Source: Betaproteobacteria bacterium
GTDB taxonomy: Bacteria > Pseudomonadota > Gammaproteobacteria > Burkholderiales > SG8-41
NCBI GenBank assembly: GCA_016202615.1
Contig: JACQOI010000216.1
Location: forward strand, 1-44,657
Direction of reading: 5' to 3'
Length of the DNA: 44,657 bases
Shown: positions 1 through 44,657 of the stretch, in pieces
Layout of the letters: each line of letters starts with the position of its first letter
Position numbering within the stretch: the stretch's first letter is position 1
The notes under the pieces: model-generated
Seen by the model: the letters and a program-made list of their open reading frames with translations, nothing else
Databases searched by the model: none
Told to the model about the DNA's origin: nothing
Program-made: the position numbers and the translations under genes

Positions 1-139
1 AGCTTGATGCAAAACGCTCACACATGTCATTGCGAGGAGCCGCAGGCGACGAAGCAATCTCGCAGTTCATTGATTTCACAAGAAACAAGATTGCCGCGCT
101 GCGCTCGCAATGACAAACAGATGAGTTTTGCATCAAGCT
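1..139. repeat. Nested palindromic intergenic element (long imperfect hairpin, REP/MITE-like); may continue left of the window
   Basis: Perfect inverted repeats read directly: 1-15 AGCTTGATGCAAAAC vs 125-139 GTTTTGCATCAAGCT; 25-36 TGTCATTGCGAG vs 104-115 CTCGCAATGACA; 54-60 GCAATCT vs 88-94 AGATTGC. No credible ORF. Lies directly 3' of the stop (141-143) of the last minus-strand gene. Confidence 0.6.
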
Positions 140-140
140 G

Positions 141-1202
141 CTAAAACAACGAAGCGAACAAAACGTCCCAGCGCGACAGAAGTTGCTCCTCGCTGAAGCT
201 GCTATCGGCATAATGCTTGCCGCGCCGGCCGGCGTCCTCTCTCGCGCCGGCATCTACAATATATCGTTCAAGAACGCGCTGCCAGTCGTCGCTGCTGCGA
301 CACGCCATGCCGAGTCCCGCGCTTTGCATCGCGCGGGCGTACGCCGGCGTTGCCGACACCACTGCGGGCATGCCCATGCGCCAGAACAGCAGCAGCTTGT
401 TCTCGGGCTTGCCCGCGGCGAACGGATCGTCGAGGTCGAGCGGGATTACCGCAAGGTCGCAGCCGCATATGATATGTGAACACGAGCGCTCGTTCCATTC
501 GTGCAGGGCGAAGTCCTTGCACAGCTTGCGTGCGAAATCAGCGGTCCTGCGCCTGCCGTATCTTCGGAGATAGCGGAAATACTCGGGGTCGGTCACGAGG
601 TTGAGCGAAGTCGGGTGTTTGGCGCCGACCGCTTGCAGAACCTCCCTGAGCACGTATAACGATTCCACGTTGGACGCGAGGCCTTCCCATACCAATTTGA
701 ACACCGGCCCCGCCGCATAGTCGTTTTTGACCGCGCGGGCCACGGTCGTGTGAATATCGAGAATCATGTGCACGTTGGCGCAGAATTTCGAGATGTCGCG
801 CTGCTGCTCTTCGGTGGTGCACACCACCGCGTCGGCGCGCCGGCACATGTTCTCGATCGCACGCCAGTGATCGAGGCGCGGATACCGATTTTGCCGCGAG
901 ACAAATTTCGCAAGACCGCGCAGCCGGCCCTTGAGGTTCGACCTGGGAATCGCCAGATAGGAGTCGATCAGGTCGTAGACTATCCGGGCTTTTCCCTCGC
1001 CGTAGCGACTCCACACGCTGATGTCGGCGTTTTCGGTGACGACCACCAGGTCGTAGCTGCGCGCGGGGTCGGCGATTTCGAACGGAATATTGCGGCTGCG
1101 CGCATAGTACGCGAAGCGTCGCCGGTCGCCCGGTTTATCCAGGCCGGGACTGTAGGGCGCATAACCGACGCGCAGCCCCGCGAGCGGATTGCGAGCAGCC
1201 AT
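141..1202 (-). CDS. Putative glycosyltransferase (GT-B-like, family unassigned), 353 aa
   Basis: Track ORF 141..1619 trimmed to the ATG at 1202-1200 (MAARNPLAGLRVGY...). This ATG overlaps the TAA stop of the upstream gene by 1 nt (TAATG). The 139 aa further upstream are Arg/Ala-rich and overlap the neighbouring gene. The C-terminal part (GKPENKLLLFWRMGMPAVVSATPAYARAM) resembles the donor-binding end of GT-B enzymes; family call by eye only. Confidence 0.5.
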   Translation of the reverse strand: MAARNPLAGLRVGYAPYSPGLDKPGDRRRFAYYARSRNIPFEIADPARSYDLVVVTENADISVWSRYGEGKARIVYDLIDSYLAIPRSNLKGRLRGLAKFVSRQNRYPRLDHWRAIENMCRRADAVVCTTEEQQRDISKFCANVHMILDIHTTVARAVKNDYAAGPVFKLVWEGLASNVESLYVLREVLQAVGAKHPTSLNLVTDPEYFRYLRRYGRRRTADFARKLCKDFALHEWNERSCSHIICGCDLAVIPLDLDDPFAAGKPENKLLLFWRMGMPAVVSATPAYARAMQSAGLGMACRSSDDWQRVLERYIVDAGAREDAGRRGKHYADSSFSEEQLLSRWDVLFASLF

Positions 1203-2083
1203 TATTTCCGGAATACCACCGTATAGGCGCTCGCGCGCCCGCGGCGCTCCACCAACATCAGCGGCACACTGAACGCGCATCCGAGCAGGTAAGCGGGCCT
1301 GCGCAGCCACCGGTTCGACAACCGGTTGGCAAGGAAAGCGCCCCAGCCAAAGCGATTCGCGGACCTTGCGCTGAGGTCGTTGGTGATGGTGGCGGCAAGC
1401 CGCAGACCGTGTCGTTGCAGGCGTTCGACGAGAGTTTGGCGCGGAACAAGGCAAGTGTGTCGGGGCGCGTCGACGTGCGGCCAAGCCGCGCCGAGGACCT
1501 GGAATTGCAGCGATTCGGGATTCGGCGTCGCGATCACGAGCACGCCATCGTGAGCGAGATTGGCGGCAACGAGATCGAGCAACTTCCATGGATCGGCCAG
1601 ATGTTCGACGACGTGCCACAGCGCGATCACGTCGTATTTCCCCAGGGTCGGCAGGACTGCGGCAGGATCGTCGCTGGCGATGGCCTTGATACCGAGGACG
1701 TCGTTGATGAAGGTGCAGCAGCGCCGGTCCTTCTCGATGACCTCGACGTCGTAGTTCGCTTCGCGCGCGAGGTAGGCAAAAGCGCCCCGCGACGGACCGA
1801 TTTCGAGCAGGCGGCCGCCGCCCGCGTGGGATCTTATCAGGTCGATCTTGAAGCGCTCGGCGCAGGCCGTCTTCCGCAGTTCATCCAGAGACAAGGTTTG
1901 GTAATAGTCTTCCGCGTAATAAGCGGATAGATCGGCCGGGATGTCCGGCATGAAGATCAAGCCGCAATTTCCGCACCTGAAATAACTGAACTGCGCGTCG
2001 GAACGTCGGCGGTTGAGGTCGCGCGCCGCGAACATAAAGCTCGCATCACTGCGGCATTGCGGGCACTGCATGAGCGCAGTCAT
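1202..2083 (-). CDS. Class I SAM-dependent methyltransferase with N-terminal Cys4 zinc-ribbon, 293 aa
   Basis: Track ORF 1202..2386 trimmed to the ATG at 2083-2081 (MTALMQCPQCRSD...FRCGNCGLIF), 4 nt after the stop of the flippase gene. SAM-binding motif LLEIGPSRGAFAYL and VIALWHVVEHL are typical of Methyltransf_11/23-like enzymes. Confidence 0.8.
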   Translation of the reverse strand: MTALMQCPQCRSDASFMFAARDLNRRRSDAQFSYFRCGNCGLIFMPDIPADLSAYYAEDYYQTLSLDELRKTACAERFKIDLIRSHAGGGRLLEIGPSRGAFAYLAREANYDVEVIEKDRRCCTFINDVLGIKAIASDDPAAVLPTLGKYDVIALWHVVEHLADPWKLLDLVAANLAHDGVLVIATPNPESLQFQVLGAAWPHVDAPRHTCLVPRQTLVERLQRHGLRLAATITNDLSARSANRFGWGAFLANRLSNRWLRRPAYLLGCAFSVPLMLVERRGRASAYTVVFRK

Positions 2084-2087
2084 GGTT

Positions 2088-3602
2088 TTATTTTGATCTT
2101 TGCGGCGGTAACAGCGTACGCGCAAACTCAGCAATCTGCGCCCGCAGTCCGCGCTCGAGCAGACAGTAGCCGGCGAGCGTGTAACAGGCTGCGGCTGTGG
2201 CGAGCACGGCCCACGCAAACCAATACTGGCTGGGGGCAAGGCCGTGAACCAGCAACCGCGCCACTCCGAACACCGTGACGCCGAGGACGACGAACGGCAG
2301 GAAGTTGCCGCGCAGCCATTCGAAATACCCCCGTCCCAAAATGCGACTCTGCACGATGGGCACCAGTACCAGCACGTAATACGCATTGAGGACGGCCCAC
2401 GCCCAAGCGGCGCCGGTGATGCCGTAGCTCTCCAACAGTATGGCCAGCGCCGGCAGATATATCGCGAGGCCCAGCAAGTTGACGCGCAGCGGGATGCCGG
2501 GCCTGCCGCTGGCGACTGCGAGGGTCAGGCAGTTCGAGGCGGCGGCATTCAACATGAAAGCGGCAGCGAGCACCGCCGCGACGTTCGCGGCAGCCAATGC
2601 CGCGTCGCGGACGACCCAGGCGCCCAGAATTTCGGCGCTGAAGAACATGAACATCGCCGCGGGCAGCGTCACCGTATATACAGTGAGCTGGGTGATCTTG
2701 TTATTGCGCGCGCTGAGTCGGGCGATCCGGTCGGTACCGAAGTCGGCGGCGAATGACGGCAGAATCGCGGAATTGAAGCCGCCCTGGATCAACGCAATCC
2801 ACGCGGTGGCGCTGTAGGCCAGATGGTAAAAGCCGAGCGACTCGAGCGGCAGGAACCTGCTGATCGCGATTTTGTCCGTTTGCGTGAGCAGCAGGGCGAT
2901 CACGGATATTGCGCTCATACCCAACGCATAGCGCCAGTTTTCTCGCACAACCCCCGCGGAGAAACGCGGCCAAAGCGACAATCCCGGCACGAGTGTCTTA
3001 CAGCCCACGAGATACGCCACGAGCTCAGCCGCGGAGACCGCGGCTTCCCACCACAACAGATTAAGCAGGTCGCGGTACAGTAACAGCACGACCAGACCGC
3101 CGAGCAGCCGCAGCGTTTGCATACCGGCCTTGAGCAGGTTGAGCAGATCCAGCCGGTTGAGCCCGGATATCACGGCCGCGCATAGCGCGGTCGGACAGCG
3201 CAGCAGCAGCGACACGACAATCAACTGGATGCCGGTCGCAACGGTGGCTGGCGGCAGCTCCGACAACCGAAACCAATGCGTGGCCAGCCAGTCAGCCTGC
3301 CAGGCCAGGCCCGCGCTCGTCATGACCGCGATGGTGCAATAGACCGCCGCTGCGGCTCCAAGCAGCTCTCGTGTCGCTTGATGGTTCGGTGTGGCGTCGG
3401 TTGCGACGCGCTGCACGAGCGTCGCGCCAGCTCCCAGGTCAAGTACTGAAAATACGATTTGCAGCGTCGCGAGCACACCGATCATGCCGTAGGCTTCGCT
3501 ACCCAGGATGCGGATCTGGACCGGGATTACCAGCAGAGTCAATGCAACGATCCACCCCCCGCCCACGGCATTGGTGACAATGTTGCGCCGGATTGCCGTC
3601 AT
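2088..3602 (-). CDS. wzx: Wzx-type oligosaccharide flippase (MOP/polysaccharide biosynthesis protein family), 504 aa
   Basis: ATG at 3602-3600. Hydrophobic throughout, with about 12-14 predicted helices. N-terminus MTAIRRNIVTNAVGGGWIVALTLLVIPVQIRILGSEAYG is the usual start of PST-family flippases. Located in a glycan locus. Confidence 0.7.
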   Translation of the reverse strand: MTAIRRNIVTNAVGGGWIVALTLLVIPVQIRILGSEAYGMIGVLATLQIVFSVLDLGAGATLVQRVATDATPNHQATRELLGAAAAVYCTIAVMTSAGLAWQADWLATHWFRLSELPPATVATGIQLIVVSLLLRCPTALCAAVISGLNRLDLLNLLKAGMQTLRLLGGLVVLLLYRDLLNLLWWEAAVSAAELVAYLVGCKTLVPGLSLWPRFSAGVVRENWRYALGMSAISVIALLLTQTDKIAISRFLPLESLGFYHLAYSATAWIALIQGGFNSAILPSFAADFGTDRIARLSARNNKITQLTVYTVTLPAAMFMFFSAEILGAWVVRDAALAAANVAAVLAAAFMLNAAASNCLTLAVASGRPGIPLRVNLLGLAIYLPALAILLESYGITGAAWAWAVLNAYYVLVLVPIVQSRILGRGYFEWLRGNFLPFVVLGVTVFGVARLLVHGLAPSQYWFAWAVLATAAACYTLAGYCLLERGLRAQIAEFARTLLPPQRSK

Positions 3603-3632
3603 GACCGGGCAATACCGTAGCGGCCGCGGTTT

Positions 3633-4718
3633 TCAGGGGATCGCATACAGCGCTTCGAAGAATGCGGCCTGCACCGCGGCCCGTCGCGCGAACCGGCAAG
3701 ACCAATGCGGTGGTACCGGGTAGTCCTCACGCCGGATCAGCAGCCCGTCTTCACGATTCTTGCTGACGAACCACTGCTTAGAGTAGAAGTGGCCGCGGGT
3801 TACGCGGTCGATCAGCGCGAAATACGCGCGAATTTGATCCGGACGCATCTCGTGCAGCGACGAGATATTGACGAACAGGTTCACGCTTTTGGGCGGCAGC
3901 AGCGCGGCCTGATGGGGCAGCAGGAAGGCAAGCTGCGCTTCTCCCAGTTCCGCAAGCGCGGCGGCATCCCGATCGAAATCGCGAAACCTGAAGACTTTCA
4001 TTCCGGGGAACAACGGCGCCAGGTATTGCTGCGACACGTAAAGCGCGGGCGGGATGTCCACGATGACGTAGCGGCAATTCGGCAGCGCGCTGAGAAACAT
4101 ATACGCATTCCGGCCGTAGCCCGCGCCCAGTTCGCAGATCGTGATCGCGGCGTCGGGCTTCAGTCCGGCCGCATCGGCGATGCAATAGTATTCGAGCGCC
4201 GAATTGGCGAGGTCCTGCGAGATCAACCTGCCGTCAAGGCGGATCGCGAACGGATTGCCGGCCGACGGTTCTTCGATTGTGCGCAACAGTCCCCGCGCAT
4301 CGCGGGCCTGTGCGTAGCGCCACAGCATGCGCGTGAACAGCACCAGCTCCCAGTGCTGTTTGCGCGTGAGCCCCCCGGCCTGATCGAACGGCGGGAAATC
4401 GCCCATGATCGAAGGCCAGTCCCGCAAGCGCGTATGGCGCAGCAGAAAGCGGAACTGACTGTCGATGACGCTGGGGACGAAAGTGAAATAGTTGCGGGCG
4501 AGCGTGCGCTTGAAGTTATCGATGCCGTGCGAACGGAGCTGCGCCATGTTCCGGTCGTTGAGCTTGGTCCAGAATCTTGACGGCAGGTAGACCGGGTCGG
4601 CTTGTTCGAGACATTCGAACATGAGCTGCAGCGTGCGGCCGGGGTCGTCTTCGGGCCGGCCGCGCGCGGCGCTTGGGCCGCCTGCGGCGGGGAGCGGGCG
4701 ACCGTCAGCCGCGGACAT
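3633..4718 (-). CDS. Putative sugar O-methyltransferase (SAM-dependent), 361 aa
   Basis: Motif ICELGAGYGRNAYMFL (glycine-rich SAM loop) in the C-terminal half after a long helical N-domain. This layout resembles the 'putative sugar O-methyltransferase' family found in glycan loci. Start uncertain: ATG 4718 overlaps the upstream gene by 14 nt; the alternative is ATG 4622 (MFECLEQ). Confidence 0.55.
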   Translation of the reverse strand: MSAADGRPLPAAGGPSAARGRPEDDPGRTLQLMFECLEQADPVYLPSRFWTKLNDRNMAQLRSHGIDNFKRTLARNYFTFVPSVIDSQFRFLLRHTRLRDWPSIMGDFPPFDQAGGLTRKQHWELVLFTRMLWRYAQARDARGLLRTIEEPSAGNPFAIRLDGRLISQDLANSALEYYCIADAAGLKPDAAITICELGAGYGRNAYMFLSALPNCRYVIVDIPPALYVSQQYLAPLFPGMKVFRFRDFDRDAAALAELGEAQLAFLLPHQAALLPPKSVNLFVNISSLHEMRPDQIRAYFALIDRVTRGHFYSKQWFVSKNREDGLLIRREDYPVPPHWSCRFARRAAVQAAFFEALYAIP

Positions 4719-5622
4719 CGAGATGTTCCCGCCACCAGCTTATGGTGAGATCGAGTCCCTGGTCGAGGCTGAACCGGGGCGACCAGCGCGCCTGGGTGGC
4801 GAGCCGGTTGACGTCGGCGAGCACCAGCGCAGCTTCATCCTGCCGGGATTCGCGCCGCCCGAAGCTGACAAGTTCGGAATGTCCGAGCTTGTTCACGATG
4901 CGATCCACGATCTGGCGCACCGAGAACGGGGTTCCGGAACCGATGTTCACCGCGCCCTGCAGCGCGCTGTCGAGCACCGCAACGAAGGCCGATGCGACAT
5001 CCGCGACATAAAGGTAGTCGCGCATCTGTTCGCCCGTGGAACAGGAGACCGGTTGCCGGCGCAACAGCGAGCAGATCACTGAGGGCACCAGCCGGCCCGG
5101 CTGCTCTGCCGGACCGTAGAGGAAAAACACGCGCCCCCATGCGCTGCCGAGCCCGGTCTGCCGGGAAACTTCGTCGAGGACCAGGTGCAGTGCGTGCTTG
5201 CAGACGCCATACAGTGCTTGCGGCCGCAGCGGGGTCGTGTCTTCACTGCAGCGGCCGGCCGTCCAGTCATACTCGGCGCAGGTGCCGGCGAATGTCGCGC
5301 GCTGGCCGCCGTGTTTAACGAATGCCCGCAAAAGCCGCAGGCTCGCCTGCACCCAGTCGAGATTTTCCAGCGCTTGCCAGTAACGCCCATGGACCGCATA
5401 CCAGGCGAGATGCAGCAGGTGAGTCGCGCGCACTTTTTCGAGCAGCGCATCGGTCTCGCCGCCCTCGTGCAGGTCCGCACGGTGCCATTGCACGCCGTCA
5501 ATCGCCCCGGCGGGTCGTGACGATACCGCGTGAACTTCGTAGCCGCGCGCGAGCAGCTCGGGTATGCAGTGCCTGCCGATGAATCCGGTGGCTCCGGTGA
5601 GCAGGACGCGCTTCGAATTCAT
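4705..5622 (-). CDS. NAD(P)-dependent epimerase/dehydratase-family SDR, probable NDP-4-ketohexose reductase, 305 aa
   Basis: N-terminal Rossmann motif VLLTGATGFIGRH. Catalytic YxxxK present (YGVCKHAL). ATG 5622 overlaps the stop of the epimerase gene (ATGA). Confidence 0.8.
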   Translation of the reverse strand: MNSKRVLLTGATGFIGRHCIPELLARGYEVHAVSSRPAGAIDGVQWHRADLHEGGETDALLEKVRATHLLHLAWYAVHGRYWQALENLDWVQASLRLLRAFVKHGGQRATFAGTCAEYDWTAGRCSEDTTPLRPQALYGVCKHALHLVLDEVSRQTGLGSAWGRVFFLYGPAEQPGRLVPSVICSLLRRQPVSCSTGEQMRDYLYVADVASAFVAVLDSALQGAVNIGSGTPFSVRQIVDRIVNKLGHSELVSFGRRESRQDEAALVLADVNRLATQARWSPRFSLDQGLDLTISWWREHLDVRG

Positions 5623-6149
5623 GCGGCAAAATCCGGATATTGGCGGTCACGCGGCGATATGATGCGGGTGTCTTCGGGCCACTGGATTCCGAACGCCGGG
5701 TCATTCCATCGCACGCCGCGCGCATGTTCGGGAGCATACGATCCGGCGATCAGATAGTGGACAGTCGAATGGTCGCGCAACGTTTGATAGCCGTGCGCGA
5801 AACCGGCTGGGACATAAAGCGCGCGGGAGTTGTCGGCGCTCAGTTCGGCTGCGAACCAGCGCTTGTAGGTGGGCGAGGCGGGACGTAGATCGACAATGAC
5901 ATCGTACATGGCGCCGGCCACGCAGATTACGACTTTGCTCTCCTCGTGCGGCGCCACCTGGTAATGCATTCCGCGCAGCGTGCCCCTGGCCTTGTTATAC
6001 GCGCTGCTGCATTGGTCTATTCCGGCAGGCAGGCCGTGCCGCTGAAATTCGTCGTGGTCCCACAGGCGCGTAAACGCGCCGCGCTCGTCCTGCGACGGCT
6101 CGAGCTCGACTATCAGCGCGCCCGGCAGGCCGGTGTCATGGAATTTCAT
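5619..6149 (-). CDS. NDP-4-dehydro-6-deoxyhexose 3,5-epimerase (RmlC-family cupin), 176 aa
   Basis: Trimmed to the ATG at 6149-6147 (MKFHDTGLPGALIVE), which forms an ATGA overlap with the upstream stop. RmlC hallmarks: DERGAFTRLW, GTLRGMHYQ, HEESKVV.C..GAMYDVIVDLR, YVPAGFAHGYQTL. Confidence 0.85.
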   Translation of the reverse strand: MKFHDTGLPGALIVELEPSQDERGAFTRLWDHDEFQRHGLPAGIDQCSSAYNKARGTLRGMHYQVAPHEESKVVICVAGAMYDVIVDLRPASPTYKRWFAAELSADNSRALYVPAGFAHGYQTLRDHSTVHYLIAGSYAPEHARGVRWNDPAFGIQWPEDTRIISPRDRQYPDFAA

Positions 6150-7372
6150 GCGATGACTTCGACGGCCGGTACCGGCACCACGAACCGGCCTCGCCAATCC
6201 CGGATGTAGGCGAGCTGCTGCATGATCTCGTTCTTCCAGTTCCATGGCAGTATCAGCACATAATCGGGGCGCGTTCGCCTGATCCGGTCGGGATGATGAA
6301 TCGGAATATGCGTGCCGGGCAGATAGCGCCCTTGCTTGTGCGGATTGCGGTCGACAGTGTAATCCAGGAAGTCGCGCCCGATGCCGCAGTAATTGAGCAG
6401 CGTGTTGCCCTTGGCCGGCGCGCCGTAACCGACGATGCTCTTGCCGGCTTGCTTGGCCGAGACCAGGAACGCCAGCAGTTCCAGCTTGCGGGTTTTGACT
6501 TCTTTGCCGAACTCGCCGTAGGTTTCAAGGCGGTCGAGCCGTCCGCGGCGCTCGCGGTCGCGCACGGCGGCGACGCGATCGGATACGGGCCGGTGCGCGG
6601 ACGGCCGGTGTTGTGCGTATACCCGCAGCGAGCCGCCGTGCGTATCGAGGTCTTCGACATCGAACACCGACAATCCATGCTCGAGCAAGGTCCGCTCCGC
6701 TGTGAGCAGCGAAAAATACGAAAAGTGCTCGTGATATATCGTGTCGAACTGCACTTCCTCGATCAGGCGCAGCAGGCTTGGAAACTCGATACTCAAAACG
6801 CCGCCGGGTTTGAGCAGCAGCGCGAGCCCGCTCACGAAATCGTTCAAATCCGGCACGTGGGCGAGCACGTTGTTGGCGACGAGCAAATCCGCCGTCGCAC
6901 CATCCGACACCATTTCCTTCGCAGTTTGGGAACCGAAAAATCCGATGCGGGTGGGAATGCCGCGCGCGATGGCAACTTGAGCGACATTTTCCGCCGGATC
7001 GACGCCGAGCACCTGAACGTTATGACGCTTGAAATTTTCGAGCAGGCAGCCGTCGTTGCTTCCGATCTCGACGACGCGGTGCTCCTGAGTCAATTCGAAA
7101 CGCATGACGGCAACCTCCGCAAATGCCCGGCAGTGACTGACCCAGCCGTCGGCATAGGAGGAGAAGTAGGCATATTCGCTGAAGATGTTTTGCGGCGTTT
7201 CGAATTGCGGCAACTGCACGAGGTAACAGGAGGTGCAAACGCAGGCGTGCAGCGGGTAGAACGTTTCCGGCAGCGGCAGGTCCGTGTCTGCCGGGAACGA
7301 ATTTGCGAGCGGCGACATGCCGAGGTCGCAGAAAGACTGCACGCGGGAGCCGCCGCAGAGCCGGCACTTCAC
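6146..7372 (-). CDS. NDP-hexose C-methyltransferase (TylC3/EryBIII-like: Zn-binding N-domain + class I MT + C-methyltransferase C-domain), 408 aa
   Basis: No ATG near the conserved N-terminus. GTG at 7372-7370 (VKCRLCGGSRVQSFCDLGMSPLANSF) overlaps the upstream TGA (GTGA). Family-typical motifs: CxxC...PLAN.F...YPL....C..C.LVQL...YAYFSS, VVEIGSNDG, and C-terminal IVGYGAPAKGNTLLNYCGI. Confidence 0.8.
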   Translation of the reverse strand: MKCRLCGGSRVQSFCDLGMSPLANSFPADTDLPLPETFYPLHACVCTSCYLVQLPQFETPQNIFSEYAYFSSYADGWVSHCRAFAEVAVMRFELTQEHRVVEIGSNDGCLLENFKRHNVQVLGVDPAENVAQVAIARGIPTRIGFFGSQTAKEMVSDGATADLLVANNVLAHVPDLNDFVSGLALLLKPGGVLSIEFPSLLRLIEEVQFDTIYHEHFSYFSLLTAERTLLEHGLSVFDVEDLDTHGGSLRVYAQHRPSAHRPVSDRVAAVRDRERRGRLDRLETYGEFGKEVKTRKLELLAFLVSAKQAGKSIVGYGAPAKGNTLLNYCGIGRDFLDYTVDRNPHKQGRYLPGTHIPIHHPDRIRRTRPDYVLILPWNWKNEIMQQLAYIRDWRGRFVVPVPAVEVIA

Positions 7373-8784
7373 GCTGCGCCCCCGGTCGGATGCGCACGGC
7401 GAGCGCGCAGATCGCGCCAGGCGGTCAGGGCGCCCGCGACGCCGAGCGCGACCAGGGTCATCATGAATCCGTATCTCATGCGGTAGAGAGCCCCGACGTT
7501 GGGTATTGCATACGCGTAGGCCACTATCATGGCGCCGCAGAAGATCAGCGTCAGCCAGATTTCGAGCCTGCGCCGCCACGCCCACAGCGCATAGGGTAGG
7601 AACAATAGCGCGGCGTAGACCCCGAGCATCTCCACTGCCGCGATTCGCCCCATGACCGAGGCGGCCGGTGCTGCCTTCTGTTCGAGCCACCCGCCGGGAA
7701 AGGGCGCGAAAAACCCGATTTGGACGGCGCGCGGCAGATAGCCGATAAAGTCACCGGCCTGAGAAAAAGCGATTTGCGTGTCGATGTTGCTGCCAGCGCC
7801 GGGATAACTCTGGACAAAGCTGGTGCGTGCCCGTGCGATGTTGAAAAAAGCATTTTCCGTTTGTTTCGGCAGCCAGTCTGTCGGCAGCCATGATGCGGCT
7901 AATGTTGCGGCGGCGCGGTTTGGGGCTGTCGTAACGAGAGATGCGCGGTCGATGTTCATGTCCGGGGCTTCGATTGACAGCCGGTCATCCTTGGCAGTCA
8001 GCCCCAGCAGCGGAAACGCGACGCACAACACGATTACGGGCAGAACAATTCCCCATGAGGTAGCGCCCCGGATTGCGGCCCTGACAAGTACAATCGCGAA
8101 AACCACGGCAAAAATCAGGGTGACGCCTTGCATAAGCTGGATGCCGTATGGTCTCACGATCCAGACGAGCCCCAGACCGACAATGATCAGCGCCATCGGC
8201 CGGGCGATGACTGACAGACTGCTTTTCCAGATCCCCGGGCGAGCCAGCAACAACCAGCCATACAGATACAACAGCATCCCCGCGATATAAAAGCCGTCCT
8301 TGTGTATTTGGGCGTACCATTGCGCCGCCGATGGATACAGGACAAACGGCAACGCGGCGCACAGCGCGGCGCGGTAACTCTGCGTAATCGATTCCACGAT
8401 CAATATCAGCGCGACTCCGGCGGTGGCGTGCAGTGCCGCGTTGATCGGAATGAATGTCCACGGCTGCGGTACGGTCAGGGCGTAAACCGCGGCGGCGATT
8501 CCCGCCGGCGCCTGGTTCTCCGGCGCAAGGCGCCACGCAGACCATCCCACCGTCCGAATCGCCGCCGCCATTCTCGCGGCGATGTCGTGAAACACGACGG
8601 CATCCGTCCCCGTGAACAGTCCGTTTCCGCCATGCGACGACGATAGCAGGTGTGGCAGCACGAAGAATTGCACGAGCCCCGCGATGACCGCGGAAAACAC
8701 AAAGAAAGCGAGCCAGACGGTCCCGATCGATGGCGCGCGCGCGCCAGGGCTGCCTGCTTTATTGCACGGGGTTTCGCTCTTCAT
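7369..8784 (-). CDS. Polytopic inner-membrane protein (10 or more helices plus one ~110-aa loop); candidate Wzy-like polymerase or other glycan-processing membrane enzyme, 471 aa
   Basis: ATG 8784-8782. Repeated hydrophobic stretches (VWLAFFVFSAVIAGLVQFFVL, FYIAGMLLYLYGWLLLA, WGIVLPVIVLCVAFPLLGL, IWLTLIFCGAMIVAYAYAI). A large hydrophilic loop lies between helices 7 and 8. No soluble-enzyme motif recognised; function inferred from context only. Confidence 0.4.
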   Translation of the reverse strand: MKSETPCNKAGSPGARAPSIGTVWLAFFVFSAVIAGLVQFFVLPHLLSSSHGGNGLFTGTDAVVFHDIAARMAAAIRTVGWSAWRLAPENQAPAGIAAAVYALTVPQPWTFIPINAALHATAGVALILIVESITQSYRAALCAALPFVLYPSAAQWYAQIHKDGFYIAGMLLYLYGWLLLARPGIWKSSLSVIARPMALIIVGLGLVWIVRPYGIQLMQGVTLIFAVVFAIVLVRAAIRGATSWGIVLPVIVLCVAFPLLGLTAKDDRLSIEAPDMNIDRASLVTTAPNRAAATLAASWLPTDWLPKQTENAFFNIARARTSFVQSYPGAGSNIDTQIAFSQAGDFIGYLPRAVQIGFFAPFPGGWLEQKAAPAASVMGRIAAVEMLGVYAALLFLPYALWAWRRRLEIWLTLIFCGAMIVAYAYAIPNVGALYRMRYGFMMTLVALGVAGALTAWRDLRARRAHPTGGAA

Positions 8785-8789
8785 GCGGA

Positions 8790-9443
8790 TCAGCCCGCGC
8801 GTGAACCGCGGAAGCGGCCGCCCGCCTGATAGTAAATGATCTTGGCGAGTTCGAGAACGGTGTTGCGCGCCGATTCCTGGTCATGCCACCAATCGACTGC
8901 GTAAGGCTCGTATGGCGTAGCGACAAAACGCAAGGTGACTTCCGAGCCGGCGAACCCGTCGCTGAAAACCATGCGGCTGCGGCGAATATGGTAAGACGAA
9001 GTGACGATCAGGACGGCCAGGCGCTGTCCGGCAAACAACTGCTTGAGCTGCTCTGCTTCGTCGGCGGTGCTCAACGACGTTGCCGGAAAAGACAGAACGT
9101 GCGCTGTCGGCACTCCTTTGCGCTGCAGGATAGCCAGGCTGATTTCGTGCTCGGTCGGAATTTTAAGGCCGAGTTCGTCAAGCAGCCGATGCGATCCCTC
9201 GCGGGCGGGCTGACTCAGATAAATGCGCGATGCCTGCCCCGACGCATACAGGTCGGCGGCATATAGCGTGCGTTCGAAAGCGCCACCCAGAACGATGATC
9301 GCATCTGCCGGCTGCGGTGCGTCGGCCGCACTCAACCAGCGGCCTGCATAGCCGAGAGCCGCCAACGACACTACGGCGGTCAGCGCAAGCGCGCCACACA
9401 CCCAGAACAGGCAGCATTTCAGGCAGGATTTTTGTGATTTCAT
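8790..9443 (-). CDS. YdcF/ElyC-family (DUF218) envelope protein, 217 aa
   Basis: Trimmed to the ATG at 9443-9441 (MKSQKSCLKCCLFWVCGALALTAVV = signal/anchor). DUF218 motifs ADAIIVLGGAFERTLYAADLY and LAVLIVTSSYHIRRS. Confidence 0.75.
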   Translation of the reverse strand: MKSQKSCLKCCLFWVCGALALTAVVSLAALGYAGRWLSAADAPQPADAIIVLGGAFERTLYAADLYASGQASRIYLSQPAREGSHRLLDELGLKIPTEHEISLAILQRKGVPTAHVLSFPATSLSTADEAEQLKQLFAGQRLAVLIVTSSYHIRRSRMVFSDGFAGSEVTLRFVATPYEPYAVDWWHDQESARNTVLELAKIIYYQAGGRFRGSRAG

Positions 9444-9812
9444 GGGTCTGGTTCCGGCGCCGGGCCGGAACGATAAACAACGATGCCATCTTCCTTCTGA
9501 TGGTGGATTGACGTGGAGCAAAATGCCTCACTCCGCACGCATGGTCGGGAGTTTCCTTGTTGCCGGCGACACCTCTTGTGCGCGGATACAGGGAAAGAGG
9601 TATTGGAACAGGACTTCCGTGCCAACTCAAGAAGCAACGGCAGTATCCGTTCCCTCGCCCGTGAGCATGCCTACTCCGGGGTGCCTGCCTACGGCCCTGA
9701 AACGCGTGCGCAGAGTTCCTTTGCGAACAACGCGATGCGCGCGCCCGAAACCCCGGCGAGGTTTCAAGGCATACTACGAGGGGCGACTGACCACCGGGAT
9801 CGCGGGAATTCA
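9444..9812. promoter_or_regulatory. Divergent intergenic region (369 bp) between ydcF-like (-) and the GT-C-like membrane protein gene (+); presumed divergent promoters
   Basis: One of only six noncoding gaps over 100 bp in the window, flanked by divergently oriented genes. Contains a GC hairpin GTTCCGGC-N5-GCCGGAAC at 9451-9471. No confident -35/-10 assignment. Confidence 0.35.
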
Positions 9813-11381
9813 ATGACCAACAGATATCTTGAACCCCCGGCGGGCAGCGACGGCAATCCGATCTCCGCTCTCGCGCTTGCGGTCGGCGTGATCTGGTATC
9901 TGGTGCTTGGGACGGGCATTGTTTCAGACGATTTTGCGTTGATCGTCACGTTGTCCAAGCTGTCGCCGGAAGAAATGCTGTTGCCGACGGCGGCGTCAAT
10001 CGCTACCCCCCTGACGCATTTCACCCACGCGTGGCCGTACCACCTTATCCAGTTCCACGGGGTGATTTTCTACGACTTTCTTAAAGCGCTGTACGTCACG
10101 CTGGCGTTCCTGATGCTGCGGAGTTTTTTCGGGCTCTGGCTCGGCGCCGGGAAATCGATCATCGTCGCCGGGCTTTTCGTTTTTTACCCGATCCATGATG
10201 CCGTGACTTACTGGTTCATGGGGCAGTACCTGCTGCTGTCTTTCGCGTTGTATGCGTTCGCATTTTTCCTGCTCGAGCGCGGACGACCGGTTGCTTCCTT
10301 TGTATTCGGACTGTCGGGATCCTTCATCAGTTATGGGTCTACTGCCATTGCATGCGGGCTGGCGCTGATATTCGTGATGCGCAAGGATTTCAGGCGGGCT
10401 GCGCTGCTGCTGGCCCCCAATCTGATCTATGCAGGGTATTACCTGTTCGTTGCCGTTCATCTTGGAAAAGGAGTCAACCGCATTCCTTCTGACCTCGGTA
10501 TCGCTGCATTGGCAAGACAGTACCTGCTGCAAGTCGCGACCTTTATCGACTCTGCAATTGGCCCTTCTTTCTGGCTGAAGGTTTTTTTTGCGCTGGGGGA
10601 GCTGACGCTGGTCTCGGCGGTCATTGGCGCGACAGTGTGGTTCGCGCTGAGTCGACTGCGTGATGAAAGCGGGGCGGGCGCCGCACGCGGGGAACTCATT
10701 TGGGGTGCGCTCGCCACGACGCTTGCCGCATTCGCGCTGTTCTCGGTTACCGGGTTCTATCCCCAGATCGCGTTCAATCTGGGCGACCGCGTTACGATTT
10801 TCGGCAATTTCCTCATGGTTGCCCTATTGGCCGCGCTGCCCTGGAATCGAAGGCTATGGCTGGCGGCGCTCGGACTCTACGTCGCCGTTGTCTTCGGCGT
10901 GTCGGACCACTGGAAGGCGTGGAACCTGCACCAACAGGCCGTGATCGAGAGGATCGGCGTCAATGCCGGCTTGCGGCAAATATTGCCTGGGCAGGTCCTA
11001 TTCGTTACCGGCAATCAATACAGCAGATTCGGCCGCATCAGCCATCTCGAATTTTTTTCGGAAGCATGGGTAGTCAACTCGGTGTTTGCGTTGGCCTTGT
11101 CGCGACCGCCCGCATACGAAGTGACGCCGCTCAATGCGCGATTTCACTACGCAGACGGTTATCTGGTCGATCGCAAGTACGCAACGAAGCGTCCCGTGCG
11201 CGAATCCATCTGGATTTACGACTCGGAAGGCGACCGGCTGGCCGAGCTGCCGGTTGCCGGCATCAACGCCTACATTGAAAGAATGCCCAGGGACTACCGG
11301 AATTGGGTGCAGTTTCTTGGCGATGGACCGCTCAAGCGCGCAATCCTGTTCCTCATGCCGCGCCTGGAGTACGCCTTCTGA
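9813..11381 (+). CDS. Large polytopic membrane protein with C-terminal soluble domain; GT-C-like (ArnT/PMT-type) glycosyltransferase or polymerase candidate, 522 aa
   Basis: Track ORF 9513..11381 (GTG) trimmed to the ATG at 9813 (MTNRYLEPPAGSDGNPISALALAVGVIWYL). An alternative in-frame ATG lies at 9735. About 11 hydrophobic helices are followed by a ~170-aa hydrophilic C-terminus. Family call is tentative. Confidence 0.45.
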   Translation: MTNRYLEPPAGSDGNPISALALAVGVIWYLVLGTGIVSDDFALIVTLSKLSPEEMLLPTAASIATPLTHFTHAWPYHLIQFHGVIFYDFLKALYVTLAFLMLRSFFGLWLGAGKSIIVAGLFVFYPIHDAVTYWFMGQYLLLSFALYAFAFFLLERGRPVASFVFGLSGSFISYGSTAIACGLALIFVMRKDFRRAALLLAPNLIYAGYYLFVAVHLGKGVNRIPSDLGIAALARQYLLQVATFIDSAIGPSFWLKVFFALGELTLVSAVIGATVWFALSRLRDESGAGAARGELIWGALATTLAAFALFSVTGFYPQIAFNLGDRVTIFGNFLMVALLAALPWNRRLWLAALGLYVAVVFGVSDHWKAWNLHQQAVIERIGVNAGLRQILPGQVLFVTGNQYSRFGRISHLEFFSEAWVVNSVFALALSRPPAYEVTPLNARFHYADGYLVDRKYATKRPVRESIWIYDSEGDRLAELPVAGINAYIERMPRDYRNWVQFLGDGPLKRAILFLMPRLEYAF

Positions 11382-11413
11382 TTCCGCCAATGATTGCGAC
11401 TTAGCCTGAAAAG

Positions 11414-12376
11414 TCAACGGCCGGCGGGACGGGATTTCAGGAAATAATAATGAATGCCTTGCCAGGTCCCGATTGATTTTCCGAGATCGATGATCAGCCC
11501 GACAACACCTAATCCAAGCACCGCCTCAAGCGGATGCTCTTTGTAAAAATCGATACTTCGTGATTTCAAAATCGGCAGGAAAAAAGTTCTTGTCAGAAAA
11601 TAAAACAGGAATACGGCCAGGGCAGCCTTGACGGAAATCGCGAGTATGCCCATGAACAATAATGGAGAAATGACATAAAAGTAAGGTGTCGAATACCCCT
11701 CTATCGCCACCGAGGGCTTGGCGTACAAAACGGATTTTTTGTAAAGTTGAGCAAGGCTTGACGAAAAATTAAAGCCGATATAACGAATTCTTACGTCTTC
11801 ATTAATGCCTCTCTTGATTCCCAGTTTTTTGAGCTTGATCATCCAGGCGACATCGTAGCCCGCGCGTCTGCCTTCCAGCAGCAAGCCTGCTTTTTCAAAT
11901 ATTGTTTTTCTTGCGAGAGTCGTCGGAAAACAGGGCCGATACCTTTTGTAGCCGTAAGTCTGGGCTATGGCGCAGCGATCGACCCAATTCTTGCCGATCA
12001 GATAAACCACGCCGGAGACGACATCGACATCATTTGCTTGTGAAAAGTGAAACTGTTTTTCGAGCCAGTTCCTTTCGAAGTTCTGGCCGCAATCCATGAA
12101 TGCCACCCATTCGGTGCCGGCGCGACGAATTCCCGCATTCTTGGATGAGGCGGGGTTATCGGTGTTCTCGAAAATATTGAAGAATCGCGTGGCATACCTG
12201 TGCTGATTGTTCCGGATCCAGTTATCGGCAACATCGAAAGTATCGTCGGTGGACGACGAATTCACAAAAATGGCCGCTGTGGCGGGCAGGGTCTGCTCGC
12301 CCACGCGCTCGAGCGTAAATTCAATGTTTTCTTTTTCGTTGTGATAAGGAACTATTACTGTGATATCGGGGTTCAT
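11414..12376 (-). CDS. Family 2 glycosyltransferase with C-terminal membrane helices, 320 aa
   Basis: Canonical GT2 start MNPDITVIVPYHNEKENIEFTL, then FVNSSSTDDT and the acidic motif AFMDCG. Hydrophobic C-terminus. Visibly AT-richer than the flanks (hand counts 26-27 G+C per 60 nt at 11521-11640). Confidence 0.85.
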   Translation of the reverse strand: MNPDITVIVPYHNEKENIEFTLERVGEQTLPATAAIFVNSSSTDDTFDVADNWIRNNQHRYATRFFNIFENTDNPASSKNAGIRRAGTEWVAFMDCGQNFERNWLEKQFHFSQANDVDVVSGVVYLIGKNWVDRCAIAQTYGYKRYRPCFPTTLARKTIFEKAGLLLEGRRAGYDVAWMIKLKKLGIKRGINEDVRIRYIGFNFSSSLAQLYKKSVLYAKPSVAIEGYSTPYFYVISPLLFMGILAISVKAALAVFLFYFLTRTFFLPILKSRSIDFYKEHPLEAVLGLGVVGLIIDLGKSIGTWQGIHYYFLKSRPAGR

Positions 12377-13430
12377 ATTTGTGTTTTAGATATCCCTTAA
12401 ACCATTCGATGGTCTTGGCAACGCCTGCTTCAAACGGATGTCCGGGCGCCCAGCCGAAATCCTGATTCACTTTTTCGAAGTCCATGTACTGGCAGTCGAT
12501 CTCGCCGACGGTTTTTTTTCCTTCCATCATTTTCGCGACATCCCTGAAAGCGCGCTCCCGGCCTGCGAGTCGGTAAACGGTTTCCAGGATCTCGCGAACC
12601 GATCTTGGCGCGTTGGTCCCGGCGTTATAAATCCGGCCGCGAACTTTGGCGGGATTGCGGGCAAGGCCCTCTCCAATGCGCAGGTAGAGGTCGGCGACAT
12701 CCTCGACAAAAATGAAATCCCTGATCTGCCGGCCATTGCCCCTCGGAATAAATGTTCCGTAGCCCAGGCAGGCCCTGACCGAGTCAGGGATAACCGCCGA
12801 GAAATTGAGCTGACCGGGCCCGAAGATATTGCAGAATCTCGTGACCACGACCGGCAGGTTGTAAATTTCAGTGGCGTAGCACTGGGCGATTATGTCGGCG
12901 CATGCCTTGGAAACGTCGTAAGGATACCTGGGTATAAGAGGATAGTCCTCCCGGTAGGGCATTTTTTCCCGTGGATAATTGCCGTATGCCTTGTCGGATG
13001 AAGCGACGATAACCGACTTGATGGTTTGCGGGCAGGATCTGATTGCCTCGAGCAAAGAGTAGGCGCCTTTGATGTTGGTTTCAAAGGTCAAATAGGGGTT
13101 GGCGAGGCCAACCCCAACCTCGACTTGCGCGGCGAGATGAAAGACGGCTTGAATTTGTTCCTCGGAAACAATGCGCGCGAGCAGATCCCTGTCCGTGACG
13201 TGACCTTCGATCAGCGTAATCTTCTCGTTTAATTTTTCATAGAACAGCAGTGTGTCGTGTTTGGCGTTTCTGATGAGCCCGAAAACGTTGGCGCCTTTTT
13301 CCAGCAGCAGTTTGGCCAGATTGCCGCCGATGAATCCGTTAATGCCGGTGATGAACACATTCTTGCCGAACCAATAGCCGATTTCTCTTGTTTTCATTTT
13401 CAATGCGCTTTTATCTTGCCGCGAACTCAT
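12321..13430 (-). CDS. NAD-dependent NDP-sugar 4,6-dehydratase/epimerase-family SDR (CDP-glucose-dehydratase-like), 369 aa
   Basis: VFITGINGFIGGNLAKLL Rossmann motif, SSDKAYG and YDVSKACAD (S/YxxxK triad). Start is either ATG 13430 or ATG 13397 (MKTREIGYWFGKN). The 3' end overlaps the GT2 gene by 56 nt with both frames intact. Confidence 0.8.
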   Translation of the reverse strand: MSSRQDKSALKMKTREIGYWFGKNVFITGINGFIGGNLAKLLLEKGANVFGLIRNAKHDTLLFYEKLNEKITLIEGHVTDRDLLARIVSEEQIQAVFHLAAQVEVGVGLANPYLTFETNIKGAYSLLEAIRSCPQTIKSVIVASSDKAYGNYPREKMPYREDYPLIPRYPYDVSKACADIIAQCYATEIYNLPVVVTRFCNIFGPGQLNFSAVIPDSVRACLGYGTFIPRGNGRQIRDFIFVEDVADLYLRIGEGLARNPAKVRGRIYNAGTNAPRSVREILETVYRLAGRERAFRDVAKMMEGKKTVGEIDCQYMDFEKVNQDFGWAPGHPFEAGVAKTIEWFKGYLKHKYEPRYHSNSSLSQRKRKH

Positions 13431-14100
13431 GGATGTTTGCTTCGGCCTCTTCCAGTTCGCGAAGTGTATTCACGGTAATATGAATTCCCCGATGCCTGAA
13501 ACCCTTTAGTTTTCGTTGGGAGCCTAAAAACTGTAAGAACCGGGCATAGCTTGAAAAATCCTTCATCCAGGAAAGGACTTCGTTTTCAAAATAGAAATTG
13601 CCGATATTGATCCACTGATCCAGGATCGGCTTTTCCCGGAAGCTCGTGACATATCCGTCCTGATCGAGCGCTGCCAGTCCAAATTGGCTCTTGAGGGGGT
13701 AAAGAGTAATGGTCGCTTTCGCGCCATGAGAGAAGTGGAACTCCTGAAGCCGGTTAAGATCAACGTCGGCCAGGGTATCGCCATACAGGAGGATAAAGTC
13801 ACCTTTGATATGAGGGGAGCAGGCCTTGATTCTCTCGATGATATCAACGTCGCCGGAGTTCACTATCGTTACATTCAGATCGCGATGATGGTCCGCGAAA
13901 AACAGGTCTATTTTTTCCGCTTGAAAACCGGCCGCGATAATAACATGCTCGATTCCGAATTTCCCGATATGGTCGAGAAGATAGCTCAGGATCGGGCGGC
14001 CTTTCAGGTGCAGCAGAGGCTTGGGGATGGATTCGGTCAATGGTCTGAGGCGTTCGCCCTTGCCGCCGCATAATACCAGTGCCGTCGGGTTATTTTTCAT
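13411..14100 (-). CDS. Sugar-1-phosphate nucleotidyltransferase (NTP_transferase family), 229 aa
   Basis: Trimmed to the ATG at 14100-14098 (MKNNPTALVLCGGKGERLRPLTESIPKPLLHL = G-x-G-x-R-L signature). The 18 codons upstream in the track ORF run into the repeat element. Confidence 0.85.
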   Translation of the reverse strand: MKNNPTALVLCGGKGERLRPLTESIPKPLLHLKGRPILSYLLDHIGKFGIEHVIIAAGFQAEKIDLFFADHHRDLNVTIVNSGDVDIIERIKACSPHIKGDFILLYGDTLADVDLNRLQEFHFSHGAKATITLYPLKSQFGLAALDQDGYVTSFREKPILDQWINIGNFYFENEVLSWMKDFSSYARFLQFLGSQRKLKGFRHRGIHITVNTLRELEEAEANIHEFAAR

Positions 14101-14140
14101 TTGGCTGATTCCAGCGGCGTCTCCGGAAGCCCCCTCGAAA

Positions 14141-14246
14141 TCCCTCCCCTTCAAGGGGAGGGCTAGGGTGGGGATGGGTTAAAACAACGCGATGTGTATT
14201 CGCTCGCCCCACCCCCATCCTGATCTTCCCCCTGAGAGGGAAGGGA
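14141..14246. repeat. Inverted doublet of a ~38-bp G/C-tract repeat (REP/BIME-like)
   Basis: Copy A, 14141-14179: TCCCTCCCCTTCAAGGGGAGGGCTAGGGTGGGGATGGGT, containing the hairpin CCCTCCCCT-TCA-AGGGGAGGG. Copy B, 14207-14246: its reverse complement reads TCCCTTCCCTCTCAGGGGGAAGATCAGGATGGGGGTGGGG. The two copies are tail-to-tail with a 27-bp spacer. Confidence 0.6.
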
Positions 14247-14345
14247 CGGCGAGCAGGGCTCGATCATTGAATAGTAACGAGCCGCGAAACCGGGCACAAG
14301 GAGAACGCCAATTCGGCGACGGCCTGGTCTTGTTGATATTGCGAA

Positions 14346-15179
14346 TCATGAGGCCGCCGGGTCCGCGCCGCGCCATCGGTACCAATCCCAGTCGCCGTGA
14401 AGCTTTTGTTTGAAGACTCGCACCGAGTCGATACCGAGGACATCGGTGCGGCACAGCAACAACGGATCGCGTGACGGGCCGTTGCTGCCGAAGCGGCTGC
14501 CGGCCCCTATCGTGTAGCCCGCCGCCGCCGCCGCATCCCGTACGCGCCGGTCCACCGCGCCGTGCGGATAGGACAGGCCTGTGACGGCGCGGCCCGTAAC
14601 GTCCTCAAGATAAGCTTTGCTCGTTGCAAGCTCATCATGCAGCGCGCGCTCGTCGAGCCCGGTCAAGGGGGTGTGCGTTGCTCCATGGGAGCCGATCGTG
14701 ACGCCGGGCAGCGCCGCCAGTTCCTTCAGTTCGCCGGGGGTGAGGTAGTTGCCGGAGCCCTGCCGCATGAAGCCGGTGCAAACGAAAACCGTGAACGGAA
14801 TACCGTGCTTTTGCAACACCGGCGCCGCGCGATAAAGGTTATCGCGATAACCATCGTCGAAAGTGACCGCGACGCGCAGCGGTTCGGTCGCGGTGAGCCC
14901 CTGCTCCAGACCCACGATCGAAGCGCTATCGTAATCGGCAAGCGCGGCGACCTGTTGCGCGAACAAATCCGGGGCCATGCTGTAAATGCCGAGTGCGTCG
15001 TCTGCGGCAGCCGACCCGACGGCGTGATACATCAGCACCCGAAAACCGGTGCGGGGCGCAGCGGCGCATCGCGCCAGCGCAATCGTCCCGGAGACGCCGC
15101 GCGTGAATATCCGGCGCCAGCGCATCATCGCGCGGGCCTCGTCGGGCGCGGGTTTCGGGCGAAGCGAGAGCGGTCCCAT
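14346..15179 (-). CDS. Polysaccharide deacetylase (CE4 / NodB-homology domain), 277 aa
   Basis: Motifs VAVTFDDGYRDN (Asp-Asp metal/catalytic motif), TIGSHGATH (His-His) and LSYPHG. ATG 15179 directly abuts the stop of the FemAB-like gene (15180-15182). Confidence 0.85.
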   Translation of the reverse strand: MGPLSLRPKPAPDEARAMMRWRRIFTRGVSGTIALARCAAAPRTGFRVLMYHAVGSAAADDALGIYSMAPDLFAQQVAALADYDSASIVGLEQGLTATEPLRVAVTFDDGYRDNLYRAAPVLQKHGIPFTVFVCTGFMRQGSGNYLTPGELKELAALPGVTIGSHGATHTPLTGLDERALHDELATSKAYLEDVTGRAVTGLSYPHGAVDRRVRDAAAAAGYTIGAGSRFGSNGPSRDPLLLCRTDVLGIDSVRVFKQKLHGDWDWYRWRGADPAAS

Positions 15180-16196
15180 TCACATGACATTGCGGCGCAT
15201 CCCGATCAACCAGTTGGCGGGCAGCGAAATCAAACCCGGGTATGCCCATTCCCATTCGCCCAGGTATTCGATGGGCGTGGCGCCGGTTCCTTTCTTGAAA
15301 TCATATACGCCTCGATTGCCGGCGGGGTCCACCCCGGCTAGATCGTAATGCCGGATGCCTTGTTGATGGCAGTGCTGCGTCAGCGCCCAGAACGCCGCGT
15401 ACGAAGCGTACGATTTGCGTCCCGCCACCGCGGTCGCAGCGAGCAGATCCCACGCCTTGTCACCCATCACCGCGCAAGCGCGGCACGCAAGCATCGCGCC
15501 GCTTGCGTCGCGGCAGCGATAGACGACGACGCGGTCGCCGAGATGCTCGAACAATGAGCGCAGGTAATCCTTGGAATGTTGTTGCGCAAGATGCTTGTAG
15601 TCCTCCATGTCCGTGTAGATAGACCGCAGCGCTGACGCATCGGGCGCAGCCCAGCGATCCACCGTCAGCCCATACTTTTCGGAGCGCTTCAGGTTATGGC
15701 GCCAGTTTCTGCTGCAGGCGGCGAGCCGATCCGCTTCCGGCCGCGCGAGGTCATAGTGCAGGCTCAATCCAGTCGTGAGCCGGGCGCGCGGCCGGCGCCA
15801 GCCGCGGTCTGCCAGCAGTCGCTCATCGTCATCGTGACGGTTCTTGAAAGAGTTAAAGCGGCAGTAGAGCGCTCTGAGGCCGGTGCCATGAAAAACCGCG
15901 TGCTGAAAATCTTCGTTCCATGCCGCGACTTCGCCGGCGGGTCCGCCCGGCATCCACATCACGCCTGTGCCGCACGGATAGCGGCGCAGCAGTCCCTGCG
16001 CCATTGCGACGATGCGTTCGCCATCGAAAGCCGCCCAGCGGTACGGGGCCCAACCTGATGCGCGGCGGTGCTCGCCCCACGCGAGCGTCTGGTAAATCGA
16101 ATAGCCGTCGTGTGCATGCAGATCGCGGTCCCAGCCGGCGAGCGCCTGCACATCGGCGATGAGTTTCCACGTCACCACAGGAAGCTCGCCATCCAT
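15180..16196 (-). CDS. FemAB-family (GNAT-fold) acyl/aminoacyl transferase, 338 aa
   Basis: Length and layout match a duplicated GNAT-like domain. C-terminal YDLAGVDPAGNRGVYDFKKGTG resembles the FemAB/lipid II glycyltransferase-like family found in EPS loci. Identified by eye only. Confidence 0.6.
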   Translation of the reverse strand: MDGELPVVTWKLIADVQALAGWDRDLHAHDGYSIYQTLAWGEHRRASGWAPYRWAAFDGERIVAMAQGLLRRYPCGTGVMWMPGGPAGEVAAWNEDFQHAVFHGTGLRALYCRFNSFKNRHDDDERLLADRGWRRPRARLTTGLSLHYDLARPEADRLAACSRNWRHNLKRSEKYGLTVDRWAAPDASALRSIYTDMEDYKHLAQQHSKDYLRSLFEHLGDRVVVYRCRDASGAMLACRACAVMGDKAWDLLAATAVAGRKSYASYAAFWALTQHCHQQGIRHYDLAGVDPAGNRGVYDFKKGTGATPIEYLGEWEWAYPGLISLPANWLIGMRRNVM

Positions 16197-17257
16197 ACCG
16201 ACGTGTAATGCGCGGGTGCGGTAGGGGCCACCGCGTCGGGGAGTTCCGGCCAGCGGAAGCAGTCGAGTGCGAATTCCTGCAGCACGCGCGCGGCGGCAGC
16301 GGCAGCATACGCGTCGGCACGGAACGGGTAGCCATACGGCACGACGTGCTCCGGCAGCGCGTTAAACAGCGGCGGGCAGCGCGAGGGATCGAGCATCTCG
16401 CCCACGCGCTCATAGAGCAGGCGCCGCCGCGCGCACTCCGCTGCGACGTCGGTATGCGCCATCACATCGAATAACATTTGCGATGGCGCGGCGTGCGCCG
16501 GCATCCGCTGTTCGGCGTTCGGCGACGACGGCGGTACACTATGACCGCTGCCTACCCGGCGCGCCCAGCGCACGCACGTCGTGGCAAACCGCGCCGGAGC
16601 CGAGCCCGCGACGGGTACCAGACGCCTGAGGCCGTACTTGATCCGGAACGACAATGGCGCCGGCGCGGCGTCCGGCGCAAGCTGCGGCGCAAGCGCGGGC
16701 ACGAACTTCGGGTTATTTACCGCCAGCGCCGCGCCGTCCGGCGCCGGCAGCGTTTTTCTCAGGCTGAAGATGCCGAGGTCGCCGCGCGCGCCGAGCGCGC
16801 GGCCTTCGGCGTCGCGGCTGAACAGACCGTGCGCGTTGTCTTCGATCAGCGCGGCGCCGGTTCGTGCGCAGTAGCGCGCGAACACGGTGAGGTCCTGGGG
16901 AAAACCGAAATAATCGACCGCCAGCACGGCTTTCGCTGCCGGCAGCCGGGTTGAGTCGTAACCGGGAGTCAGGTCCGGCCCGACCGGATAATACCCGGGC
17001 GTCGCTTCCACTGCGTGCAGCGCGGCCAGCACTTCACGGCAAATAAACTCGGGCAGCAGAACCGTATCGCCGGCTTTAACTCCGGCGATACGCAGCGCGG
17101 CGGCAAGCGCGTGACGGCCGAAGCTGAAGTAGCGGACGTTGTCATGCCCGACAAGCTGCTCCAGCCGCCATTGCGTGAGACGGGCGGGGGGGCAATACAC
17201 GCCGCGGATCAGCTGGCGATCGACCCGCGGCAGTGCGATGCGCGCCGGACCGGTCAC
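16172..17257 (-). CDS. DegT/DnrJ/EryC1/StrS-like PLP-dependent sugar aminotransferase/dehydratase, 361 aa
   Basis: Trimmed to the GTG at 17257-17255 (VTGPARIALPRV), which overlaps the upstream TGA (GTGA). Family-like segments: FGRHALAAALRIAGVKAGDTVLLPEF, ALIEDNAHGL, and GDLGIFSLRKTLPAPDGAAL (candidate PLP lysine). Confidence 0.6.
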   Translation of the reverse strand: MTGPARIALPRVDRQLIRGVYCPPARLTQWRLEQLVGHDNVRYFSFGRHALAAALRIAGVKAGDTVLLPEFICREVLAALHAVEATPGYYPVGPDLTPGYDSTRLPAAKAVLAVDYFGFPQDLTVFARYCARTGAALIEDNAHGLFSRDAEGRALGARGDLGIFSLRKTLPAPDGAALAVNNPKFVPALAPQLAPDAAPAPLSFRIKYGLRRLVPVAGSAPARFATTCVRWARRVGSGHSVPPSSPNAEQRMPAHAAPSQMLFDVMAHTDVAAECARRRLLYERVGEMLDPSRCPPLFNALPEHVVPYGYPFRADAYAAAAAARVLQEFALDCFRWPELPDAVAPTAPAHYTSVWMASFLW

Positions 17258-18231
17258 GCTTTCCTCGCGAGGATCGCGATCATGTCGTTGCCGAGCCCGA
17301 GCGCATCGAACTTCGACAGCAACCGCTGCATTTGCCGTGCTTCCCTGACGCCGAGGCCGGCGCCGAATGCGCCGCGCAGCGGAGCGCATGCGTCCGCCGC
17401 GGCAACGAACATCTCGGGATACGAAAACGTTTCGAACCTGACCAGCGCGAGCCCGAACCTGTCCACGTAGTTGAGAATGTCCTGCTTGCGGAAATGGTAC
17501 AGGTGAATCGGCACCTCCACGCAGTCCTTCGCGATGCGGTAGAGCAGACCGTCGTAATTCGGCGCCGCGATAACCGCCTTGCCGCCGTCCGCAAGGTGCG
17601 CGGCGATGAAGCCGAAATAGGCGCTGGGCGCATGCACGTGTTCGAGCGACCAGTTCATCCGGATGACGTCAAAGCGCTCCGCGGCCGGAATGTCATCGAT
17701 GCTGCGAAAGGCCTGGATGCCGCTGTCGCCAAGCACCCGCCGCGCTTCGTCGTCGACTTCGACGCCGCACACCGCCGCGATGCGCCGGTAATACAGCAAC
17801 GATCCGCGGTAACCCCAGAAATGCGCCGATACGCCCGCGCCGCAGCCGATGTCGAGGATCCTGCGCTGCCCGCCCGGCGCAAGATGGCGCAGCACCGGAT
17901 CGGCGATGCGCGGTTTCACGCGTGCACCGAGCTTGCGGTTGAGGTACGGGACGCAGCAGAACAGCCAGTGCAACGGGCTGTTGGCGACAGCATCGAGAAT
18001 ATCGGCAGCCAGGAGCTTGAAGCGCGACGGCGCCGCGTGGAAGCTGTATTGCTCGGCGTAGTAACGGCCGATTTCGCCGCGCGTCGGGCGCGGATTCAGA
18101 TAGTGCAGCCCGCACCCGTTGCAGCTTACGATCGTGAATACCTCGTCGGTGGTACGGTGGAGAATGTCCGTCTGCCGCGTGACCGCGTTATATTCGCGTT
18201 TGCCGCAGAAGTCGCAGCTTACCTCTTCCAT
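17254..18231 (-). CDS. Class I SAM-dependent methyltransferase with N-terminal Cys4 zinc-ribbon, 325 aa
   Basis: The track start at 18246 is a TTG. The ATG at 18231 (MEEVSCDFCGKRE...VSCNGCGLHYL) lies 7 nt after the upstream stop. SAM loop ILDIGCGAGV. Same architecture as the 1202-2083 product. Confidence 0.8.
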   Translation of the reverse strand: MEEVSCDFCGKREYNAVTRQTDILHRTTDEVFTIVSCNGCGLHYLNPRPTRGEIGRYYAEQYSFHAAPSRFKLLAADILDAVANSPLHWLFCCVPYLNRKLGARVKPRIADPVLRHLAPGGQRRILDIGCGAGVSAHFWGYRGSLLYYRRIAAVCGVEVDDEARRVLGDSGIQAFRSIDDIPAAERFDVIRMNWSLEHVHAPSAYFGFIAAHLADGGKAVIAAPNYDGLLYRIAKDCVEVPIHLYHFRKQDILNYVDRFGLALVRFETFSYPEMFVAAADACAPLRGAFGAGLGVREARQMQRLLSKFDALGLGNDMIAILARKA

Positions 18232-18238
18232 CGGCCGC

Positions 18239-19150
18239 TCACGCAAACGCCCTCCGCAATGGGGCGAGCAGGTTCAGCAGCACCGCCGCGTGCATGCGCA
18301 GGATAAACGGCGATTCGCGATACGCGCGCGCGAACCAGCGCCATGCCTCGCGGTAGTCACCGGCTGTCTGAAACCCGCGCGCGGTTCCGTAGTAGGCAAG
18401 TGCACGCCGGCGGCGGATGCGCAGACGCGTGATCCAGTCCAGCGCCGCGAGTGCGGCAAAGTGGCTTTCGATCACCGCGATCTCGGCTTCCAGATGCCGC
18501 AGCAGCGCCTTGCTGGCGTTCGCGCCGTGGATCCGGTATTCGCCGAGGATTTCGCGCACGAATCCGATGCGCGCGCCGGCGCGGGAGAGTCTCAGCCATA
18601 GATCGTAATCCTCGACCGTGACAAACCGCGCGTCCTCGTTGAAGCCGCCGGCCTGCCGCAGTACCGTTTTTTTCACAACCACCGCTGAAGTCGATATGCA
18701 GTTGCCGTTGAACAATAGCGAGCGGTAGGCGGCGCGCGCCTCCGGGCCGTAGAACATATTGCGCGCTGGTGCGCCGTCCGTGGTCCAAGCCTCACCGTGG
18801 CACACGAGGTCGTAGCCCTCCTCCAGCCGTGCGAGGCAGCATTCGAGTTTGCGTGGATACCAGACGTCGTCGGAATCGAGGAACGCGACGAGCTCGGCTC
18901 GCGCGAGCTGCACGCCATGATTGCGCGACGCTGCGATGATGCCGTGATTGCGGAAGTTCACCAACTGGATGCGCGGGTCATCGAACGCCGCGACGATTTC
19001 GGCGGTGTTGTCCTGCGAGTAGTTGTTGACGACGATGGCTTCCCACCCGGCGCAGGTCTGTGCCAGCACCGACCGCAGCGCCTGTCCGAGAAACTGCGCG
19101 TGATTGTAGGTCGGTATCACTACCGACACGGCGGGCGGCGGGCTCGGCAT
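18239..19150 (-). CDS. Family 2 glycosyltransferase, 303 aa
   Basis: Trimmed to the ATG at 19150-19148 (MPSPPPAVSVVIPTYNHAQFLGQAL), a 1-nt TAATG overlap with the upstream stop. GT2 motifs NNYSQDNT and FLDSDD. Confidence 0.85.
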   Translation of the reverse strand: MPSPPPAVSVVIPTYNHAQFLGQALRSVLAQTCAGWEAIVVNNYSQDNTAEIVAAFDDPRIQLVNFRNHGIIAASRNHGVQLARAELVAFLDSDDVWYPRKLECCLARLEEGYDLVCHGEAWTTDGAPARNMFYGPEARAAYRSLLFNGNCISTSAVVVKKTVLRQAGGFNEDARFVTVEDYDLWLRLSRAGARIGFVREILGEYRIHGANASKALLRHLEAEIAVIESHFAALAALDWITRLRIRRRRALAYYGTARGFQTAGDYREAWRWFARAYRESPFILRMHAAVLLNLLAPLRRAFA

Positions 19151-20112
19151 TACGGCGCGGCTCCGAACGCCTCCTTGCACAGCCGCAGCGTGGCGTCGAT
19201 CTCTGCGTCCATGCCGCCGCGCAACTCGAACCCGGTCTGTTTGAGCTTGTCGATCCGGTAATCAAGCGTCGAGCCGGTTTCATCCGCCGCGGGTTGCGGC
19301 CGCCGGACCGCCGGCCGGAAACCCAGCGTAACTTCGCACCGGTTGGCAATCCGCCCGGTGAGCTCGATCACCGACAGCGCTCGCTCGCCGCCGAGATTGA
19401 ACAAACCGTCGCCGCACGCGGCAACGGGCAGGTGCAGCAGATGATCGACCGCGCGGCCGGCATCGGCGAGCGTAATGAAATCACGCTGCTGCACGCCGCT
19501 CGAGTGCAACACGAGCTGCTTCTGCGTCACTGCTTGCCGGCACAGGTCGTTGACGATCAGCGTCCAGCGGTGGACGCCGGCGTGTGCCGGCGCGCCGAAC
19601 CCGTTCGACATGCGCAGCACTATGCCGGTAAGCGCGCGCTGATCGTGGGCGGCAAGCACAAAGTCCTCGGCCACATGGTGCGTGATCGCGTACGGATGGA
19701 CCGGCCGCGGAACGCTGCGCTCGTCGATGCGACCGGCGAGCGGCGCGCCGTAAACATGCGCGGTCGAAAAGTAGATGAAGCGCTCGACCCTCGCGCGTTG
19801 CGCCGCATGCAGCAATTTGAGCGTGCCGAGACTGTTGACCAGCAATGCACGCTGCGGGTCGGCGGCGCAGTCGTGCTCGTTCAGCGCGACCAGGTGGACG
19901 ATGCCGGTTACCCCATCGCAAGCTTTGTCGAGATCGGCGTCACGGGTTACGTCCATGGTGACGATTTCCGCTGCGCGCAGCCACGGCGGCGGCGTGTGCC
20001 CCGCGGCGCGGGTCGCAAGGCGCAGGCGGTGCTGACCGCATTGCGCGAGGGCCTGAGCGATGCGCCCGCCGACGTAGCCCAGGCCGCCGGTGATCAGGAC
20101 CGCATCCGTCAT
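19150..20112 (-). CDS. NAD-dependent epimerase/dehydratase-family SDR (probable CDP-4-keto-6-deoxyhexose reductase/epimerase), 320 aa
   Basis: VLITGGLGYVGGRIA Rossmann motif and YAITHHVAE (YxxxH/K region). ATGA overlap with the cupin gene at 20109-20112. Confidence 0.75.
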   Translation of the reverse strand: MTDAVLITGGLGYVGGRIAQALAQCGQHRLRLATRAAGHTPPPWLRAAEIVTMDVTRDADLDKACDGVTGIVHLVALNEHDCAADPQRALLVNSLGTLKLLHAAQRARVERFIYFSTAHVYGAPLAGRIDERSVPRPVHPYAITHHVAEDFVLAAHDQRALTGIVLRMSNGFGAPAHAGVHRWTLIVNDLCRQAVTQKQLVLHSSGVQQRDFITLADAGRAVDHLLHLPVAACGDGLFNLGGERALSVIELTGRIANRCEVTLGFRPAVRRPQPAADETGSTLDYRIDKLKQTGFELRGGMDAEIDATLRLCKEAFGAAP

Positions 20113-20558
20113 CGATGCTTGAGCTGCCAGTCGTACGGGATCGACGGGTCGAACGGATCGCGGCGGCTGGTTTCCTGCGGGTCGTGCGGGAGCGACGCGC
20201 AGTTGGCCACTATCGCCATTTCGGAGCCGATGCCTTTGAATCCGTTCCAGACCAGCGGCGGCACGGTGACGAGGCAGTAATTGTCAGGCCCCATGAAAAT
20301 CTCCTGCACTTCGCCGCGGGTGGGGCTGTCCGGACGGTCGTCATAAAGCACGAACTTGATATGGCCGTACGGGACCGCGTAATTCAGCGTCATGCGCCGG
20401 TGCACGTGCCAGCCTTTGATGGCATCGGGATAGACGCAGGAGAAGTAGATCTCGCCGAATTCGCTGAACTGCTCGTCGTTCCGGCTCAGCATGCGCATGA
20501 CCTTGCCGCGCTCGTCGTGGAATTGACGCAGCGGCGTCACCTTGACCCCGTGTATCAT
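20109..20558 (-). CDS. Small RmlC-like cupin (sugar-nucleotide 3,5- or 5-epimerase/isomerase-like), 149 aa
   Basis: Trimmed to the ATG at 20558-20556 (MIHGVKVTPLRQFHDERGKVMRM), 1 nt after the rfbG stop and preceded by GGAG. Cupin motifs GEIYFSCVYPDAIKGWHVH and VPPLVWNGF. Confidence 0.7.
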   Translation of the reverse strand: MIHGVKVTPLRQFHDERGKVMRMLSRNDEQFSEFGEIYFSCVYPDAIKGWHVHRRMTLNYAVPYGHIKFVLYDDRPDSPTRGEVQEIFMGPDNYCLVTVPPLVWNGFKGIGSEMAIVANCASLPHDPQETSRRDPFDPSIPYDWQLKHR

Positions 20559-20559
20559 G

Positions 20560-21636
20560 TCAGCTCTCCATGTACTGTTCGATCTGACGGCTCGTGACCT
20601 GACGCGCCGCCATTCCGTTGGTGACATCACGGTACCATTGCACCGTGATGTCGACCGTGCGGTCGAAGTCCCAGCGCGGAGCCCATCCCAGCACCTGGAT
20701 GGCCTTGTCGCAGTTCAATTGCAGCAAGCGGGCTTCGTGCGGAGTGGGCTGCTGCTGTGCGATTTCCACTTTCCCATCGCCCCAGCACTCGACGATCCGC
20801 TGAGCCAGGTCCCGCACGGTGCGTATCGATTCGACGCGCGGGCCGAAATTCCACGATCCGGAGTAGCCGCGCGGGTCGGCGTAAAGCTTGCTGGCCAGCG
20901 ACAGATAGCCTGAAAGCGGCTCCAACACGTGCTGCCAGGGGCGCGTCGAGAGCGGATTGCGCAACAGGATGGGCTGACGTTGCTGCAGCGATTTGATGCT
21001 ATCGGGCACGATGCGGTCCGCCGCCCAGTCGCCGCCGCCGATCACGTTACCGGCCCTGACGCTTGCGATCCCGAGGCCCTGACGCTGGGCGAAATAGGAG
21101 TCGGCATAGGCCGAGAATATCAGCTCGGCTGCGGCCTTCGACGCGCTGTATGGGTCGCGTCCGCCGAGCTCGTCGTTTTCGCGGTAGCCCCACAACCACT
21201 CCTTGTTCCGGTAGCACTTGTCGGACGTCACGTAAATGGCGGCCCGCAGCGACGGTGTCGTGCGCACGCATTCGAGGACGTTGACCGAGCCCGCGACGTT
21301 GGTGTCGAACGTGAGCTTGGGTTCTTCGTACGAGTAGCGTACCAGCGATTGCGCGGCCAGATGAAACAGAAATTCCGGCTGGAATTGCTCGAATGCGCTC
21401 CGCAGCGCCGGCAAATCCCGGATATCGCCTTCGATGTGGCGTATGACCTGGTCAAGCTGCAGCAGATTGAAGTGATCGTTGTCCCGTTTCGGCGGCAGCG
21501 CGAAGCCGACCACGTCGGCGCCGAGCTGACGCAGCCAGACGCAAAGCCACGATCCTTTGAAGCCGGTATCTCCGGTGACGAGGACGCGCTTGCCCTTGAA
21601 AATGGAAAGCCGCTGGTGCATTACCATACGATCCAT
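20560..21636 (-). CDS. rfbG: CDP-glucose 4,6-dehydratase
   Basis: KGKRVLVTGDTGFKGSWLCVWL is the RfbG N-terminal signature; also SDKCYRN and YSASKAAAE. Three in-frame ATGs (21636, 21627, 21621); the last gives a 1-nt TAATG overlap with the rfbF stop, so the true start may be 21621. Confidence 0.9.
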   Translation of the reverse strand: MDRMVMHQRLSIFKGKRVLVTGDTGFKGSWLCVWLRQLGADVVGFALPPKRDNDHFNLLQLDQVIRHIEGDIRDLPALRSAFEQFQPEFLFHLAAQSLVRYSYEEPKLTFDTNVAGSVNVLECVRTTPSLRAAIYVTSDKCYRNKEWLWGYRENDELGGRDPYSASKAAAELIFSAYADSYFAQRQGLGIASVRAGNVIGGGDWAADRIVPDSIKSLQQRQPILLRNPLSTRPWQHVLEPLSGYLSLASKLYADPRGYSGSWNFGPRVESIRTVRDLAQRIVECWGDGKVEIAQQQPTPHEARLLQLNCDKAIQVLGWAPRWDFDRTVDITVQWYRDVTNGMAARQVTSRQIEQYMES

Positions 21637-22421
21637 GGCGCGCGCTTTTCCTCGGCCAGGCGATTGAGCAGCATGTAATCGCGGTAAGTATCCATCGGCT
21701 GCCAGAACCCGTCGTGCTCGTACACCATCATCTGGCGGTCGGCGACGAGCCGGCGCATGGGTTCCTGTTCGAATACGAGGTCCTCGCGATCATCGAGGTA
21801 GTGGAACAGTTCCTTGCGGCAGACGAAAAATCCGCCGGAAATCCGGCCCGCCGTGGCTTGCGGCTTCTCGTTGAATTCCGTTACCACGCCGTTGTCATCG
21901 CTCATGAGTTCGCCAAAGCGTCCCGGCGGCCGCACCCCTGTTACGGTCAATATTTTTCCGTGTGATTTATGGAATTGCATGAGCTTCTTGAGATCGACAT
22001 CTCCGACACCGTCGCCATAGGTGAGCATGAAATTGTCCTGGTCGGCGACGTACTTCTGGACGCGCTTGACGCGGGCACCGGTCATGGCATCGACACCGGT
22101 GTCGGCAAGCGTTACCTGCCAATCCGCTTCCGAGTGTGCGCTGTGATACTCGATCGAGCGCGCCGCGCTGAGATGGAGCGTGAAATCCCTGGTGTGTGCT
22201 TCATAATTAAGAAAGAAATCCTTGATGGCCTGACCTTTGTAGCCCAGGCACAGCACGAAATCCGACTGTCCCCAGTGCGCGTAGTATTTCATGACGTGCC
22301 ACAGGATCGGCAGGCCTCCGACCGGAATCATCGGCTTGGGGATATCGTCGGCGACATCACGAATTCTCGTTCCGTAACCGCCACACAGGATCACGACTTT
22401 CAATTGATTACCTCTGCTCAC
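21621..22421 (-). CDS. rfbF: Glucose-1-phosphate cytidylyltransferase
   Basis: KVVILCGGYGTRIRDVADDIPKPMIPVGGLPILWHVMKYYAHWG and FFLNY...TLADTG are RfbF-typical. The start codon is GTG (22421-22419) and overlaps the upstream TGA (GTGA). Confidence 0.9.
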   Translation of the reverse strand: MSRGNQLKVVILCGGYGTRIRDVADDIPKPMIPVGGLPILWHVMKYYAHWGQSDFVLCLGYKGQAIKDFFLNYEAHTRDFTLHLSAARSIEYHSAHSEADWQVTLADTGVDAMTGARVKRVQKYVADQDNFMLTYGDGVGDVDLKKLMQFHKSHGKILTVTGVRPPGRFGELMSDDNGVVTEFNEKPQATAGRISGGFFVCRKELFHYLDDREDLVFEQEPMRRLVADRQMMVYEHDGFWQPMDTYRDYMLLNRLAEEKRAPWIVW

Positions 22422-23653
22422 GTGCTCAACACTCTGCGATAAAGCGACAGATAACCCGCGACCGCCGCATCCGCGGTAAAGCGCTCGCTGAATCGGCGGC
22501 GCGCATTGCGGCCCAGCTGCTCGCGTAGCGCCGCATCCGCGGCAAGTTCGCGCATCGCTTCGGCCAGTCCCGCGCTGTCGCGCGGCTCGACCAGCAGCCC
22601 GCTTTCCCTGTGCCCGATCTGCTCCGGGATACCCGCGAGACGGCTCGCGATTACCGGCTTACCGAGGCTCATCGCCTCCAGCACGACGTTCGGAAAATCC
22701 TCATGTGACACCGAAGGCAGCGCGATCGCATCGACGGCGTTCAGCAGATTGAAAATGTTGGGCTCGCTGCCGATCAGCCTGACATCGTCGCCAAGGCCGT
22801 GTCTTGCGACATAATCGTTGACCGCGCGCACCTCGCTGCCCGTCCCTTCGATAATTATAAAGGGTAGCGCGCCGCCCTGGCCGTGCTTTTTCAGGCGCCT
22901 TACCGCATCGAGCAGAACCAGGTGCCCTTTGCGCTCCTCGATTATGGCGACCACGCCGATCAGCACGCGGCCAGCGGGAATACCGAGCCGGCGCGATGTT
23001 TGGCCGCGATCTTCAGTGACCGGGCGCGGCGCGATGCCGTTGTGAATGTTGATGACCTTGGAAAGCGGCAGTCGCAGCACTTTTTGCAGTTCCGTTCCGG
23101 CGTGGCGGGATGCGGTCACGAATATCGATACGGTCGCCGCCACCAGGCGGTCGAAGGGGTAATCCAGCCAGCGTTGCACGCTGCAATAAGGGATCGCGAC
23201 GTTATTTGCGACATAAACGATGCGGCGTATCCCGCGCAGCCGCGCGGCAAACACGGCGGCCATGCAAGAGTAAGCGCCGGGATAATTGCCGTTGTTGACG
23301 TGCAGCAGGTCCGGGTTGCCGATGGTGCGATAGAGCAGCCAGGTATTCCACAGCACAAACCAGTAGCGAAACAGCAAGACCCGCGCCGTGAGGCGTAGCA
23401 GCCATCCCAGCGGCGCCGGCAACCGTTGCACGCGGGCGTCGAGTTCGGCGACGTCTTTGAGCCCGAGCGGACGCACGTCGAAATCGCGGGCCACGCGGCT
23501 GCGGAACCCGGCATCGTAGGCCGCGGATTGGCGATAGGTGAAGCTCACCTCGAACTCCCGCATCAGCCGGTCGTCGTGAAAGAAGTTGACCAGCATGTTC
23601 TCGCAGCCCGCGAAATACGGACAGTCGGAGTGAAAATGAACGCGCGGGCGCAT
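22418..23653 (-). CDS. Family 4 (GT-B, Glycos_transf_1) glycosyltransferase, 411 aa
   Basis: C-terminal EDFPNVVLEAMSLGKPVIASRLAGIPEQIGHRESGLLVEP is the E-x7-E GT4 signature. ATG 23653-23651. Confidence 0.85.
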   Translation of the reverse strand: MRPRVHFHSDCPYFAGCENMLVNFFHDDRLMREFEVSFTYRQSAAYDAGFRSRVARDFDVRPLGLKDVAELDARVQRLPAPLGWLLRLTARVLLFRYWFVLWNTWLLYRTIGNPDLLHVNNGNYPGAYSCMAAVFAARLRGIRRIVYVANNVAIPYCSVQRWLDYPFDRLVAATVSIFVTASRHAGTELQKVLRLPLSKVINIHNGIAPRPVTEDRGQTSRRLGIPAGRVLIGVVAIIEERKGHLVLLDAVRRLKKHGQGGALPFIIIEGTGSEVRAVNDYVARHGLGDDVRLIGSEPNIFNLLNAVDAIALPSVSHEDFPNVVLEAMSLGKPVIASRLAGIPEQIGHRESGLLVEPRDSAGLAEAMRELAADAALREQLGRNARRRFSERFTADAAVAGYLSLYRRVLST

Positions 23654-23659
23654 CGAACG

Positions 23660-24598
23660 CTACTTGAGGTTTCGATAGTGGGCGATGGTTTCCGTCAGGC
23701 CCCGTTCGAGCGTGATCCGCGGCGCCCAGCCGAGCATGGAGCGCGCCTTCGCGGTATCCACGCTATAAGCCATCACTTCGCCCTGTCGGTACGGAAGCTT
23801 GCCCAACTGCAGCAGTCCCGGTTTGCCGGTCATGGCGGCGACTTTGTGCGCGAGCGCCGCGATGGTCACCGGTTGTCCGCCGCCGATATTCAGTATCTGC
23901 CCTGCGACGCCGGCGCGCGTCGCGGCCAGCAGCATTGCGTCAACCACATCGGACACGAACACAAAGTCACGGGTCTGCTCGCCCGCGGTCATCGGAAACG
24001 GCGTATCGCCGAGCAGCGACTGGATCAAGGCGGGCAGGAACATATCCGTGCTCTGCCCGGGGCCGTACGCGATCGTCGGGCGCAGTACCACGGCGGGAAG
24101 CCCGTGCAGATGGTGCAGGACCTCGCAGAGATGAGTCAGGGATTGCTTGGAATAGGAATAGGCGCTCACCGGGAACTCGCGCATCGATTCGCGGAAGGGG
24201 ACCGGGTTGCTCCCGTACTCCTCGGCAGTCCCTACGACTACCATTGCGCTCAAGGTCTGAAGCCTGGCTGCCGCAGCGAGTAGATAGAGGGACCCGAGCA
24301 CGTTGGTTTCCATGGCGGGCATGAAATCCTCGATCCGCGCCGAACGCTGCTTGAATGTGGCGAGGTGGAAGATCACGTCGGGCGCAGTTTCGCGCACCGT
24401 CTTTCCCACGAACGCGGCGTCCTTCAGATCGCCGATATGCTGGAGCGCCCCGGCCTGGACGGAAGCGCCGCCGCGGCTCAGCACCGCTACTCGCGCGCCG
24501 CCGGCGGTGAGGGCGGCGATGAGATGCCGCCCGATGAAACCGGTGCCTCCGGTCACCAGGACTTTTGCCCCGTTGAGGTCTCGAGGGTTCGTATTCAC
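23660..24598 (-). CDS. NAD-dependent epimerase/dehydratase-family SDR, 312 aa
   Basis: Trimmed to the GTG at 24598-24596 (VNTNPRDLNGAKVLVTGGTGFIGRH), which overlaps the upstream TGA (GTGA). YSYSKQSL catalytic motif. Confidence 0.8.
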   Translation of the reverse strand: MNTNPRDLNGAKVLVTGGTGFIGRHLIAALTAGGARVAVLSRGGASVQAGALQHIGDLKDAAFVGKTVRETAPDVIFHLATFKQRSARIEDFMPAMETNVLGSLYLLAAAARLQTLSAMVVVGTAEEYGSNPVPFRESMREFPVSAYSYSKQSLTHLCEVLHHLHGLPAVVLRPTIAYGPGQSTDMFLPALIQSLLGDTPFPMTAGEQTRDFVFVSDVVDAMLLAATRAGVAGQILNIGGGQPVTIAALAHKVAAMTGKPGLLQLGKLPYRQGEVMAYSVDTAKARSMLGWAPRITLERGLTETIAHYRNLK

Positions 24599-25326
24599 GG
24601 CGGCAGGCTCTTGGTTTCGTCCTTGTACGCGAGCACCGCAGTGTCGAGAAAAACATTGCGGTCGTCCGGCAGCAGCTTTTGGGCGGCCAATCCGAGAATC
24701 TGTATCGGCGCGCATACGCAGGCCGTTACCACTCTGCCGAATCCGCGCACCGGCAGGCGCAGATTATTGAAGACGTAGATCGAGCACGTCTGGGCCAGCG
24801 TTTCCACGCTGCCGCTGGTCTTGTGCATTGCCCGAATGCCGAAACCGCTGCGGTCGAGCAAGTGCCGCAGCCCGTGTTCAGTAAAGCGGAAGTAGTCGTA
24901 GGGCTTCTCATGCTCTTCCCACAGGAACGGAGCGGTCATGACCAGGCTGCCTCCGGGCTTCAGCACGCGCCAGATTTCGCCGAGCAGATTTTCGGGGCGG
25001 GCGGTGTGCTCGAGGACCTGCGTGCACAGCACGCCGTCGACCGTCCCCGACTGGATTGGCAGGCGGTCGCCGTCGAACAGCAGGTCATGCCGCTTGGAAA
25101 CAGGGGGGTGGCCGCTGACAAGCACGTCGAGGCCGATGTAACGCTCGACATCGAACATCGGTTCGTAGGGCCGTGCGCCGCAGCCCAAGTCGAGCCAGGT
25201 ACCCTGGCCGGCGAGCGCGAGCCGCTCGACCAGTTCCCCGACCGCCTGCCGCAAGCGCCGCCTCGCAATGAACGCGGGGTCGACGAAGACCTGCCACCAG
25301 CGTATCTGGCCCGAATCCTGGGTCAA
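24595..25326 (-). CDS. Class I SAM-dependent methyltransferase, 243 aa
   Basis: WLDLGCGARPY SAM loop, VLCTQVLEH and LKPGGSLVMTAP. The start codon at 25326 is TTG and there is no nearby in-frame ATG, so the start is uncertain. Confidence 0.7.
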   Translation of the reverse strand: MTQDSGQIRWWQVFVDPAFIARRRLRQAVGELVERLALAGQGTWLDLGCGARPYEPMFDVERYIGLDVLVSGHPPVSKRHDLLFDGDRLPIQSGTVDGVLCTQVLEHTARPENLLGEIWRVLKPGGSLVMTAPFLWEEHEKPYDYFRFTEHGLRHLLDRSGFGIRAMHKTSGSVETLAQTCSIYVFNNLRLPVRGFGRVVTACVCAPIQILGLAAQKLLPDDRNVFLDTAVLAYKDETKSLPP

Positions 25327-25345
25327 CTGGGTCCACCCGGCGCAT

Positions 25346-25891
25346 TCATCGCTTGATCGTCCGCAAATAGAACGACAGATCGTCCAACGGATACAAATGG
25401 CTCAGATACGCCTCGTAGTGGCCCGGCCAGCGGTTGGCAAGGCGCTTTACGCAAGCCGTGAGCAGTCCCCTTTCGATGGTTTCGTTGAAAACCACGCGCT
25501 CGGTGCGAAAGCGCGCCATCGAATAATTGTAAAGCCGGCTGTTCATGTGATCGGGGTCGAAATACGTGAACGAGTCCATGGTGAAGTAATGGCGATGCGT
25601 CGGATCGATGAATGCCCATTTGGACCGGAAATAAGGAACGATCACCTTGACCAGCGCGCCGGGCCTGCTGATGCGATGCAGCTCTTCCATGACGCGCACC
25701 GGCTCCGCCAGATGCTCGATGACGTTATCGGCGTAGATCTCATCGAACGTAGCGTCCTCGAAGGGATAGGGGAAGCAATTGAGGTCGTGTACGACATCGG
25801 CCGCGGTTCGCGGGTTGCTGTCTATCCCCACGGCGTCCGGGCGTTTACGATTCCCGCATCCAACGTCGAGAACAGCCGGTTTGGCGTCCAT
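25346..25891 (-). CDS. Class I SAM-dependent methyltransferase (Methyltransf_11-like), 181 aa
   Basis: MDAKPAVLDVGCGNRKRP SAM loop, IYADNVIEHL and SRPGALVKVIVP. ATG 25891-25889. Confidence 0.75.
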   Translation of the reverse strand: MDAKPAVLDVGCGNRKRPDAVGIDSNPRTAADVVHDLNCFPYPFEDATFDEIYADNVIEHLAEPVRVMEELHRISRPGALVKVIVPYFRSKWAFIDPTHRHYFTMDSFTYFDPDHMNSRLYNYSMARFRTERVVFNETIERGLLTACVKRLANRWPGHYEAYLSHLYPLDDLSFYLRTIKR

Positions 25892-25906
25892 GTCGCGAGA
25901 CCGCGG

Positions 25907-26923
25907 TCAGACCCGGAACGCGTAATACGGACAGCGCGAGCAGCAACCCGGAGATTTCTTGACAAAACCTTTCCGGAACCGCTCGATGTCCTCCGACGCC
26001 CAGAGCTCCTTGAACGGGACCTTGAGCACGTTGCCGAAGTTGATCTTTTCCTGGTGCAGGATCATGCAACACGGCTTCAGGTCCCCCTCCACCGTTACCG
26101 CGGGCGAGATCCAGGGTGACGGGCATACCTCGGCGCTCGGCAGGAACGGTTCGGGCATGATCTTCAAGTTCGGGAACTCCTTCAACCACCGGGGCAGGTT
26201 GGTATTGAGACTTGCCGCTTCGCCGGCGTCGAGCACGCCGCTGCCGTAACCCATGTCGAAGAAAGGCTGCAGCCAGACGTTGAACCTGCCCAGCTGGCTG
26301 AGCCGTTCGAACAGGTCGGGGAGGCGCGGCAGGTTGCCCTTGCTCACGGTCACCCGCACGCCGATCCTGTCCGGGAAACGCTCCGAGAACTCCCGCAAAC
26401 GCGCTTCGAGCTTGGGGATATCGGTCTCGGCGCGCAGCTTGCCGATGAGCTTTTCGTCGAGCGTGTCGACCGATACGGTGAGGCCGTTCAGGCCGGCTTC
26501 GAACAGCCTGGCGTAGAAATCGACGGCGCGCACGAGGGCATTGGTGTTGATCTCGATCCGGTCGAATTTCCCCGATTGTTTTGCGATGCGGATCAACTCG
26601 GTGATTTTCGGGTGCATCGTCGATTCCCCGATGCCCTGCGGGATGAACAGCTTGGCGGGAGGCAGCGCTTCGACCACGGTGCGGAAGTTCTGTACCGACA
26701 TGTGCCGATTGGACCAGGCGTTTTCGTCGGTCATGATCGTGCGTACGCATCCTGAGCACTTGAGATTGCAATACGTAGTGACCTCGACGACCACCATGTT
26801 GAGCTTGCTCGGAACGTGATAATCGTCCCCGGACATTTTGCGCCAGATCTTGCGGGCGGTCGTGCGCAGACCTTGTTGCTTTACGCTCGCGAGCAAGGTT
26901 GAAACCGGATTCTTCTTCGCCAT
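25907..26923 (-). CDS. Radical SAM enzyme with C-terminal SPASM/twitch-like Cys-rich domain, 338 aa
   Basis: CxxxCxxC cluster motif TTYCNLKCSGC near the N-terminus. C-terminal CPSPWISPAVTVEGDLKPCC fits Cx9-15Gx4C, followed by CCSRCPYY close to the end (partial SPASM, i.e. twitch-like). ATG 26923-26921. Confidence 0.8.
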   Translation of the reverse strand: MAKKNPVSTLLASVKQQGLRTTARKIWRKMSGDDYHVPSKLNMVVVEVTTYCNLKCSGCVRTIMTDENAWSNRHMSVQNFRTVVEALPPAKLFIPQGIGESTMHPKITELIRIAKQSGKFDRIEINTNALVRAVDFYARLFEAGLNGLTVSVDTLDEKLIGKLRAETDIPKLEARLREFSERFPDRIGVRVTVSKGNLPRLPDLFERLSQLGRFNVWLQPFFDMGYGSGVLDAGEAASLNTNLPRWLKEFPNLKIMPEPFLPSAEVCPSPWISPAVTVEGDLKPCCMILHQEKINFGNVLKVPFKELWASEDIERFRKGFVKKSPGCCSRCPYYAFRV

Positions 26924-26943
26924 TCAAGTTTTTCCGTTGCCGG

Positions 26944-27558
26944 TCACTGCGGCTGCCGCCGGTTGTCGATCGTTCTTATCACCCGTGCCGGCGCGCCGGC
27001 TGCGACATGATAGTCCGGGATATCGCTCGTCACCACCGAGTTGGCCCCGATCACGCAGTTCCTCCCGATCGTGACGTTCGGCAGTATCGAGACATTGATG
27101 CCTATCCAGGTGCCGTCGCCAATGCTGACGGGGCCCGGCGAGAACATGTACTGGTCCTTGATCGGCAGTTCCCGGTTCGCATAACCATGGTAACAATCGC
27201 CAATGAAAACCCGGTCTGAGATCATCACGTCGTTGCCAATGCGTATGTCGTTCATGCAGGCGAACGTTGCGAACCGGCCGATGTAGCAATTGTCGCCGAT
27301 GGCGAAGTTGGGGGACATAACGACATCGGGGGCGTTTTTCTGGTAATTAACGGGCAGCATGCTGATCCAGCAGAATTCCGCGATGAAAACGTTGTCGCCT
27401 ATCGTCACGCACTCCGGATGGTTGATTTTTATGCCGCGCTTGAGAATGACGCCGCGGCCCTTGTGCTTCAGGGCCCGGCGCAGGGGCAGTGAGCGCAGTC
27501 GCTCCACCCACAGCTCCATGCGGTTGAGCAATTGAATCAAGGTCTGGGCTGACGGCAT
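26944..27558 (-). CDS. Left-handed beta-helix (hexapeptide-repeat) O-acetyltransferase, 204 aa
   Basis: Hexapeptide repeats IGDNVFI, IGDNCYI, IGNDVMI, IGDGTWIGINVSILPNVTIGRNCVIGANSVV. Resembles maltose/galactoside acetyltransferase. Confidence 0.85.
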   Translation of the reverse strand: MPSAQTLIQLLNRMELWVERLRSLPLRRALKHKGRGVILKRGIKINHPECVTIGDNVFIAEFCWISMLPVNYQKNAPDVVMSPNFAIGDNCYIGRFATFACMNDIRIGNDVMISDRVFIGDCYHGYANRELPIKDQYMFSPGPVSIGDGTWIGINVSILPNVTIGRNCVIGANSVVTSDIPDYHVAAGAPARVIRTIDNRRQPQ

Positions 27559-27577
27559 CGTCGAGGATGGCCGGCGG

Positions 27578-29278
27578 TTACGGCGCCCCCACGGCAGCCA
27601 TTATCGCCGATCCCGACCGCAATGAGGCGATCACCCCGCTGTATAACTGTTCCATCGCGCGGTTGTCGAACCGCTCGAGCACATGGACTAGATCGGTTGC
27701 GTTTCCTGCGGCGGGGAAGGCGAACGGCCGAAGGCCGCCCACGCGCGCCGGGGACATGCCGAAGACCACTGCCGGGATGCCGAGCATGACGGCCTCGAAC
27801 AGGCCGGTCGTAAGGCCGAAGATCACAAGATCGAACCGGGGCATCAGCTCGGTCGTGCGCCGGGAGGGATCGACTATCGTGAAATCGAGCCCCGACACCT
27901 GCCGGAGCCGCTCGATTTCGGCCGATTTTGTCGTCAGGCTTGCTTCGGTGCCGCTGTGGACCTTCGCATGTATGTTCCGCGATTGCACACCCACGCGCGC
28001 CAGCGCTTCGCAGACCTCCGCCAACTCGATGATCGAGCAGTCCTCGCGGCTTGCCTGCGAGGCCACGGCCCAATCGGAGACGAGGACCAGCACTCGCACA
28101 TCGCGCCAGGGCGCTGACAGGGGCCGAAACGGCCGCGGCGAGTGCCGGAACTGGGGGTGGACCACCGCGACCGCTTGCCATCCTCGCCGCCGGAAAGCCG
28201 CGGCCGAAGATTCATTCCAGGCGAGGATCCGGTCGGGCAGGAATGGTGACGCCATGTGTTCGCCGGAGAAATCCTCGAAGATCAGGCCGTGCGGCAGGTA
28301 ATCCACTGCGATCCCCAGCCGGTGCGCCGCGTGTGCGAGCACACGACAGGCGTCGAGGCGGTCGTGTATCATCACGACGCGCTTCACGCCGAGTGGCCGC
28401 AGCATCCCGATCAGCGCTTCTTCGGTGCGATCGAGGAAGCCGGCGGGAAAGTCGTCGTCGAACGCGCGCAGCAGGCAATCGACAATCCGGATCTCGTCGT
28501 CGGCGAAGTGCTGCCGCCATGCCGCGCATCGTGCAAATCTCAGCGGCGCATCATCGAGCTCGATGGGCCGGTCGAGGAATGCAGTCGAACCGCGCAGCCC
28601 GAGCAGCTCACCTGCCTTTTCGAGGAGGCGGCCGGAAATGTTCAACGCCTTGATGAAACTGAGCCAGAAGATCCGCCTGTCCTTCAGGTCAATGTTCCAG
28701 TAGGACTGCACGAGAAAATCGCGCTTTCCGGAGAACGCTGCCGTGAGGCGCCAACGCAGCGCGCGCAATTTCCGTGGATCGAGCTTGCGCGGCAGCCCGT
28801 AAGTCCGCACGAGATACACGTGTGCCGAGGTTGCGTCGAGGCTTCCCGTCGCGACTTCGAGGCGTATGCCGGACTCGGCAGCGACCGCCCGGCACGCATG
28901 GACGAGGTCGCGGTCCGCGCCTGAAGAAAGATGGATCGCATCGGGCTCGATCCGCCGCACGAGATTCCTCAGGCAGCGCTTGACCCACAAATAGCGCGAC
29001 AGGCGATAGACGATGAGGAGGTAGGCGGCCGGCGCCCATCGCGAGTCGGAATGTTCCCGCGCTTCGGTGTGCAGGCAATGATCGAGGTCGCGGTAGAGTG
29101 TCGTGTCGAGCGCCTCGCCCACCTGTTCGCCGGGCGCGAAGTCGGAAAACCGCCAGCTGGCGATATTCCTCCGCGCCAGGCCGAGGTGCCGGATCGGGCT
29201 GAGGCACACGATCGCCTGGAACTCGTCCAGCGCGCCGAAATACTCGCCGCAAAGAAGTATTACTGCGTTTCGCTTCAT
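27578..29278 (-). CDS. Orphan 566-aa protein, GT-B-like C-terminal half; function unknown (candidate glycosyl/nonulosonate transferase)
   Basis: The track start at 29326 is a TTG. Trimmed to the ATG at 29278-29276 (MKRNAVILLCGEYFG). The C-terminus (RVLVLVSDW..., TELMPRFDLVIFGLTTGLFEAVMLGIPAVVFG) has Rossmann-like strand-helix periodicity typical of GT-B donor domains. No family recognised by eye. Confidence 0.4.
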   Translation of the reverse strand: MKRNAVILLCGEYFGALDEFQAIVCLSPIRHLGLARRNIASWRFSDFAPGEQVGEALDTTLYRDLDHCLHTEAREHSDSRWAPAAYLLIVYRLSRYLWVKRCLRNLVRRIEPDAIHLSSGADRDLVHACRAVAAESGIRLEVATGSLDATSAHVYLVRTYGLPRKLDPRKLRALRWRLTAAFSGKRDFLVQSYWNIDLKDRRIFWLSFIKALNISGRLLEKAGELLGLRGSTAFLDRPIELDDAPLRFARCAAWRQHFADDEIRIVDCLLRAFDDDFPAGFLDRTEEALIGMLRPLGVKRVVMIHDRLDACRVLAHAAHRLGIAVDYLPHGLIFEDFSGEHMASPFLPDRILAWNESSAAAFRRRGWQAVAVVHPQFRHSPRPFRPLSAPWRDVRVLVLVSDWAVASQASREDCSIIELAEVCEALARVGVQSRNIHAKVHSGTEASLTTKSAEIERLRQVSGLDFTIVDPSRRTTELMPRFDLVIFGLTTGLFEAVMLGIPAVVFGMSPARVGGLRPFAFPAAGNATDLVHVLERFDNRAMEQLYSGVIASLRSGSAIMAAVGAP

Positions 29279-29485
29279 TTCCGGCGCCCCCGAATCAACC
29301 GCCCGGCCGCTCGCCGCGGCCGCCAAAGTCCTGCTGCCGTCACAAAACCGGCGGCGTCAGGAGCGAAGAACAGCAGCGACGTTTGGAACGGCCATAGGAT
29401 AGCAGCGATTACCTGCGCGGATACTTTCCGGGATCGCCTCGATGAAATTCAGCCGCGCTTTGTTATCGAATTTGCGCGCGCGAAC

Positions 29486-31444
29486 TCATAGTCCGGTCAG
29501 AAGCTCTATTCTGTTTGCCTCGGATAGGCTCGCGGGGGGCTTCCGGTTTTCCATTACGATGCTTCTCAATGAAATCACTTTCTTACTCGGAACCGGCTTT
29601 TTACTTAGAATGCTTCGCCGATAATCTTCGCCGATCCGCTTTACCTTCTGCTTGGGAGATATGAACCTGTAATAACTGAAGGCTTCCCTCCTCTTGTACA
29701 GCAATATGACATAGTACTCGAGCAGCAATAGCAACTTGATTATGGGATACAGTAAAATCCGCGGAACCCTGGCGGCGAGGGGCGAAGGGATGATTTTTCG
29801 CTGAATGAAGAGCGAGGCAAACGGATAAAACGACGTCTTCCATTTTCGCGTTTTTATCTTTCTGATGATGATGTCTCTTATGCTTTCGTTCCCAAAGACC
29901 GGGGTTGGTTTAAAAATGATGCTTTCTACTTCGTGCGCGGCATAGGCTGAAGTTTGTGCGCCGTTATTTCTTCTGCCGGTTTCCTTGAGATAATATCTCA
30001 TCGCCTCCAGTTGCGCCAACAAATCCCAAAATAGTAATTCACTGACGGGGGCGCCGTTCAAGTTCACGTAGGATAATTTGTAGCTGGGAGCCGTGAATAC
30101 GTTTTCCAGGTAATCTTCTTCGTCGTCGACGGTGCTCCCGATTACACCGACTTGCTGACCATATTCGTAAAGCGGGGTCCCGGGAAACGGGATCGCGTAC
30201 ATCAAATCCTTGCCCTCGGCAGGATGAGAGTGGGTGGCAAGCGCGATTTCAGCCATCAATTTGCCCGTCTCTTTGGCGGTTTCTTCCGTTTCGCCGGGCA
30301 TGCCGAACAGGATGGCTAACGGGGAAAATATCTTGCGGTCCCTGCACCATTTCACGGCGTTTATCACCTGTTCCCGCTTGAATTTCTTCTCCATCAGATC
30401 AAGAATATCTTGGCTGCCCGACTCGATGCCGAATTTCAACGCAACACAGTTATTGTCCGCATAAAATTTGATCGATTCGGGCGTAACAGTGTCGCACCTG
30501 ACCCCGGTGGCGGCCCACAGCATATCGTGCTTTTTCATGATTGCCGCGAACTCGAATGCCTGTTTCTTGTCCGAACCGAAATTTTCGTCCGAAACCGATA
30601 TGAACCCGACGTCGTGATTGTTTTTCAGATACAAAACATGCTCTTCGAGTTCCGGCACATTCCCGGCACGAAACCCTTTGGTCGGGCGTTGACAAAAGGT
30701 GCATCGGGCCACGCAACCTTTATTGACCATCAGCATTGCTATATTCGGTTTTCTTCCGCTTTCGTGCGCCCGGGGATCATGGTTGAACCAATGCGATTCA
30801 CGAGCCGGCCTGAAATAATTTTTCAGTAACTCAGGTTGATCTTGTAACCCTTTCTTGAGCAAATCGTAATCGGGCACCAAAGACATGTCCGATGCGGGCA
30901 GTTTCTCGCCAAATCCGGTAAACGAGAATTCACCTGCCGCATTGAGGAATGCCAAGCCTTTGATGTCGCCAAGAACACCGGGATCGATGGTTCTGCCGTG
31001 TTTTTTCGTGTAGTCCAGCAATTTGACCCACGCAATTTCGCCGTCACCCGCCACGCAAATGTCAACGTCGGTTTTCTTGAGTACGATATTTGCCGATGCA
31101 GCCAGATTCCCTCCCAAAACCATCATGGTGTCCGGGCAGGCGCTCCTGATGATGCGCGCATATTTTTTGACCCGGCCGTAAGTTCCCGATGTAACGGCGC
31201 TGAGCCCTACGATGTCGGGTTTGCTGCTCTGAAAATACGCACGAATTTCGTCGTCTGACGGAAGCAGCATGTCCATGTCGTAAAAATCGAGTTCATCCCG
31301 CTTATAGCCGTTTTTCCACATCCATTGCGCCAGCGCGGTAATTCCAAACTTGGGCAAAACCGGAAGGTTTCCCAGCCCTCGCACCTTGTTTGTGAGGTCA
31401 AAATGCACCGGTTCCCCGGGTACGCTGCACAACACAATCTTCAT
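29486..31444 (-). CDS. B12-binding-domain radical SAM enzyme (class B), with ~130-aa hydrophobic/basic C-terminal extension, 652 aa
   Basis: ATG 31444 is preceded by AAGGAG (31455-31450, 5-nt spacer). B12-type segment PDIVGLSAVTSGTY...MMVLGGNLA. Cluster motif NKGCVARCTFCQR; GMPGETEET. Paralog of the 31638-33638 product. Lower G+C than the island (27-32 per 60 nt in four hand-counted lines). Confidence 0.85.
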   Translation of the reverse strand: MKIVLCSVPGEPVHFDLTNKVRGLGNLPVLPKFGITALAQWMWKNGYKRDELDFYDMDMLLPSDDEIRAYFQSSKPDIVGLSAVTSGTYGRVKKYARIIRSACPDTMMVLGGNLAASANIVLKKTDVDICVAGDGEIAWVKLLDYTKKHGRTIDPGVLGDIKGLAFLNAAGEFSFTGFGEKLPASDMSLVPDYDLLKKGLQDQPELLKNYFRPARESHWFNHDPRAHESGRKPNIAMLMVNKGCVARCTFCQRPTKGFRAGNVPELEEHVLYLKNNHDVGFISVSDENFGSDKKQAFEFAAIMKKHDMLWAATGVRCDTVTPESIKFYADNNCVALKFGIESGSQDILDLMEKKFKREQVINAVKWCRDRKIFSPLAILFGMPGETEETAKETGKLMAEIALATHSHPAEGKDLMYAIPFPGTPLYEYGQQVGVIGSTVDDEEDYLENVFTAPSYKLSYVNLNGAPVSELLFWDLLAQLEAMRYYLKETGRRNNGAQTSAYAAHEVESIIFKPTPVFGNESIRDIIIRKIKTRKWKTSFYPFASLFIQRKIIPSPLAARVPRILLYPIIKLLLLLEYYVILLYKRREAFSYYRFISPKQKVKRIGEDYRRSILSKKPVPSKKVISLRSIVMENRKPPASLSEANRIELLTGL

Positions 31445-31637
31445 TGCAACTCCTTAATTTTACGGCAGATTCATGCTATTTCCGAGTAATTTAGTCAGAT
31501 ATTAGCATACCCTCTGACGTTCAGGTAGGCGTATGTGCATGACAAACCTCGCCGCCCCTTGCCCCAAACTGACCGAGATGATAATCCATCTCATTAAAGA
31601 ATGCATGGTTGGCGAGATTTTGGTTTAGACTTAGTCT
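31445..31637. promoter_or_regulatory. AT-rich divergent promoter region between the two paralogous B12-radical SAM genes
   Basis: 193-bp gap between divergent genes. On the minus strand there is an extended -10-like TGCTAATAT (31507-31499), about 55 nt upstream of ATG 31444. On the plus strand there is a weak TTGCCC (31559-31564) followed by TGATAATCC (31579-31587). All of these are candidates only. Confidence 0.35.
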
Positions 31638-33638
31638 ATGCGTATCTCTCTTCTGACCGTACCGGTCGAGACGAATTACATGGATTTCCTTCCCGAGGTC
31701 CGCGCGGAAACCGACATCCTGGTTCCATCGACGCGTTCCGAAGGCCAGCTGCCGGTGATACCCAAGATCGCCATCGTCAGCCTCATCAAATGGATGGAGC
31801 GCCACGGCTACACACGGGATCAGTACGATTACTACGACGTGGACATGCTCCTGCCCTCGGACAAGGAGTTGCTTGACTATTTCAAGAGCTACAACCCGAC
31901 TATCATTGGCCTGAGCGCGGTGGTCTCAACCTGCTACGCCCAAGTCAAACGGATCTCGAGGCTTCTTCGCCAAGCCTGCCCGGACGCCTGGATCGTGTTG
32001 GGCGGTAGTCTTACCGCGTCCTCCAATTTGATCCTGCGCAAGACGGAAGTGGACATTTGCGTGGTCGGCGACGGCGAGATCGCCTGGGTCGATTTCCTCG
32101 ATTACGTGAAGGCCCGCGGCCGCAAGAAGGACTTCAACGCGCTGGGCAATATCACGGGCCTTGCTTTCCTCGACGATGCGGGCGAGCTGCGCTTCACCGG
32201 TTATGGAAAGCAGATTCCCGCCGAACTCAACCCCTTTCCCGACTACGACATCCTCAAGGCGGGGCTTAGGACCCGTCCGCAGGAATTTGCGAATTACTTC
32301 CGCCCCGGTCTGGGATCAACGCACTTCCTGACCGATCCCCGTTCCCTTGAGCCACATCGTCGACCGATGCTCGCCCAGTTGTGGAGTTCCAAGGGCTGCG
32401 TCGCTCGCTGCACCTTCTGCCAGCGTTCCACCAAGGGTTACCGCGTCCTGGGCGTGGATTCGTTGGACGACCATTTGAAGATGCTCGCGAAGCGCTTCAA
32501 CGTCGGCTATATCCACATCCTGGATGAAAATTTTTCCTCCGACAGGGAATATGCCTACGAGCTTGCCCGAACCATGAAAAGGCATGACATGCTGTGGATG
32601 GCCAGCGGCGTTCGCGTCTCCTCGGTCGATTACGACGATATCAAATTCTACAAGGAGCATGGCTGCGTTAGCCTCAAATTCGGCGTCGAATCCGGCAGCC
32701 AGAAAATCATGGACGTGATGGAGAAGAAGTTCACGGTCGAGCGTGTTTTTCAGACTCTTAAACACTGCGCGGATCTGGATGTTTACTCCCCGCTTGCGGT
32801 CATGGTCGGTATGCCCGGCGAGACTTGTGAGACCGCGGCCGAAACTGGCCGCTTTCTCGGGCGCATTGCGCACATGCAAGGTGTTGATCCACAATGGCTC
32901 GGCCTTTCCTGTTTCTACGCACTGCCGCTGACTGGCACTCCGTTATATGTCTACGGCCAACAGGCCGGTGTTATCGGCAAGACCCCGGAGAAGGAGGAGG
33001 ATTACCTGCTCTCTGTCTCCGGTAGCGGGGCCAGCAAAATCAACTACGTCAATCTTAACGGTGCGAACGTCCGCGATGTGGTCTGGTGGGACTGGCTGGT
33101 CAAGCTCGAGGCCCAACGCACTTTCTTTGATCTCGTGAAAAAAACGCCCTTGGGCGAGCCTGGCCACATGCAGAGAGTCCTCGTCAGCGATAGGGAACGC
33201 GAGATAGTGGGCCGTGCGCTGACTCTTCGCAAGATTCTGGACAGCGTCAAGAATTGCAATCTACGCGTGGTCAAGGCCAAGATCTTCTACTGGGTTGAGG
33301 ATGTGCTCATGGAACGCGTTGTAGTCCCGAGCAGGCTTGTTGCGAGTCTCCCGCGCTGGCTCATCTATCCTCTCTTCAAGAATCTGGTCTATGTCAACTT
33401 TTTGGTACAGGGGTATGCTTTGCGCGCGTTCGGCAAGTCCTTCAGCCTGTGGAAGAAGTGGCCAGCCGTCGAGCCCGTACGTGAGGCGCAGAAAGTCCAT
33501 GCGCGCGAAGTGCAGAGAGTTAACGTGAAACTCAACATTCAAAGATCTCTGCGGAGGGTGGTGCGTGAGCGCACCCGAGAACATCCGCCCGCCTCGCAAA
33601 CCGAAGCAAACCAGGACATTCTCTCCATCGGTCTCTGA
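31638..33638 (+). CDS. B12-binding-domain radical SAM enzyme (class B), paralog of 29486-31444, 666 aa
   Basis: Colinear with the minus-strand paralog from Met1: PTIIGLSAVVSTCY...WIVLGGSLT, an identical SKGCVARCTFCQR motif, GMPGETCET, and a shared C-terminal PPAS..EAN...L..GL ending. Confidence 0.85.
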   Translation: MRISLLTVPVETNYMDFLPEVRAETDILVPSTRSEGQLPVIPKIAIVSLIKWMERHGYTRDQYDYYDVDMLLPSDKELLDYFKSYNPTIIGLSAVVSTCYAQVKRISRLLRQACPDAWIVLGGSLTASSNLILRKTEVDICVVGDGEIAWVDFLDYVKARGRKKDFNALGNITGLAFLDDAGELRFTGYGKQIPAELNPFPDYDILKAGLRTRPQEFANYFRPGLGSTHFLTDPRSLEPHRRPMLAQLWSSKGCVARCTFCQRSTKGYRVLGVDSLDDHLKMLAKRFNVGYIHILDENFSSDREYAYELARTMKRHDMLWMASGVRVSSVDYDDIKFYKEHGCVSLKFGVESGSQKIMDVMEKKFTVERVFQTLKHCADLDVYSPLAVMVGMPGETCETAAETGRFLGRIAHMQGVDPQWLGLSCFYALPLTGTPLYVYGQQAGVIGKTPEKEEDYLLSVSGSGASKINYVNLNGANVRDVVWWDWLVKLEAQRTFFDLVKKTPLGEPGHMQRVLVSDREREIVGRALTLRKILDSVKNCNLRVVKAKIFYWVEDVLMERVVVPSRLVASLPRWLIYPLFKNLVYVNFLVQGYALRAFGKSFSLWKKWPAVEPVREAQKVHAREVQRVNVKLNIQRSLRRVVRERTREHPPASQTEANQDILSIGL

Positions 33639-33657
33639 AGCGCGGCAGATAGTCGTT

Positions 33658-34440
33658 CTACAAGGTGAAGCCGTCGTCTACTACGATGTTCTGCCCGGTC
33701 ACGAAAGCCGACCAATCCGACAGCAGGTAAATCAAGGTGCCGCTGATGTCGGTGCGGTCCAGCATGCCCTTGGTCTGGCAATGCCGCCGGTAGTTCTCGA
33801 GGAAAACGGCGGGCTGCCCGTCTTCAATGCCGCCCGGGCTGACGGAGTTTACGCGCACGCCGGTCCCCTTGAGCAGCTTCGCCAGATAGCGCGTCAACTG
33901 GATAATCCCGGCCTTGATCACCGCGTACTCGACCGGCATTGTCATGCTCGTGCCCTCATAGATTTCGAAGCGTGGCGCTATCACGCCGTAGATCGAAGCG
34001 ATGTTGACGATGCTGCCGCCGCCGGTCCGCGACATGGCCTTGGAAAACCGCTGGCAGGTGAGGAAGTAGCCGCCAAGATGAGCGTCGATGTTGGCGCAGA
34101 AATCGCCGTACTCGACATCGAAAAACTGGCGCCCGTGGTTGGGAGCGTAATTGGGAGTGCGAGGATACGCCGCATTCACGAGGCCGTCGATGCGTCCATA
34201 TCGCTTGATGGTCTCACCGACCAGGGCCTCCACGCTTTCCGGCTGGGTAATATCGACCGCGTATGCTGTCGATTTGCTTTTGGGGGCCAGCTTCAGCAAG
34301 TCGGCTAGCGCTGCTTCCGCCGAAGCAAGCGCGACGTCTGCAAGGATCGCAGTGCCCCGCTGCAATGCGATGGCCTTGGCGAACTCCCTGCCCAGCAGAC
34401 CGGCCCCGCCGGTTACGACGATGACCTTGGCTTCAAGCAT
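33658..34440 (-). CDS. Short-chain dehydrogenase/reductase (PtmA-like, as found beside CMP-nonulosonate synthetase genes), 260 aa
   Basis: MLEAKVIVVTGGAGLLGREFA Rossmann motif, NIASIYG and YAVIKAG (YxxxK). The track start is the GTG at 34449; I prefer the ATG at 34440, which overlaps the upstream gene by 8 nt. Confidence 0.8.
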   Translation of the reverse strand: MLEAKVIVVTGGAGLLGREFAKAIALQRGTAILADVALASAEAALADLLKLAPKSKSTAYAVDITQPESVEALVGETIKRYGRIDGLVNAAYPRTPNYAPNHGRQFFDVEYGDFCANIDAHLGGYFLTCQRFSKAMSRTGGGSIVNIASIYGVIAPRFEIYEGTSMTMPVEYAVIKAGIIQLTRYLAKLLKGTGVRVNSVSPGGIEDGQPAVFLENYRRHCQTKGMLDRTDISGTLIYLLSDWSAFVTGQNIVVDDGFTL

Positions 34441-35149
34441 GTTTTGCACGCGCCTTCATCAGGTGCTCAACGATCATGAAATCCAATTCCGAATCGATGT
34501 CCACGGAGCGCTCCTCCGGCATTACGTAGAGCAGTGTATCCGGATTGAACAACGTGTCGCTGCCGAACAGCGACTGGCGGTGCCATACATAGATTGAAGC
34601 GTTCATATCGTAGCAGGCCGGGGCGTCCTGGCGTCGGGCAATCGGTCGTGGCGACGGTTTTGACAGCCGCGCGATGCCGTCCTGCCCGACTTCGACCAGG
34701 TTGAAATAGGGCGATCGCCGCGCAGGAGCTCCCGTAATGACGTTCGAAACGCGGCGGTCTTCAAGCATTGCGGTGGCGTTGACAATGTCCTGCGGTTCGC
34801 GCAGCGGTGAGGTCGCATCGAGATCAACGACGGTATCAAAGTTGTGCCCGGCAAGGCGCTCTGTCTCGGTCACGCAATGCCGGATCGCGGGCAGTTTGGG
34901 CGCCGTGTCGCTTGCCAGTTCGGCCGGCCGCTCGATCAGGTGATCGGCGCCGTAATTACGCGCAGCGGCCAGGATTTCAGACGAATCGCTGCTCACCGCG
35001 ATGGCGTCGAACAGGCCACTGGCGCGCGCCTGTTCGAGGCTGTGAGCAAGCAGCGGTCTGCCGAGCAGCGGGCGCAGATTCTTGTTTGGCACGCCCTTGG
35101 ATCCGCCGCGAGCACAGAGGGTGCAGAGCCGTTTCACGGCGTCACCCAT
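34433..35149 (-). CDS. legF: Acylneuraminate/nonulosonate cytidylyltransferase (CMP-legionaminic acid synthetase candidate), 238 aa
   Basis: CARGGSKGVPNKNLRPLLGRPLLAHSL is the CTP_transf_3 (NeuA) N-terminal signature; also DATSPLR. Sits in an operon with leg genes. The symbol could equally be neuA. Confidence 0.8.
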   Translation of the reverse strand: MGDAVKRLCTLCARGGSKGVPNKNLRPLLGRPLLAHSLEQARASGLFDAIAVSSDSSEILAAARNYGADHLIERPAELASDTAPKLPAIRHCVTETERLAGHNFDTVVDLDATSPLREPQDIVNATAMLEDRRVSNVITGAPARRSPYFNLVEVGQDGIARLSKPSPRPIARRQDAPACYDMNASIYVWHRQSLFGSDTLFNPDTLLYVMPEERSVDIDSELDFMIVEHLMKARAKHA

Positions 35150-35186
35150 GTTGCGTCCTCAATCGAAGGCCTCACGTCGATCTGCA

Positions 35187-37310
35187 TCAGTGGGCCAGGG
35201 TATAGCGCGTATAGCGGTCCACATCGGTATCGGCGAACAGCTCTTCGGTGCCGTCGGCGCCCTCCACGTTCCGAAACAGGCTTTCCAGGTTGCTGATGCG
35301 CGTGACGATCTTGGACAGCGCGTTGACGTCGGTGCCGTAGCGGCGGAACTGGTCTTCGCGCGTCCGCAGCTGTTCGTCCGTGTAATAAAACCGGTATGCC
35401 CTGGGCTGGTTAAATTGAAATGTGCTGAGCGCCGTGCCTTCCGGAGAACGCAACCAAGCGGGCACATCGTGTCTGAGAAGCAGGGTCACAGGCTCGGTAT
35501 TGCCCCTGGAATTCAGCAGTCCCTCGATACGCGCCTGGCAGAAGGCGGATATCGTATCGATTTCCGTACCCGCGACGGCGAGCGCGTCGTCCTGGAGCCG
35601 CTCCCCGGCCAACATGCGCAGCTCTGCAACCAGGTAGCGGATCCAGTCTCCGGCCTGGAAAGCAACGCTTTTCGATTTGTACTTGTAGATCAGGTTGCCG
35701 CCCACCTCACCCCGACGCAGGCGCTGGAAGTTGACCTCGTCCTTGTAATGCTCCAGCAACTCGTCTTCGGAGGCCCACAATTCCCCCTCGGTCTCGGCCA
35801 TGAAGTCGGCGTATAGGGCGCGAATTGTCTCAGGCGCCCGGGCAAGGGATTCGTAAAGCCGCCGTAGCAGGGTGGCGCGCTTGATGCCCAACGAAAGCGC
35901 GTAGCGGAACAATTCCTCGAACGGACGTCCGTTGTGGATGCTTTCCACGATCAGCGCGAAACCCCGCAAAAAAAGATAATCCGCGAATGACATGGTATTG
36001 GTCCGGACGCAGACCTCTTCATAATCAAGCACCCGCCCGCCATCATAGTCGCCGAAGTTCAGCGGCACGATACGAAACCGGCCTTCGATGCCAAAACGGC
36101 GGCGGTAGTCGGGTTCCTTGAACTCGGTGCCATTCAGCAGCATCAGCGTATAGATAGTCACCGACGACGCGCCTGACTCGATCACCGCCTCGACGCCGTT
36201 AACGAAGCTTTCACGGGTTTCGCCGGGCAGTCCGATAATCAATTCCGCCTTGGTGGAGCGGCCGGCCTCACTGAGGTGTTTGTTGATATCGATGTAGTGT
36301 TCGAGCTTGATGTTGGAACGGCGAATGTTTTCCAGGACGCCCTTGTCCATGGACTGCACCGACATGTTCACCGAGAACATCTTGCCGAGGATGCCGGTTA
36401 TTTCGATCACGCGTTCCTTGGCGTTCTTCCCGGTGGTTGCCATTACCTGGCGCGGCCAGTCAAATTTCTGCTGCGTTTCGTAAAGAGCTTCGCAGATCTC
36501 GCGATCGCGCGGAAACATCCCGAAATTGGTGTCCGCGATATGCAGGTTGGACACCTTCAATTGGGCGGCGCGGGGTGCAATGTAAAAAATTTCCTCCCGC
36601 ACCCGCTCAATGGAAAACGAATTCATCTTTTGGAAGTAATCTGCGCCGGTATGGCAGAACGAGCACCTGAACGGACACCCGCGGTTAGTCTCGATAAACG
36701 GTGTGAGTCGACCGTCGAAGAAGTGCTCCAGCATGCCGTTTAAATAGGGCGAAGGGATGACGTCCAGATTACGCAGACGTGCAGGCGCCTGCGTCTTTAC
36801 CAGAGTCGGGGAGGCCGATCCGCGCGTTGACGGTTCGATGAAGATAATGCCCTCGATGGGCGCGTCGAATACCGTCCGGCCGCCTTCGCGGGCATCGAGC
36901 ACGCGCCGGACGAGATTGGCGAACGCGACCTCGCCTTCGTACTCGATATGAGCGTCCGTCGCTGGCCGGCGCAGCAAAAACTCGATCCTCAGCGCATCAT
37001 CATGGGGGAAGTTTGTGCCGCCTTGCACCACCACCGCAGCCGGGTTCGCGGCACGCGCCGCTGCAGCGACGCGCTCCGACAGGTTCGAGTTCCATGAATA
37101 GTTCGAAAGACCCAGTATGTCCGGCGGGTCAGCCTTGATCGCGGCCAGGGCAACGGCCGGATATTTGTACAGAGAAACCCTGACCGCATCGCCGAACTGC
37201 TGCTTGGCGTAGCTGCCCACGAACCCGATGTTGATGGGGATGGTGTCAGACACCAGGATGATTGAATCATGGGTCAGATCGCACAGGCAGATCTTCAGCG
37301 GCCTGCTCAC
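35187..37310 (-). CDS. B12-binding-domain radical SAM enzyme with ~300-aa C-terminal helical extension, 707 aa
   Basis: Trimmed to the GTG at 37310-37308 (VSRPLKICLCDLTHD), which overlaps the upstream TGA (GTGA). B12-type segment PDILGLSNYSWNSNL...VVVQGGTNFP. Cluster motif NRGCPFRCSFCHTG; GLPGETRESF. G+C 33-35 per 60 nt in two hand-counted lines, versus 40 per 60 in legC. Confidence 0.85.
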   Translation of the reverse strand: MSRPLKICLCDLTHDSIILVSDTIPINIGFVGSYAKQQFGDAVRVSLYKYPAVALAAIKADPPDILGLSNYSWNSNLSERVAAAARAANPAAVVVQGGTNFPHDDALRIEFLLRRPATDAHIEYEGEVAFANLVRRVLDAREGGRTVFDAPIEGIIFIEPSTRGSASPTLVKTQAPARLRNLDVIPSPYLNGMLEHFFDGRLTPFIETNRGCPFRCSFCHTGADYFQKMNSFSIERVREEIFYIAPRAAQLKVSNLHIADTNFGMFPRDREICEALYETQQKFDWPRQVMATTGKNAKERVIEITGILGKMFSVNMSVQSMDKGVLENIRRSNIKLEHYIDINKHLSEAGRSTKAELIIGLPGETRESFVNGVEAVIESGASSVTIYTLMLLNGTEFKEPDYRRRFGIEGRFRIVPLNFGDYDGGRVLDYEEVCVRTNTMSFADYLFLRGFALIVESIHNGRPFEELFRYALSLGIKRATLLRRLYESLARAPETIRALYADFMAETEGELWASEDELLEHYKDEVNFQRLRRGEVGGNLIYKYKSKSVAFQAGDWIRYLVAELRMLAGERLQDDALAVAGTEIDTISAFCQARIEGLLNSRGNTEPVTLLLRHDVPAWLRSPEGTALSTFQFNQPRAYRFYYTDEQLRTREDQFRRYGTDVNALSKIVTRISNLESLFRNVEGADGTEELFADTDVDRYTRYTLAH

Positions 37311-38221
37311 GATTTCACCCAGCTTCCTTGAGCTGCCGCCGCTTCGATGCAATGAATAAGCTCGACGATTCGTGCTCCTTCGGTGAGAGAACAAAAGTCC
37401 GCGCGGTCTTTTGAGAGCACCGCTTCGAGCTGCAGGCGGTAGGTGGTGTCGCGCTCACAAGCGAACGGCTCTTCAACCCCGTCTCGCCACAATGCGCCGC
37501 TGACGAGGTCGGCCCGGTAACTATGCGAATCGGTATCGACCGCGATTTCGCGCCGCGGCGCCCGGTCGAGATAATTCATCTGGAGAGTCAGCATCGGGCA
37601 GCGCTCGAGTTGCATCAGGATCGCCCAGGCGTCGTCGCTATCGATGTCGAGGCTGCTGAAATGCCCGCCGAGGGCCGCCACGCGCTGCCAATTCCCGAAC
37701 AACCACAGCGCGTAATCGAGTTCGTGGCTCAAGTCGCGCAATACGCCGCCGCCCGCGTCCCGGCGCGCCGAATAGGATTGCCGGTAATCGCGCTCCGGCC
37801 GCCAGTCCGGCAAATACTGTCCGACATGGACTTGGGCCGAAATCACCTTCTCCGCGGCAAGGACGCGGCGCAAAGCCTGGATGACCGGATGAAAGCGCAA
37901 GTTGTAGGCGACGAAAATGTCCGCAAACGGCCAGTCCCGCACCGGCGCAGGCCGATCGGACAAAGGTTTCTCGACCAGCACCGTGCCGGCGTACCCGCAG
38001 TCGGCCAGGCGCTCCAGGGTCTCGATATGCCGCGATGTTTCGTTTGAGACGACGACCAGTTCGGGCCTCAGATCGGCCAGCGCGGCGTCCATCCCCGCAT
38101 AGGCAGGGTAACTGCATTCCGGATTGCGCGTTACTGCGCCAACCCGTACCCCGCGTTCGGCGAGCAGTTGCGCGTGGCGCGCCCCGATCGAACCGAAGCC
38201 GATGATTACCGCGCTTTTCAC
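37307..38221 (-). CDS. Gfo/Idh/MocA-family NAD(P)-dependent oxidoreductase, 304 aa
   Basis: MKSAVIIGFGSIGARHAQLL Rossmann N-terminus and the EKP motif (VLVEKPLS). GTG start 38221-38219 overlaps the upstream TGA (GTGA). Confidence 0.8.
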   Translation of the reverse strand: MKSAVIIGFGSIGARHAQLLAERGVRVGAVTRNPECSYPAYAGMDAALADLRPELVVVSNETSRHIETLERLADCGYAGTVLVEKPLSDRPAPVRDWPFADIFVAYNLRFHPVIQALRRVLAAEKVISAQVHVGQYLPDWRPERDYRQSYSARRDAGGGVLRDLSHELDYALWLFGNWQRVAALGGHFSSLDIDSDDAWAILMQLERCPMLTLQMNYLDRAPRREIAVDTDSHSYRADLVSGALWRDGVEEPFACERDTTYRLQLEAVLSKDRADFCSLTEGARIVELIHCIEAAAAQGSWVKS

Positions 38222-39270
38222 GGTGCGAATTTGCCTTCATATTCGTTCCGGGCGCGCTCCAGGTCGTCGATGCGGCCGATGTCGAGCCAGTATTCGCGCA
38301 GGGGAAAAACGGCCGCCTGACCGCCGCCGTCCATCACCCGGTTGAAGAGATCGGGCATGTCGATCGCGGAGGCCGCCGGCAGATAATCGAGCGCGCCCGG
38401 ATTGAGTACGTAAATGCCGGCATTGACGAAAAACTTCTGCGCCGGTTTTTCCTTGACCCCCACCAGCCGATGGCCTTCGATGCTGACCATGCCATAGGGA
38501 ATTTGCTGCTCGTATTCACGTACGCACATGGTCGCTGCCGCGTTATGGCTGGCGTGGAAATCGAGCAAGTGCTGGAAATTGATCTTCGTCAGCAAATCGC
38601 CGTTCATCACGATCAGCGGCAGCCGCGGCGCCGGTACGAGCAGCCTCAACGCGCCCGCGGTTCCGAGTTGCTGCTCTTCCTCGAGATAGCGAATCTTCAC
38701 GTTCCACTCGCTGCCGTCGCCGAAATGCTCCTTGATCATGTCGGATTTGTAGTTCACGGAAAAGTGGAACTGGCTGAAGCCGTATTCGATGAAGTTTTCG
38801 AGAATAGTTTCCAGTATCGGCTTGTCGCCGACGCGCAGCATCGGCTTCGGACATTCGTCCGTGAGCGGGCGCAGACGGCTGCCGAGGCCGCCCGCCATGA
38901 TCACGACCTGGTTCTGCCTGTTCACGGGTTGCAGCAGATCGTCCATTATCTCGACCCCGACCAGCCGGCCTTCCTCATCGAGTATCGGTATCTGATGCAG
39001 CTGCTTCTGGCGCATCATCAGCAAAATGCCGTCGCGCGACTCGTTGATGGTCGCAGTCGTCGGGCGGGGATTCATGATCGACTCGACCGGCGCTTCGAGA
39101 TTGGTCCCACGCAGGATCGCCCGCCGCACATCGCCGTCCGTCACGGTCCCGATCAGGCGTGACATGTTGTCGACGACCAGCGCGATCTGCATTGCGCTCG
39201 CATCGATCATCCGGATCGTGTCGCGGATCGTCGTCGATCCGCGCACCACGCTTTGCTTCCAGTTATGCAT
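38218..39270 (-). CDS. CBS-domain-containing sugar-phosphate nucleotidyltransferase (PtmE-like, GDP-sugar supply for the legionaminic acid pathway), 350 aa
   Basis: Trimmed to the ATG at 39270-39268 (MHNWKQSVV), an 8-nt overlap with the upstream gene. The N-terminus carries a tandem CBS-like pair (IALVVDNMSRLIGTVTDGDVRR; HQIPILDEEGRLVGV), followed by VVIMAGGLGSRLRPLTDECPKPML. Confidence 0.8.
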   Translation of the reverse strand: MHNWKQSVVRGSTTIRDTIRMIDASAMQIALVVDNMSRLIGTVTDGDVRRAILRGTNLEAPVESIMNPRPTTATINESRDGILLMMRQKQLHQIPILDEEGRLVGVEIMDDLLQPVNRQNQVVIMAGGLGSRLRPLTDECPKPMLRVGDKPILETILENFIEYGFSQFHFSVNYKSDMIKEHFGDGSEWNVKIRYLEEEQQLGTAGALRLLVPAPRLPLIVMNGDLLTKINFQHLLDFHASHNAAATMCVREYEQQIPYGMVSIEGHRLVGVKEKPAQKFFVNAGIYVLNPGALDYLPAASAIDMPDLFNRVMDGGGQAAVFPLREYWLDIGRIDDLERARNEYEGKFAP

Positions 39271-39907
39271 CGCCGCGCATTCTTCGGGCGGGGACGCCGG
39301 CGACCCAGCCGAGATCATCGACGTCGCGGCATACCACAGCGCCCGCGGCTACCAGGCAACGCCGGCCGATCCTGAGGCCCTGGATGATAGTGGCGCCGGT
39401 GCCGACATGCGTTTCATCGCCCACGGTCACGTTTGCCGACAATGTACAACCGGGGGCAATGTGAACGTGGCGCCCGATTTCGCAATCGTGGTCGACCGAT
39501 GCGCGCGTATTGATGATGGTATTGTCGCCAATATGGCTGCCGGGCTGGATTACCACTCCCGCCATTGCGTGGACACCCTCGTCGAGAACCGCATCCCGGG
39601 CGACGACCGCCATCGGATGAATCACCTGCTCAAAACCGTAGCCGAGAGCCTTGAATTTTTCAAACAGAATTTTCCGCTCGTCCATGGATTGCACCGAGCC
39701 GACCGCGTTCACCAGCCGGACTGCCGACGGTGCATAGCGCGCAAGAGCCGTGTCGTCCCCCAACACGCGATAGCCAAGCAAGGTGCGGTCGAACATATTC
39801 TGATCCTGGGTCGTGAGACCGATCACATTTTTCTCCAGCAGGCGCAGCACATCGAGCACGACCTTGGCGTGTCCCCCGCTGCCGAGCACGATAATCGGGA
39901 GTGCCAT
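39263..39907 (-). CDS. legH: NeuD/PglD-family sugar N-acetyltransferase (LegH candidate), 214 aa
   Basis: Trimmed to the ATG at 39907-39905 (MALPIIVLGSGGHAKVVLDVL), a 1-nt TAATG overlap with the upstream stop. C-terminal hexapeptide repeats (IGDNTIINTRASVDHDCEIGRHVHIAPGCTL). Confidence 0.75.
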   Translation of the reverse strand: MALPIIVLGSGGHAKVVLDVLRLLEKNVIGLTTQDQNMFDRTLLGYRVLGDDTALARYAPSAVRLVNAVGSVQSMDERKILFEKFKALGYGFEQVIHPMAVVARDAVLDEGVHAMAGVVIQPGSHIGDNTIINTRASVDHDCEIGRHVHIAPGCTLSANVTVGDETHVGTGATIIQGLRIGRRCLVAAGAVVCRDVDDLGWVAGVPARRMRGDA

Positions 39908-40986
39908 TAGCTTATTGGATCCCCTGCGCCGAAATCCCTGGGAGCGGATTTGCCAAGCCAGTCCCACAGATACATCGGCGAAATCCCGGTTCCGGGACGC
40001 CTCACACCGACGTTATCTGAGGTAAGCAGCTCTCCCTTGCGGATCGGGCGCAACGCGACAATGCTTCTGCGGGCGATCGCGATGTTCTTTGATTCGGACG
40101 GCATCGGGCGTTTGATTCCGTCGCCGAGCGCGAGGCTCACCTCTCGCACTGATTTTATCATCGCGGCGAGTTCAGCCGGCTCCAGCGATGCGCGATGATC
40201 GGGACCGGGCAGGCCGCGGTCGAGCGTAAAGTGCTTCTCGATGATGGTCGCGCCAAGCGCGGTCGCGGCTACCGGTACGGCAATACCGGGCGAATGATCG
40301 GACAATCCGACCGGCAGGCCGAAACGTTCGCGCAGGGTATGCATCGCCCGCAGGTTTACTTCCTCGAACGGCGCCGGGTACTCGGTGGTGCAATGAAGCA
40401 GCGTGACCGTCGCCTGCAGCGCAAGTCGGCCGGCATCCGAGGCGAACGCCTGGCTGAAGGCAAGGCGCGAGGGCGGTGCTGCGGGCGTCGTCAGCCCGAA
40501 CGCAATCACGCCCAGCGCCTCCTCGATTTCTTCCGGGGTGCTCATGCCGGTGGAAACGATCAGCGGCCTGCCTTGTCTTGCCGCCTCCAGCAGCAGCGGC
40601 GCATTGGTGATCTCGCCCGAGGCAAGCTTGATGCGCGGGACGCCGAGCGTACCGGCGAGGAAACGCAGGCTGTCGATATCGAACGGCGTCGACAGAAATT
40701 CGATGCCGCGCACGCTGCACTGCTCGAACAGAACCCGGTGCGACTCCGTGCCGAGCTCGAGCTTTTTCAGCATTTCGAACTGCGATTCAGCGGCGTCCGT
40801 TGCTCTTGTCTGGTACTCGGCTTTCGGTGCCCCGCGCGTGGCGAGCTGGTCGGCCTTGAAGGTCTGGAACTTGACCGCGTCGGCACCTGCGTTAGCCGCC
40901 ACCTCGACCAGTTTGCGCGCCATGTCGAACGACCCGTTGTGGTTCACCCCGGCCTCGGCGATGATGTAAACGCGCTTATCGTCCAT
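39907..40986 (-). CDS. legI: Nonulosonic acid synthase, NeuB family with C-terminal SAF domain (legionaminic acid synthase candidate), 359 aa
   Basis: VYIIAEAGVNHNGSFDMARKLVEVAANAGADAVKFQTF is the NeuB signature; also LSDHS and C-terminal SAF-like IKRPMPSE...VRRPGTGISP. Start ATG 40986 is preferred; the alternative is ATG 41001. Confidence 0.9.
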   Translation of the reverse strand: MDDKRVYIIAEAGVNHNGSFDMARKLVEVAANAGADAVKFQTFKADQLATRGAPKAEYQTRATDAAESQFEMLKKLELGTESHRVLFEQCSVRGIEFLSTPFDIDSLRFLAGTLGVPRIKLASGEITNAPLLLEAARQGRPLIVSTGMSTPEEIEEALGVIAFGLTTPAAPPSRLAFSQAFASDAGRLALQATVTLLHCTTEYPAPFEEVNLRAMHTLRERFGLPVGLSDHSPGIAVPVAATALGATIIEKHFTLDRGLPGPDHRASLEPAELAAMIKSVREVSLALGDGIKRPMPSESKNIAIARRSIVALRPIRKGELLTSDNVGVRRPGTGISPMYLWDWLGKSAPRDFGAGDPIS

Positions 40987-42139
40987 CGCTACTCGCCGCA
41001 TCGAAAAAGTGCTTCTTGATCAGCGCCGGCGGATCGTCGAACCGTTTGATCGTCGCGAGAATGCGCCGCGAGCTTTCGCCGTCGCCGTACGGATTGACTG
41101 TATTGCTGCAGTTTTTGGTGAGCGCGGTACGGATCGCGGAGCTGATCGCGCTTGTCTCGGGATCGCAATTAATAACGGAGTCGGCCATCAACCGGCCTTT
41201 TTGCCGGTCGCCGATATTGACGGTTGGTTTCCTGAACGATGGCGCCTCGTACACTCCGCTCGACGAGTTGCCGACGATCGCATCGACCTGCGCCATCAGG
41301 CTCAGATAGCGCTGCTGGCCGAGCGACGCAAAGCCTCGCGCGTGGGAACGCGTCGCGACATAGTCATCCACCATCCGGTTCAGCTCGCGGCCGCCGGTGT
41401 CGGCGTTGGATTTGGTGAAAATCAAGCTGAACTGCTCGGCCGGCAGGCCATCCAACGCGGTCAGCAACGCCTGGAACTGTGCCCCCGCAGGCTCCGCATC
41501 GAGCGTCGGTGGGTGGAAAGTAATCAGCAAATTGCGTCGCCTGAAACGCAGTCCGAGCTGCTGTTCGAGCTCCGACCGATCCAGCAGTTTAGCGCGCTTG
41601 ATGGAGTCGATTCCCGGGCTGCCGACGTTGAATACGTGATCGGGATTTTCGCCAAGTTGTATGACGCGCCGTGCGGCATCCTCGTTCGTGACGAAATGCA
41701 GGTGCGACATCTTGGTGATGCTGTGACGGATCGCCTCGTCGTAGGCGCCCTCGGTGGTATCGCCGCCGGCAATGTGGGCGACCGGAATTTTCGCGACCAG
41801 CGCGGCCTGCGCCGCGGCGAAGATCTCGAAGCGATCGCCGGGCAGCACGACGAGGTCCGGACGCAGAGTGCCGAATGCCGCGCCGAAGCCGGTCACGCCG
41901 AGCCCGATCGACTTCGCAATTCCCGCGGGCGTGTCCGACTGCAGCGTATCGATGCGCGCGTCGATCCTGAAGCCGTCGGACTCGATGGCCTGGAAGGTGA
42001 GGCCAAATTCCGGCTCGAGGTGCATGCCGGTCACGGCGAGCTGCAGTTGGCAGTCGCGATCAGCCTGGATGTCCTTCATCAGCCAGTAAAGCAAGCCGTA
42101 ATCAGCGCGGCTGCCGGTGACGACGCAGATTTTTCTCAT
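40976..42139 (-). CDS. legG: Hydrolysing NDP-N-acetylhexosamine 2-epimerase (NeuC family; LegG candidate), 387 aa
   Basis: Trimmed to the ATG at 42139-42137 (MRKICVVTGSRADYGLLYWLMK), an ATGA overlap with the upstream stop. VLPGDRFE and HIAGGDTTEG are NeuC-typical. Confidence 0.9.
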   Translation of the reverse strand: MRKICVVTGSRADYGLLYWLMKDIQADRDCQLQLAVTGMHLEPEFGLTFQAIESDGFRIDARIDTLQSDTPAGIAKSIGLGVTGFGAAFGTLRPDLVVLPGDRFEIFAAAQAALVAKIPVAHIAGGDTTEGAYDEAIRHSITKMSHLHFVTNEDAARRVIQLGENPDHVFNVGSPGIDSIKRAKLLDRSELEQQLGLRFRRRNLLITFHPPTLDAEPAGAQFQALLTALDGLPAEQFSLIFTKSNADTGGRELNRMVDDYVATRSHARGFASLGQQRYLSLMAQVDAIVGNSSSGVYEAPSFRKPTVNIGDRQKGRLMADSVINCDPETSAISSAIRTALTKNCSNTVNPYGDGESSRRILATIKRFDDPPALIKKHFFDAASSDGR

Positions 42140-43314
42140 TGCTTGCCCGCCGCGAGAAACGGGCTGCTCGGGATGTTGATCAGGCGGCGCTCGAGGTCTT
42201 CTGCCGTGTCGAGCGGCATGCGCGGGCAGCTTTGGTACATCGGCAGGCGGTGCATCAAAGTCCATACCGGGCGCGCCATGATGCCCTGCGCATTGAGAGT
42301 ATCGAGCAACTGGTCTCTGCGATCCGACACTGCCGCGTCAAGCACCAATGCGTTCAGCCAGTAGTTGCTGCGCGCATGAGGCGGCTCGGTGAAAAAGCGG
42401 ACGCCGCGGACGCCGGAAAATGCGCTGCGGTAAGCGGCGGCAAGCTCGCGCTTACGGCGCACGAACTCCGGAAGTTGCTCGAGCTGGGCGCAGCCAAGCG
42501 CGGCGTTGATGTTTGGCAGCCGGTAGTTGTAGCCGACTTCATCGTGGACGAACGACCATTTGTGCGGCAGGCGCGCGGTCGTAGTGAGGTGCCTTGCGTA
42601 TTTCGCGAGCGCATCGTCATTCGTGAGCACGGCGCCGCCGCCGCCGGTGGTAACCACCTTGTTGCCGTTGAAACTCAGCGCCGACACCCTGCCGAAGATG
42701 CCGGTATGACTGTCCTTATAGAACGATCCAAGCGACTCCGCGGCATCCTCGATGACTACCAGCTTGAAACGCGCCGCAACCTCCAGCAGGTTTTCAATTT
42801 CCATCGGATGGCCGAAGGTATGCATCGGGACCGCGGCGCGGATTGTCGCCCCGGTTTTGCGATTGACGCACGTGCCGCCACGCACCTCGGCGGTATCGCC
42901 CAGGTAGTCCGACAGCTTGGCCGGGTCAAGGCCGAGCGTTGCGTTCGCGCTGTCGGCGAAATGCGGCGTCGCGCCACAATAGCTCACGGCATTGGCGGTT
43001 GCGATGAAAGTGAGCGCAGGGATCACGACCTCTTCGCCGGGCTGTACACCGGCGAGCTTGAGGCAGACGTGCAACGCCGCCGTGCCGTTGACTACCGCGA
43101 TCGCATGCCGCGCACCCGTGTATTCGGCGAGCTGCACTTCAAAACGGTCAACGTACTTGCCGTTCGACGACACCCAGCCGGTGTCGAGGCAGTCCTTGAC
43201 GTATTCCCATTCTTTGCCGATGAACCACGGTTCGTGGAGGGCGATATTGCCCTGCTTCCCGGGCAGTACCGTCCGGAGCGCTGCGATTACGGCATCGGGA
43301 TTCGGCGCGCCCAT
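42136..43314 (-). CDS. legC: DegT-family PLP-dependent aminotransferase (LegC candidate), 392 aa
   Basis: The track start at 43317 is a TTG. The ATG at 43314-43312 shares 1 nt with the legB TGA (TGATG). NGTAALHVCLKLAG, VIEDAAESLG, and SFNGNKVVTTGGGGAV (PLP lysine). Confidence 0.85.
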   Translation of the reverse strand: MGAPNPDAVIAALRTVLPGKQGNIALHEPWFIGKEWEYVKDCLDTGWVSSNGKYVDRFEVQLAEYTGARHAIAVVNGTAALHVCLKLAGVQPGEEVVIPALTFIATANAVSYCGATPHFADSANATLGLDPAKLSDYLGDTAEVRGGTCVNRKTGATIRAAVPMHTFGHPMEIENLLEVAARFKLVVIEDAAESLGSFYKDSHTGIFGRVSALSFNGNKVVTTGGGGAVLTNDDALAKYARHLTTTARLPHKWSFVHDEVGYNYRLPNINAALGCAQLEQLPEFVRRKRELAAAYRSAFSGVRGVRFFTEPPHARSNYWLNALVLDAAVSDRRDQLLDTLNAQGIMARPVWTLMHRLPMYQSCPRMPLDTAEDLERRLINIPSSPFLAAGKQ

Positions 43315-44318
43315 CAAATATTATAGGTATCCGCCCGGTACTTGTTGAGGTTGCCGGGCTCGCTGAACCAGGCGCAGGTCTCGGCAAGGCCGCGGCGTAA
43401 TCCATCACGGCCCGCGTAATGTGGCTCCCAGTCGAGTAGCGTGCGCGCCTTGGAGTTGTCGGCCCACAGCCGCTCGACTTCGCTGTTGGCCGGCCGCATG
43501 CGGATCTCTTCGGTCTCGATTTCGATGTCCCGGCCCATCACTTCGGCGATCAGCCGCGCCGTGTCCTGGATGCTGATTTCGAAATTGCTGCCGATATTGA
43601 TGACCTCGCCGACGGCGCGCTCGGAGTTTGCTACCGCGATAAAGCCGCGTATGGTGTCCGGGATGTAAGTGAAATCGCGCGTCGGGTGCAGCGTGCCGAG
43701 CTTGATGGTACGCCTGCCGCGCGCAATCTGGGTGATCACGGTCGGGATCAACGCGCGCGCGGACTGTCGCGGCCCGTAGGTATTGAATGGCCGGATGATG
43801 GCGACGGGCGTGCCGAATGCACGTTGGAACGATAGCGCAATCTGATCGGCACCGATTTTTGTAGCCGAGTAAGGCGACTGTCCCTGCAGCGGGTGGTCTT
43901 CGGTAATTGGTACAAAGCGCGCAGTACCGTAGACCTCGCTGGTCGAAGTATGGACCACCTTTGCGACACCCAGTTCACGTGCCGCTTGCATCACGTTCAA
44001 CGTGCCCTTGATATTGGTATCGACGTAAGTGTCGGGCGAATGATAGGAATAGGGGATTGCGATCAGCGCCGCCAGATGCAGCACGGTGTCGCAGCCCTGC
44101 ATCGCGGTCTTTACGCCATGCGGATCGCGGATGTCGCCGGCGAATACATCGAGCGACTGCTTGATCTCGTCGGCGGCATGGTCGAGCCAACCCCAGGAAT
44201 TGAAGGAGTTGTAAAGGACGAATGCGCGAACCTGATAGCCCCCGCGCACCAGCGCTTCGACGAGATGCGAACCGATAAAGCCGTCGGCGCCGGTCACCAA
44301 TATTCTTTTCTGGCCCAT
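43314..44318 (-). CDS. legB: NAD-dependent NDP-GlcNAc 4,6-dehydratase (LegB candidate), 334 aa
   Basis: ILVTGADGFIGSHLVE, YNSFNSWGWLD, STSEVYG, YSATKIGAD. First gene of the operon (ATG 44318-44316), followed upstream by a 259-bp noncoding region. Confidence 0.8.
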   Translation of the reverse strand: MGQKRILVTGADGFIGSHLVEALVRGGYQVRAFVLYNSFNSWGWLDHAADEIKQSLDVFAGDIRDPHGVKTAMQGCDTVLHLAALIAIPYSYHSPDTYVDTNIKGTLNVMQAARELGVAKVVHTSTSEVYGTARFVPITEDHPLQGQSPYSATKIGADQIALSFQRAFGTPVAIIRPFNTYGPRQSARALIPTVITQIARGRRTIKLGTLHPTRDFTYIPDTIRGFIAVANSERAVGEVINIGSNFEISIQDTARLIAEVMGRDIEIETEEIRMRPANSEVERLWADNSKARTLLDWEPHYAGRDGLRRGLAETCAWFSEPGNLNKYRADTYNI

Positions 44319-44577
44319 ATCTTCGTCGTCAGTCTCGTTCCCTAGCAGCCTGTCGGACCTAACAGTCCGTACAGGCTGCTAAAAGCAAAACCGGCTGACC
44401 ATTCATAATAAACTCACTCGAAGCGGTAGAATTTGGCCAAAAAAGTGGGCAACTTCGCATATCTGTTATCCTTTTCCACAATTCCACTTGTGCCGGTTTT
44501 GCATTAGGAGTTTGTCGGGGCTGGTCCGACAAACTCCTAGACTGGCTGCGTTTGATCGTTTGTTGCGGAGGTATGTC
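44319..44577. promoter_or_regulatory. Upstream control region of the leg operon (and of a possible divergent plus-strand gene)
   Basis: Largest noncoding gap at the right end. It lies upstream of the first gene of an 11-gene minus-strand unit. An AT-rich 96-bp core (44396-44491) is bracketed by two related hairpins. No confident -35/-10 assignment. Confidence 0.4.
44343..44539. repeat. Pair of related hairpin repeats in inverted orientation (about 50-bp imperfect terminal inverted repeats; BIME/MITE-like or paired operator)
   Basis: Left unit, 44343-44395: TAGCAGCCTGTCGGAC-CTAACA-GTCCGTACAGGCTGCTA followed by AAA and GCAAAACCGGC. Right unit, 44492-44539: GCCGGTTTTGC followed by AT and TAGGAGTTTGTCGG-GGCTGGT-CCGACAAACTCCTA. 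GCAAAACCGGC and GCCGGTTTTGC form a perfect 11-bp inverted repeat. The stem differences between the two hairpins are compensated. Confidence 0.55.
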
Positions 44578-44657
44578 ATGTCGTTGGTACAACTCGGGCC
44601 GTTCATGAAGTGGCGCGTTTTGCGTGGAGCGCGGCGCGCTGCCAGACAAAGCGCGCG
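44578..44657 (+). CDS. Possible 5' end of a plus-strand gene running off the window (MSLVQLGPFMKWRVLRGARRAARQSA...)
   Basis: ATG at 44578 is preceded by GGAGG (44567-44571, 6-nt spacer). The frame stays open to the window end (26 codons) and third positions are G/C-biased. Too short to assess function. Confidence 0.25.
   Translation, partial: MSLVQLGPFMKWRVLRGARRAARQSA

Follow-up and report, generated by a model that had tools for sequence, protein, structure and literature searches.

A gene cassette predicted to build a methyl-branched, O-methylated 6-deoxy-L-sugar on a CDP carrier in a betaproteobacterial surface-glycan island

Introduction

Four overlapping genes in a betaproteobacterial contig of 44,657 nucleotides, the whole of which we call the window, raise the question of which activated sugar they modify and what they make of it. 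A first-pass annotation had read them as encoding a sugar C-methyltransferase (C-MT), an RmlC-type epimerase, an SDR reductase and an O-methyltransferase (O-MT) that act on a CDP-sugar. From comparative analysis of the genes and their relatives, we conclude that the cassette most likely supplies the tailoring enzymes of a pathway on CDP-sugars, within a surface-glycan island. CDP-cereose and CDP-cillose are characterised CDP sugars derived from Glc-1-P (PMC7725333). Because a CDP-dependent pathway to a C-3 methyl branch has been described, the present pathway would be an extension and not the first of its kind; it would carry CDP-cereose/cillose chemistry towards a rare methyl-branched, O-methylated 6-deoxy-L-sugar. 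Cassettes of this kind are widespread among bacteria.

Results and discussion

Organization of the cassette

All four genes were found on the minus strand, and their positions and enzyme assignments hold against Pfam and NCBIfam profiles (Table 1), including the Methyltransf_13/14 domains of the C-MT. The junctions GTGA, ATGA and ATGA and the 14-nt overlap were likewise borne out base by base, and the four overlapping genes are translationally coupled. The N-termini of homologues fit the short starts, GTG 7372 for the C-MT and ATG 6149 for the epimerase. Against a supply of substrate by rfbFG, these genes are 13 kb away from the cassette, which forms a transcription unit of its own beyond the plus-strand gene 9513-11381. 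RfbF heads a co-directional array, and the 22 kb from RfbF to the cassette are carried whole and syntenic in two genomes of the same genus (G008 and G002).

Table 1. Positions and profile matches of the cassette, its neighbours and the sugar-activation genes of the window
Feature	Coordinates	Strand	Evidence
Second methyltransferase (Methyltransf_23)	within 1202-2386	-	PF13489
Wzx-type flippase	2088-3602	-	PF01943/PF13440
Class I SAM-dependent methyltransferase, TIGR04371 (NanM) family	3633-4718	-	TIGR04371 'putative sugar O-methyltransferase', 126.6 bits (cut-off 44)
Extended-SDR NAD(P)H-dependent 4-ketoreductase	4705-5622	-	PF01370, 4.2e-43
RmlC-type epimerase, C-MT-linked lineage	5619-6149	-	PF00908, 1.8e-59; TIGR01221, 166.4 bits (cut-off 155.75)
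NDP-4-keto-6-deoxyhexose C-methyltransferase, TylC3/TcaB9/MtmC family, 408 aa from a GTG start	6146-7372	-	PF08421, 1.1e-20; class I SAM domain; PF08484, 2.9e-67
Polytopic membrane protein	7369-8784	-	About 8-10 hydrophobic segments (hydropathy scan); stop overlaps C-MT start (GTGA)
AT-rich pair: 4,6-dehydratase-like SDR (12321-13430) and RfbF-related nucleotidyltransferase (13411-14154)	12321-14154	-	Under all NCBIfam cut-offs
SDR (19150-20112) and divergent RmlC-like cupin (20109-20558)	19150-20558	-	SDR, PF01370; cupin, PF00908, 38.7 bits
RfbG, CDP-glucose 4,6-dehydratase, predicted to provide CDP-4-keto-6-deoxy-D-glucose	20560-21636	-	TIGR02622, 483 bits (cut-off 278)
RfbF, glucose-1-phosphate cytidylyltransferase, predicted first step	21621-22421	-	TIGR02623, 318 bits (cut-off 300)

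The four enzymes

The C-MT has the invariant Cys3/Cys6/Cys46/Cys49, EIGSNDG and Y213-H-E-H216, and among solved structures it matches MtmC (271 bits), KijD1 (242 bits) and TcaB9 (227 bits). It is closer to the C-MT of an rfbF-rfbG-CMT-reductase operon on a Bacillus mycoides plasmid (55% identity, 470 bits), and it shares about 53% identity with C-MTs encoded on Sinorhizobium plasmids. In the C-MT tree, which is poorly resolved, it is nested among RfbF-RfbG-CMT-RmlC(-SDR) operons, in a set with support of 82.

In the noviose pathway NovW is paired with NovU, and the present cassette has an RmlC-type gene directly 3' of a C-MT with the Methyltransf_13/14 architecture of NovU. An enzyme of that kind would methylate C-5 after 3,5-epimerisation and give a noviose-like 5-C-methyl (gem-dimethyl) sugar lacking the 3-C-methyl branch. 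We regard this as highly improbable, however, as C-3 is the target of all the closest characterised relatives (MtmC, KijD1, TcaB9 and, at 55% identity, the C-MT of the cereose operon in Bacillus), and the same C-MT clade also occurs in operons devoid of any epimerase, for example in Bacillus.

The epimerase has His62, Lys72, Tyr138 and Asp168, and is a predicted C-5 (or 3,5) epimerase of a CDP-4-keto sugar. In the RmlC tree it stands apart from the canonical, rmlABD-linked RmlC (support 99) and is nested among 73 C-MT-linked copies. Bit scores divide the family in the same manner, at 140-186 bits for the cassette type beside C-MT genes and 230-272 bits for the canonical type beside rmlA/B/D.

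The SDR carries the motifs GATGFIG and Y137xxxK141. It aligns full length with its Bacillus counterpart from the rfbF-rfbG-CMT-reductase operon (38% identity over 299 residues, gap-free), and orthologues of the window SDR in other operons (44-63%) come after RmlC.

The product of 3633-4718 gave no Pfam match, but it is predicted to be a sugar O-methyltransferase. Its ELGxGYGR and DIPPAL motifs are invariant among 20 homologues, and its AF2 model (pLDDT 84) has the class I fold, with Foldseek matches that are all SAM methyltransferases. Homologues adjoin or sit within CMT-RmlC-SDR modules in nine loci (L114, L115, L117, L118, L119, L125, L132, L137 and L182), and those of L119 and L125 are internal to CMT-OMT-RmlC-SDR operons. 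No homologue was found on any PLSDB plasmid.

The cassette is linked to CDP-sugar activation

We then consider the neighbourhoods of related C-MT genes, in 80 loci from many phyla and within 10 kb. An RfbF-family gene is present in 72 of the 80, RfbG in 19, RmlA in one and RmlB in none. RfbG is absent from the vicinity of 53 of the 72 RfbF-family neighbours, and two RfbF-family proteins tested from such loci fell under the TIGR02623 cut-off (214 versus 300), so these loci may activate another sugar. A same-genus locus (L181) has the order RfbF-RfbG-RmlC-type-SDR and lacks a C-MT, which puts the RmlC-type and SDR enzyme types directly on CDP substrates. Taken with the nesting of the C-MT among RfbF-RfbG operons and its homology to the Bacillus operon, this linkage supports the proposal that the cassette works on CDP-sugars.

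Within the window, the claimed rfbF and rfbG are both equivalog-level matches, and by the showing of their homology they would make CDP-4-keto-6-deoxy-D-glucose. The cupin and SDR pair described beside rfbG is also real, and G008 and G002 share the order RfbF-RfbG-cupin-SDR, with identities of 55-72%. This pair is predicted to form a sister branch off the same CDP-4-keto intermediate as the cassette; that rfbG has partners of its own weighs against its service to the cassette.

The AT-rich nucleotidyltransferase and dehydratase, confirmed as a pair, may be an alternative source of substrate. The sugar skeleton would then be the same, with the nucleotide (CDP or other) and possibly the hexose set by this pair in place of RfbF/RfbG. 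No other activation module lies as near to the C-MT, which is about 5 kb away, and the pair is kept beside the cassette in L114, L115, G008 and G002, with 73% identity in same-genus arrays. The best solved relative of its transferase is RfbF (1tzf, 91.5 bits; identity to the window RfbF is 28%), and dehydratases of its type replace RfbG between RfbF and the C-MT in L026, L046 and L068. Yet only three of the 80 C-MT loci have such a dehydratase, the transferase type is the best match in none of the 80, and both proteins fall short of every NCBIfam cut-off. Moreover, DegT-like, FemAB-like and deacetylase genes lie immediately before the pair and may be its own partners. We therefore consider it unlikely that the AT-rich pair, and not RfbF/RfbG, feeds the cassette.

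The view that rmlA/rmlB and gmd are lacking stands for the window only; another contig of the genome carries rmlB (C24:6194-7213) and rmlA (C24:8289-9158), both at equivalog level. Their products would give dTDP-4-keto-6-deoxy-D-glucose, and the cassette RmlC and SDR could replace the missing RmlC and RmlD, leading to a dTDP-3-C-methyl-L-rhamnose-like sugar comparable to those of the actinomycete mycarose or nogalose routes. In agreement with this, the assembly has no rmlD over the cut-off and its sole rmlC, which exceeds the TIGR01221 cut-off, is the cassette copy; a PseB-like gene occupies the canonical rmlC-rmlD place after rmlA; and the solved C-MT relatives all use dTDP-sugars. The assembly is only 80% complete, however, and G008 has both the four-gene cassette and a complete rmlC-rmlD set. 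The cassette RmlC is outside the canonical clade, RmlA and RmlB are almost absent near the C-MT clade, and the C-MT scores 470 bits against the Bacillus CDP-operon enzyme as opposed to 271 bits against MtmC. With rmlA and rmlB on another contig and no rmlC or rmlD beside them, the dTDP route is a weak rival with little probability.

Predicted pathway and product

We consider it probable that the whole CDP pathway runs from RfbF/RfbG through the C-MT, epimerase and SDR to the O-MT. The C-MT would deprotonate C-3 beside the 4-keto group and add the methyl of SAM, like its counterpart in the pathway to cereose of Bacillus cereus. C-3 is quaternary after methylation, so the RmlC-type enzyme would then invert C-5 only. 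Alternatively, the epimerase would act first, inverting C-3 and C-5, and methyl transfer would reset the C-3 configuration; either order would place the sugar in the L-series. The SDR would reduce the 4-keto group to give CDP-6-deoxy-3-C-methyl-L-mannose or -L-talose, and the TIGR04371 enzyme would add the O-methyl group, on the CDP-sugar or after transfer. The sugar would presumably enter a surface glycan that depends on Wzx and is specified by the genes of the array around the cassette. A methyl-branched, O-methylated 6-deoxy-L-hexose, as originally suggested, is thus the likely product.

Vinelose had been named as a candidate. CDP-vinelose of Azotobacter vinelandii is 6-deoxy-3-C-methyl-2-O-methyl-L-talose, and the 5-epimer of 3-C-methyl-6-deoxy-D-allose (cillose) has the L-talo skeleton. 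Vinelose is therefore chemically compatible with the predicted product, which would share its CDP carrier, 6-deoxy group, 3-C-methyl branch, L-series and single O-methyl group; C-4 stereochemistry and O-methyl position are not readable from sequence. One difference is that a second methyltransferase accompanies the cassette. No established vinelose genes were found in the literature searched.

The closest characterised system is the four-gene CDP-cereose/CDP-cillose operon of Bacillus cereus, reportedly described by Li et al. in 2017 (J Biol Chem 292:7636), which is said to serve in spores and to encode a CTP:Glc-1-P cytidylyltransferase, a CDP-Glc 4,6-dehydratase, a SAM-dependent C-MT and a 4-reductase. 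The window has homologues of all four, and the identities given above for the C-MT and reductase are to the B. mycoides plasmid copy of this gene order. The RmlC-type epimerase (for the L-series) and the O-MT are found only in the window, whose tailoring genes are split from rfbFG; and the Bacillus sugar belongs to a spore glycoprotein, whereas the window comes from a betaproteobacterium, a Gram-negative host, whose glycan depends on Wzx. The dTDP-L-mycarose-type pathways (TylC3/TylK/TylC2; MtmC, TcaB9, KijD1) use the same C-MT family and the same succession of C-3 methylation of a 4-keto sugar, 5-epimerisation by an RmlC homologue and 4-ketoreduction. Their substrates, in contrast, are dTDP-linked 2,6-dideoxy or amino sugars of antibiotic clusters, and the window cassette belongs to a surface-glycan island, where its linkage is to genes for CDP-glucose enzymes. 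In Sinorhizobium meliloti, pSymB genes SMb21416-SMb21418, annotated as ddhA, ddhB and an NDP-hexose 3-C-methyltransferase (PMC4053727), have the rfbF-rfbG-C-MT core of the window.

Genes flanking the cassette

The polytopic membrane protein gave no Pfam or NCBIfam match and is possibly a polymerase or transferase for the glycan; a homologue lies immediately 5' of the C-MT in L114, L115, L183 and L187. The flippase and second methyltransferase come after the cassette in L114, L115, L186 and L187 as they do in the window. The second methyltransferase, whose true start is probably downstream of 2386, recurs with O-MT-containing loci at 39-59% identity. Elsewhere in the window, the legionaminic-acid genes include those for a CMP-sugar synthetase and a CBS-NTP transferase.

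The cassette and its genes

The source genome is metagenome-assembled and 80% complete, and the window is one entire 44.7-kb contig, whose genes lie nearly all on the minus strand and together form a surface-glycan island. The first-pass annotation had described in it a four-gene cassette for an NDP-hexose C-methyltransferase (C-MT), an RmlC-type 3,5-epimerase, an SDR-family reductase (SDR) and a putative sugar O-methyltransferase (O-MT), with the junctions GTGA, ATGA, ATGA and a 14-nt overlap. Profile searches matched each of these enzyme families at the coordinates proposed, and the junctions are as described; the short start codons of the cassette genes fit the N-termini of their homologues in sequence comparisons.

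Features of the window and of the loci compared with it
Feature	Position	Strand	Match or composition
Methyltransf_23 methyltransferase	1202-2386	-	
O-MT	3633-4718	-	TIGR04371 'putative sugar O-methyltransferase', 126.6 bits (cut-off 44)
Cassette SDR (extended SDR)	4705-5622	-	GATGFIG and YxxxK motifs
RmlC-type epimerase	5619-6149	-	PF00908, 1.8e-59; TIGR01221, 166.4 bits (cut-off 155.75)
C-MT	6146-7372	-	PF08421, 74 bits; PF13489, 61.7 bits; PF08484, 225.9 bits (2.9e-67)
Polytopic membrane protein, 622 aa	9513-11381	+	
Low-G+C block (GT2, dehydratase, nucleotidyltransferase genes)	11001-14000		G+C 0.49-0.53, against ~0.62 elsewhere
Dehydratase of the AT-rich pair	12321-13430		
Nucleotidyltransferase of the AT-rich pair	13411-14154		Best PDB match 1tzf
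DegT-family protein, FemAB-family protein, polysaccharide deacetylase	14346-17389	-	DegT match weak (53 bits, partial)
Cupin and SDR beside rfbG	19150-20558		
RfbG	20560-21636		TIGR02622, 483 bits
RfbF	21621-22421		TIGR02623, 318 bits
rmlB, toxin-antitoxin pair, rmlA (same genome, contig C24)	C24:6194-9383		
L180, same-genus locus with C-MT in pieces	G017:C10:70026-73502		
L181, same-genus locus without C-MT	G004:C39:721-4185		

The C-MT has the three-part architecture of the TylC3/TcaB9 type, with a zinc-binding domain at the N-terminus, a Rossmann domain for SAM and a Methyltransf_14 domain at the C-terminus. Both Methyltransf_13/14 domains predicted for it (PF08421 and PF08484) were matched by HMM search, and it aligns full-length with MtmC, KijD1 and TcaB9. 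A zinc-binding Cys quartet (C3, C6, C46 and C49) and a Y-H-E-H motif (Y213-H214-E215-H216) are invariant or nearly so among 17 homologues, and presumably correspond to the catalytic residues of TcaB9. The epimerase is an RmlC-family cupin with the catalytic His/Lys/Tyr/Asp set present (H62, K72, Y138 and D168).

The O-MT combines an HMM score over the TIGR04371 cut-off with a SAM-binding motif and a class I methyltransferase fold: the ELGxGYGR and DIPPAL motifs are invariant in its family, and an AlphaFold model (pLDDT 84) returned exclusively class I SAM methyltransferases as top Foldseek matches. It had no match in Pfam and no sequence match in the PDB, and a homologue was found on none of the PLSDB plasmids. 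Homologues are present in 41 metagenomic loci, and a C-MT module adjoins about half of those with enough flank; at L119 and L125 the homologue lies between C-MT and RmlC, in CMT-OMT-RmlC-SDR operons. The putative role of this protein in sugar O-methylation is predicted from this gene linkage; its acceptor may be the CDP-sugar or the residue once transferred.

Downstream of the gene for Wzx lies that of a further methyltransferase, of the Methyltransf_23 family, whose ORF as listed overlaps wzx at its start and is probably too long. The protein accompanies O-MT-containing cassettes, at 39-59% identity, at L114, L115, L117, L118, L125 and L153. Because the gene recurs with O-MT cassettes, the sugar or the glycan may carry an additional methyl group.

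Nucleotide carrier of the cassette substrate

RfbF and RfbG, which the first-pass annotation had assigned to the CDP-glucose route, hold at equivalog level and share an array with C-MT. We counted neighbouring genes up to 10 kb from C-MT in the best 80 of at least 597 loci, whose C-MTs are 54-61% identical to the window copy and which span cyanobacteria, Acidobacteriota, Nitrospirota, Pseudomonadota, Chloroflexota, Planctomycetota and other phyla. Among these best 80, an RfbF-family gene was present in 72 and an RmlC-type gene in 62, with RfbG (at least 40% identity) in 19 and an orthologue of the cassette SDR in 10; RmlA was found in one and RmlB in none. RfbF-RfbG-CMT-RmlC-SDR is a recurrent operon (L041, L058, L066, L070, L078, L081, L094 and L096), and in a quick maximum-likelihood tree the window C-MT and the two metagenomic sequences nearest to it fall in a region rich in RfbG-linked operons, with weak support (82). 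Cultured carriers include Thermithiobacillus tepidarius DSM 3134 (L025) and Bosea sp. (L096), of which the latter has an O-MT homologue.

A second locus type (type B), seen at many loci in cyanobacteria, Acidobacteriota and Mesorhizobium plasmids, has a GalE-like SDR, an RfbF-like protein and a PIG-L deacetylase without RfbG, and its RfbF-like protein scores 214 bits against the TIGR02623 cut-off of 300. For these reasons we rejected the idea that every RfbF-like neighbour supports CDP-glucose; for type B loci, the connection goes no further than the cytidylyltransferase family. Examples are L024 (Nostoc), L083 (Tunturiibacter) and L155 (Mesorhizobium plasmid pWSM1497), where C-MT stands among these genes and RmlC and a DUF4910 protein are nearby. 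This context is very common in the C-MT clade and probably represents an uncharacterised branched-sugar pathway of its own.

A same-genus locus, L181, contains RfbF-RfbG-RmlC-type-SDR without C-MT, and its gene set therefore places the RmlC-type and SDR enzyme types directly on CDP substrates; the product of this locus would be an unbranched CDP-6-deoxy-L-hexose.

The one serious rival to a CDP substrate is a dTDP sugar. The first-pass annotation had reported no rmlA/rmlB or gmd in the window; the absence of gmd extends to the whole assembly, but rmlA and rmlB both lie on contig C24 of the same genome, where a VapBC-like toxin-antitoxin pair separates rmlB from rmlA and a PseB-like gene follows. 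dTDP-4-keto-6-deoxyglucose can therefore be made in this genome, in which it has no obvious consumer. The order in relatives is rmlB-rmlA-rmlC-rmlD, and rmlC-rmlD are missing after rmlA at the C24 site; in the 80%-complete assembly no rmlD over the cut-off was found anywhere, and the cassette copy is the sole rmlC-family gene. However, the same-genus genome G008, which has a cassette identical in the make-up of its four genes (67/63/61/71% identity to the window), also has a complete canonical rmlC-rmlD set, so that there the cassette is no replacement for RmlC. Taking both sides together, we consider a dTDP-sugar substrate highly improbable.

The lineage of the epimerase bears on the same question. 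RmlC-family genes in 30 relatives form two classes by TIGR01221 score and neighbourhood: a canonical class of 230-272 bits that adjoins rmlA, rmlB and rmlD, and a cassette-type class of 140-186 bits that adjoins C-MT, RfbG or the cassette SDR. In a tree of 98 RmlC sequences the canonical clade is split off at 99, C-MT-linked copies from many phyla stand apart from it, and the window RmlC is nested among the latter, outside the lineage whose genes accompany rmlA, rmlB and rmlD. We therefore rejected, on score class, neighbourhood and tree, the possibility that the cassette gene is the housekeeping rmlC. The earlier overall interpretation, a methylated, branched 6-deoxy-L-hexose carried on CDP, is supported in part: the cassette, RfbF and RfbG stand, and the absence of rmlA and rmlB holds for the window only.

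Relation to the cereose/cillose pathway

A Bacillus cereus operon reportedly makes CDP-3-C-methyl-6-deoxy-gulose (cereose) and its 4-epimer (cillose). Bacillus cereus-group plasmids have the gene order rfbF-rfbG-C-MT-oxidoreductase, which we take to be that of this operon, described by Li et al. (2017, J Biol Chem 292:7636). The window shares with it RfbF and RfbG equivalogs and homologues of the C-MT and the 4-reductase. Full-length comparison of the window C-MT with its counterpart in the Bacillus operon gives 55% identity (470 bits, against 271 bits for MtmC, the best dTDP-dependent solved structure), and from this identity we infer that the window enzyme methylates C-3 of an NDP-4-keto-6-deoxyhexose. 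The cassette SDR aligns with the Bacillus reductase over 299 residues, gap-free and at 38% identity, a relation that sequence comparison did not find for the SDR beside rfbG.

The core of CDP-glucose formation, 4,6-dehydration, C-3 methylation and 4-reduction is already known. The Bacillus pathway, however, consists of four contiguous genes, lacks an epimerase and gives a D-series product, whereas the window has an RmlC-type epimerase and an O-MT in addition, with rfbFG at a distance of 13 kb from the cassette. We therefore read the window as working like the Bacillus pathway, as a variant of it.

The Bacillus plasmid copies are not all alike. On pRML01 of Bacillus cereus HN001 (L112), rfbF-rfbG-C-MT is present without a reductase gene, with a TnpB gene just downstream and flanking IS4 transposase genes to either side. 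The copy on B. mycoides pBM487 (L154), in contrast, is intact and has all four genes.

Surface glycans seldom contain C-methyl-branched 6-deoxy sugars; cereose on Bacillus spores and virenose in Coxiella LPS are known cases. Another is 3-C-methylrhamnose, which occurs in the O-antigen of the betaproteobacterium Burkholderia andropogonis (PMC7203242). S. meliloti pSymB shares a core with the window, annotated as ddhA, ddhB and NDP-hexose 3-C-methyltransferase (PMC4053727), and CDP-cereose and CDP-cillose are given as characterised CDP sugars derived from Glc-1-P in a published account (PMC7725333).

Proposed route and a possible vinelose product

We propose that the 4-keto sugar would be methylated at C-3 via the C-3 enolate. 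C-3 would then be quaternary, so that an RmlC-type enzyme acting afterwards would be limited to inverting C-5. This order of steps parallels the mycarose pathway (TylC3, TylK and TylC2), in which an RmlC-type enzyme acts after C-3 methylation and inverts C-5 only. If the facial selectivity of the C-MT is that of the Bacillus enzyme, the 5-epimer of the gulo product would be 6-deoxy-3-C-methyl-L-mannose, and that of the allo product 6-deoxy-3-C-methyl-L-talose. Vinelose is the 2-O-methyl ether of the latter, and the earlier suggestion of vinelose is chemically coherent because the 5-epimer of the allo product has the L-talo skeleton. Identity with vinelose would nevertheless require the reductase to set the L-talo configuration at C-4 and the O-MT to methylate O-2, and on the sequences at hand we regard it as unlikely. 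A more general proposal, that CMT-RmlC-SDR together with a TIGR04371 O-MT might be the long-missing genetic basis of vinelose-type sugars such as CDP-6-deoxy-3-C-methyl-2-O-methyl-L-talose, O-methylated at the nucleotide-sugar level, is one that we put forward with little confidence.

To our knowledge CDP-vinelose is a nucleotide sugar recorded since the 1960s from Azotobacter only; no Azotobacter locus was found among the best 80 of at least 597 C-MT loci. No paper in the literature searched mentions vinelose, which is also absent from the characterised CDP-sugar pathways as listed in 2020 (PMC7725333).

No product has been assigned to the form of the CDP pathway that includes an epimerase and an O-MT, although its C-MT clade is present in hundreds of species from many phyla. 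Assignment of a product would name a common gene set now labelled generically ('class I SAM-dependent methyltransferase', 'dTDP-4-dehydrorhamnose 3,5-epimerase'), would correct the dTDP label of the epimerase and would possibly supply genes for the orphan nucleotide sugar CDP-vinelose. If a vinelose-type reading were true, the sugar would be widely used by Gram-negative bacteria to build their surface glycans.

The array in related genomes

From RfbF on, a 22-kb series is kept whole on one strand in two same-genus genomes, G008 and G002, at 40-74% protein identity. Its order is RfbF-RfbG-cupin-SDR-GT2-(methyltransferase)-DegT-like-FemAB-like-deacetylase-nucleotidyltransferase-dehydratase, followed by GT2-DUF218-membrane protein-CMT-RmlC-SDR-(O-MT)-Wzx-methyltransferase; the G002 array is without the O-MT, which G008 has, so that the two make a natural pair for comparing presence and absence of this gene. 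From rfbF to the contig start a single gene is on the plus strand, that of the 622-aa membrane protein, for which there was no family match. This protein has a counterpart in G008 and none in G002, whose otherwise syntenic array is uninterrupted.

The genes of the low-G+C block are 63-74% identical in these two genomes. We rejected the view that the AT-rich segment at 11-14 kb is a private recent insertion, given 73% protein conservation in the same array of both, and conclude that the AT-rich pair is an old part of the array within the genus. Its nucleotidyltransferase is related to RfbF (28% identity to the window RfbF) and falls below every family cut-off; the 4-keto substrate may alternatively come from this pair, with RfbF and RfbG the source that we prefer.

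Upstream of the AT-rich pair, the DegT-, FemAB- and deacetylase-family genes are syntenic in relatives, and may constitute an aminoacylated amino-sugar branch. At another same-genus locus, L180, C-MT lies beside RfbG and RmlC, and its match is broken into four pieces, pointing to a frameshifted copy or a pseudogene.

What the first reader, a model, noticed from the sequence alone, without database searches (positions are those of the whole stretch)
24595..37310. Radical-SAM/cobalamin-rich tailoring block inside a surface-glycan island: candidate undescribed radical glycan-modification system
This 12.7-kb stretch contains two class I methyltransferases (24595-25326, 25346-25891), a SPASM/twitch radical SAM enzyme (25907-26923), an LbH acetyltransferase and an orphan 566-aa GT-B-like protein. 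It also contains two paralogous B12-binding radical SAM enzymes (29486-31444, 31638-33638) and, after an SDR and a CMP-nonulosonate synthetase, a third B12-binding radical SAM enzyme (35187-37310). All four radical SAM proteins keep an intact CxxxCxxC motif (CNLKCSGC, CVARCTFC twice, CPFRCSFC). Across the whole window, 10 of 41 CDS are SAM-utilising: six methyltransferases plus four radical SAM enzymes. Established knowledge: class B (cobalamin) radical SAM enzymes methylate unactivated carbon or phosphorus centres, for example in aminoglycoside and fosfomycin pathways. They are not part of any textbook O-antigen, capsule or nonulosonic acid pathway. There is no precursor peptide, RRE, protease or ABC exporter that would suggest a RiPP cluster, and every neighbour is a sugar enzyme. 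Inference: these enzymes act on nucleotide-linked or lipid-linked sugars, possibly the nonulosonic acid itself, and produce an unusually C-/O-methylated glycan.
Basis: partly seen in the sequence, partly recalled or inferred. Interest (0 to 1): 0.8.

Follow-up and report, generated by a model that had tools for sequence, protein, structure and literature searches.

The report
Cobalamin radical-SAM enzymes in legionaminic-acid locus
A bacterial surface-sugar gene island carries four radical-SAM enzymes next to and inside a complete pathway for a sialic-acid-like sugar, and both cobalamin-type families recur beside that pathway in many phyla, so they probably add carbon (methyl) groups to these sugars, a chemistry not yet described for them.

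Summary
All genes, coordinates and CxxxCxxC motifs are as stated. Window 33658-44318 is a complete GDP-GlcNAc-type legionaminic acid (leg/ptm) operon. One B12-radical SAM enzyme ("C", 35187-37310) lies inside it, and two paralogous ones ("A" and "B", 44% identical) lie beside it.

C is a clear homolog of TokK and CysS, which are iterative sp3 C-methylases (profile E 4e-63). A and B form a large unnamed family with a class-1 cobalamin-rSAM fold. No curated NCBIfam family is reached, including BchE, HpnJ, HpnR, PhpK and RiPP methylases.

In 164 related loci, about half of the long ones carry NeuB or a CMP-nonulosonate synthetase within 10 kb. This holds for both families, often with direct adjacency, and for A/B it spans more than 10 phyla including cultured Paramagnetospirillum magneticum. 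Family C sits between neuB and legG in several operons.

I found no paper linking radical SAM enzymes to nonulosonic acids. Two mass-spectrometry studies report unexplained "C10" CMP-ulosonic acids with a CH2 ladder in Magnetospirillum gryphiswaldense.

Best reading: these enzymes C-methylate the nonulosonic acid or a precursor. Linkage to the pathway is well supported. The chemistry and the site are inferred. It is a new variant of a known enzyme kind and of high interest.

The parts
43314..44318 (-). LegB-like NDP-sugar 4,6-dehydratase. First gene of the leg operon.
   Evidence: Pfam GDP_Man_Dehyd 6.6e-75. 83-84% identical orthologs in syntenic L002/L003.
42136..43317 (-). LegC-like DegT-family aminotransferase.
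   Evidence: Pfam DegT_DnrJ_EryC1 3.8e-92.
40976..42265 (-). LegG-like hydrolysing 2-epimerase.
   Evidence: Pfam Epimerase_2 1.2e-91.
39907..41001 (-). LegI/NeuB nonulosonic acid synthase.
   Evidence: Pfam NeuB 1.4e-94 plus SAF.
39263..39967 (-). LegH-like PglD-type N-acetyltransferase.
   Evidence: Pfam PglD_N plus Hexapep.
38218..39318 (-). PtmE-like CBS + nucleotidyltransferase. It marks the GDP-GlcNAc route.
   Evidence: Pfam NTP_transferase 2.5e-42 plus CBS.
37307..38221 (-). GFO/IDH/MocA oxidoreductase at the ptmF position. Its stop overlaps the start of rSAM C by 4 bp.
   Evidence: Pfam GFO_IDH_MocA N and C domains. Coordinates.
35187..37310 (-). B12-radical SAM 'C', 707 aa, motif CPFRCSFC. 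TokK/CysS/KedN5-like candidate iterative sp3 C-methyltransferase, sitting inside the leg operon between ptmF and legF.
   Evidence: family profile vs TokK 4.1e-63, CysS 3.7e-52. Family embedded in leg operons elsewhere.
34433..35149 (-). CMP-nonulosonate synthetase (LegF/PtmB-like).
   Evidence: Pfam CTP_transf_3 9e-22. PseF model 125.7 bits, below its cut-off of 205.7.
33658..34449 (-). PtmA-like SDR.
   Evidence: NCBIfam PRK09186 330.8 bits (cut-off 255). FlagModPtmA 251 bits (cut-off 350).
31638..33638 (+). B12-radical SAM 'B', 666 aa, motif CVARCTFC. One of only two + strand genes assigned in the window (the other is 9513-11381). Divergent from A across a 193-bp, 43.5% GC spacer.
   Evidence: Best relative is in an Elusimicrobia MAG (L007, 57%).
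29486..31444 (-). B12-radical SAM 'A', 652 aa, motif CVARCTFC, 50% GC. Member of a large unnamed family with a class-1 cobalamin-rSAM fold.
   Evidence: AF2 pLDDT 82. Foldseek hits MgmA, TsrM, OxsB, TokK and AprD4. Neighbourhoods.
27578..29326 (-). Orphan protein of about 566-582 aa with a GT-B-type fold. Candidate transferase or polymerase. Rare, lineage-specific family.
   Evidence: No Pfam, NCBIfam or PDB sequence hit. 77 representatives among 1.84e9 proteins. AF2 pLDDT 93. GT-B matches at E 3e-6 to 1e-4. Found only in L001 and L003 among 164 loci.
26944..27558 (-). LbH O-acetyltransferase (WbbJ/WcaF-like).
   Evidence: Pfam Hexapep 3.5e-21. NCBIfam WbbJ 108.8 bits, below its cut-off.
25907..26923 (-). 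Radical SAM/SPASM enzyme, 338 aa, motif CNLKCSGC. No B12 domain.
   Evidence: Pfam Radical_SAM plus SPASM. No NCBIfam cut-off reached. 62-65% orthologs in L001/L003. Distant SPASM relatives in 16 of the related loci.
25346..25891 (-). Class I SAM methyltransferase, 181 aa.
   Evidence: Pfam Methyltransf_11. Conserved in L001, L003 and L024.
24595..25326 (-). Class I SAM methyltransferase, up to 243 aa.
   Evidence: Pfam Methyltransf_11/23. Conserved in L001, L003 and L024.
23660..24715 (-). NAD-dependent epimerase/dehydratase. Part of the conserved block.
   Evidence: Pfam Epimerase 4.2e-48. Same position in L001.
22418..23653 (-). GT4 glycosyltransferase. Part of the conserved block.
   Evidence: Pfam Glycos_transf_1 2.9e-30. 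59-63% orthologs at the same position in L001/L003.

Best explanation
The block is an accessory tailoring module of a GDP-GlcNAc-type legionaminic acid (Leg) pathway, inside a Wzx-type surface-polysaccharide island.

Shown:
- A complete leg/ptm gene set lies at 33658-44318.
- One cobalamin-type radical SAM enzyme (C) is inserted into that operon, and two paralogs (A, B) lie directly beside it.
- Both families are large, uncharacterised, and recurrently linked to NeuB and CMP-nonulosonate synthetase genes; for A/B this holds across phyla.

Inferred mechanism:
- C resembles TokK and CysS. It would use methylcobalamin plus a 5'-deoxyadenosyl radical to place one or more methyl groups on an unactivated sp3 carbon. 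The target would be the nonulosonic acid or its 6-deoxy-hexose precursor.
- The most attractive site is the terminal 9-deoxy methyl group (C6 of the precursor). Methylating it would lengthen the backbone to C10 and beyond.
- A and B would do a related radical alkylation, or another cobalamin-dependent radical step, on the same sugar.
- The SPASM enzyme, two class I methyltransferases and the LbH O-acetyltransferase would add further decorations.
- The GT-B-fold orphan and the GT4 enzyme would install the product into the glycan.

Approximate confidence by step: functional link to the nonulosonic acid pathway 0.75-0.8; C-methylation chemistry 0.5; terminal-methyl site 0.25.
For: 1. The Leg gene set is complete. 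It comprises LegB, LegC, LegG, LegI/NeuB, LegH, PtmE (CBS + NTP_transferase), a GFO/IDH/MocA oxidoreductase at the ptmF position, a CMP synthetase and a PtmA-like SDR.

2. C is tightly packed into that operon. It overlaps the ptmF-position gene by 4 bp and lies 37 bp from legF.

3. C is homologous to enzymes with solved structures that methylate sp3 carbon iteratively. As a single sequence: TokK 2.6e-45 over residues 24-467, CysS 8.5e-40. As a family profile: 4.1e-63 and 3.7e-52. KedN5 family 222 bits.

4. The C family (2,062 proteins at E<=1e-10 among the 8,000 candidates scored; the best 120 are 52-100% identical) sits inside leg operons in unrelated contigs.
- L083, L084 and L112 carry whole leg sets around it.
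- L117, L120 and L121 read legH-neuB-C-legG; L124 has the same genes with an extra gap of about 2.4 kb between neuB and C.
- 13 of 23 loci of at least 12 kb carry NeuB or LegF.
- Of the 22 loci that carry NeuB or LegF, the gene lies within 5 kb of C in 21.

5. The A/B family (1,927 proteins at E<=1e-10 among the 8,000 candidates scored) shows the same linkage.
- 24 of 47 loci of at least 15 kb carry NeuB or LegF.
- These span Pelagibacteraceae, Elusimicrobia, Nitrospira, Nitrospina, Rhodospirillales, Planctomycetota, Actinomycetota, Acidobacteria and Undinarchaeota.
- Of the 30 loci that carry NeuB or LegF, the gene lies within 2 kb of the rSAM in 9.

6. In cultured Paramagnetospirillum magneticum the homolog lies between ptmE and a CMP synthetase. 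That cluster has two NeuB genes and a SPASM radical SAM enzyme.

7. The whole block is syntenic in a Sulfuritalea MAG (L003) and in L001.

8. The model of A has the class-1 cobalamin-rSAM fold. Its best matches are MgmA 6.7e-17, TsrM, OxsB and TokK.

9. Chemistry that needs such enzymes has been observed without an assigned gene. M. gryphiswaldense makes CMP-linked alpha-keto acids at m/z 679.1983, 693.2139 and 707.2296, spaced by CH2. They give a C10 backbone marker fragment that the authors argue is not O-methylation (bioRxiv 10.64898/2026.04.20.719630). [quoted passage not shown]
Against: - There is no biochemical or genetic evidence for any of these proteins.
- I could not show that M. gryphiswaldense itself encodes either family.
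- About half of the long related loci show no NeuB or LegF within 10 kb. A 34%-identical homolog of C in an Azospirillum oryzae plasmid sits in a four-radical-SAM, glycan-like cluster with no annotated nonulosonic acid genes within 12 kb.
- I ran no random-gene control, so part of the enrichment could reflect general clustering of glycan genes.
- A and B are only remotely related to any characterised enzyme. They match the non-cobalamin dehydratase AprD4 about as well as they match the methylases, so methyl transfer is not established for them.
- The island also encodes several other sugar pathways that could supply the substrate.
Confidence: 0.55

Rival explanations
1. The B12-radical SAM enzymes tailor a different component of the same glycan, not the nonulosonic acid. 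Candidates are a 6-deoxyhexose, an amino sugar or an N-acyl or O-methyl substituent. For example, they could extend an acetyl or methoxy group, as CysS and KedN5 extend methoxy groups.
For: The island encodes several other NDP-sugar pathways. These include RmlC-like epimerases, three extra dehydratases, two extra nucleotidyltransferases, a TylC3-type C-methyltransferase, FemAB-like and deacetylase genes. A distant C homolog in Azospirillum oryzae lies in a glycan-like cluster with no annotated nonulosonic acid genes. About half of the long related loci show no NeuB or LegF within 10 kb.
Against: C is inside the leg operon here and between neuB and legG in L117, L120 and L121. A-family members are directly adjacent to NeuB or CMP synthetase genes in many phyla. 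The reported unusual M. gryphiswaldense species still lose two N-acetyl groups and one O-acetyl group before giving a C10 backbone marker, which argues for backbone rather than substituent extension. An N-acyl target on the nonulosonic acid itself would still be nonulosonic acid tailoring.
Confidence: 0.2
2. A and B (and possibly C) are not methyltransferases. They would catalyse another radical reaction on the sugar: AprD4-like diol dehydration or deoxygenation (with an SDR partner), epimerisation, or OxsB-like rearrangement or ring contraction.
For: The model of A matches AprD4 (2e-13) and OxsB (1e-13) almost as well as the methylases. Sequence similarity of A/B to any methylase is confined to the radical SAM core. 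An SDR (PtmA-like) lies next to B.
Against: The Pfam B12-binding domain is above the gathering score in A and B (41.1 and 46.0 vs 32.1). Most characterised class-1 cobalamin-rSAM enzymes are methylases. C is close to TokK and CysS. PtmA-like SDRs are already present in leg clusters that lack radical SAM genes (own knowledge of the C. jejuni ptm locus).
Confidence: 0.17
3. The radical SAM enzymes serve an unrelated pathway (RiPP, lipid or hopanoid, tetrapyrrole, phosphonate) and lie in the glycan island only by chance or by horizontal insertion.
For: A and B are compositionally foreign: 50% and 57% GC against 60% for the window, with a 43.5% GC spacer. A carries a hydrophobic C-terminal helix. 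The weak top NCBIfam hits are PhpK, BchE, HpnJ and ladderane-lipid models.
Against: All those hits are far below their cut-offs (74-99 bits vs 360-600). There is no precursor peptide, RRE, protease or transporter in the block. Linkage to nonulosonic acid genes is repeated for both families, and for A/B across phyla. C overlaps the ptmF-position gene by 4 bp.
Confidence: 0.05

Closest known systems
TokK/ThnK (carbapenem C6 alkylation), CysS (cystobactamid) and the KedN5 family of methylcobalamin-dependent radical SAM C-methyltransferases
   Same: rSAM C shares the N-terminal cobalamin domain and the radical SAM domain. TokK E 2.6e-45 over residues 24-467 and CysS 8.5e-40. Family profile 4.1e-63 and 3.7e-52. 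KedN5 HMM 222 bits over residues 67-521. These enzymes build alkyl branches by successive methylation of sp3 carbon (own knowledge).
   Different: C does not reach the KedN5 family cut-off (222 vs 700 bits). It has its own conserved C-terminal region of about 240 residues. It lies in a primary surface-glycan (Leg) operon, not a secondary-metabolite cluster. Its substrate would be a nonulosonic acid or a precursor.
Campylobacter jejuni ptm/leg flagellin-glycosylation locus (GDP-GlcNAc route to CMP-legionaminic acid, with PtmG/PtmH tailoring)
   Same: The same gene set is present: LegB, C, H, G, I, F plus PtmE, PtmA and a GFO/IDH/MocA gene at the ptmF position. The same logic applies: tailoring genes are interleaved with core genes and act on nucleotide-sugar intermediates (own knowledge of Schoenhofen et al. 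2009).
   Different: Tailoring in C. jejuni uses an amidotransferase and a class I N-methyltransferase. No radical SAM or cobalamin enzyme is known there. Here the locus sits with Wzx and polytopic membrane proteins, which points to a polysaccharide. No flagellin or Maf gene is in the window.
GenK, GenD1 and Fms7 (cobalamin radical SAM C-methylation of aminoglycoside sugars)
   Different: They act in antibiotic pathways on pseudo-oligosaccharides. I ran no direct comparison here. No cell-surface nonulosonic acid substrate is known for them.
MgmA/QCMT (PDB 9CCB), the methyl-coenzyme M reductase glutamine C-methyltransferase
   Same: It is the closest solved structure to rSAM A, both by sequence (1.4e-11, core only) and by fold (6.7e-17, TM 0.69 on the target). 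It was identified through.
   Different: Identity is only about 19%. MgmA is about 420-450 aa and acts on a protein. A and B are 650-666 aa, have an extra C-terminal helical region with a hydrophobic helix, and lie in sugar loci.
AprD4/AprD3 (radical SAM diol dehydratase plus reductase; C3' deoxygenation of paromamine)
   Same: The fold matches the model of A (2e-13). The substrate is an amino sugar. It works with an NAD(P)H reductase partner.
   Different: AprD4 does not use cobalamin. The sequence match is weak (6.3e-06). The NCBIfam AprD4 model scores 30.8 bits against a cut-off of 500.

Membership tests
Class B (cobalamin-dependent) radical SAM enzymes | CxxxCxxC motif within a Radical_SAM (PF04055) domain | tested here: met
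   A and B carry CVARCTFC and C carries CPFRCSFC. PF04055 scores 69.4, 68.0 and 56.0 bits against a cut-off of 29.5.
Class B (cobalamin-dependent) radical SAM enzymes | N-terminal cobalamin-binding Rossmann domain (PF02310) | tested here: met
   A 41.1 and B 46.0 bits against a cut-off of 32.1. C scores 26.5, below the cut-off, but it aligns with the cobalamin domain of TokK from residue 24. The model of A superposes on MgmA, TsrM, OxsB and TokK.
Class B (cobalamin-dependent) radical SAM enzymes | Cobalamin actually bound, and methyl transfer from methylcobalamin | not testable with these tools
   This needs purified protein. AprD4 shows that the fold can exist without cobalamin.
KedN5 family methylcobalamin-dependent C-methyltransferases (NF033712) | HMM score at or above the curated cut-off (700 bits) | tested here: not met
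   C scores 222 bits, E 1.2e-65, over residues 67-521. A and B score about 42 bits. C is therefore a relative, not a member.
   Best scores for A/B are PhpK 85.6/98.8 (cut-off 600), BchE 85.2/74.2 (481), HpnJ 77.6/93.8 (578), HpnR 22.5/26.3 (650) and rSAM_ocin_1 54.2/64.7 (282).
RiPP biosynthetic cluster | Precursor peptide, RRE/PqqD domain, leader protease or exporter next to the radical SAM enzyme | tested here: not met
   All neighbours are sugar enzymes. Only unsupported 20-34 codon ORFs lie in the A/B spacer.
GDP-GlcNAc legionaminic acid pathway (leg/ptm) | Full enzyme set: 4,6-dehydratase, aminotransferase, N-acetyltransferase, hydrolysing 2-epimerase, NeuB-type synthase, CMP synthetase, plus PtmE (CBS-NTP transferase), PtmF and PtmA | tested here: met
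   All nine genes are contiguous at 33658-44318. This is domain-level evidence. PtmA scores 251 bits against an equivalog cut-off of 350, and PRK09186 scores 331 against 255. The gene at the ptmF position is named from its GFO/IDH/MocA domains and operon position only. The PseF model is not reached (125.7 vs 205.7), so the pathway is not typed as Pse. Stereochemistry (Leg versus an epimer) cannot be tested.
SPASM/twitch radical SAM enzymes | Radical_SAM domain plus C-terminal SPASM auxiliary-cluster domain | tested here: met
   PF04055 50.7 bits and PF13186 46.7 bits, both above cut-off. No named subfamily is reached (best 104.5 vs 400).
GT-B glycosyltransferases (orphan 27578-29326) | Two Rossmann-like domains with an inter-domain cleft; match to a CAZy or Pfam GT family | tested here: inconclusive
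   The fold is supported: pLDDT 93, and Foldseek matches GT-B enzymes and UDP-GlcNAc 2-epimerases at E 3e-6 to 1e-4 with TM 0.4-0.5 on the target. No sequence family matches. Whether it is a transferase, an epimerase or a polymerase is undecided.

The most novel reading that the evidence does not exclude
Two widespread, uncharacterised cobalamin radical SAM families are the missing enzymes that extend the carbon skeleton of legionaminic- or pseudaminic-type sugars. One is TokK/CysS-like and the other is new. By iterative radical C-methylation they would create C10, C11 and C12 'higher ulosonic acids'. That sugar class has so far been seen only as unexplained mass-spectrometry signals in Magnetospirillum gryphiswaldense. 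If so, radical C-C bond formation is a common route of sialic-acid-family diversification in environmental bacteria and archaea, including SAR11.
Probability: 0.3. Interest if true: 0.88.

Novelty: new variant of a known kind. Interest (0 to 1): 0.74.

Why it matters
Nonulosonic acids cap the flagella, capsules, O-antigens and S-layers of many bacteria and archaea. They influence immune recognition, phage adsorption and cell-surface charge. Their known diversification is limited to N-acyl, O-acyl and O/N-methyl changes made by conventional enzymes.

If cobalamin radical SAM enzymes alkylate the carbon skeleton, several things follow:
1. It would add a new chemical dimension to this sugar family.
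2. It would assign a function to two protein families of roughly two thousand or more members each. These are currently mislabelled as 'BchE-like cyclase', 'YgiQ' or just 'radical SAM protein'.
3. It would supply candidate genes for the unexplained C10 CMP-ulosonic acids of Magnetospirillum. That open observation would become directly testable in genetically tractable relatives such as P. magneticum.
4. It would link surface-glycan structure to cobalamin availability in abundant environmental lineages such as Pelagibacteraceae, Nitrospina and Elusimicrobia.
5. It would provide new biocatalysts for making sialic acid analogues.

Tried and rejected
1. Characterised B12-rSAM families (BchE, HpnJ, HpnR, PhpK, ladderane lipid, BzaD, QCMT, TsrM, RiPP methylases): all far below NCBIfam cut-offs. 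Rejected as assignments.

2. RiPP cluster: no RRE, protease or exporter, and no credible precursor ORF. Rejected.

3. Cobalamin riboswitch or any other Rfam element in the window: none at gathering thresholds.

4. The orphan as a universal partner of the radical SAM enzymes: its HMM hits only L001 and L003 among 164 loci, and it has no similarity to the unknown 570-670 aa proteins next to the Magnetospirillum homologs. Rejected. It is lineage-specific.

5. The orphan as a Maf or known sialyltransferase family: no Pfam hit even at E<=5. Only a generic GT-B fold.

6. Direct link to M. gryphiswaldense: the third protein search found related magnetotactic species but not MSR-1 among the 120 listed hits. 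Cluster look-ups added no names. Unresolved.

7. Plasmid collection: no A-family hit. C-family hits are distant, namely an Azospirillum glycan-like cluster without annotated nonulosonic acid genes and ThnK-like genes in the thienamycin producer.

8. Literature: six full-text searches combining 'radical SAM' or cobalamin terms with nonulosonic, legionaminic, pseudaminic, NeuB, sialic acid or flagellin found no paper on such enzymes. A 2026 review of B12-rSAM enzymes contains no mention of 'sugar', 'glycan', 'polysaccharide', 'sialic' or 'aminoglycoside'.

9. Long ORFs on the opposite strand (6293-7486, 17233-18306, 19060-20280) and 141-1619 have no Pfam hits. I treated them as high-GC artefacts or unknowns.

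10. The promoter and terminator scan was no better than shuffled sequence.

Full report
**1. What is in the window**

The window is a whole 44,657-bp metagenomic contig of 60% GC. All but two of the assigned genes lie on the minus strand. Pfam and NCBIfam scans of 40 ORFs show a surface-glycan island with these elements:
- a Wzx-type flippase (2088-3602)
- two polytopic membrane proteins of unknown family (7369-8784 and 9513-11381)
- GT2 and GT4 transferases
- several NDP-sugar dehydratase, epimerase and nucleotidyltransferase sets
- a TylC3-type sugar C-methyltransferase (6146-7690)
- FemAB-like and deacetylase genes

**2. The right-hand third is a complete legionaminic acid operon**

Genes 43314-44318 down to 33658-34449 are contiguous. 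In order they encode:
- a LegB-type dehydratase
- a LegC-type aminotransferase
- a LegG-type 2-epimerase
- a NeuB/LegI synthase
- a PglD/LegH-type acetyltransferase
- a PtmE-type CBS-nucleotidyltransferase
- a GFO/IDH/MocA oxidoreductase at the ptmF position
- B12-radical SAM enzyme C
- a CMP-nonulosonate synthetase
- a PtmA-like SDR

This is the gene content of the GDP-GlcNAc route known from the Campylobacter ptm/leg locus (own knowledge; the NCBIfam 'flagellin modification protein PtmA' model scores 251 bits). rSAM C overlaps the ptmF-position gene by 4 bp and ends 37 bp before legF, so it is an operon member.

**3. The four radical SAM proteins**

- A (652 aa) and B (666 aa) are 44% identical end to end. 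C (707 aa) is related to them only in the radical SAM core.
- None reaches the curated cut-off of any NCBIfam family.
- C is a clear relative of TokK and CysS, whose structures are solved and which methylate sp3 carbon repeatedly. Single sequence: 2.6e-45 and 8.5e-40. Family profile: 4.1e-63 and 3.7e-52. C also relates to the KedN5 family (222 bits against a cut-off of 700).
- A and B have only core-level similarity to any solved protein. The best is 9CCB at 1.4e-11, identified as the MCR glutamine C-methyltransferase MgmA/QCMT.
- An AlphaFold model of A (pLDDT 82) superposes on all class-1 cobalamin-rSAM structures: MgmA 6.7e-17, TsrM, OxsB and TokK. It also superposes on the cobalamin-free dehydratase AprD4.
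- A has a C-terminal helical region of about 150 residues with a hydrophobic helix. The A/B family ends in a conserved motif.
- The SPASM enzyme has only weak matches to metalloenzyme maturases and to the tetraether lipid synthase Tes.

**4. The orphan protein**

It has no Pfam, NCBIfam or PDB sequence match. Only 77 representatives exist among 1.84 billion cluster representatives. A model built on 42 of them is confident (pLDDT 93). It has a GT-B-type two-Rossmann fold, with distant matches at E 3e-6 to 1e-4 to NeuC and other UDP-GlcNAc 2-epimerases, CalG1, HepE, HMW1C, TagF and a capsule polymerase. The activity is undecided.

**5.

A/B family:
- It has 1,927 members at E<=1e-10 among the 8,000 candidates scored. 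All are unnamed or mislabelled as BchE- or YgiQ-like.
- A scan of one genome per species returned 80 loci. I compared all window proteins with them by tblastn.
- Of 47 loci of at least 15 kb, 22 carry a NeuB homolog and 24 carry NeuB or a CMP-nonulosonate synthetase within 10 kb.
- Of the 30 loci of any length that carry such a gene, it lies within 2 kb of the rSAM in 9 and within 5 kb in 18.
- The carriers span Pelagibacteraceae, Elusimicrobia, Nitrospira, Nitrospina, Rhodospirillales, Planctomycetota, Actinomycetota, Acidobacteria, Gammaproteobacteria and Undinarchaeota.

C family:
- It has 2,062 members at E<=1e-10 among the 8,000 candidates scored. The 120 best are 52-100% identical to the window protein.
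- It gave 80 metagenomic loci. 13 of 23 loci of at least 12 kb carry NeuB or LegF.
- Of the 22 loci that carry such a gene, it lies within 5 kb of C in 21.
- C is embedded in the operon: legH-neuB-C-legG in L117, L120 and L121, and whole leg sets around it in L083, L084 and L112.

Synteny of the whole block:
- The closest relative of the window is a Sulfuritalea MAG (L003).
- Its gene order is legB-C-G-I-H, ptmE, ptmF, legF, ptmA, rSAM A, rSAM C, LbH, orphan, SPASM, MT, MT, epimerase, GT4.
- A JGI contig (L001) shares the tailoring half.
- The tailoring block is therefore a conserved unit. In the window, C has moved into the operon and a second A-type paralog (B) has been added.
- B's nearest relative is from Elusimicrobia, at 57%. 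A and B are compositionally foreign at 50% and 57% GC. Both points suggest horizontal acquisition.

Cultured carriers exist. Homologs occur in Magnetospirillum sp. UT-4 and ME-1, Magnetospira thiophila, Paramagnetospirillum caucaseum and P. magneticum. In P. magneticum the gene lies between ptmE and a CMP synthetase, in a cluster with two NeuB genes, two CMP synthetases and a SPASM radical SAM enzyme. Distant SPASM relatives recur in 16 of the related loci.

**6. What is known**

- Full-text searches that combined radical SAM or cobalamin terms with nonulosonic, legionaminic, pseudaminic, NeuB, sialic acid or flagellin found no paper describing such enzymes.
- A 2026 review of B12-radical SAM enzymes contains none of the words 'sugar', 'glycan', 'polysaccharide', 'sialic' or 'aminoglycoside'.
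- A 2013 comparison of Legionella pneumophila LPS loci (the O-antigen is polylegionaminic acid; own knowledge) lists an uncharacterised radical SAM ORF, 13-c, in some strains.
- The 2026 SugarBase preprint describes CMP-linked alpha-keto acids there at m/z 679.1983, 693.2139 and 707.2296. These are spaced by CH2. [quoted passage not shown] The authors argue this is not O-methylation and assign no genes (bioRxiv 10.64898/2026.04.20.719630).

**7. Most likely mechanism**

Shown: the radical SAM genes are real, conserved and genetically tied to the Leg pathway.

Inferred:
- C, like its relatives TokK and CysS, would transfer methyl groups from methylcobalamin to a substrate radical generated by 5'-deoxyadenosyl. 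It may do so iteratively.
- The 9-deoxy terminal methyl of Leg is an unactivated sp3 carbon of exactly the kind this clade extends. It corresponds to C6 of the 6-deoxy-hexose precursor. Methylating it would give the C10 and higher backbone and the CH2 ladder seen in Magnetospirillum.
- The operon position of C, between neuB and legG or between ptmF and legF, suggests action on a pathway intermediate or on CMP-Leg rather than on the finished polymer.
- A and B probably perform a related cobalamin-dependent radical step on the same sugar. Their hydrophobic C-terminal helix leaves open a membrane-associated, lipid-linked substrate.
- The SPASM enzyme, the two small methyltransferases and the LbH O-acetyltransferase would add further decorations. 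The GT-B orphan and the GT4 enzyme would transfer the product.

Weak points:
- There is no biochemistry.
- MSR-1 itself was not shown to carry the genes.
- About half of the long loci lack detectable NeuB or LegF.
- I ran no random-gene control.
- A distant C homolog in Azospirillum lies in a glycan-like cluster without annotated nonulosonic acid genes.
- The A/B fold is equally compatible with non-methylating chemistry.

**8. Verdict**

It can be sharpened: the radical SAM enzymes are not merely 'in a glycan island'. They belong to two large families that are accessory to nonulosonic acid pathways.

In kind, this is a new variant of a known enzyme class: cobalamin radical SAM enzymes, already known to act on aminoglycoside sugars. 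It applies that class to a sugar family where such chemistry has not been described. It offers candidate genes for an unexplained analytical observation, and tractable hosts are available to test it.

Noticed in passing
L010-L012, L016, L017, L019, L022, L025, L029, L035, L065 (Pelagibacteraceae single-cell genomes and MAGs): A/B-family proteins with B12-binding domains are common in SAR11 genomes, and some lie near NeuB/LegG genes (L010, L011). SAR11 is usually regarded as lacking cobalamin-dependent enzymes (own knowledge). Either some SAR11 use cobalamin for surface-glycan tailoring, or the domain does not bind cobalamin there.
   Followed up: no
window 29486-33638 and 11414-14154: There are two low-GC patches in a 60% GC contig. 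In the first, rSAM A is 50% GC, the A/B spacer 43.5% and rSAM B 57%. In the second, a GT2 is 48%, a dehydratase 51.5% and a nucleotidyltransferase 50%. This suggests separately acquired cassettes. I did not search for flanking repeats or mobility genes.
   Followed up: partly
window 6146-7690 (-): A conventional TylC3-type NDP-hexose C-methyltransferase is present (Methyltransf_14 2.9e-67). The island therefore carries both SAM-nucleophilic and radical routes to C-methyl sugars. Paired TylC3-like genes also sit near the radical SAM genes in L001, L002 and L163.
   Followed up: partly
window 14346-17389 (-): A polysaccharide deacetylase, a FemAB-family protein and a truncated-looking DegT-like protein lie side by side. 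This hints at an amino sugar carrying an aminoacyl or peptide substituent.
   Followed up: no
L001 and L002, positions 251-9910: The upstream block has a split transketolase (N and C halves), a second radical SAM/SPASM enzyme, a class I methyltransferase, two TylC3-like C-methyltransferases, DUF6016 and an SDR. It looks like a pathway to a branched-chain sugar. DUF6016 also occurs next to the P. magneticum leg genes.
   Followed up: no
L165 (Azospirillum oryzae plasmid NZ_CP054615.1, 218967-244961): This cluster in a cultured strain has four annotated radical SAM proteins, one of them a 34%-identical homolog of C. It also has two carbamoyltransferase-domain proteins, a GNAT, methyltransferases and an epimerase. 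It is another radical-SAM-rich, glycan-like locus, without annotated nonulosonic acid genes.
   Followed up: partly
L163 17299-19545 (Paramagnetospirillum magneticum): A 748-aa NeuB fusion protein carries an AP_endonuc_2 (xylose isomerase-like TIM barrel) domain and faint CBS hits. It lies beside a second CMP synthetase and an MBOAT acyltransferase.
   Followed up: no
rSAM A residues about 540-652 and rSAM B residues about 560-666 (window 29486-29820 and 33320-33638): The A/B family has a conserved C-terminal tail. R627 is invariant, and S625, L626, V630, L648 and G651 are nearly invariant, so the proteins end in ...GL. In A the tail is preceded by a hydrophobic helix (556-575; modelled at pLDDT 81-95). 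This could be a membrane or partner-docking element.
   Followed up: partly
Literature: Legionella pneumophila LPS locus, ORF 13-c (PMC3766260): Some serogroup 1 strains (Lens, 130b, HL 06041035, Gorlitz 6543) carry an uncharacterised radical SAM ORF in the LPS biosynthesis locus. The O-antigen made by that locus is polylegionaminic acid (own knowledge). I could not test its relation to the window's proteins.
   Followed up: no
window 141-1619 (-), 3633-4718 (-), 7369-8784 (-), 9513-11381 (+): Four sizeable ORFs have no family assignment. 141-1619 has no hits. 3633-4718 has only weak methyltransferase hits (E about 2e-3). Two are polytopic membrane proteins with 7-8 predicted helices, possibly Wzy-like polymerases or GT-C enzymes.
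   Followed up: partly

What the first reader, a model, noticed from the sequence alone, without database searches (positions are those of the whole stretch)
29486..33638. Divergently transcribed paralogous ~650-aa B12-radical SAM enzymes sharing a hydrophobic tail and a conserved extreme C-terminus
The 652-aa (minus) and 666-aa (plus) proteins align colinearly from Met1 (MKIVLCSVPGEP vs MRISLLTVPVET). The alignment runs through the B12-type segment (DIVGLSAVTSGTY...VLGGNLA vs TIIGLSAVVSTCY...VLGGSLT), an identical KGCVARCTFCQR cluster motif, and GMPGET. Both then carry an extension of about 130 aa. It includes a hydrophobic/amphipathic stretch (PSPLAARVPRILLYPIIKLLLLLEYYVILLY vs PSRLVASLPRWLIYPLFKNLVYVNFLVQGY). 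The two endings are nearly the same (SLRSIVMENRKPPASLSEANRIELLTGL vs SLRRVVRERTREHPPASQTEANQDILSIGL). The genes share a 193-bp AT-rich divergent promoter region. Hand counts of single 60-nt lines give 27-32 G+C in the minus copy and 27-38 in the plus copy, against 40-41 in leg and DegT-like genes. The pair therefore looks compositionally foreign, and the two copies are not recent duplicates. Inference: these are membrane-associated radical enzymes acting at two positions or steps on a lipid-linked or nucleotide-linked glycan. I do not recognise this architecture as a characterised family.
Basis: partly seen in the sequence, partly recalled or inferred. Interest (0 to 1): 0.8.

Follow-up and report, generated by a model that had tools for sequence, protein, structure and literature searches.

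The report
B12 radical enzymes tailoring legionaminic acid
Two old paralogous vitamin-B12-dependent radical enzymes sit inside a gene cluster for a bacterial sialic-acid-like sugar (legionaminic acid). They belong to a widespread, uncharacterised enzyme clade that may carry out carbon-methylation of such sugars, a reaction for which no enzyme is known.

Summary
ORF A (29486-31444, minus, 652 aa) and ORF B (31638-33638, plus, 666 aa) are full-length, 44% identical class B (cobalamin) radical SAM proteins separated by a 193-bp, 43.5% GC spacer. Each has closer orthologs elsewhere (A up to 84%, B up to 74%), so the duplication is old. Both keep every clade-invariant residue. The extreme C-terminus is a clade hallmark: SLRxIV, a variable spacer, then G(L/R) at the end. 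It persists in sister-clade members with about 33% core identity.

The "hydrophobic tail" is not a general membrane anchor. Only A reaches a transmembrane-like score, B and most homologs do not, and AlphaFold places the helix in a confident C-terminal helical domain like those that bind substrate in TokK and TsrM.

The genes lie inside a complete legionaminic-acid pathway. Homologs sit in nonulosonic-acid or other glycan loci in many phyla, including cultured magnetospirilla. The divergent pairing is not conserved.

Best reading: soluble or peripheral tailoring enzymes, most likely radical C-methyltransferases acting on the sugar or its nucleotide-linked precursor. Unexplained C10 ulosonic acids reported in Magnetospirillum gryphiswaldense would fit, but I could not test that link.

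The parts
29486..31444 (-). ORF A, 652-aa class B (cobalamin) radical SAM enzyme, 'A-type' orthogroup
   Evidence: ORF. Pfam B12-binding plus Radical_SAM. Orthologs P0119 84%, P0115 82%, P0120 67%. AF2 pLDDT 85.7, pTM 0.86. AAGGAG Shine-Dalgarno 5 nt upstream of the start.
31638..33638 (+). ORF B, 666-aa class B radical SAM enzyme, 'B-type' orthogroup; one of two plus-strand ORFs without an overlapping annotated minus-strand gene in an otherwise minus-strand locus
   Evidence: ORF. Pfam domains. Orthologs up to 74% identity. AF2 pLDDT 88.5, pTM 0.87. Foldseek best matches TsrM, OxsB, AprD4, MgmA, CysS and TokK.
31445..31637 (.). 193-bp divergent intergenic spacer, 43.5% GC
   Evidence: No sigma-70 consensus hit inside it and no Rfam element or cobalamin riboswitch.
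31025..31357 (-). ORF A cobalamin-binding Rossmann domain (aa 30-140)
   Evidence: PF02310, 41.1 bits against a cutoff of 32.1. No DxHxxG motif.
30257..30724 (-). ORF A radical SAM core (aa 241-396), including CVARCTFC at aa 244-251
   Evidence: PF04055, 69.4 bits. CxxxCxxC motif.
29489..30046 (-). ORF A family-specific C-terminal helical domain (aa 467-652). It includes the hydrophobic helix at aa 562-584 (29693-29761) and the SLR...GL tail at aa 625-652 (29489-29572).
   Evidence: Secondary structure and pLDDT. Hydropathy maximum 2.09. Conservation.
31761..32087 (+). ORF B cobalamin-binding Rossmann domain (aa 42-150)
   Evidence: PF02310, 46.0 bits.
32388..32858 (+). ORF B radical SAM core (aa 251-407), including CVARCTFC at aa 254-261 (32397-32420)
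   Evidence: PF04055, 68 bits. CxxxCxxC motif.
33069..33635 (+). ORF B family-specific C-terminal helical domain (aa 478-666). It includes helix 573-597 (33354-33428), a low-confidence linker at about aa 601-636, and the docked tail helices 638-648 and 654-664 (SLR...GL, 33546-33635).
   Evidence: A profile of this domain alone finds 98 representatives among 1.84 billion, and in the full-length hits the domain is at the protein's C-terminal end.
35187..37394 (-). ORF C, third B12 radical SAM enzyme (735 aa, KedN5-like), inserted between the PtmF-like and CMP-transferase genes
   Evidence: NF033712, 222 bits against a cutoff of 700. Homologs recur in L023, L060 and L090.
33658..35149 (-). PtmA-like SDR (33658-34449) and CMP-nonulosonate cytidylyltransferase, LegF/PseF-like (34433-35149). 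These are the genes most often adjacent to family members elsewhere.
37307..44318 (-). Legionaminic-acid pathway genes: PtmF-like, PtmE-like, LegH (NeuD/PglB family), LegI/NeuB, LegG/NeuC, LegC, LegB
   Evidence: NCBIfam above cutoff for LegB 529.6, LegC 548.2, NeuC 463.4 and NeuB 473.8 bits, and for LegH 225 bits.
25907..29326 (-). Co-conserved tailoring module downstream of A: rSAM/SPASM (25907-26923), hexapeptide acetyltransferase (26944-27558), unknown 582-aa protein (27578-29326)
   Evidence: The same module follows A-type orthologs in L088, L090 and L023. Family scans.

Best explanation
A and B are two functional cobalamin-dependent (class B) radical SAM enzymes. They tailor the legionaminic-acid-type nonulosonic acid made by the flanking pathway.

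Proposed mechanism, inferred by analogy with GenK, Fom3 and TokK:
1. The [4Fe-4S] cluster on CVARCTFC reductively cleaves SAM to the 5'-deoxyadenosyl radical.
2. That radical abstracts H from an unactivated sugar carbon.
3. The substrate radical takes a methyl from methylcobalamin held in the N-terminal Rossmann domain.
4. A second SAM re-methylates cob(I)alamin.

Each paralog has its own site or step. The likely substrate is the nucleotide-linked 6-deoxy-hexosamine precursor or the free or CMP-linked nonulosonic acid. Methylation of the terminal deoxy-methyl (hexose C6, which becomes NulO C9) would give a higher-carbon (C10) ulosonic acid.

The family-specific C-terminal helical domain, with its docked SLR...G(L/R) terminus, is proposed to cap the active site and bind the substrate.

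The enzyme class, intactness, glycan/NulO context and tail conservation are shown here. The reaction type, substrate and role of the tail are inferred.
For: ENZYME CLASS
- Pfam B12-binding plus Radical_SAM above threshold and CxxxCxxC present.
- Foldseek top hits are all class B enzymes: TsrM, OxsB, AprD4, MgmA, CysS and TokK, with E from 1e-15 to 1e-12.

INTACTNESS
- A and B keep all 88 positions that are at least 90% conserved across 54 clade members.

CONTEXT
- The window encodes LegB, LegC, NeuC, NeuB, LegH, PtmE, PtmF, LegF and PtmA around the pair.
- L002 has a B-type gene between PtmF and LegF.
- L088 and L023 have an A-type gene directly after LegF-PtmA.
- L006/L007 and L017 are full leg loci.
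- In 58 genome loci of at least 12 kb, a NeuB gene lies within 10 kb in 21, NeuC in 16 and LegF in 14. An unbiased census gives the same ranking.
- Sister-clade genes sit inside NulO operons of Magnetospirillum sp. ME-1 (DegT-rSAM-FeADH-NeuB-MT-CMP transferase), P. magneticum and P. caucaseum.

CHEMICAL PRECEDENT
- GenK performs C-6' methylation of an aminosugar. Fom3 uses a cytidylyl-linked substrate. MoeK5 and GenD1 are class B methylases of carbon centres in moenomycin and gentamicin biosynthesis (review PMC9204698).

ORPHAN PRODUCT
- CMP-activated ulosonic acids with an extended C10 backbone and a +CH2 mass series occur in M. gryphiswaldense, with no enzyme assigned.

TAIL
- In TokK the C-terminal domain binds substrate, and Tyr652 near the C-terminus contacts the substrate carboxylate. 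In TsrM a C-terminal loop caps the active site.
- Here the terminal helices are predicted at pLDDT of about 90 after a low-confidence linker, in both A and B.
Against: - No biochemical or genetic data exist for any member.
- Class B enzymes also catalyse non-methylating reactions (OxsB, BchE, AprD4, ThnL), and sequence cannot discriminate between these.
- The best NCBIfam hits (PhpK, BchE, HpnJ; 85-99 bits) are far below their cutoffs.
- The NulO association is not universal. L003, L004, many SAR11 loci and Prochlorococcus MIT 1341 show no NeuB within 10 kb.
- The window also encodes several other deoxysugar pathways that could supply the substrate.
- Presence of a clade member in M. gryphiswaldense itself was not shown. 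It is absent from the top-120 lists.
Confidence: 0.45

Rival explanations
1. The enzymes are class B radical SAM methylases or alkylases in the glycan pathway, but they do not act on the nonulosonic-acid backbone. They would modify an N-acyl substituent (for example acetyl to propionyl or isobutyryl) or another deoxysugar of the same polysaccharide.
For: The window holds several further sugar pathways and many methyltransferases: RmlC-like genes, CDP- or dTDP-type dehydratases, a TylCIII-like C-methyltransferase and a NanM-like O-methyltransferase. Some homologs lie in glycan loci without NulO genes. Iterative alkyl-chain building is known for class B enzymes such as TokK.
Against: The tightest and most frequent adjacency is to LegF, PtmA, PtmE and NeuB rather than to the other sugar genes.
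Confidence: 0.2
2. The enzymes carry out non-methylating radical chemistry on the sugar, such as epimerisation, dehydration or deoxygenation (AprD4-like), ring contraction or rearrangement (OxsB- or HpnJ-like), or C-C coupling. Cobalamin would then have a different role or none.
For: AprD4 and OxsB are among the best structural matches, and AprD4 is the only PDB sequence hit. HpnJ, for which a sugar ring contraction has been proposed (this is my own knowledge, not checked here), is among the best NCBIfam hits for B at 93.8 bits. A separate rSAM/SPASM enzyme in the module shows that this locus uses radical chemistry broadly.
Against: Most characterised class B enzymes are methylases. All these matches are remote, at 14-19% identity and far below family cutoffs. 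The orphan +CH2 products reported in magnetospirilla fit methylation.
Confidence: 0.17
3. The enzymes are membrane-anchored through the hydrophobic C-terminal stretch and act on a lipid-linked (undecaprenyl-PP) glycan at the membrane.
For: A and its orthologs have a 19-residue window with a Kyte-Doolittle score of 1.8-2.1. The loci often contain Wzx or ABC exporters. A peripheral, in-plane association cannot be excluded.
Against: B scores only 1.09. The family median of 1.22 is about the same as that of the soluble catalytic core (1.26), and only 8 of 120 reach 1.6. The segment carries conserved Pro-Arg, Tyr, Gln and Asn, and has Lys and Glu inside the A helix. AF2 gives it pLDDT above 90 within a compact single-body model with pTM 0.86-0.87. 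Gene adjacency points to cytoplasmic nucleotide-sugar steps.
Confidence: 0.1
4. The genes are passengers with a function unrelated to glycans, for example lipid, cofactor or peptide modification, and were inserted into a variable surface-polysaccharide island.
For: A has atypical GC (50% against 60.7%), and B is inverted relative to the locus. The Prochlorococcus member sits in a non-glycan island. The closest NCBIfam names include lipid and tetrapyrrole enzymes.
Against: The same neighbourhood recurs across Elusimicrobia, Nitrospinae, Beta-, Gamma- and Alphaproteobacteria, Planctomycetes and DPANN archaea. That is hard to explain without a functional link.
Confidence: 0.05

Closest known systems
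GenK (gentamicin C-6' methyltransferase) and other sugar-directed class B radical SAM methylases (GenD1, MoeK5, Fms7)
   Same: Cobalamin-binding Rossmann domain plus radical SAM core. They act on carbon centres in aminoglycoside and moenomycin biosynthesis, and GenK methylates an aminosugar carbon (C-6'), exactly the position type proposed here.
   Different: No detectable family-level sequence relationship. The C-terminal domain differs. Their substrates are secondary-metabolite pseudo-oligosaccharides, not primary surface-glycan nonulosonic acids. The activity proposed here is unproven.
Fom3 (fosfomycin; methylates cytidylyl-2-hydroxyethylphosphonate)
   Same: A class B methylase whose substrate is CMP-linked. 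The enzymes here sit next to a CMP-nonulosonate cytidylyltransferase.
   Different: A remote relative only. The related PhpK-family model scores 86-99 bits against a cutoff of 600. Fom3 belongs to phosphonate rather than sugar chemistry.
TokK/ThnK (carbapenem side-chain methylases; PDB 7KDX)
   Same: The same three-domain plan at about 660 aa. Foldseek aligns about 660 columns at TM about 0.5. The C-terminal domain and a residue near the C-terminus (Tyr652) bind the substrate. Several class B paralogs share one cluster.
   Different: 15-16% identity. The C-terminal domains of class B enzymes are described as vastly different from each other. The SLR...G(L/R) terminal signature is specific to the present clade.
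TsrM (PDB 6WTE), best Foldseek match
   Same: Cbl plus radical SAM fold, with a C-terminal element that caps the active site on substrate binding.
   Different: TsrM is a non-radical (polar) tryptophan methylase with a shorter C-terminal domain. Identity is 18-19% and TMq 0.45.
HpnJ / PhpK / BchE NCBIfam families (best sequence-profile hits)
   Same: The radical SAM core aligns. For HpnJ a sugar ring contraction has been proposed (my own knowledge, not checked here).
   Different: Scores of 74-99 bits against cutoffs of 481-600, and the genomic context differs (no hopanoid, phosphonate or bacteriochlorophyll genes). A and B are not members.

Membership tests
Class B (cobalamin-dependent) radical SAM enzymes | CxxxCxxC motif for the SAM-cleaving [4Fe-4S] cluster within a radical SAM (beta/alpha)6 core | tested here: met
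   CVARCTFC at A 244-251 and B 254-261. PF04055 scores 69.4 and 68 bits against a cutoff of 29.5.
Class B (cobalamin-dependent) radical SAM enzymes | N-terminal Rossmann-type cobalamin-binding domain | tested here: met
   PF02310 scores 41.1 and 46.0 bits against a cutoff of 32.1. The AF2 models show a beta-alpha-beta N-terminal domain.
Class B (cobalamin-dependent) radical SAM enzymes | Overall fold matching solved class B structures | tested here: met
   Foldseek finds TsrM, OxsB, AprD4, MgmA, CysS and TokK with E from 9e-16 to 1e-12, probability 1.00 and TM 0.45-0.52.
Class B (cobalamin-dependent) radical SAM enzymes | Actual cobalamin binding and methylcobalamin-mediated methyl transfer | not testable with these tools
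   This needs purified protein. AprD4 shows that a B12-like domain does not guarantee cobalamin use.
PhpK family P-methyltransferase (TIGR04479) | Score at or above the NCBIfam cutoff of 600 bits | tested here: not met
   85.6 bits for A and 98.8 bits for B.
HpnJ (TIGR03471) | Score at or above 577.6 bits, with hopanoid gene context | tested here: not met
   77.6 and 93.8 bits. No hpn genes are present in the window.
BchE (TIGR02026) | Score at or above 481 bits, with bacteriochlorophyll context | tested here: not met
   85.2 and 74.2 bits. The JGI name 'anaerobic Mg-protoporphyrin IX monomethyl ester cyclase' given to homologs is an over-annotation.
KedN5 family C-methyltransferase (NF033712), for ORF C only | Score at or above 700 bits | tested here: not met
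   222 bits over residues 67-521. ORF C is related but not a member.
Integral membrane or tail-anchored protein | At least one hydrophobic segment of transmembrane grade (Kyte-Doolittle 19-residue window at or above 1.6) conserved in the family | tested here: not met
   A scores 2.09 but B only 1.09. Only 8 of 120 homologs reach 1.6, and the median is 1.22 against 1.26 for the catalytic core. No dedicated transmembrane predictor was available, so for the A-type alone this is inconclusive.
The clade defined here (tailed, NulO/glycan-associated class B rSAM) | C-terminal helical domain ending in an SLRx(I/V)(I/V) box, about 15-22 residues, then G(L/R) as the last residues | tested here: met
   Present in A and B, in 109 and 99 of 120 close homologs, and in 165 and 162 of 169 sister-clade members. 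The domain profile finds only 98 representatives among 1.84 billion, C-terminal in the full-length hits.
Legionaminic-acid biosynthesis locus (context) | LegB, LegC, LegH, LegG/NeuC, LegI/NeuB and LegF present together | tested here: met
   TIGR04180 529.6, TIGR04181 548.2, TIGR03568 463.4 and TIGR03569 473.8 bits, all above cutoff. NeuD/PglB family 225 bits. The cytidylyltransferase hits PF02348 at 78.4 bits, but the PseF model at 125.7 bits is below its cutoff of 205.7.

The most novel reading that the evidence does not exclude
This tailed clade of B12 radical SAM enzymes may be the missing biosynthetic machinery for higher-carbon (C10 and larger) ulosonic acids. It would extend or branch the carbon skeleton of sialic-acid-like sugars by radical C-methylation of the 6-deoxy-hexosamine precursor or of Leg/Pse C9. 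Multiple paralogs in one locus (A, B and the KedN5-like ORF C here) would add successive carbons. That would explain the unassigned CMP-sugar series at m/z 679.198, 693.214 and 707.230 and the C10 marker fragments in Magnetospirillum gryphiswaldense. It would also imply that many uncultured lineages (Elusimicrobia, SAR11, Nitrospinae, DPANN archaea) display C-methylated nonulosonic acids.
Probability: 0.3. Interest if true: 0.8.

Novelty: new variant of a known kind. Interest (0 to 1): 0.62.

Why it matters
Nonulosonic acids such as sialic, legionaminic and pseudaminic acids are key surface determinants for host mimicry, phage recognition and flagellar assembly. Their known tailoring is limited to N- and O-substitution.

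No radical SAM enzyme has been linked to their biosynthesis in the searchable literature. Two mass-spectrometry studies report ulosonic acids with an extended carbon backbone whose biosynthesis is unexplained.

A defined, widespread clade of B12 radical SAM enzymes embedded in these pathways gives a concrete candidate. The test is direct, because members occur in Magnetospirillum sp. ME-1 and P. magneticum (the latter genetically tractable to my knowledge). It would add a new substrate class to class B radical SAM chemistry.

The strictly terminal, conserved SLR...G(L/R) tail is also a clean target for structure-function work on how these enzymes recognise substrates.

Tried and rejected
- Transmembrane reading of the tail. 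Kyte-Doolittle and hydrophobic-moment scans of A, B and 120 homologs led me to reject it as a family feature. It remains possible as a peripheral association for the A-type.
- Regulatory RNA in the spacer. An Rfam E-value search of 29000-34000 returned nothing, including no cobalamin riboswitch. The sigma-70 scan found no site in the spacer, and counts matched the shuffled controls.
- Mobile-element signature around the inverted B gene. The only long inverted repeats are the paralogous coding cores themselves.
- Annotated relatives. Megablast and tblastn against plasmids found no match. The PDB sequence search found only AprD4 at E=0.007.
- Literature. 'radical SAM' together with nonulosonic, legionaminic or cobalamin terms returned zero papers. 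The broader searches returned no paper linking the two.
- Identity of the conserved 582-aa neighbour. There were no Pfam, NCBIfam or PDB hits. The hhalign comparison with LIC12162 transferases gave probability 8.5% and E=0.004, which is inconclusive.
- Tail-to-core contacts. Model coordinates are not exposed to the scripting environment, so docking of the tail is inferred only from pLDDT and pTM.
- Presence of a clade member in M. gryphiswaldense. This remains untested, not negative.
- Divergent or paired arrangement as a conserved trait. I rejected this. Multi-copy loci are tandem or convergent and involve different subtypes.

Full report
1. OBSERVATION

ORF A is 29486-31444 on the minus strand (652 aa). 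ORF B is 31638-33638 on the plus strand (666 aa). BLASTP aligns them end to end at 44% identity and 62% positives.

Both score above Pfam's gathering thresholds for the B12-binding domain (PF02310) and the Radical_SAM domain (PF04055). Both carry one CxxxCxxC motif, CVARCTFC, and neither has DxHxxG. That fits the base-off cobalamin binding described for solved class B enzymes.

The spacer is 193 bp at 43.5% GC. It contains no sigma-70 consensus hit and no Rfam element, so there is no cobalamin riboswitch. ORF A has an AAGGAG Shine-Dalgarno sequence and ORF B has none obvious.

Composition is only partly as claimed. A is 50.0% GC, 2.3 SD below the gene mean of 60.7 +/- 4.6%. B is 56.8%, within 1 SD. 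The leg genes are 60-63%.

2. FAMILY AND AGE OF THE DUPLICATION

A search with B returned more than 1000 relatives. The top 120 are nearly all 610-720 aa, mostly at about 90-100% coverage, and none has a functional name beyond generic or wrong labels such as "BchE" and "YgiQ".

B has relatives up to 74% identical. A has its own orthologs at 84%, 82% and 67%. A and B are therefore separate, old orthogroups and not a local duplication.

No NCBIfam model is passed. The best are PhpK, BchE and HpnJ at 74-99 bits against cutoffs of 481-600. The only PDB sequence hit is AprD4 at E=0.007.

AlphaFold2 models are confident: B has pLDDT 88.5 and pTM 0.87, and A has 85.7 and 0.86. Foldseek places B among the solved class B enzymes TsrM, OxsB, AprD4, MgmA, CysS and TokK, at 14-19% identity and TM 0.45-0.52.

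Both paralogs keep all 88 positions that are at least 90% conserved in a 54-sequence alignment spanning the wider clade. Neither is a pseudo-paralog.

3. THE C-TERMINAL EXTENSION

Conservation is high through residue 495 or so of B. It then drops, except for LPR (571-573), SLR (637-639), V642, L662 and G665.

- The SLRx(I/V)(I/V) box occurs in 109 of 120 close homologs, and 99 of 120 end in GL or GR.
- A sister clade with only 32-36% core identity to A and B keeps the same signature: 165 of 169 contain SLR and 162 of 169 end in GR.
- A profile built from the C-terminal domain alone finds just 98 cluster representatives among 1.84 billion proteins. In the full-length hits (about 600-690 aa) the domain lies at the C-terminal end; the shorter hits look like contig-truncated fragments. 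The domain is clade-specific.

The hydrophobic stretch is transmembrane-grade only in the A-type (Kyte-Doolittle 19-residue score 2.09). B scores 1.09, and the family median of 1.22 is about the same as that of the catalytic core. The stretch carries conserved polar residues. In both models it forms a long helix with pLDDT above 90. A low-confidence linker follows, and then two terminal helices at pLDDT of about 90.

The TokK structure paper shows that class B enzymes share the Cbl and radical SAM domains but have family-specific C-terminal domains that bind substrate. In TokK, Tyr652 near the C-terminus contacts the substrate carboxylate. In TsrM a C-terminal loop caps the active site.

I therefore read the extension as the substrate-binding domain with a docked terminal cap, not as a membrane anchor.

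4. GENOMIC CONTEXT

The window is a complete 44,657-bp NCBI contig. It carries one large surface-glycan locus in which nearly all annotated genes lie on the minus strand. The locus includes:
- a Wzx-like flippase, GT2 and GT4 glycosyltransferases, deoxysugar genes and O- and C-methyltransferases;
- a complete legionaminic-acid pathway: LegB, LegC, LegG/NeuC, LegI/NeuB, LegH, PtmE-like, PtmF-like, LegF and PtmA-like;
- a third B12 radical SAM enzyme, KedN5-like, which interrupts PtmF-LegF;
- a tailoring module downstream of A, made of an unknown 582-aa protein, a hexapeptide acetyltransferase and an rSAM/SPASM enzyme.

Homologs repeat this picture.
- L002 has a B-type gene between PtmF and LegF.
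- L088 has the whole window order with only the A-type.
- L023, a Sulfuritalea MAG, shares 80-84% identity in LegB, LegC, LegG and LegI. It has the A-type gene after LegF-PtmA, and the KedN5-like, acetyltransferase, unk582 and rSAM/SPASM genes follow.
- L006 and L007 are full leg loci from a TARA Nitrosomonadaceae bin.

In 58 genome loci of at least 12 kb, NeuB lies within 10 kb in 21, NeuC in 16, LegF in 14 and sugar SDRs in 33. An unbiased ORF-cluster census gives the same ranking. It also adds a TIGR04372 glycosyltransferase, an ABC exporter and LIC12162 transferases as frequent neighbours.

With one or a few NeuB genes in a genome of several megabases, chance co-location within 20 kb would be about 1% or less. 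This last figure is my inference.

The association is not universal. L003, L004, many SAR11 loci and Prochlorococcus MIT 1341 lack NulO genes nearby.

The divergent pairing is unique to this window. Other multi-copy loci are tandem or convergent and combine different subtypes.

5. DISTRIBUTION

A pattern-seeded scan of 185,579 species genomes gave 488 confirmed relatives. Almost all of the 80 listed are from MAGs or SAGs: Elusimicrobia, Pelagibacteraceae, Nitrospinae, Dehalococcoidia, Bdellovibrionota, Planctomycetes, DPANN and other archaea, and Campylobacteraceae.

Cultured carriers of the sister clade include Magnetospirillum sp. ME-1, Paramagnetospirillum magneticum and P. caucaseum. In these the gene is inside or beside NulO operons. 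In ME-1 the order is DegT, rSAM (start overlapping the DegT stop), Fe-ADH, NeuB, methyltransferase, CMP-transferase.

6. MECHANISM AND THE LINK TO ORPHAN CHEMISTRY

Characterised class B enzymes are mostly radical methylases of unactivated carbons. GenK methylates C-6' of an aminosugar, and Fom3 acts on a cytidylyl-linked substrate.

No paper in the searchable library connects radical SAM enzymes with nonulosonic acids.

Two studies report ulosonic acids with an extended C10 backbone in Magnetospirillum gryphiswaldense.
- The 2020 survey found C10 marker fragments there, and the same species at lower abundance in Methanococcus.
- The 2026 SugarBase preprint found CMP-activated species at m/z 679.198, 693.214 and 707.230. 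The DMB marker was 311.10 instead of 297.09, and MS3 showed loss of four backbone carbons instead of three. No enzyme was assigned.

Radical C-methylation of the 6-deoxy methyl of the hexosamine precursor, or of C9 of Leg/Pse, would yield exactly such products. Several paralogs per locus would give a +CH2 series.

This is my preferred reading, but it is inferred. I could not show that M. gryphiswaldense itself has a clade member, and non-methylating chemistry cannot be excluded from sequence.

7. VERDICT

Glycan-linked, uncharacterised, old paralogs: yes. Membrane-anchored, unusual architecture, meaningful divergent pairing: no.
- The genes are new members of a previously undescribed, well-delimited clade of a known enzyme class. 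The likely new substrate class is nonulosonic acids.
- Interest is moderate to high, because the clade offers a directly testable candidate for an unexplained sugar modification.

Noticed in passing
window 35187-37394 (-): A third B12 radical SAM gene (735 aa, KedN5-like, 222 bits against a cutoff of 700) is inserted between the PtmF-like and CMP-transferase genes. Homologs recur beside family members in L023 (57% identity), L060 (55%) and L090, so the locus encodes three class B enzymes plus one rSAM/SPASM enzyme.
   Followed up: partly
window 27578-29326 (-): A conserved 582-aa protein has no Pfam, NCBIfam or PDB match. It always accompanies the leg locus with A- or B-type genes (L002 32%, L023 42%, L088 72%; L090 falls in the same ORF cluster). 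Its C-terminal half has a weak GT-B-like resemblance to LIC12162 transferases (hhalign E=0.004, probability 8.5%). It may be the legionaminyl transferase.
   Followed up: partly
window 25907-26923 (-): A radical SAM/SPASM (twitch-type) enzyme of 338 aa lies in the tailoring module. Related rSAM/SPASM genes occur in 14 of 65 family loci, including P. magneticum (L094). Its function is unknown. BtrN-like sugar oxidation or epimerisation is conceivable.
   Followed up: no
window 11414-14154 (-): A second low-GC block (GT2 47.8%, SDR dehydratase 51.5%, nucleotidyltransferase 50.3% GC) is as atypical as ORF A. This suggests mosaic assembly of the glycan locus.
   Followed up: no
window 9513-11381 (+): This is the only other plus-strand ORF without an overlapping annotated minus-strand gene. 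It encodes 622 aa with no Pfam or NCBIfam hit. It may be a Wzy-like polymerase or ligase, or a spurious ORF.
   Followed up: no
L001 11975-14660; L003 12126-13415; L038, L024, L034, L062 adjacent genes: A TIGR04372-family glycosyltransferase (about 430 aa) lies within 250 bp of a family member at 8 of the 21 places where it occurs (18 of 65 loci in all), often with an MsbA/PglK-like ABC exporter. It is absent from this window, which has a Wzx-type flippase instead.
   Followed up: partly
L001 7828-9984 and L090 251-2002: Some family loci carry E1-type (transketolase-like) dehydrogenase subunits, in L001 followed by a lipoyl/biotinyl carrier. Both loci also have DUF6016 and paired TylCIII-like C-methyltransferases. 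This hints at unusual acyl or branched-chain sugar chemistry next to the rSAM genes.
   Followed up: no
L095 (Prochlorococcus sp. MIT 1341, CP139304.1): A tailed sister-clade member sits in a small-ORF genomic island with a P450 and methyltransferases but no NulO genes. This counter-example may indicate a different substrate.
   Followed up: no
L022, L034, L053, L084: A shorter (about 480-525 aa) B12 radical SAM type without the SLR...G(L/R) tail occurs as the second copy next to tailed members. In L053 and L084 the two are in tandem.
   Followed up: no
window 31607-31646: ORF B has no recognisable Shine-Dalgarno sequence before its ATG, although homologs confirm that start (MRISLLTVPVE). ORF A has AAGGAG at the canonical distance. 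The two genes may be expressed at different levels.
   Followed up: no

Follow-up and report, generated by a model that had tools for sequence, protein, structure and literature searches.

A legionaminic-acid-type operon with a putative accessory cobalamin-type radical SAM enzyme in a Betaproteobacteria genome

The window analysed in this work, the whole stretch of 44,657 nucleotides from Betaproteobacteria bacterium (GCA_016202615.1, JACQOI010000216.1:1-44657), contains ten coupled genes on the minus strand between positions 33658 and 44318. Open reading frames and family matches have reproduced the ten genes, the strand, the order and the outer coordinates proposed in a first-pass annotation of this DNA. 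From LegB to the short-chain dehydrogenase (SDR), the features are the following:

43314..44318, minus strand: legB, NAD-dependent (GDP-)GlcNAc 4,6-dehydratase, 334 aa (TIGR04180)
42136..43314, minus strand: legC, PLP aminotransferase, 392 aa from ATG 43314 (TIGR04181)
40976..42139, minus strand: legG (NeuC-type), hydrolysing NDP-sugar 2-epimerase, 387 aa from ATG 42139 (TIGR03568)
39907..41001, minus strand: legI (NeuB-type), nonulosonate synthase (TIGR03569)
39263..39907, minus strand: legH (NeuD/PglD-type), N-acetyltransferase, 214 aa from ATG 39907 (TIGR03570)
38218..39270, minus strand: ptmE, CBS-domain sugar-1-phosphate nucleotidyltransferase, 350 aa from ATG 39270 (CBS and NTP_transferase)
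37307..38221, minus strand: Gfo/Idh/MocA oxidoreductase (PtmF/ElaA-type), 304 aa (Pfam GFO_IDH_MocA N and C domains)
35187..37310, minus strand: cobalamin-type (class B) radical SAM enzyme, TokK/CysS-like, 707 aa (B12-binding and Radical_SAM)
34433..35149, minus strand: legF/ElaB-type CMP-nonulosonate synthetase, 238 aa (CTP_transf_3)
33658..34449, minus strand: SDR (PtmA/ElaC-type), 260-263 aa (NF006619/PRK09186)

The overlaps and short gaps described in the same annotation were also found at the junctions: an overlap of 1 or 4 nt between LegB and LegC, ATGA between LegC and LegG, a 1-nt overlap between LegI and LegH (one A common to the stop codon and the ATG), GTGA both between PtmE and the Gfo/Idh/MocA gene and between the latter and the radical SAM gene, a 37-nt gap between the radical SAM gene and LegF, and an overlap of 8 or 17 nt between LegF and the SDR. 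For the radical SAM enzyme, LegG, LegH and PtmE, corrected start sites replace those of the longest ORFs. GTG 37310 is the start of the radical SAM gene, in agreement with the database record, and most of its homologues among the matches listed are about 700-720 aa in length; the most likely starts of LegG, LegH and PtmE are 42139, 39907 and 39270, respectively. The operon lies in a region resembling an O-antigen or capsule island, where numerous further sugar genes, methyltransferase genes and three additional radical SAM genes also occur.

The family assignments rest on scores well above those of random matches. LegB scored 529.6 bits against TIGR04180 (cut-off 475) and LegC 548.2 bits against TIGR04181 (cut-off 420), both NCBI models made for the Campylobacter pathway. 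LegG reached 463.4 bits with TIGR03568 (NeuC_NnaA, cut-off 235.9), and its best solved match was the GDP/UDP-N,N'-diacetylbacillosamine hydrolysing 2-epimerase (PDB 5zlr/5xvs, E 2.3e-92). LegI, encoded by the sole NeuB-family gene found in the assembly, scored 473.8 bits with TIGR03569 (NeuB_NnaB, cut-off 399.65), a model that makes no distinction between Leg and Neu synthases. The acetyltransferase LegH, with PglD_N and hexapeptide repeats, scored 225.1 bits with the NeuD family model TIGR03570 (cut-off 160.8), and LegF matched CTP_transf_3 (E 9e-22), with CMP-NeuAc synthetase 1eyr as best solved match (E 5.9e-33). PtmE displays CBS and NTP_transferase domains (E 2.5e-42), the architecture of PtmE-type proteins, and its position in the cluster is that of the PtmE of Plesiomonas (PMC4481668). 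GlmM and GlmU are encoded elsewhere in the genome, both over their cut-offs.

All but one of these ten functions are shared with the Leg cluster of Plesiomonas shigelloides 302-73, which has been studied by genetics, as well as with the counterparts of that cluster in Vibrio fischeri and E. coli (Elg/Wei), and the Plesiomonas order PtmA-LegF-PtmF-PtmE-LegH-LegI-LegG-LegC-LegB is that of the locus, the radical SAM gene apart (PMC4481668). The Plesiomonas cluster is also of the GDP type and has PtmE; unlike the locus, it ends with a small GlmU-like acetyltransferase, and its PtmF and LegF genes are not separated by a radical SAM gene. That cluster functions in the glycosylation of flagellin, whereas the 80%-complete genome studied here yielded no flagellin gene. 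A second comparison is provided by the CMP-Leg pathway of Campylobacter jejuni, reportedly the subject of work by Schoenhofen et al. in 2009. Its enzymes (LegB, C, H, G, I and F plus PtmE, PtmF and PtmA), as far as they are recounted in later papers (PMC4481668, PMC5378307), belong to the same families as those of the locus and to the GDP-linked route that is also predicted for it. The Campylobacter genes, unlike those described here, are scattered among flagellar glycosylation genes, and Campylobacter is not known to have a class B radical SAM enzyme.

The Gfo/Idh/MocA protein conserves K85 (EKP motif) and H166, both invariant among 9 cluster homologues, and its model (pLDDT 93) has GenD2, GnnA and WlbA, which are sugar or nucleotide-sugar secondary-alcohol dehydrogenases, as best matches; the predicted fold resembles that of nucleotide-sugar 3-dehydrogenases. 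The SDR scored 330.8 bits with NF006619 (PRK09186, cut-off 255) and 251 bits with the PtmA equivalog, below its cut-off of 350, which sets it against the Campylobacter PtmA; the glycine-rich motif TGGAGLLG and YxxxK are both present in its translation. The two oxidoreductases had been singled out in the first-pass annotation as extra enzymes, but they are not unusual: a Gfo/Idh/MocA protein, a cytidylyltransferase and an SDR make up the PtmF-LegF-PtmA trio that is standard in Leg clusters of the GDP type, known from Campylobacter, Plesiomonas and Vibrio, and appear in the same order in Plesiomonas (PMC4481668). The presence of the trio marks nothing special at this locus.

The best PDB match of the SDR was 6uh2, the search model by which ElaC was solved (PMC13656337). 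In Acinetobacter baumannii, ElaA (Gfo/Idh/MocA), ElaB (CTP-transferase) and ElaC (SDR) have been proposed to carry out the C8 epimerisation of CMP-Leg5,7Ac2, a model based on genetics, structures and docking and not on enzymology (PMC13656337). This proposal gives a precedent, by analogy, for the earlier suggestion that the oxidoreductases might epimerise a stereocentre through successive oxidation and reduction. The KL49 genes lgaABCDEF/elaABC for 8-epi-legionaminic acid resemble the locus in that the same three families end a Leg pathway (PMC9676051, PMC13656337), and the catalytic Lys/His of the Gfo/Idh/MocA protein and the SDR motifs are kept; the likeness is one of families, motifs and layout, and no entry named Ela was among the matches in the PDB copies searched (structure library up to 2026-04-08). 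KL49 follows a UDP route, with a PglF-type dehydratase and without PtmE, whereas the locus, with PtmE, is assigned to the GDP type, and the trio is split by the radical SAM gene in the locus but not in KL49. The two oxidoreductases, encoded on either side of LegF, are assigned from their sequences to the widespread PtmF/PtmA, or ElaA/ElaC-type, pair, and most likely they would oxidise and then re-reduce a hydroxyl of a CMP-sugar (C8 in the Ela model). C. jejuni has the PtmF/PtmA pair, yet it makes Leg and is not known to make 8-epi-Leg, and because of this the pair does not predict the epimer; the sequence does not distinguish between Leg and 8-epi-Leg as the product.

According to the family matches, the B12 radical SAM gene is the only non-canonical member of the operon. 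It had been listed correctly in the first-pass annotation and was then omitted from its reading of the locus. The protein passes PF04055 and bears a CxxxCxxC motif with C212, C216 and C219 invariant; PF02310 was matched with 26.5 bits, under the cut-off of 32.1, and the B12-binding domain was matched structurally. A score of 222 bits against the KedN5 family NF033712 (cut-off 700) places it outside that curated subfamily, and it is classed here as a separate, unnamed family, for which no descriptive paper was found in the literature. Sequence comparison gave TokK (E 2.6e-45) and CysS (E 8.5e-40), with 19-24% identity. The model (pLDDT 85.7) aligned with TokK over the full length with a TM of 0.72-0.77, and in the structural search TokK and CysS were by far the best matches (E 8e-34 and 4e-30), the C-terminal domain included. 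The modelled protein is thus described as a full-length structural homologue of these iterative C-methylases, with which it shares a fold made up of a B12 domain, a radical SAM barrel and a helical C-terminal domain, together with the CxxxCxxC motif, in the solved structures 7kdx and 9n1b. TokK and ThnK, which methylate C6 of carbapenems iteratively, and CysS, which extends an O-methyl group in the same iterative way, act on pantetheinylated secondary-metabolite intermediates and not on sugars, whereas the enzyme described here is encoded in a surface-glycan operon.

The radical SAM family is large, was recovered in this analysis almost only from metagenomes and occurs in surface-glycan operons across many phyla. 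Closer members are nearly always located in Leg-type clusters: orthologues that are at least 50% identical were located at 17 loci in genomes, of which 12 have a NeuB gene and 15 some Leg-pathway homologue within 10 kb, and Leg-pathway genes were present in all six metagenome contexts examined. In a Sulfuritalea MAG the corresponding operon (64-82% identity) has PtmF directly beside LegF, and the radical SAM homologue lies 2 kb off on the opposite strand, which shows the radical SAM gene to be an insertion into the standard trio. The cobalamin synthesis gene CbiC was not found in the 80%-complete genome.

On these sequence and model comparisons, the enzyme is probably an accessory tailoring enzyme by which a methyl group is attached to a carbon of the sugar. 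The methyl group would most likely come from methylcobalamin and be placed on an sp3 carbon, either of the sugar itself or of its N-acyl group, and the substrate is probably the nucleotide-activated form. Chemistry of this kind is known from the class B methylases GenK and Fom3, which act on an sp3 carbinol carbon, in an aminoglycoside sugar for GenK and in a cytidylylated substrate for Fom3. Neither was recovered among the family or structure matches; we know of no solved structure of a C-methylated legionaminic acid. Not every B12-type radical SAM enzyme is a methylase, as exemplified by OxsB, AprD4 and BchE, and an epimerisation, a dehydration/deoxygenation or a carbon-skeleton rearrangement on the sugar might be considered instead, given the failed KedN5 cut-off and the appearance of OxsB and AprD4 in the structural search. 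These two are weaker matches (TM about 0.4-0.6), whereas the C-methylases are the best ones over the whole length, and a non-methylase activity is considered unlikely.

Equally improbable is that plain CMP-Leg5Ac7Ac is made, with the Gfo/Idh/MocA protein and the SDR engaged in precursor supply (fructose-6-P to GlcN-6-P) and the radical SAM enzyme acting on another polysaccharide component. The older (2009) Campylobacter assignment gave PtmF/PtmA a role in GlcN-6-P supply and not in epimerisation, two papers place PtmA or PtmF in the first, GDP-sugar segment (PMC4481668; SugarBase methods), and the legionaminic product of C. jejuni and the other sugar, methyltransferase and radical SAM genes of the island are also in its favour. 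Against it, the dehydrogenase Lys/His pair of the Gfo/Idh/MocA protein is intact and the modelled fold of this protein is that of nucleotide-sugar secondary-alcohol dehydrogenases, the radical SAM gene is translationally coupled within the Leg operon, and its orthologues across phyla track Leg genes and not any other sugar pathway.

The reading preferred here, with a probability of about 0.72, is that of a complete and largely ordinary operon of the Campylobacter/Plesiomonas type for a CMP-activated legionaminic-family sugar, to which an accessory radical SAM enzyme has been added. The scores with the pseudaminic acid models were 78.9 bits for LegB with PseB (cut-off 407.75), 235.1 for LegC with PseC (423.5), 279.7 for LegI with PseI (340.25) and 125.7 for LegF with PseF (205.7), all under the cut-offs. 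A legionaminic and GDP-GlcNAc-type pathway is supported because LegB and LegC pass their models, these Pse models fail and the order is that of the Plesiomonas Leg cluster save for the radical SAM gene. The pseudaminic route lacks a hydrolysing 2-epimerase and Neu5Ac synthesis needs neither dehydratase nor aminotransferase; with a 2-epimerase in the locus and no PseG-type gene among its family matches, either product is highly improbable, even though the best solved match of LegI by phmmer was the pseudaminic acid synthase 8h2c (192 bits), a comparison that cannot favour Leg since no Leg synthase was among the solved matches. The legionaminic assignment of the first-pass annotation, against Pse and Neu5Ac, is thus upheld by these models, by the diacetylbacillosamine 2-epimerase match and by the PtmE-type protein. 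LegG together with PtmE is a published diagnostic of the Leg/GDP route, and a LegB homologue uses GDP-GlcNAc exclusively (PMC5378307).

By homology, GDP-GlcNAc would be formed by PtmE with the housekeeping GlmM and GlmU, dehydrated by LegB, aminated at C4 by LegC and acetylated by LegH; LegG would then remove GDP and epimerise C2, LegI would condense the sugar with PEP and LegF would add CMP. The predicted product belongs to the legionaminic family and is a CMP-activated 5,7-diamino-3,5,7,9-tetradeoxynonulosonic acid, destined for surface polysaccharide.

A more speculative proposal, put forward tentatively and with some doubt, is that the radical SAM enzyme and the oxidoreductase pair cooperate on the CMP-sugar. 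The Gfo/Idh/MocA protein would produce an 8-keto intermediate, the radical SAM enzyme would methylate C9 through an alpha-keto radical, which is likened to the action of TokK beside its lactam carbonyl, or C8 itself, and the SDR would reduce the ketone, yielding a ten-carbon or branched legionaminic acid. Mass spectrometry of Magnetospirillum gryphiswaldense has recently revealed C10 CMP-ulosonic acids (bioRxiv 10.64898/2026.04.20.719630). If this proposal were true, this radical SAM family, or one of the related B12 radical SAM families of such clusters, would be the missing enzyme for the C10 CMP-ulosonic acids of M. gryphiswaldense.

The window corresponds to a complete 44.7-kb contig of a metagenome-assembled genome (MAG) of 4.2 Mb that is 80% complete. 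Ten genes located head to tail on the minus strand at positions 33658-44318 were assigned with Pfam and NCBIfam models, and the pathway was classified by using curated equivalog models and matches to solved structures. The description of the ten genes in the first-pass annotation was found to be correct, with family matches far beyond chance in Pfam and NCBIfam and in agreement with the inspection of start codons.

Genes of the legionaminic acid (Leg) operon, all on the minus strand within 33658-44318, with the supporting model and score.
LegB: TIGR04180, 529.6 bits (cut-off 475)
LegC: TIGR04181, 548.2 bits (cut-off 420)
NeuC-type hydrolysing 2-epimerase (LegG): 463.4 bits
NeuB-type synthase (LegI): 473.8 bits (cut-off 399.65)
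NeuD/PglD-type acetyltransferase (LegH): 225.1 bits
CBS-domain nucleotidyltransferase (PtmE): Pfam/NCBIfam
Gfo/Idh/MocA oxidoreductase (Gfo): Pfam/NCBIfam
B12-binding radical SAM protein: Pfam/NCBIfam
CMP-sugar cytidylyltransferase (LegF): Pfam/NCBIfam
SDR: PRK09186, 330.8 bits; PtmA equivalog, 251 bits, below the cut-off of 350

Start-codon inspection revealed ATGA/GTGA or few-base overlaps at nearly all junctions, with a single 37-nt gap. Translation of the radical SAM gene begins at GTG 37310 and gives a protein of 707 aa, in agreement with the database record and with most of the listed homologues (about 700-720 aa). The scan of positions 33000-44657 for promoters and terminators gave results at chance level (4 sites versus 3.3 expected, and 14 versus 10.8). 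Only one NeuB-family gene was found in the assembly, the one located in this operon.

Both Leg-specific models were passed, whereas the pseudaminic acid (Pse) equivalogs PseB, PseC, PseI and PseF were all below cut-off in the locus. The Pse and plain sialic acid (Neu5Ac) readings were rejected on these family-model scores, and the earlier assignment of a Leg-type pathway was upheld. Among solved structures, the 2-epimerase is best matched by the GDP/UDP-N,N'-diacetylbacillosamine hydrolysing 2-epimerase (E 2.3e-92), and the Neisseria sialic-acid epimerase matched it with an E value of 9.5e-11. For a Leg route on GDP-linked intermediates, the published argument is a LegG-type epimerase occurring together with a PtmE homologue, and GDP-GlcNAc was the sole substrate accepted by the Tannerella LegB homologue (PMC5378307). 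Genes for GlmM and GlmU, which have to act upstream, are present at other places in the genome, with scores above the cut-offs. The operon shares its gene order with a cluster of Plesiomonas shigelloides that has been studied genetically, GlmU-PtmA-LegF-PtmF-PtmE-LegH-LegI-LegG-LegC-LegB (PMC4481668), and has the radical SAM gene as its non-canonical member. The operon is a complete and largely ordinary legionaminic-family cassette apart from this gene, and the individual steps of the core pathway are predicted by homology.

The Gfo and SDR proteins had initially been flagged as extra redox enzymes. They correspond by position to PtmF and PtmA in the canonical cluster and constitute a known module, and are thus no peculiarity of the locus. 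Schoenhofen and coworkers reportedly assigned PtmA/PtmF in 2009 to the formation of GlcN-6-P. Papers following Schoenhofen et al. 2009, including PMC4481668, count both proteins in the first (GDP-sugar) segment of the pathway. In Acinetobacter baumannii KL49, lgaABCDEF together with elaABC leads to 8-epi-Leg, and lgaABCDEFG leads to Leg (PMC9676051). In the model proposed there, the Gfo/Idh/MocA enzyme ElaA would oxidize the C8-OH of CMP-Leg5,7Ac2 and the SDR ElaC would reduce the resulting 8-ketone from the opposite face, with ElaB as the CTP-transferase; the proposal is based on genetics and structures, without enzymology (PMC13656337).

The window Gfo protein keeps the lysine of the EKP motif and a histidine, both invariant across nine cluster homologues. 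A phmmer search of this protein against PDB sequences gave no match, and its relatives came from the fold search, in which the best matches of the model (pLDDT 93) were GenD2, GnnA, WlbA and KanD2, all of them oxidizing a secondary alcohol on a sugar or nucleotide sugar. The SDR keeps the cofactor and Tyr-Lys motifs, and its nearest solved structure is 6uh2, to which ElaC is also tied as this structure was used in solving it (PMC13656337). From the conserved residues, the fold matches and the relationship to 6uh2, we interpret the two proteins as a genuine redox couple whose substrate is a sugar, putatively the CMP-sugar, consistent with the oxidation-reduction role that had been suggested for them in the first-pass annotation. 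Campylobacter jejuni carries the PtmF/PtmA pair and, as far as is known, makes Leg, so the pair does not fix the C8 configuration of the window product.

When the 707-aa radical SAM protein was compared by sequence with all solved structures, TokK (E 2.6e-45) and CysS (E 8.5e-40) were found, both of them cobalamin-dependent C-methylases that act iteratively on sp3 carbons. The KedN5 methylase subfamily model gave 222 bits, below its cut-off. A structural model built on 18 homologues (pLDDT 85.7, pTM 0.85) superposed on TokK along the whole length (TM 0.72-0.77, E 8e-34) and on CysS with a TM of 0.66-0.74, and the fold matches to OxsB, TsrM, MgmA and AprD4 were far weaker. The family is large, with over 2000 relatives; the top 120 share 52-100% identity and are almost entirely metagenomic, and no close orthologue was found in a cultured organism. 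Leg clusters contain members of three B12 radical SAM families, with lengths of 707, ~650 and ~530 aa. The region immediately downstream of the window's Leg operon (29486-33638), with a GC content of 0.51-0.57 versus about 0.61, encodes two divergently transcribed B12 radical SAM paralogues of about 650 aa. These paralogues share only 22% identity with the 707-aa enzyme, and their homologues co-occur with its family in 5 of 18 sources (17 orthologue loci and the window).

Orthologues with at least 50% identity were found in 17 named genome loci, with a NeuB gene in the 10-kb neighborhood in 12 of them and some Leg-pathway homologue within 10 kb in 15, short contigs being among the exceptions. 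The Leg-associated loci include Magnetovibrio, Sulfuritalea, Pelagibacteraceae, SAR324, Elusimicrobia and Omnitrophota, and the association was also seen in the six metagenome contexts examined. More distant homologues in a clade with 36-41% identity, mostly from Acidobacteriota, are often beside NeuB/NeuC genes, and those in a clade with 30-35% identity are mostly found with other NDP-sugar genes. Clustering of the ORFs from the 17 orthologue loci and the window revealed no constant partner besides Leg genes, and no orthologue was found in 24 genomes of the same genus (best identity 33-34%). An ATP-sulfurylase fusion, a sulfatase and sulfotransferases recur by the orthologues (loci L089:1-7889 and L001:12187-18243, and the metagenome context P0012), a hint that the nonulosonate glycans of these organisms are sulfated.

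The Sulfuritalea MAG (locus L013) contains the same operon with 64-82% protein identity, and its PtmF and LegF genes overlap. The 707-aa homologue (57% identity) is encoded 2 kb downstream in the opposite orientation, following a homologue of the 652-aa enzyme. Comparison of both operons (33658-35149 versus L013:14179-15704) gave identities of 70-82% from LegC to PtmF, 64% for LegF and only 35% for the SDR. These values indicate a reshuffling of the operon's 3' end around the site where the radical SAM gene is inserted and suggest a recombination breakpoint at this insertion. In Magnetovibrio-type clusters the order is LegC, radical SAM, a second cytidylyltransferase-like gene, PtmF, LegF and PtmA, and in another metagenome contig it is radical SAM, Gfo, CTP-transferase and SDR. 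The second cytidylyltransferase-like gene (L004:12185-12709; L090:12184-12909), directly after the radical SAM gene and ahead of the Gfo-LegF-SDR trio, shares 24-25% identity with LegF. Given these differing positions, the 707-aa enzyme is a mobile accessory of Leg clusters that often, although not always, adjoins the Gfo/cytidylyltransferase/SDR trio.

Elsewhere on the contig there are genes for glycosyltransferases, a Wzx-like flippase and further sugar pathways, and the 80%-complete assembly yielded no flagellin gene, so the nonulosonate is probably destined for an O-antigen or capsule-like polymer. A tailoring block at 24595-29326 includes a class I methyltransferase and the following features:

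25907-26923: SPASM/twitch radical SAM protein
26944-27558: WbbJ-like hexapeptide O-acetyltransferase
27578-29326: 582-aa protein without Pfam or NCBIfam match

The 582-aa protein could be a candidate nonulosonate transferase. A TylC3-type NDP-hexose C-methyltransferase forms a separate cassette at 3633-7690 together with a reductase and an RmlC-type epimerase, indicating that the glycan island contains a second deoxysugar, of branched type. A second stretch of low GC content, 11001-14000 (0.49-0.53), contains genes for a GT2 glycosyltransferase and a nucleotidyltransferase as well as a 4,6-dehydratase-like gene, and was probably acquired as a module of its own. Despite the three B12-type radical SAM enzymes on the contig, no CbiC for cobalamin synthesis was found in the 80%-complete assembly, and the host may be reliant on imported cobalamin.

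With lower confidence than the redox couple, the 707-aa enzyme may methylate an sp3 carbon, located either in the nucleotide-activated sugar or in its N-acetyl group; the side-chain carbons C9 and C8 are candidates, perhaps while the sugar is in its 8-keto form. A preprint on Magnetospirillum gryphiswaldense describes CMP-ulosonic acids whose backbone marker corresponds to ten carbons and does not name an enzyme (bioRxiv 10.64898/2026.04.20.719630), and a ten-carbon CMP-ulosonic acid is the kind of product that such an enzyme would give. Magnetospirillum proteins were absent from the 120 top-ranking relatives both of the window enzyme and of its Magnetovibrio orthologue, as well as from 79 named genome loci, a search confined to this one B12 radical SAM family and to relatives of at least about 53% identity; the link to these C10 sugars thus received no support and stays hypothetical. 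A literature search on legionaminic acid together with radical SAM enzymes gave no description of such an enzyme in a Leg cluster.

Nonulosonic acids cap bacterial surface glycans and influence phage and immune recognition, and their known diversity consists of N- and O-substituents and epimers. To our knowledge, no enzyme is known for their tailoring at the carbon level, for which there are only mass-spectrometric hints. The novelty of the locus lies in the embedded cobalamin radical SAM enzyme, the redox pair being a known module and the rest ordinary. The window operon is a compact, translationally coupled version, Gfo-radical SAM-CMP synthetase-SDR, expressible as one block. The family of the 707-aa enzyme in Leg operons spans SAR11, SAR324, Nitrospinota, Elusimicrobia, Omnitrophota, Acidobacteriota, and beta- and alphaproteobacteria, and a Leg-embedded cobalamin radical SAM enzyme across so many phyla points to carbon-level tailoring of nonulosonic acids.

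Follow-up and report, generated by a model that had tools for sequence, protein, structure and literature searches.

A candidate cobalamin-dependent radical SAM C-methyltransferase gene in a legionaminic acid operon

Operon and gene boundaries

The window (the whole stretch of DNA that was analysed, 44,657 nucleotides of contig JACQOI010000216.1 from a Betaproteobacteria bacterium) contains a tightly packed operon on the reverse strand with the gene order legB-legC-neuC-neuB-neuD-ptmE-ptmF-X-legF-ptmA. X is the target gene (35187–37310, GTG start, TGA stop), which encodes a 707-residue cobalamin-type radical SAM enzyme of the TokK/CysS/KedN5-like clade. The other genes were assigned by profile searches. 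They encode the NAD-dependent 4,6-dehydratase LegB (43314–44318; TIGR04180, 530 bits, cut-off 475), the aminotransferase LegC (42136–43317; TIGR04181, 548 bits, cut-off 420), a hydrolysing 2-epimerase NeuC/LegG (40976–42265; TIGR03568, 463 bits), a LegI-like nonulosonate synthase of the NeuB family (39907–41001; TIGR03569, 474 bits, cut-off 400) and a LegH-like N-acetyltransferase of the NeuD/PglB family (39263–39967; TIGR03570, 225 bits, cut-off 161). Probable starts are ATG 42139 for NeuC/LegG, giving an ATGA overlap with legC, and ATG 39907 for the LegH-like gene. These are followed by a PtmE-like protein with CBS and sugar-1-phosphate nucleotidyltransferase domains (38218–39318) and a PtmF-like Gfo/Idh/MocA oxidoreductase (37307–38221), whose own start forms a GTGA overlap with ptmE. 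Downstream of the target gene lie a LegF/PtmB-like CMP-nonulosonate synthetase (CTP_transf_3, 34433–35149; PF02348, 78 bits; 126 bits against the PseF model, under the model cut-off) and, last in the operon, a PtmA-like SDR oxidoreductase (33658–34449; NF006619, 331 bits, cut-off 255; 251 bits against the FlagModPtmA model).

LegB, LegC, NeuC/LegG, NeuB/LegI and NeuD/LegH all scored over their NCBIfam cut-offs, and CTP_transf_3 over its Pfam cut-off. As judged from these profiles, the operon holds the predicted gene set for GDP-GlcNAc-type legionaminic acid biosynthesis. All components of the Campylobacter jejuni CMP-legionaminic acid pathway (LegB, C, H, G, I and F with PtmE, PtmF and PtmA) are encoded in it. 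To our knowledge, the characterised C. jejuni pathway has no radical SAM step; tailoring in that organism by PtmG and PtmH introduces N-acetimidoyl and N-methyl groups with non-radical enzymes.

The junctions of the operon consist of GTGA, ATGA and other overlaps. The coordinates bear out what an earlier note on this DNA had claimed for the target gene. Its start codon (GTG, 37310–37308) overlaps the TGA of the upstream oxidoreductase gene (37309–37307) as GTGA (37307–37310, reverse strand), an arrangement that indicates translational coupling. Its stop codon (35189–35187) lies 37 nt ahead of the ATG of the CMP-nonulosonate synthetase gene at 35149, and the spacer (35150–35186) carries a GAGGA ribosome-binding site. 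In a promoter and terminator scan of the operon, counts were at the level of shuffled controls and none was called in the 37-nt spacer. A longer reading frame from a TTG at 37394 (735 residues) was dropped; the orthologs have 707 residues and align from residue 1, and the GTG start fits their N-termini. dN/dS between the target gene and its closest homolog was 0.08 (range 0.08–0.21 across comparisons), and the target was therefore taken to be a real gene under selection. Purifying selection on it is strong, and all residues that are invariant in the family are kept in the protein.

The G+C content of the target gene is 58.6% (35.1 per 60 nt) versus 59.9–63.3% (36–38 per 60 nt) in its neighbours. 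The lower G+C that had been reported earlier thus stands as a slight deficit, and the 40 per 60 nt ascribed to the adjacent leg genes was not reproduced. G+C at third codon positions (GC3) is 74.9%, versus 70.6–79.6% in the neighbours. The deficit is marginal and there is no compositional anomaly, since GC3 is the same as in the neighbouring genes. The hint of a compositionally foreign insertion was not upheld, and composition was rejected as evidence for a recent insertion.

Two other B12-radical SAM genes are present in the window (29486–31444 and 31638–33638). Their products are 44% identical to each other and 22–23% identical to the target protein. The latter similarity is limited to the N-terminal domain and the core, in agreement with the earlier remark that the target is not colinear with this divergent pair beyond the core.

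Domain structure and closest characterised enzymes

The motifs quoted earlier (DILGLSNYSWNSNL, VVVQGGTNFP and NRGCPFRCSFCHTG) are all present in the translation. The N-terminal part (about residues 1–160; 36831–37310, reverse strand) is a Rossmann-type cobalamin-binding domain. It matches B12-binding PF02310 at residues 22–133 with 26.6 bits, under the gathering score of 32.1. As part of the full-length structural match, it does superpose on the cobalamin domain of both TokK and CysS, and nearly all homologs have a precomputed PF02310 annotation. On this combined basis the protein has the N-terminal B12-binding domain that defines class B radical SAM enzymes. An SNYSWNS motif in this domain is invariant and contains W73 (37094–37092).

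The CxxxCxxC motif for the [4Fe-4S]/SAM cluster (C212/C216/C219; 36654–36677, reverse strand) was found in the sequence, and its three cysteines are invariant in 24 orthologs. The radical SAM partial TIM-barrel core (about residues 200–440; 35991–36713, reverse strand) was delimited by PF04055 (residues 207–371; 56.2 bits, cut-off 29.5) and by the secondary structure of the AF2 model. Cluster motif and core together place the protein in the radical SAM superfamily. The remaining, mostly helical C-terminal domain (about residues 441–707; 35190–35990, reverse strand) is conserved among orthologs. It had been described as a region that could not be assigned; Foldseek matches it to the third domain of TokK and CysS, and it is predicted to be the equivalent of their substrate-binding domain.

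The best NCBIfam match of the target protein was the KedN5 family (NF033712, 222.2 bits, residues 39–493), and every other radical SAM family scored <50 bits, including the PhpK and Sden_1168 P-methyltransferase families. The curated KedN5 cut-off of 700 bits was far from reached, and by the NCBI criterion the protein is not a member of that family. A profile search of the PDB returned TokK (E 2.7e-63) and CysS (7.8e-53), with the next match at 3.6e-6. The AF2 model (pLDDT 86.5, pTM 0.87) superposed over its full length on TokK and CysS with TM scores of 0.69–0.77, whereas OxsB and TsrM gave 0.43. The Foldseek alignments to TokK and CysS ran over about 725 columns; TokK was matched with an E-value of 1e-34 over about 727 columns (TMq 0.72, TMt 0.77), and CysS with a TMt of 0.77. 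The target is thus modelled with the three-domain TokK/ThnK/CysS architecture and its large C-terminal domain.

TokK, CysS and KedN5 are cobalamin-dependent radical SAM methylases that act iteratively on unactivated sp3 carbons. The known substrates of the clade are pantetheinylated small molecules and not sugars; the proposed role of KedN5 is the assembly of an isopropoxy group on a naphthonate. TokK and ThnK (PDB 7KDX, 7KDY) methylate the carbapenem C6 side chain and share three domains and CxxxCxxC with the target. TokK is 24% identical to the target, and its substrate is a pantetheinylated carbapenam from an antibiotic cluster, whereas the context of the target is sugar biosynthesis. CysS (PDB 9N1B-D), the iterative methylase of the cystobactamid alkoxy group, is a member of this clade with the shared architecture. 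The sp3 carbon that it methylates is part of a pantetheinylated methoxy-aminobenzoate. CysS is 19–20% identical to the target and has no link to nucleotide sugars.

In TokK, Trp76 lies under the cobalt, and conservation of this residue has been reported solely for TokK, ThnK and CysS (bioRxiv 10.1101/2021.07.10.451909). W73 of the target aligns with it and is invariant among orthologs. Two other active-site residues of TokK are not kept. Trp215, which follows the cluster motif in the TokK active site, is replaced by T221 (invariant), and Arg280, the carboxylate-binding substrate anchor, by M290; substrate handling therefore differs from that of the known enzymes.

GenK, GenD1 and Fom3 are class B methylases that act on aminoglycoside sugars or on a CMP-linked phosphonate. 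They set a precedent for cobalamin-radical SAM enzymes that C-methylate carbohydrate carbons or a cytidylylated substrate, and have only a remote sequence relationship to the target; GenK and Fom3 were not retrieved.

Recurrence beside nonulosonate genes

Neighbourhoods were counted with tblastn in species-representative genomes, using loci with at least 10 kb of flank and scoring neuB within 10 kb. Among the loci listed, neuB was found at 9/10 with ≥50% identity to the target, at 14/20 with 36–50% identity and at 2/33 with <36% identity. In the unfiltered set, the 80 loci listed from a genome scan of up to 600 pattern matches, the counts were 24/38 versus 2/42 (Fisher p 1e-8). The same embedding was seen in three further metagenome loci (L081, L082 and L083). 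Orthologs lie inside leg/neu-type operons in Alpha-, Beta- and Deltaproteobacteria, SAR324, Elusimicrobia, Omnitrophota, Planctomycetia, Hydrogenedentes, Nitrospinaceae and Acidobacteriota. The neighbourhood analysis proposed in the earlier note, whether homologs recur in leg/neu operons, was thus positive, and the radical SAM gene turns up repeatedly in nonulosonate operons, not in this one alone.

The placement of the orthologs varies. They were found between legC and legF, between neuB and neuC, or directly after neuC, and the adjoining gene may be legC, neuB, neuC, a 4,6-dehydratase gene or legF. In the near-syntenic Sulfuritalea locus (L011), ptmF adjoins the CMP synthetase gene and the ortholog lies ~3 kb away on the other strand, so the exact operon position of the target gene is not conserved. 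One ortholog (L084) lies among transposase debris with nonulosonate genes absent nearby. At some Acidobacteriota loci LegB and LegC are absent within 10 kb, and the 6-deoxy methyl target may therefore not always be available.

Three SAR11 loci (L004, L005 and L007) carry an AdoCbl-II riboswitch and a BtuB-like receptor directly ahead of the ortholog, which links the orthologs by context to B12 uptake.

The family is large, with thousands of homologs, and well conserved. A cultured host of an ortholog was sought via cluster names, and only MAGs and SAGs were among the matches listed. Literature searches that paired radical SAM enzymes with legionaminic, nonulosonic or pseudaminic acid turned up nothing relevant.

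Proposed function and alternatives

The target is probably a cobalamin-dependent (class B) radical SAM C-methyltransferase with an accessory tailoring role in the GDP-GlcNAc-type legionaminic acid pathway, where it most likely C-methylates an intermediate. The closest characterised enzymes, TokK, CysS and KedN5, are methylases of sp3 carbons, which supports the possibility named first in the earlier note. Methyl transfer as the chemistry, action on an intermediate of the legionaminic acid pathway and the carbon attacked are inferred, and the mechanism is taken from these characterised relatives. One SAM would methylate cob(I)alamin. A second SAM would be cleaved at the [4Fe-4S] cluster held by C212, C216 and C219, giving a 5'-deoxyadenosyl radical that would take a hydrogen from an sp3 carbon of the substrate. 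Candidate substrates are the nucleotide-linked 6-deoxy-hexosamine intermediate, free legionaminic acid (Leg) or CMP-Leg. The substrate radical would then accept a methyl group from methylcobalamin, in one or possibly several rounds. This would yield a C-methylated derivative of legionaminic acid for incorporation into the surface polysaccharide that the remainder of the window encodes. For the site, the terminal 6-deoxy/C9 methyl or another backbone carbon might tentatively be ranked first, and the N-acetyl methyl after it.

An enzyme of the same family and pathway might instead use cobalamin and the 5'-deoxyadenosyl radical to epimerise a Leg intermediate, to deoxygenate or dehydrate it, or to rearrange its carbon skeleton. 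Non-methylases do occur among class B and related radical SAM enzymes; OxsB and AprD4, which set a precedent for reactions of this kind on sugars and nucleosides, were among the weaker structural or sequence matches, and the active-site residues are unlike those of TokK. We consider this unlikely; the similarity to TokK, CysS and KedN5 is far stronger (222 versus <50 bits, TM 0.72–0.77 versus 0.40–0.46), and the Trp under the cobalt, typical of the methylase clade, is invariant. It is likewise improbable that the enzyme methylates the finished glycan or a different sugar of the surface polysaccharide, such as a CDP-6-deoxyhexose, and that its location among leg genes reflects the clustering of glycan genes. 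Such a role would fit the relatives with <36% identity, which lie directly after glucose-1-phosphate cytidylyltransferase-like and CDP-glucose 4,6-dehydratase-like genes and not beside neuB. It would also fit the CDP-glucose pathway encoded in the window at 20560–22421 and the varying position relative to leg genes between genomes. Against it, many unrelated phyla with otherwise dissimilar clusters have the ortholog placed between leg/neu genes, and the association tracks the orthologous group and not glycan clusters generally.

It is very improbable that the gene arrived by chance in a recent insertion and contributes nothing to the pathway. The slightly low G+C (58.6% versus 60–63%), the ortholog among transposases and the divergence from the Sulfuritalea copy (57% identity, versus 64–82% for the flanking leg genes) might be read that way. 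They are outweighed by GC3 values equal to those of the neighbours, the start/stop overlap on one side and the 37-nt spacer with its ribosome-binding site on the other, the strong purifying selection with all invariant family residues kept, and the linkage to nonulosonate genes that recurs across phyla.

The recurrence of a B12-radical enzyme in nonulosonate operons across phyla suggests an undescribed methylated legionaminic-type sugar. Higher-carbon (C10) ulosonic acids have been seen by mass spectrometry, are reported for Magnetospirillum gryphiswaldense, and are biosynthetically unexplained (PMC8157484; bioRxiv 10.64898/2026.04.20.719630). It is possible, though not likely, that the orthologous group is the missing enzyme behind them, adding methyl, perhaps iteratively, to legionaminic acid at the terminal 6-deoxy/C9 methyl or at another carbon of the backbone. 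No Magnetospirillum protein was among the best 120 matches when the target, the Magnetovibrio ortholog and a distant Rhodospirillales relative were used as queries. If this reading is true, the enzyme would be the first radical SAM step in the biosynthesis of sialic-acid-like sugars, and surface-glycan tailoring would depend on B12 in abundant environmental bacteria such as SAR11, SAR324, Nitrospinota and Acidobacteriota.

Nonulosonic acids (sialic, legionaminic and pseudaminic) are major determinants of the bacterial surface, of phage susceptibility and of immune recognition, and all of their tailoring known to us uses conventional acyl-, amidino- and methyl-transferases. If the proposed function is true, carbon-carbon bond formation would join nonulosonate tailoring, new methyl-branched or chain-extended sugars would be predicted, and a candidate gene would be at hand for the unexplained C10 ulosonic acids. 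Biochemical characterisation of one member would annotate many genomes, since the family is large, well conserved and completely uncharacterised. In marine and soil bacteria of very high abundance, the chemistry of the cell surface would also be tied to the availability of vitamin B12.

The radical SAM gene and its operon

The radical SAM gene is the eighth of ten in a co-directional, tightly packed legionaminic acid (Leg) operon. The first five products, LegB (TIGR04180, 530 bits), LegC (TIGR04181, 548 bits), NeuC/LegG (463 bits), NeuB/LegI (474 bits) and NeuD/LegH (225 bits), exceed their curated cut-offs. A PtmE-like CBS-nucleotidyltransferase and a PtmF-like Gfo/Idh/MocA oxidoreductase precede the radical SAM gene, and a CTP_transf_3 CMP synthetase and a PtmA-like SDR follow it. 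The operon junctions read, in order, TGATG, ATGA, TAATG, GTGA and GTGA, and then a 37-nt spacer. The ORF (35187-37310, minus strand, 707 codons) starts at a GTG (37310) that overlaps the TGA of the Gfo/Idh/MocA gene as GTGA. It stops at a TGA ending at 35187 and is separated by the spacer, which carries a GAGGA ribosome-binding site, from the next gene start at 35149. Both boundaries were as described in the earlier note, and every protein motif quoted there was found in the translation. The GTG was preferred over an upstream TTG at 37394 because orthologs share the 707-aa length and their alignments begin at residue 1 (for example, MNKPLKIFLGDLTHD with VSRPLKICLCDLTHD). Promoter- and terminator-like matches were no more frequent than in shuffled controls, and none fell inside the 37-nt spacer. 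dN/dS was 0.08 in the comparison with the closest homolog (85% identity) and 0.17-0.21 with more distant homologs, so the ORF is a real gene under purifying selection.

The gene had been described as poorer in G+C than its neighbours. Its G+C content is slightly lower (58.6%, or 35.1 per 60 nt, against 59.9-63.3%), but the neighbours reach 36-38 per 60 nt rather than the 40 claimed, and its GC3 of 74.9% lies within their range (70.6-79.6%). Composition therefore gives no sign of recent foreign insertion. A better candidate for recent acquisition is a low-G+C island at 11001-14154 (49-53%, with about 60-63% on both flanks), which encodes a GT2 glycosyltransferase, a GDP-mannose-dehydratase-type SDR and a nucleotidyltransferase.

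A large surface-polysaccharide cluster makes up the remainder of the window; it contains a Wzx-type flippase, glycosyltransferases, a CDP-glucose pathway, a C-methyltransferase, a radical SAM/SPASM (twitch-domain) protein (25907-26923, minus strand) and two more B12-radical SAM genes. The latter form a divergent paralogous pair (29486-31444, minus strand; 31638-33638, plus strand) with 44% identity to each other. They share 22-23% identity with the operon enzyme, confined to the N-terminal domain and core, in agreement with the remark that colinearity ends beyond the core. The pair gave only weak PhpK/HpnJ/BchE-like matches, and its G+C (50% and 57%) is clearly below the window mean of 60%. 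Homologs of the pair co-occur with the operon enzyme's family in other loci (L005, L011, L013, L033, L036, L069 and L082). A 582-aa protein (27578-29326, minus strand) had no Pfam or NCBIfam match; in locus L011 a 42%-identical homolog and the radical SAM ortholog have just an acetyltransferase gene between them. The C-methyltransferase (6146-7690, minus strand) is a conventional SAM-dependent, TylCIII-like sugar enzyme (Methyltransf_14/13), and the window's glycan probably carries C-methyl branches from both non-radical and radical routes.

Protein family and predicted structure

Pfam searches gave a Radical_SAM domain (56 bits) and a B12-binding domain that stayed under its threshold (26.6 bits; cut-off 32.1). 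The top NCBIfam family by far was KedN5, whose members are radical SAM C-methyltransferases that depend on methylcobalamin; the score of 222 bits is well below its cut-off of 700, and all other radical SAM families scored below 50 bits. The PDB was searched with a profile of 24 orthologs, yielding TokK (E 2.7e-63), CysS (7.8e-53) and then AprD4 (3.6e-6). An AlphaFold2 model built from the ortholog alignment was confident (pLDDT 86.5, pTM 0.87). Its superpositions with TokK and CysS cover about 725 columns (TM 0.69-0.77), against only about 0.43 for OxsB and TsrM. The last 270 or so residues, previously considered unassignable, can therefore be equated with the third domain of TokK and CysS. 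In TokK this domain makes up much of the substrate channel, and Trp76, 3.8 Å under the cobalt, was reported as conserved in TokK, ThnK and CysS only (bioRxiv 10.1101/2021.07.10.451909). Trp76 aligns with W73 of the operon enzyme, within an invariant SNYSWNS motif, whereas Trp215 is replaced by an invariant T221 and the carboxylate-binding Arg280 by M290. The enzyme thus shares TokK's cofactor scaffold but not its substrate pocket.

Homologs are numerous, with more than 2000 at E < 1e-10, and the family is well conserved. The best 120 were all of about 700-720 aa, with 52-87% identity, and none of them carried a functional name. Within the TokK/CysS-type cobalamin radical SAM methylases, the enzyme represents a new and uncharacterised branch that is associated with nonulosonate genes.

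Independent support for the predicted cobalamin use came from three Pelagibacteraceae loci (L004, L005, L007), in which a TonB-dependent receptor, with the vitamin B12 receptor BtuB as top family match, lies directly 5' of the ortholog. An AdoCbl-II riboswitch (69-102 bits; gathering score 36.5) precedes each receptor on the plus strand (L004 7391-7472, L005 5318-5398, L007 7662-7756). Another lies in L009 (448-528, minus strand), and all of these loci come from SAR11 single-cell genomes, where the riboswitch sits directly 5' of a BtuB-like receptor. In L004 and L005 a small membrane protein (161-164 aa) without a family match follows the receptor. B12 regulation of btuB in SAR11 has been stated as not known (PMC9296465).

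Genomic neighbourhoods of the homologs

At least 79 loci from a scan of species-representative genomes were analysed by tblastn with the window's Leg proteins and by de novo ORF clustering, and both gave the same pattern. When only loci flanked by 10 kb or more were counted, neuB was present in 9/10 loci at 50% identity or more to the operon enzyme (neuB, neuC or CMP synthetase in all ten), in 14 of 20 at 36-50% and in 2 of 33 below 36% (Fisher p = 1e-8, unfiltered counts). The neighbourhood analysis proposed in the earlier note, on whether homologs recur in leg/pse/neu operons, was thus positive. Hosts of orthologs include Magnetovibrio, Pelagibacteraceae, a Sulfuritalea MAG, Deltaproteobacteria, SAR324, Elusimicrobia, Omnitrophota, Planctomycetia, Hydrogenedentes, Nitrospinaceae and many Terriglobia. 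The ortholog (X) is often interleaved with pathway genes (legC-X-legF, neuB-X-neuC, neuC-X, 4,6-dehydratase-X), and its slot varies between loci.

Five further metagenome contigs were inspected. In three (L081, L082, L083) the ortholog is fully embedded in a nonulosonate operon. In L080 (85%-identical homolog) a ptmF-like gene lies upstream, but an ATP-sulfurylase/PUA/PK-domain fusion (sulfurylase/APS-kinase) and a sulfatase-family gene intervene (1461-5296), a hint that the glycan there is sulfated or differs in some other decoration. The exception, L084, has no such embedding; its ortholog (about 56% identity) lies amid integrase, DDE-transposase and Transposase_mut genes (5973-13210) with only a DegT aminotransferase fragment nearby, and probably represents what is left of a glycan island that is decaying or was mobilised. 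L011 (9986-16600; Sulfuritalea MAG JADJVS010000014) is near-syntenic with the window (Leg proteins 64-82% identical). There ptmF adjoins the CMP synthetase gene, and the ortholog (57% identity) is about 3 kb off on the opposite strand; the gene was therefore relocated or replaced within this lineage. In L011 it is preceded by homologs of window ORFs 27578-29326 and 26944-27558.

A second paralog of the radical SAM gene occurs in Magnetovibrio-type leg operons (L001 123-1976 and 12176-14600; L081 1-2000 and 12184-14569), together with two CTP_transf_3 (CMP synthetase-like) genes flanking ptmF; these operons may make two different activated nonulosonates. Trios of WbuX-type N-acetyl-sugar amidotransferase, HisH-like and HisF-like genes, which install acetamidino groups, recur in ortholog-bearing loci (L001 19120-21660, L002 12823-16660, L004 3929-6470, L033 13607-16380, L068 17361-20100), as do PIG-L/LmbE-type deacetylases and NodU-like carbamoyltransferases (L002 12130, L003 16631, L009 8228). 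The window contains none of these.

Relatives below 36% identity form a separate, equally well conserved group, commonly after glucose-1-phosphate cytidylyltransferase-like and CDP-glucose 4,6-dehydratase-like genes. Members at 31-35% identity often directly follow these genes in L040, L046, L060, L065 (about 7300-10000) and L061; NCBI names some distant members 'cobalamin-dependent protein'. These neighbours suggest a sister subfamily tailoring CDP-6-deoxyhexoses. Sugar tailoring therefore appears to be the role of the wider family, with the operon enzyme's orthologs as its nonulosonate-associated branch.

Proposed chemistry and products

As far as sequence, structure prediction and comparative genomics reach, they support the original interpretation of a radical SAM modification in the nonulosonate pathway. 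If the enzyme works like TokK and CysS, one SAM would methylate cob(I)alamin and a second would give a 5'-deoxyadenosyl radical. This would take hydrogen from an sp3 carbon of the substrate, and the substrate radical would pick up the methyl from methylcobalamin, perhaps in repeated cycles. A Leg-pathway intermediate is the most probable substrate, with a GDP-linked 6-deoxy-hexosamine, free Leg and CMP-Leg as candidates. The methylated carbon may be the terminal 6-deoxy/C9 methyl; a 4,6-dehydratase occurs near family members in both nonulosonate-linked and CDP-glucose-linked contexts. It could also be a carbinol carbon, on which GenK and Fom3 act, or the N-acetyl methyl, alpha to the carbonyl, with TokK as precedent.

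Within the library searched, no paper linked radical SAM enzymes to nonulosonate biosynthesis. Two studies of Magnetospirillum gryphiswaldense describe ulosonic acids whose backbone apparently has ten carbons, including CMP-activated forms at m/z 679.198, 693.214 and 707.230 (CH2 spacing) and a backbone marker fragment shifted from 297.09 to 311.10; neither report gives a biosynthetic explanation (PMC8157484; bioRxiv 10.64898/2026.04.20.719630). A speculative hypothesis is that this family is the source of these C10 ulosonic acids: backbone C-methylation by an enzyme of this type would give exactly the masses seen in M. gryphiswaldense.
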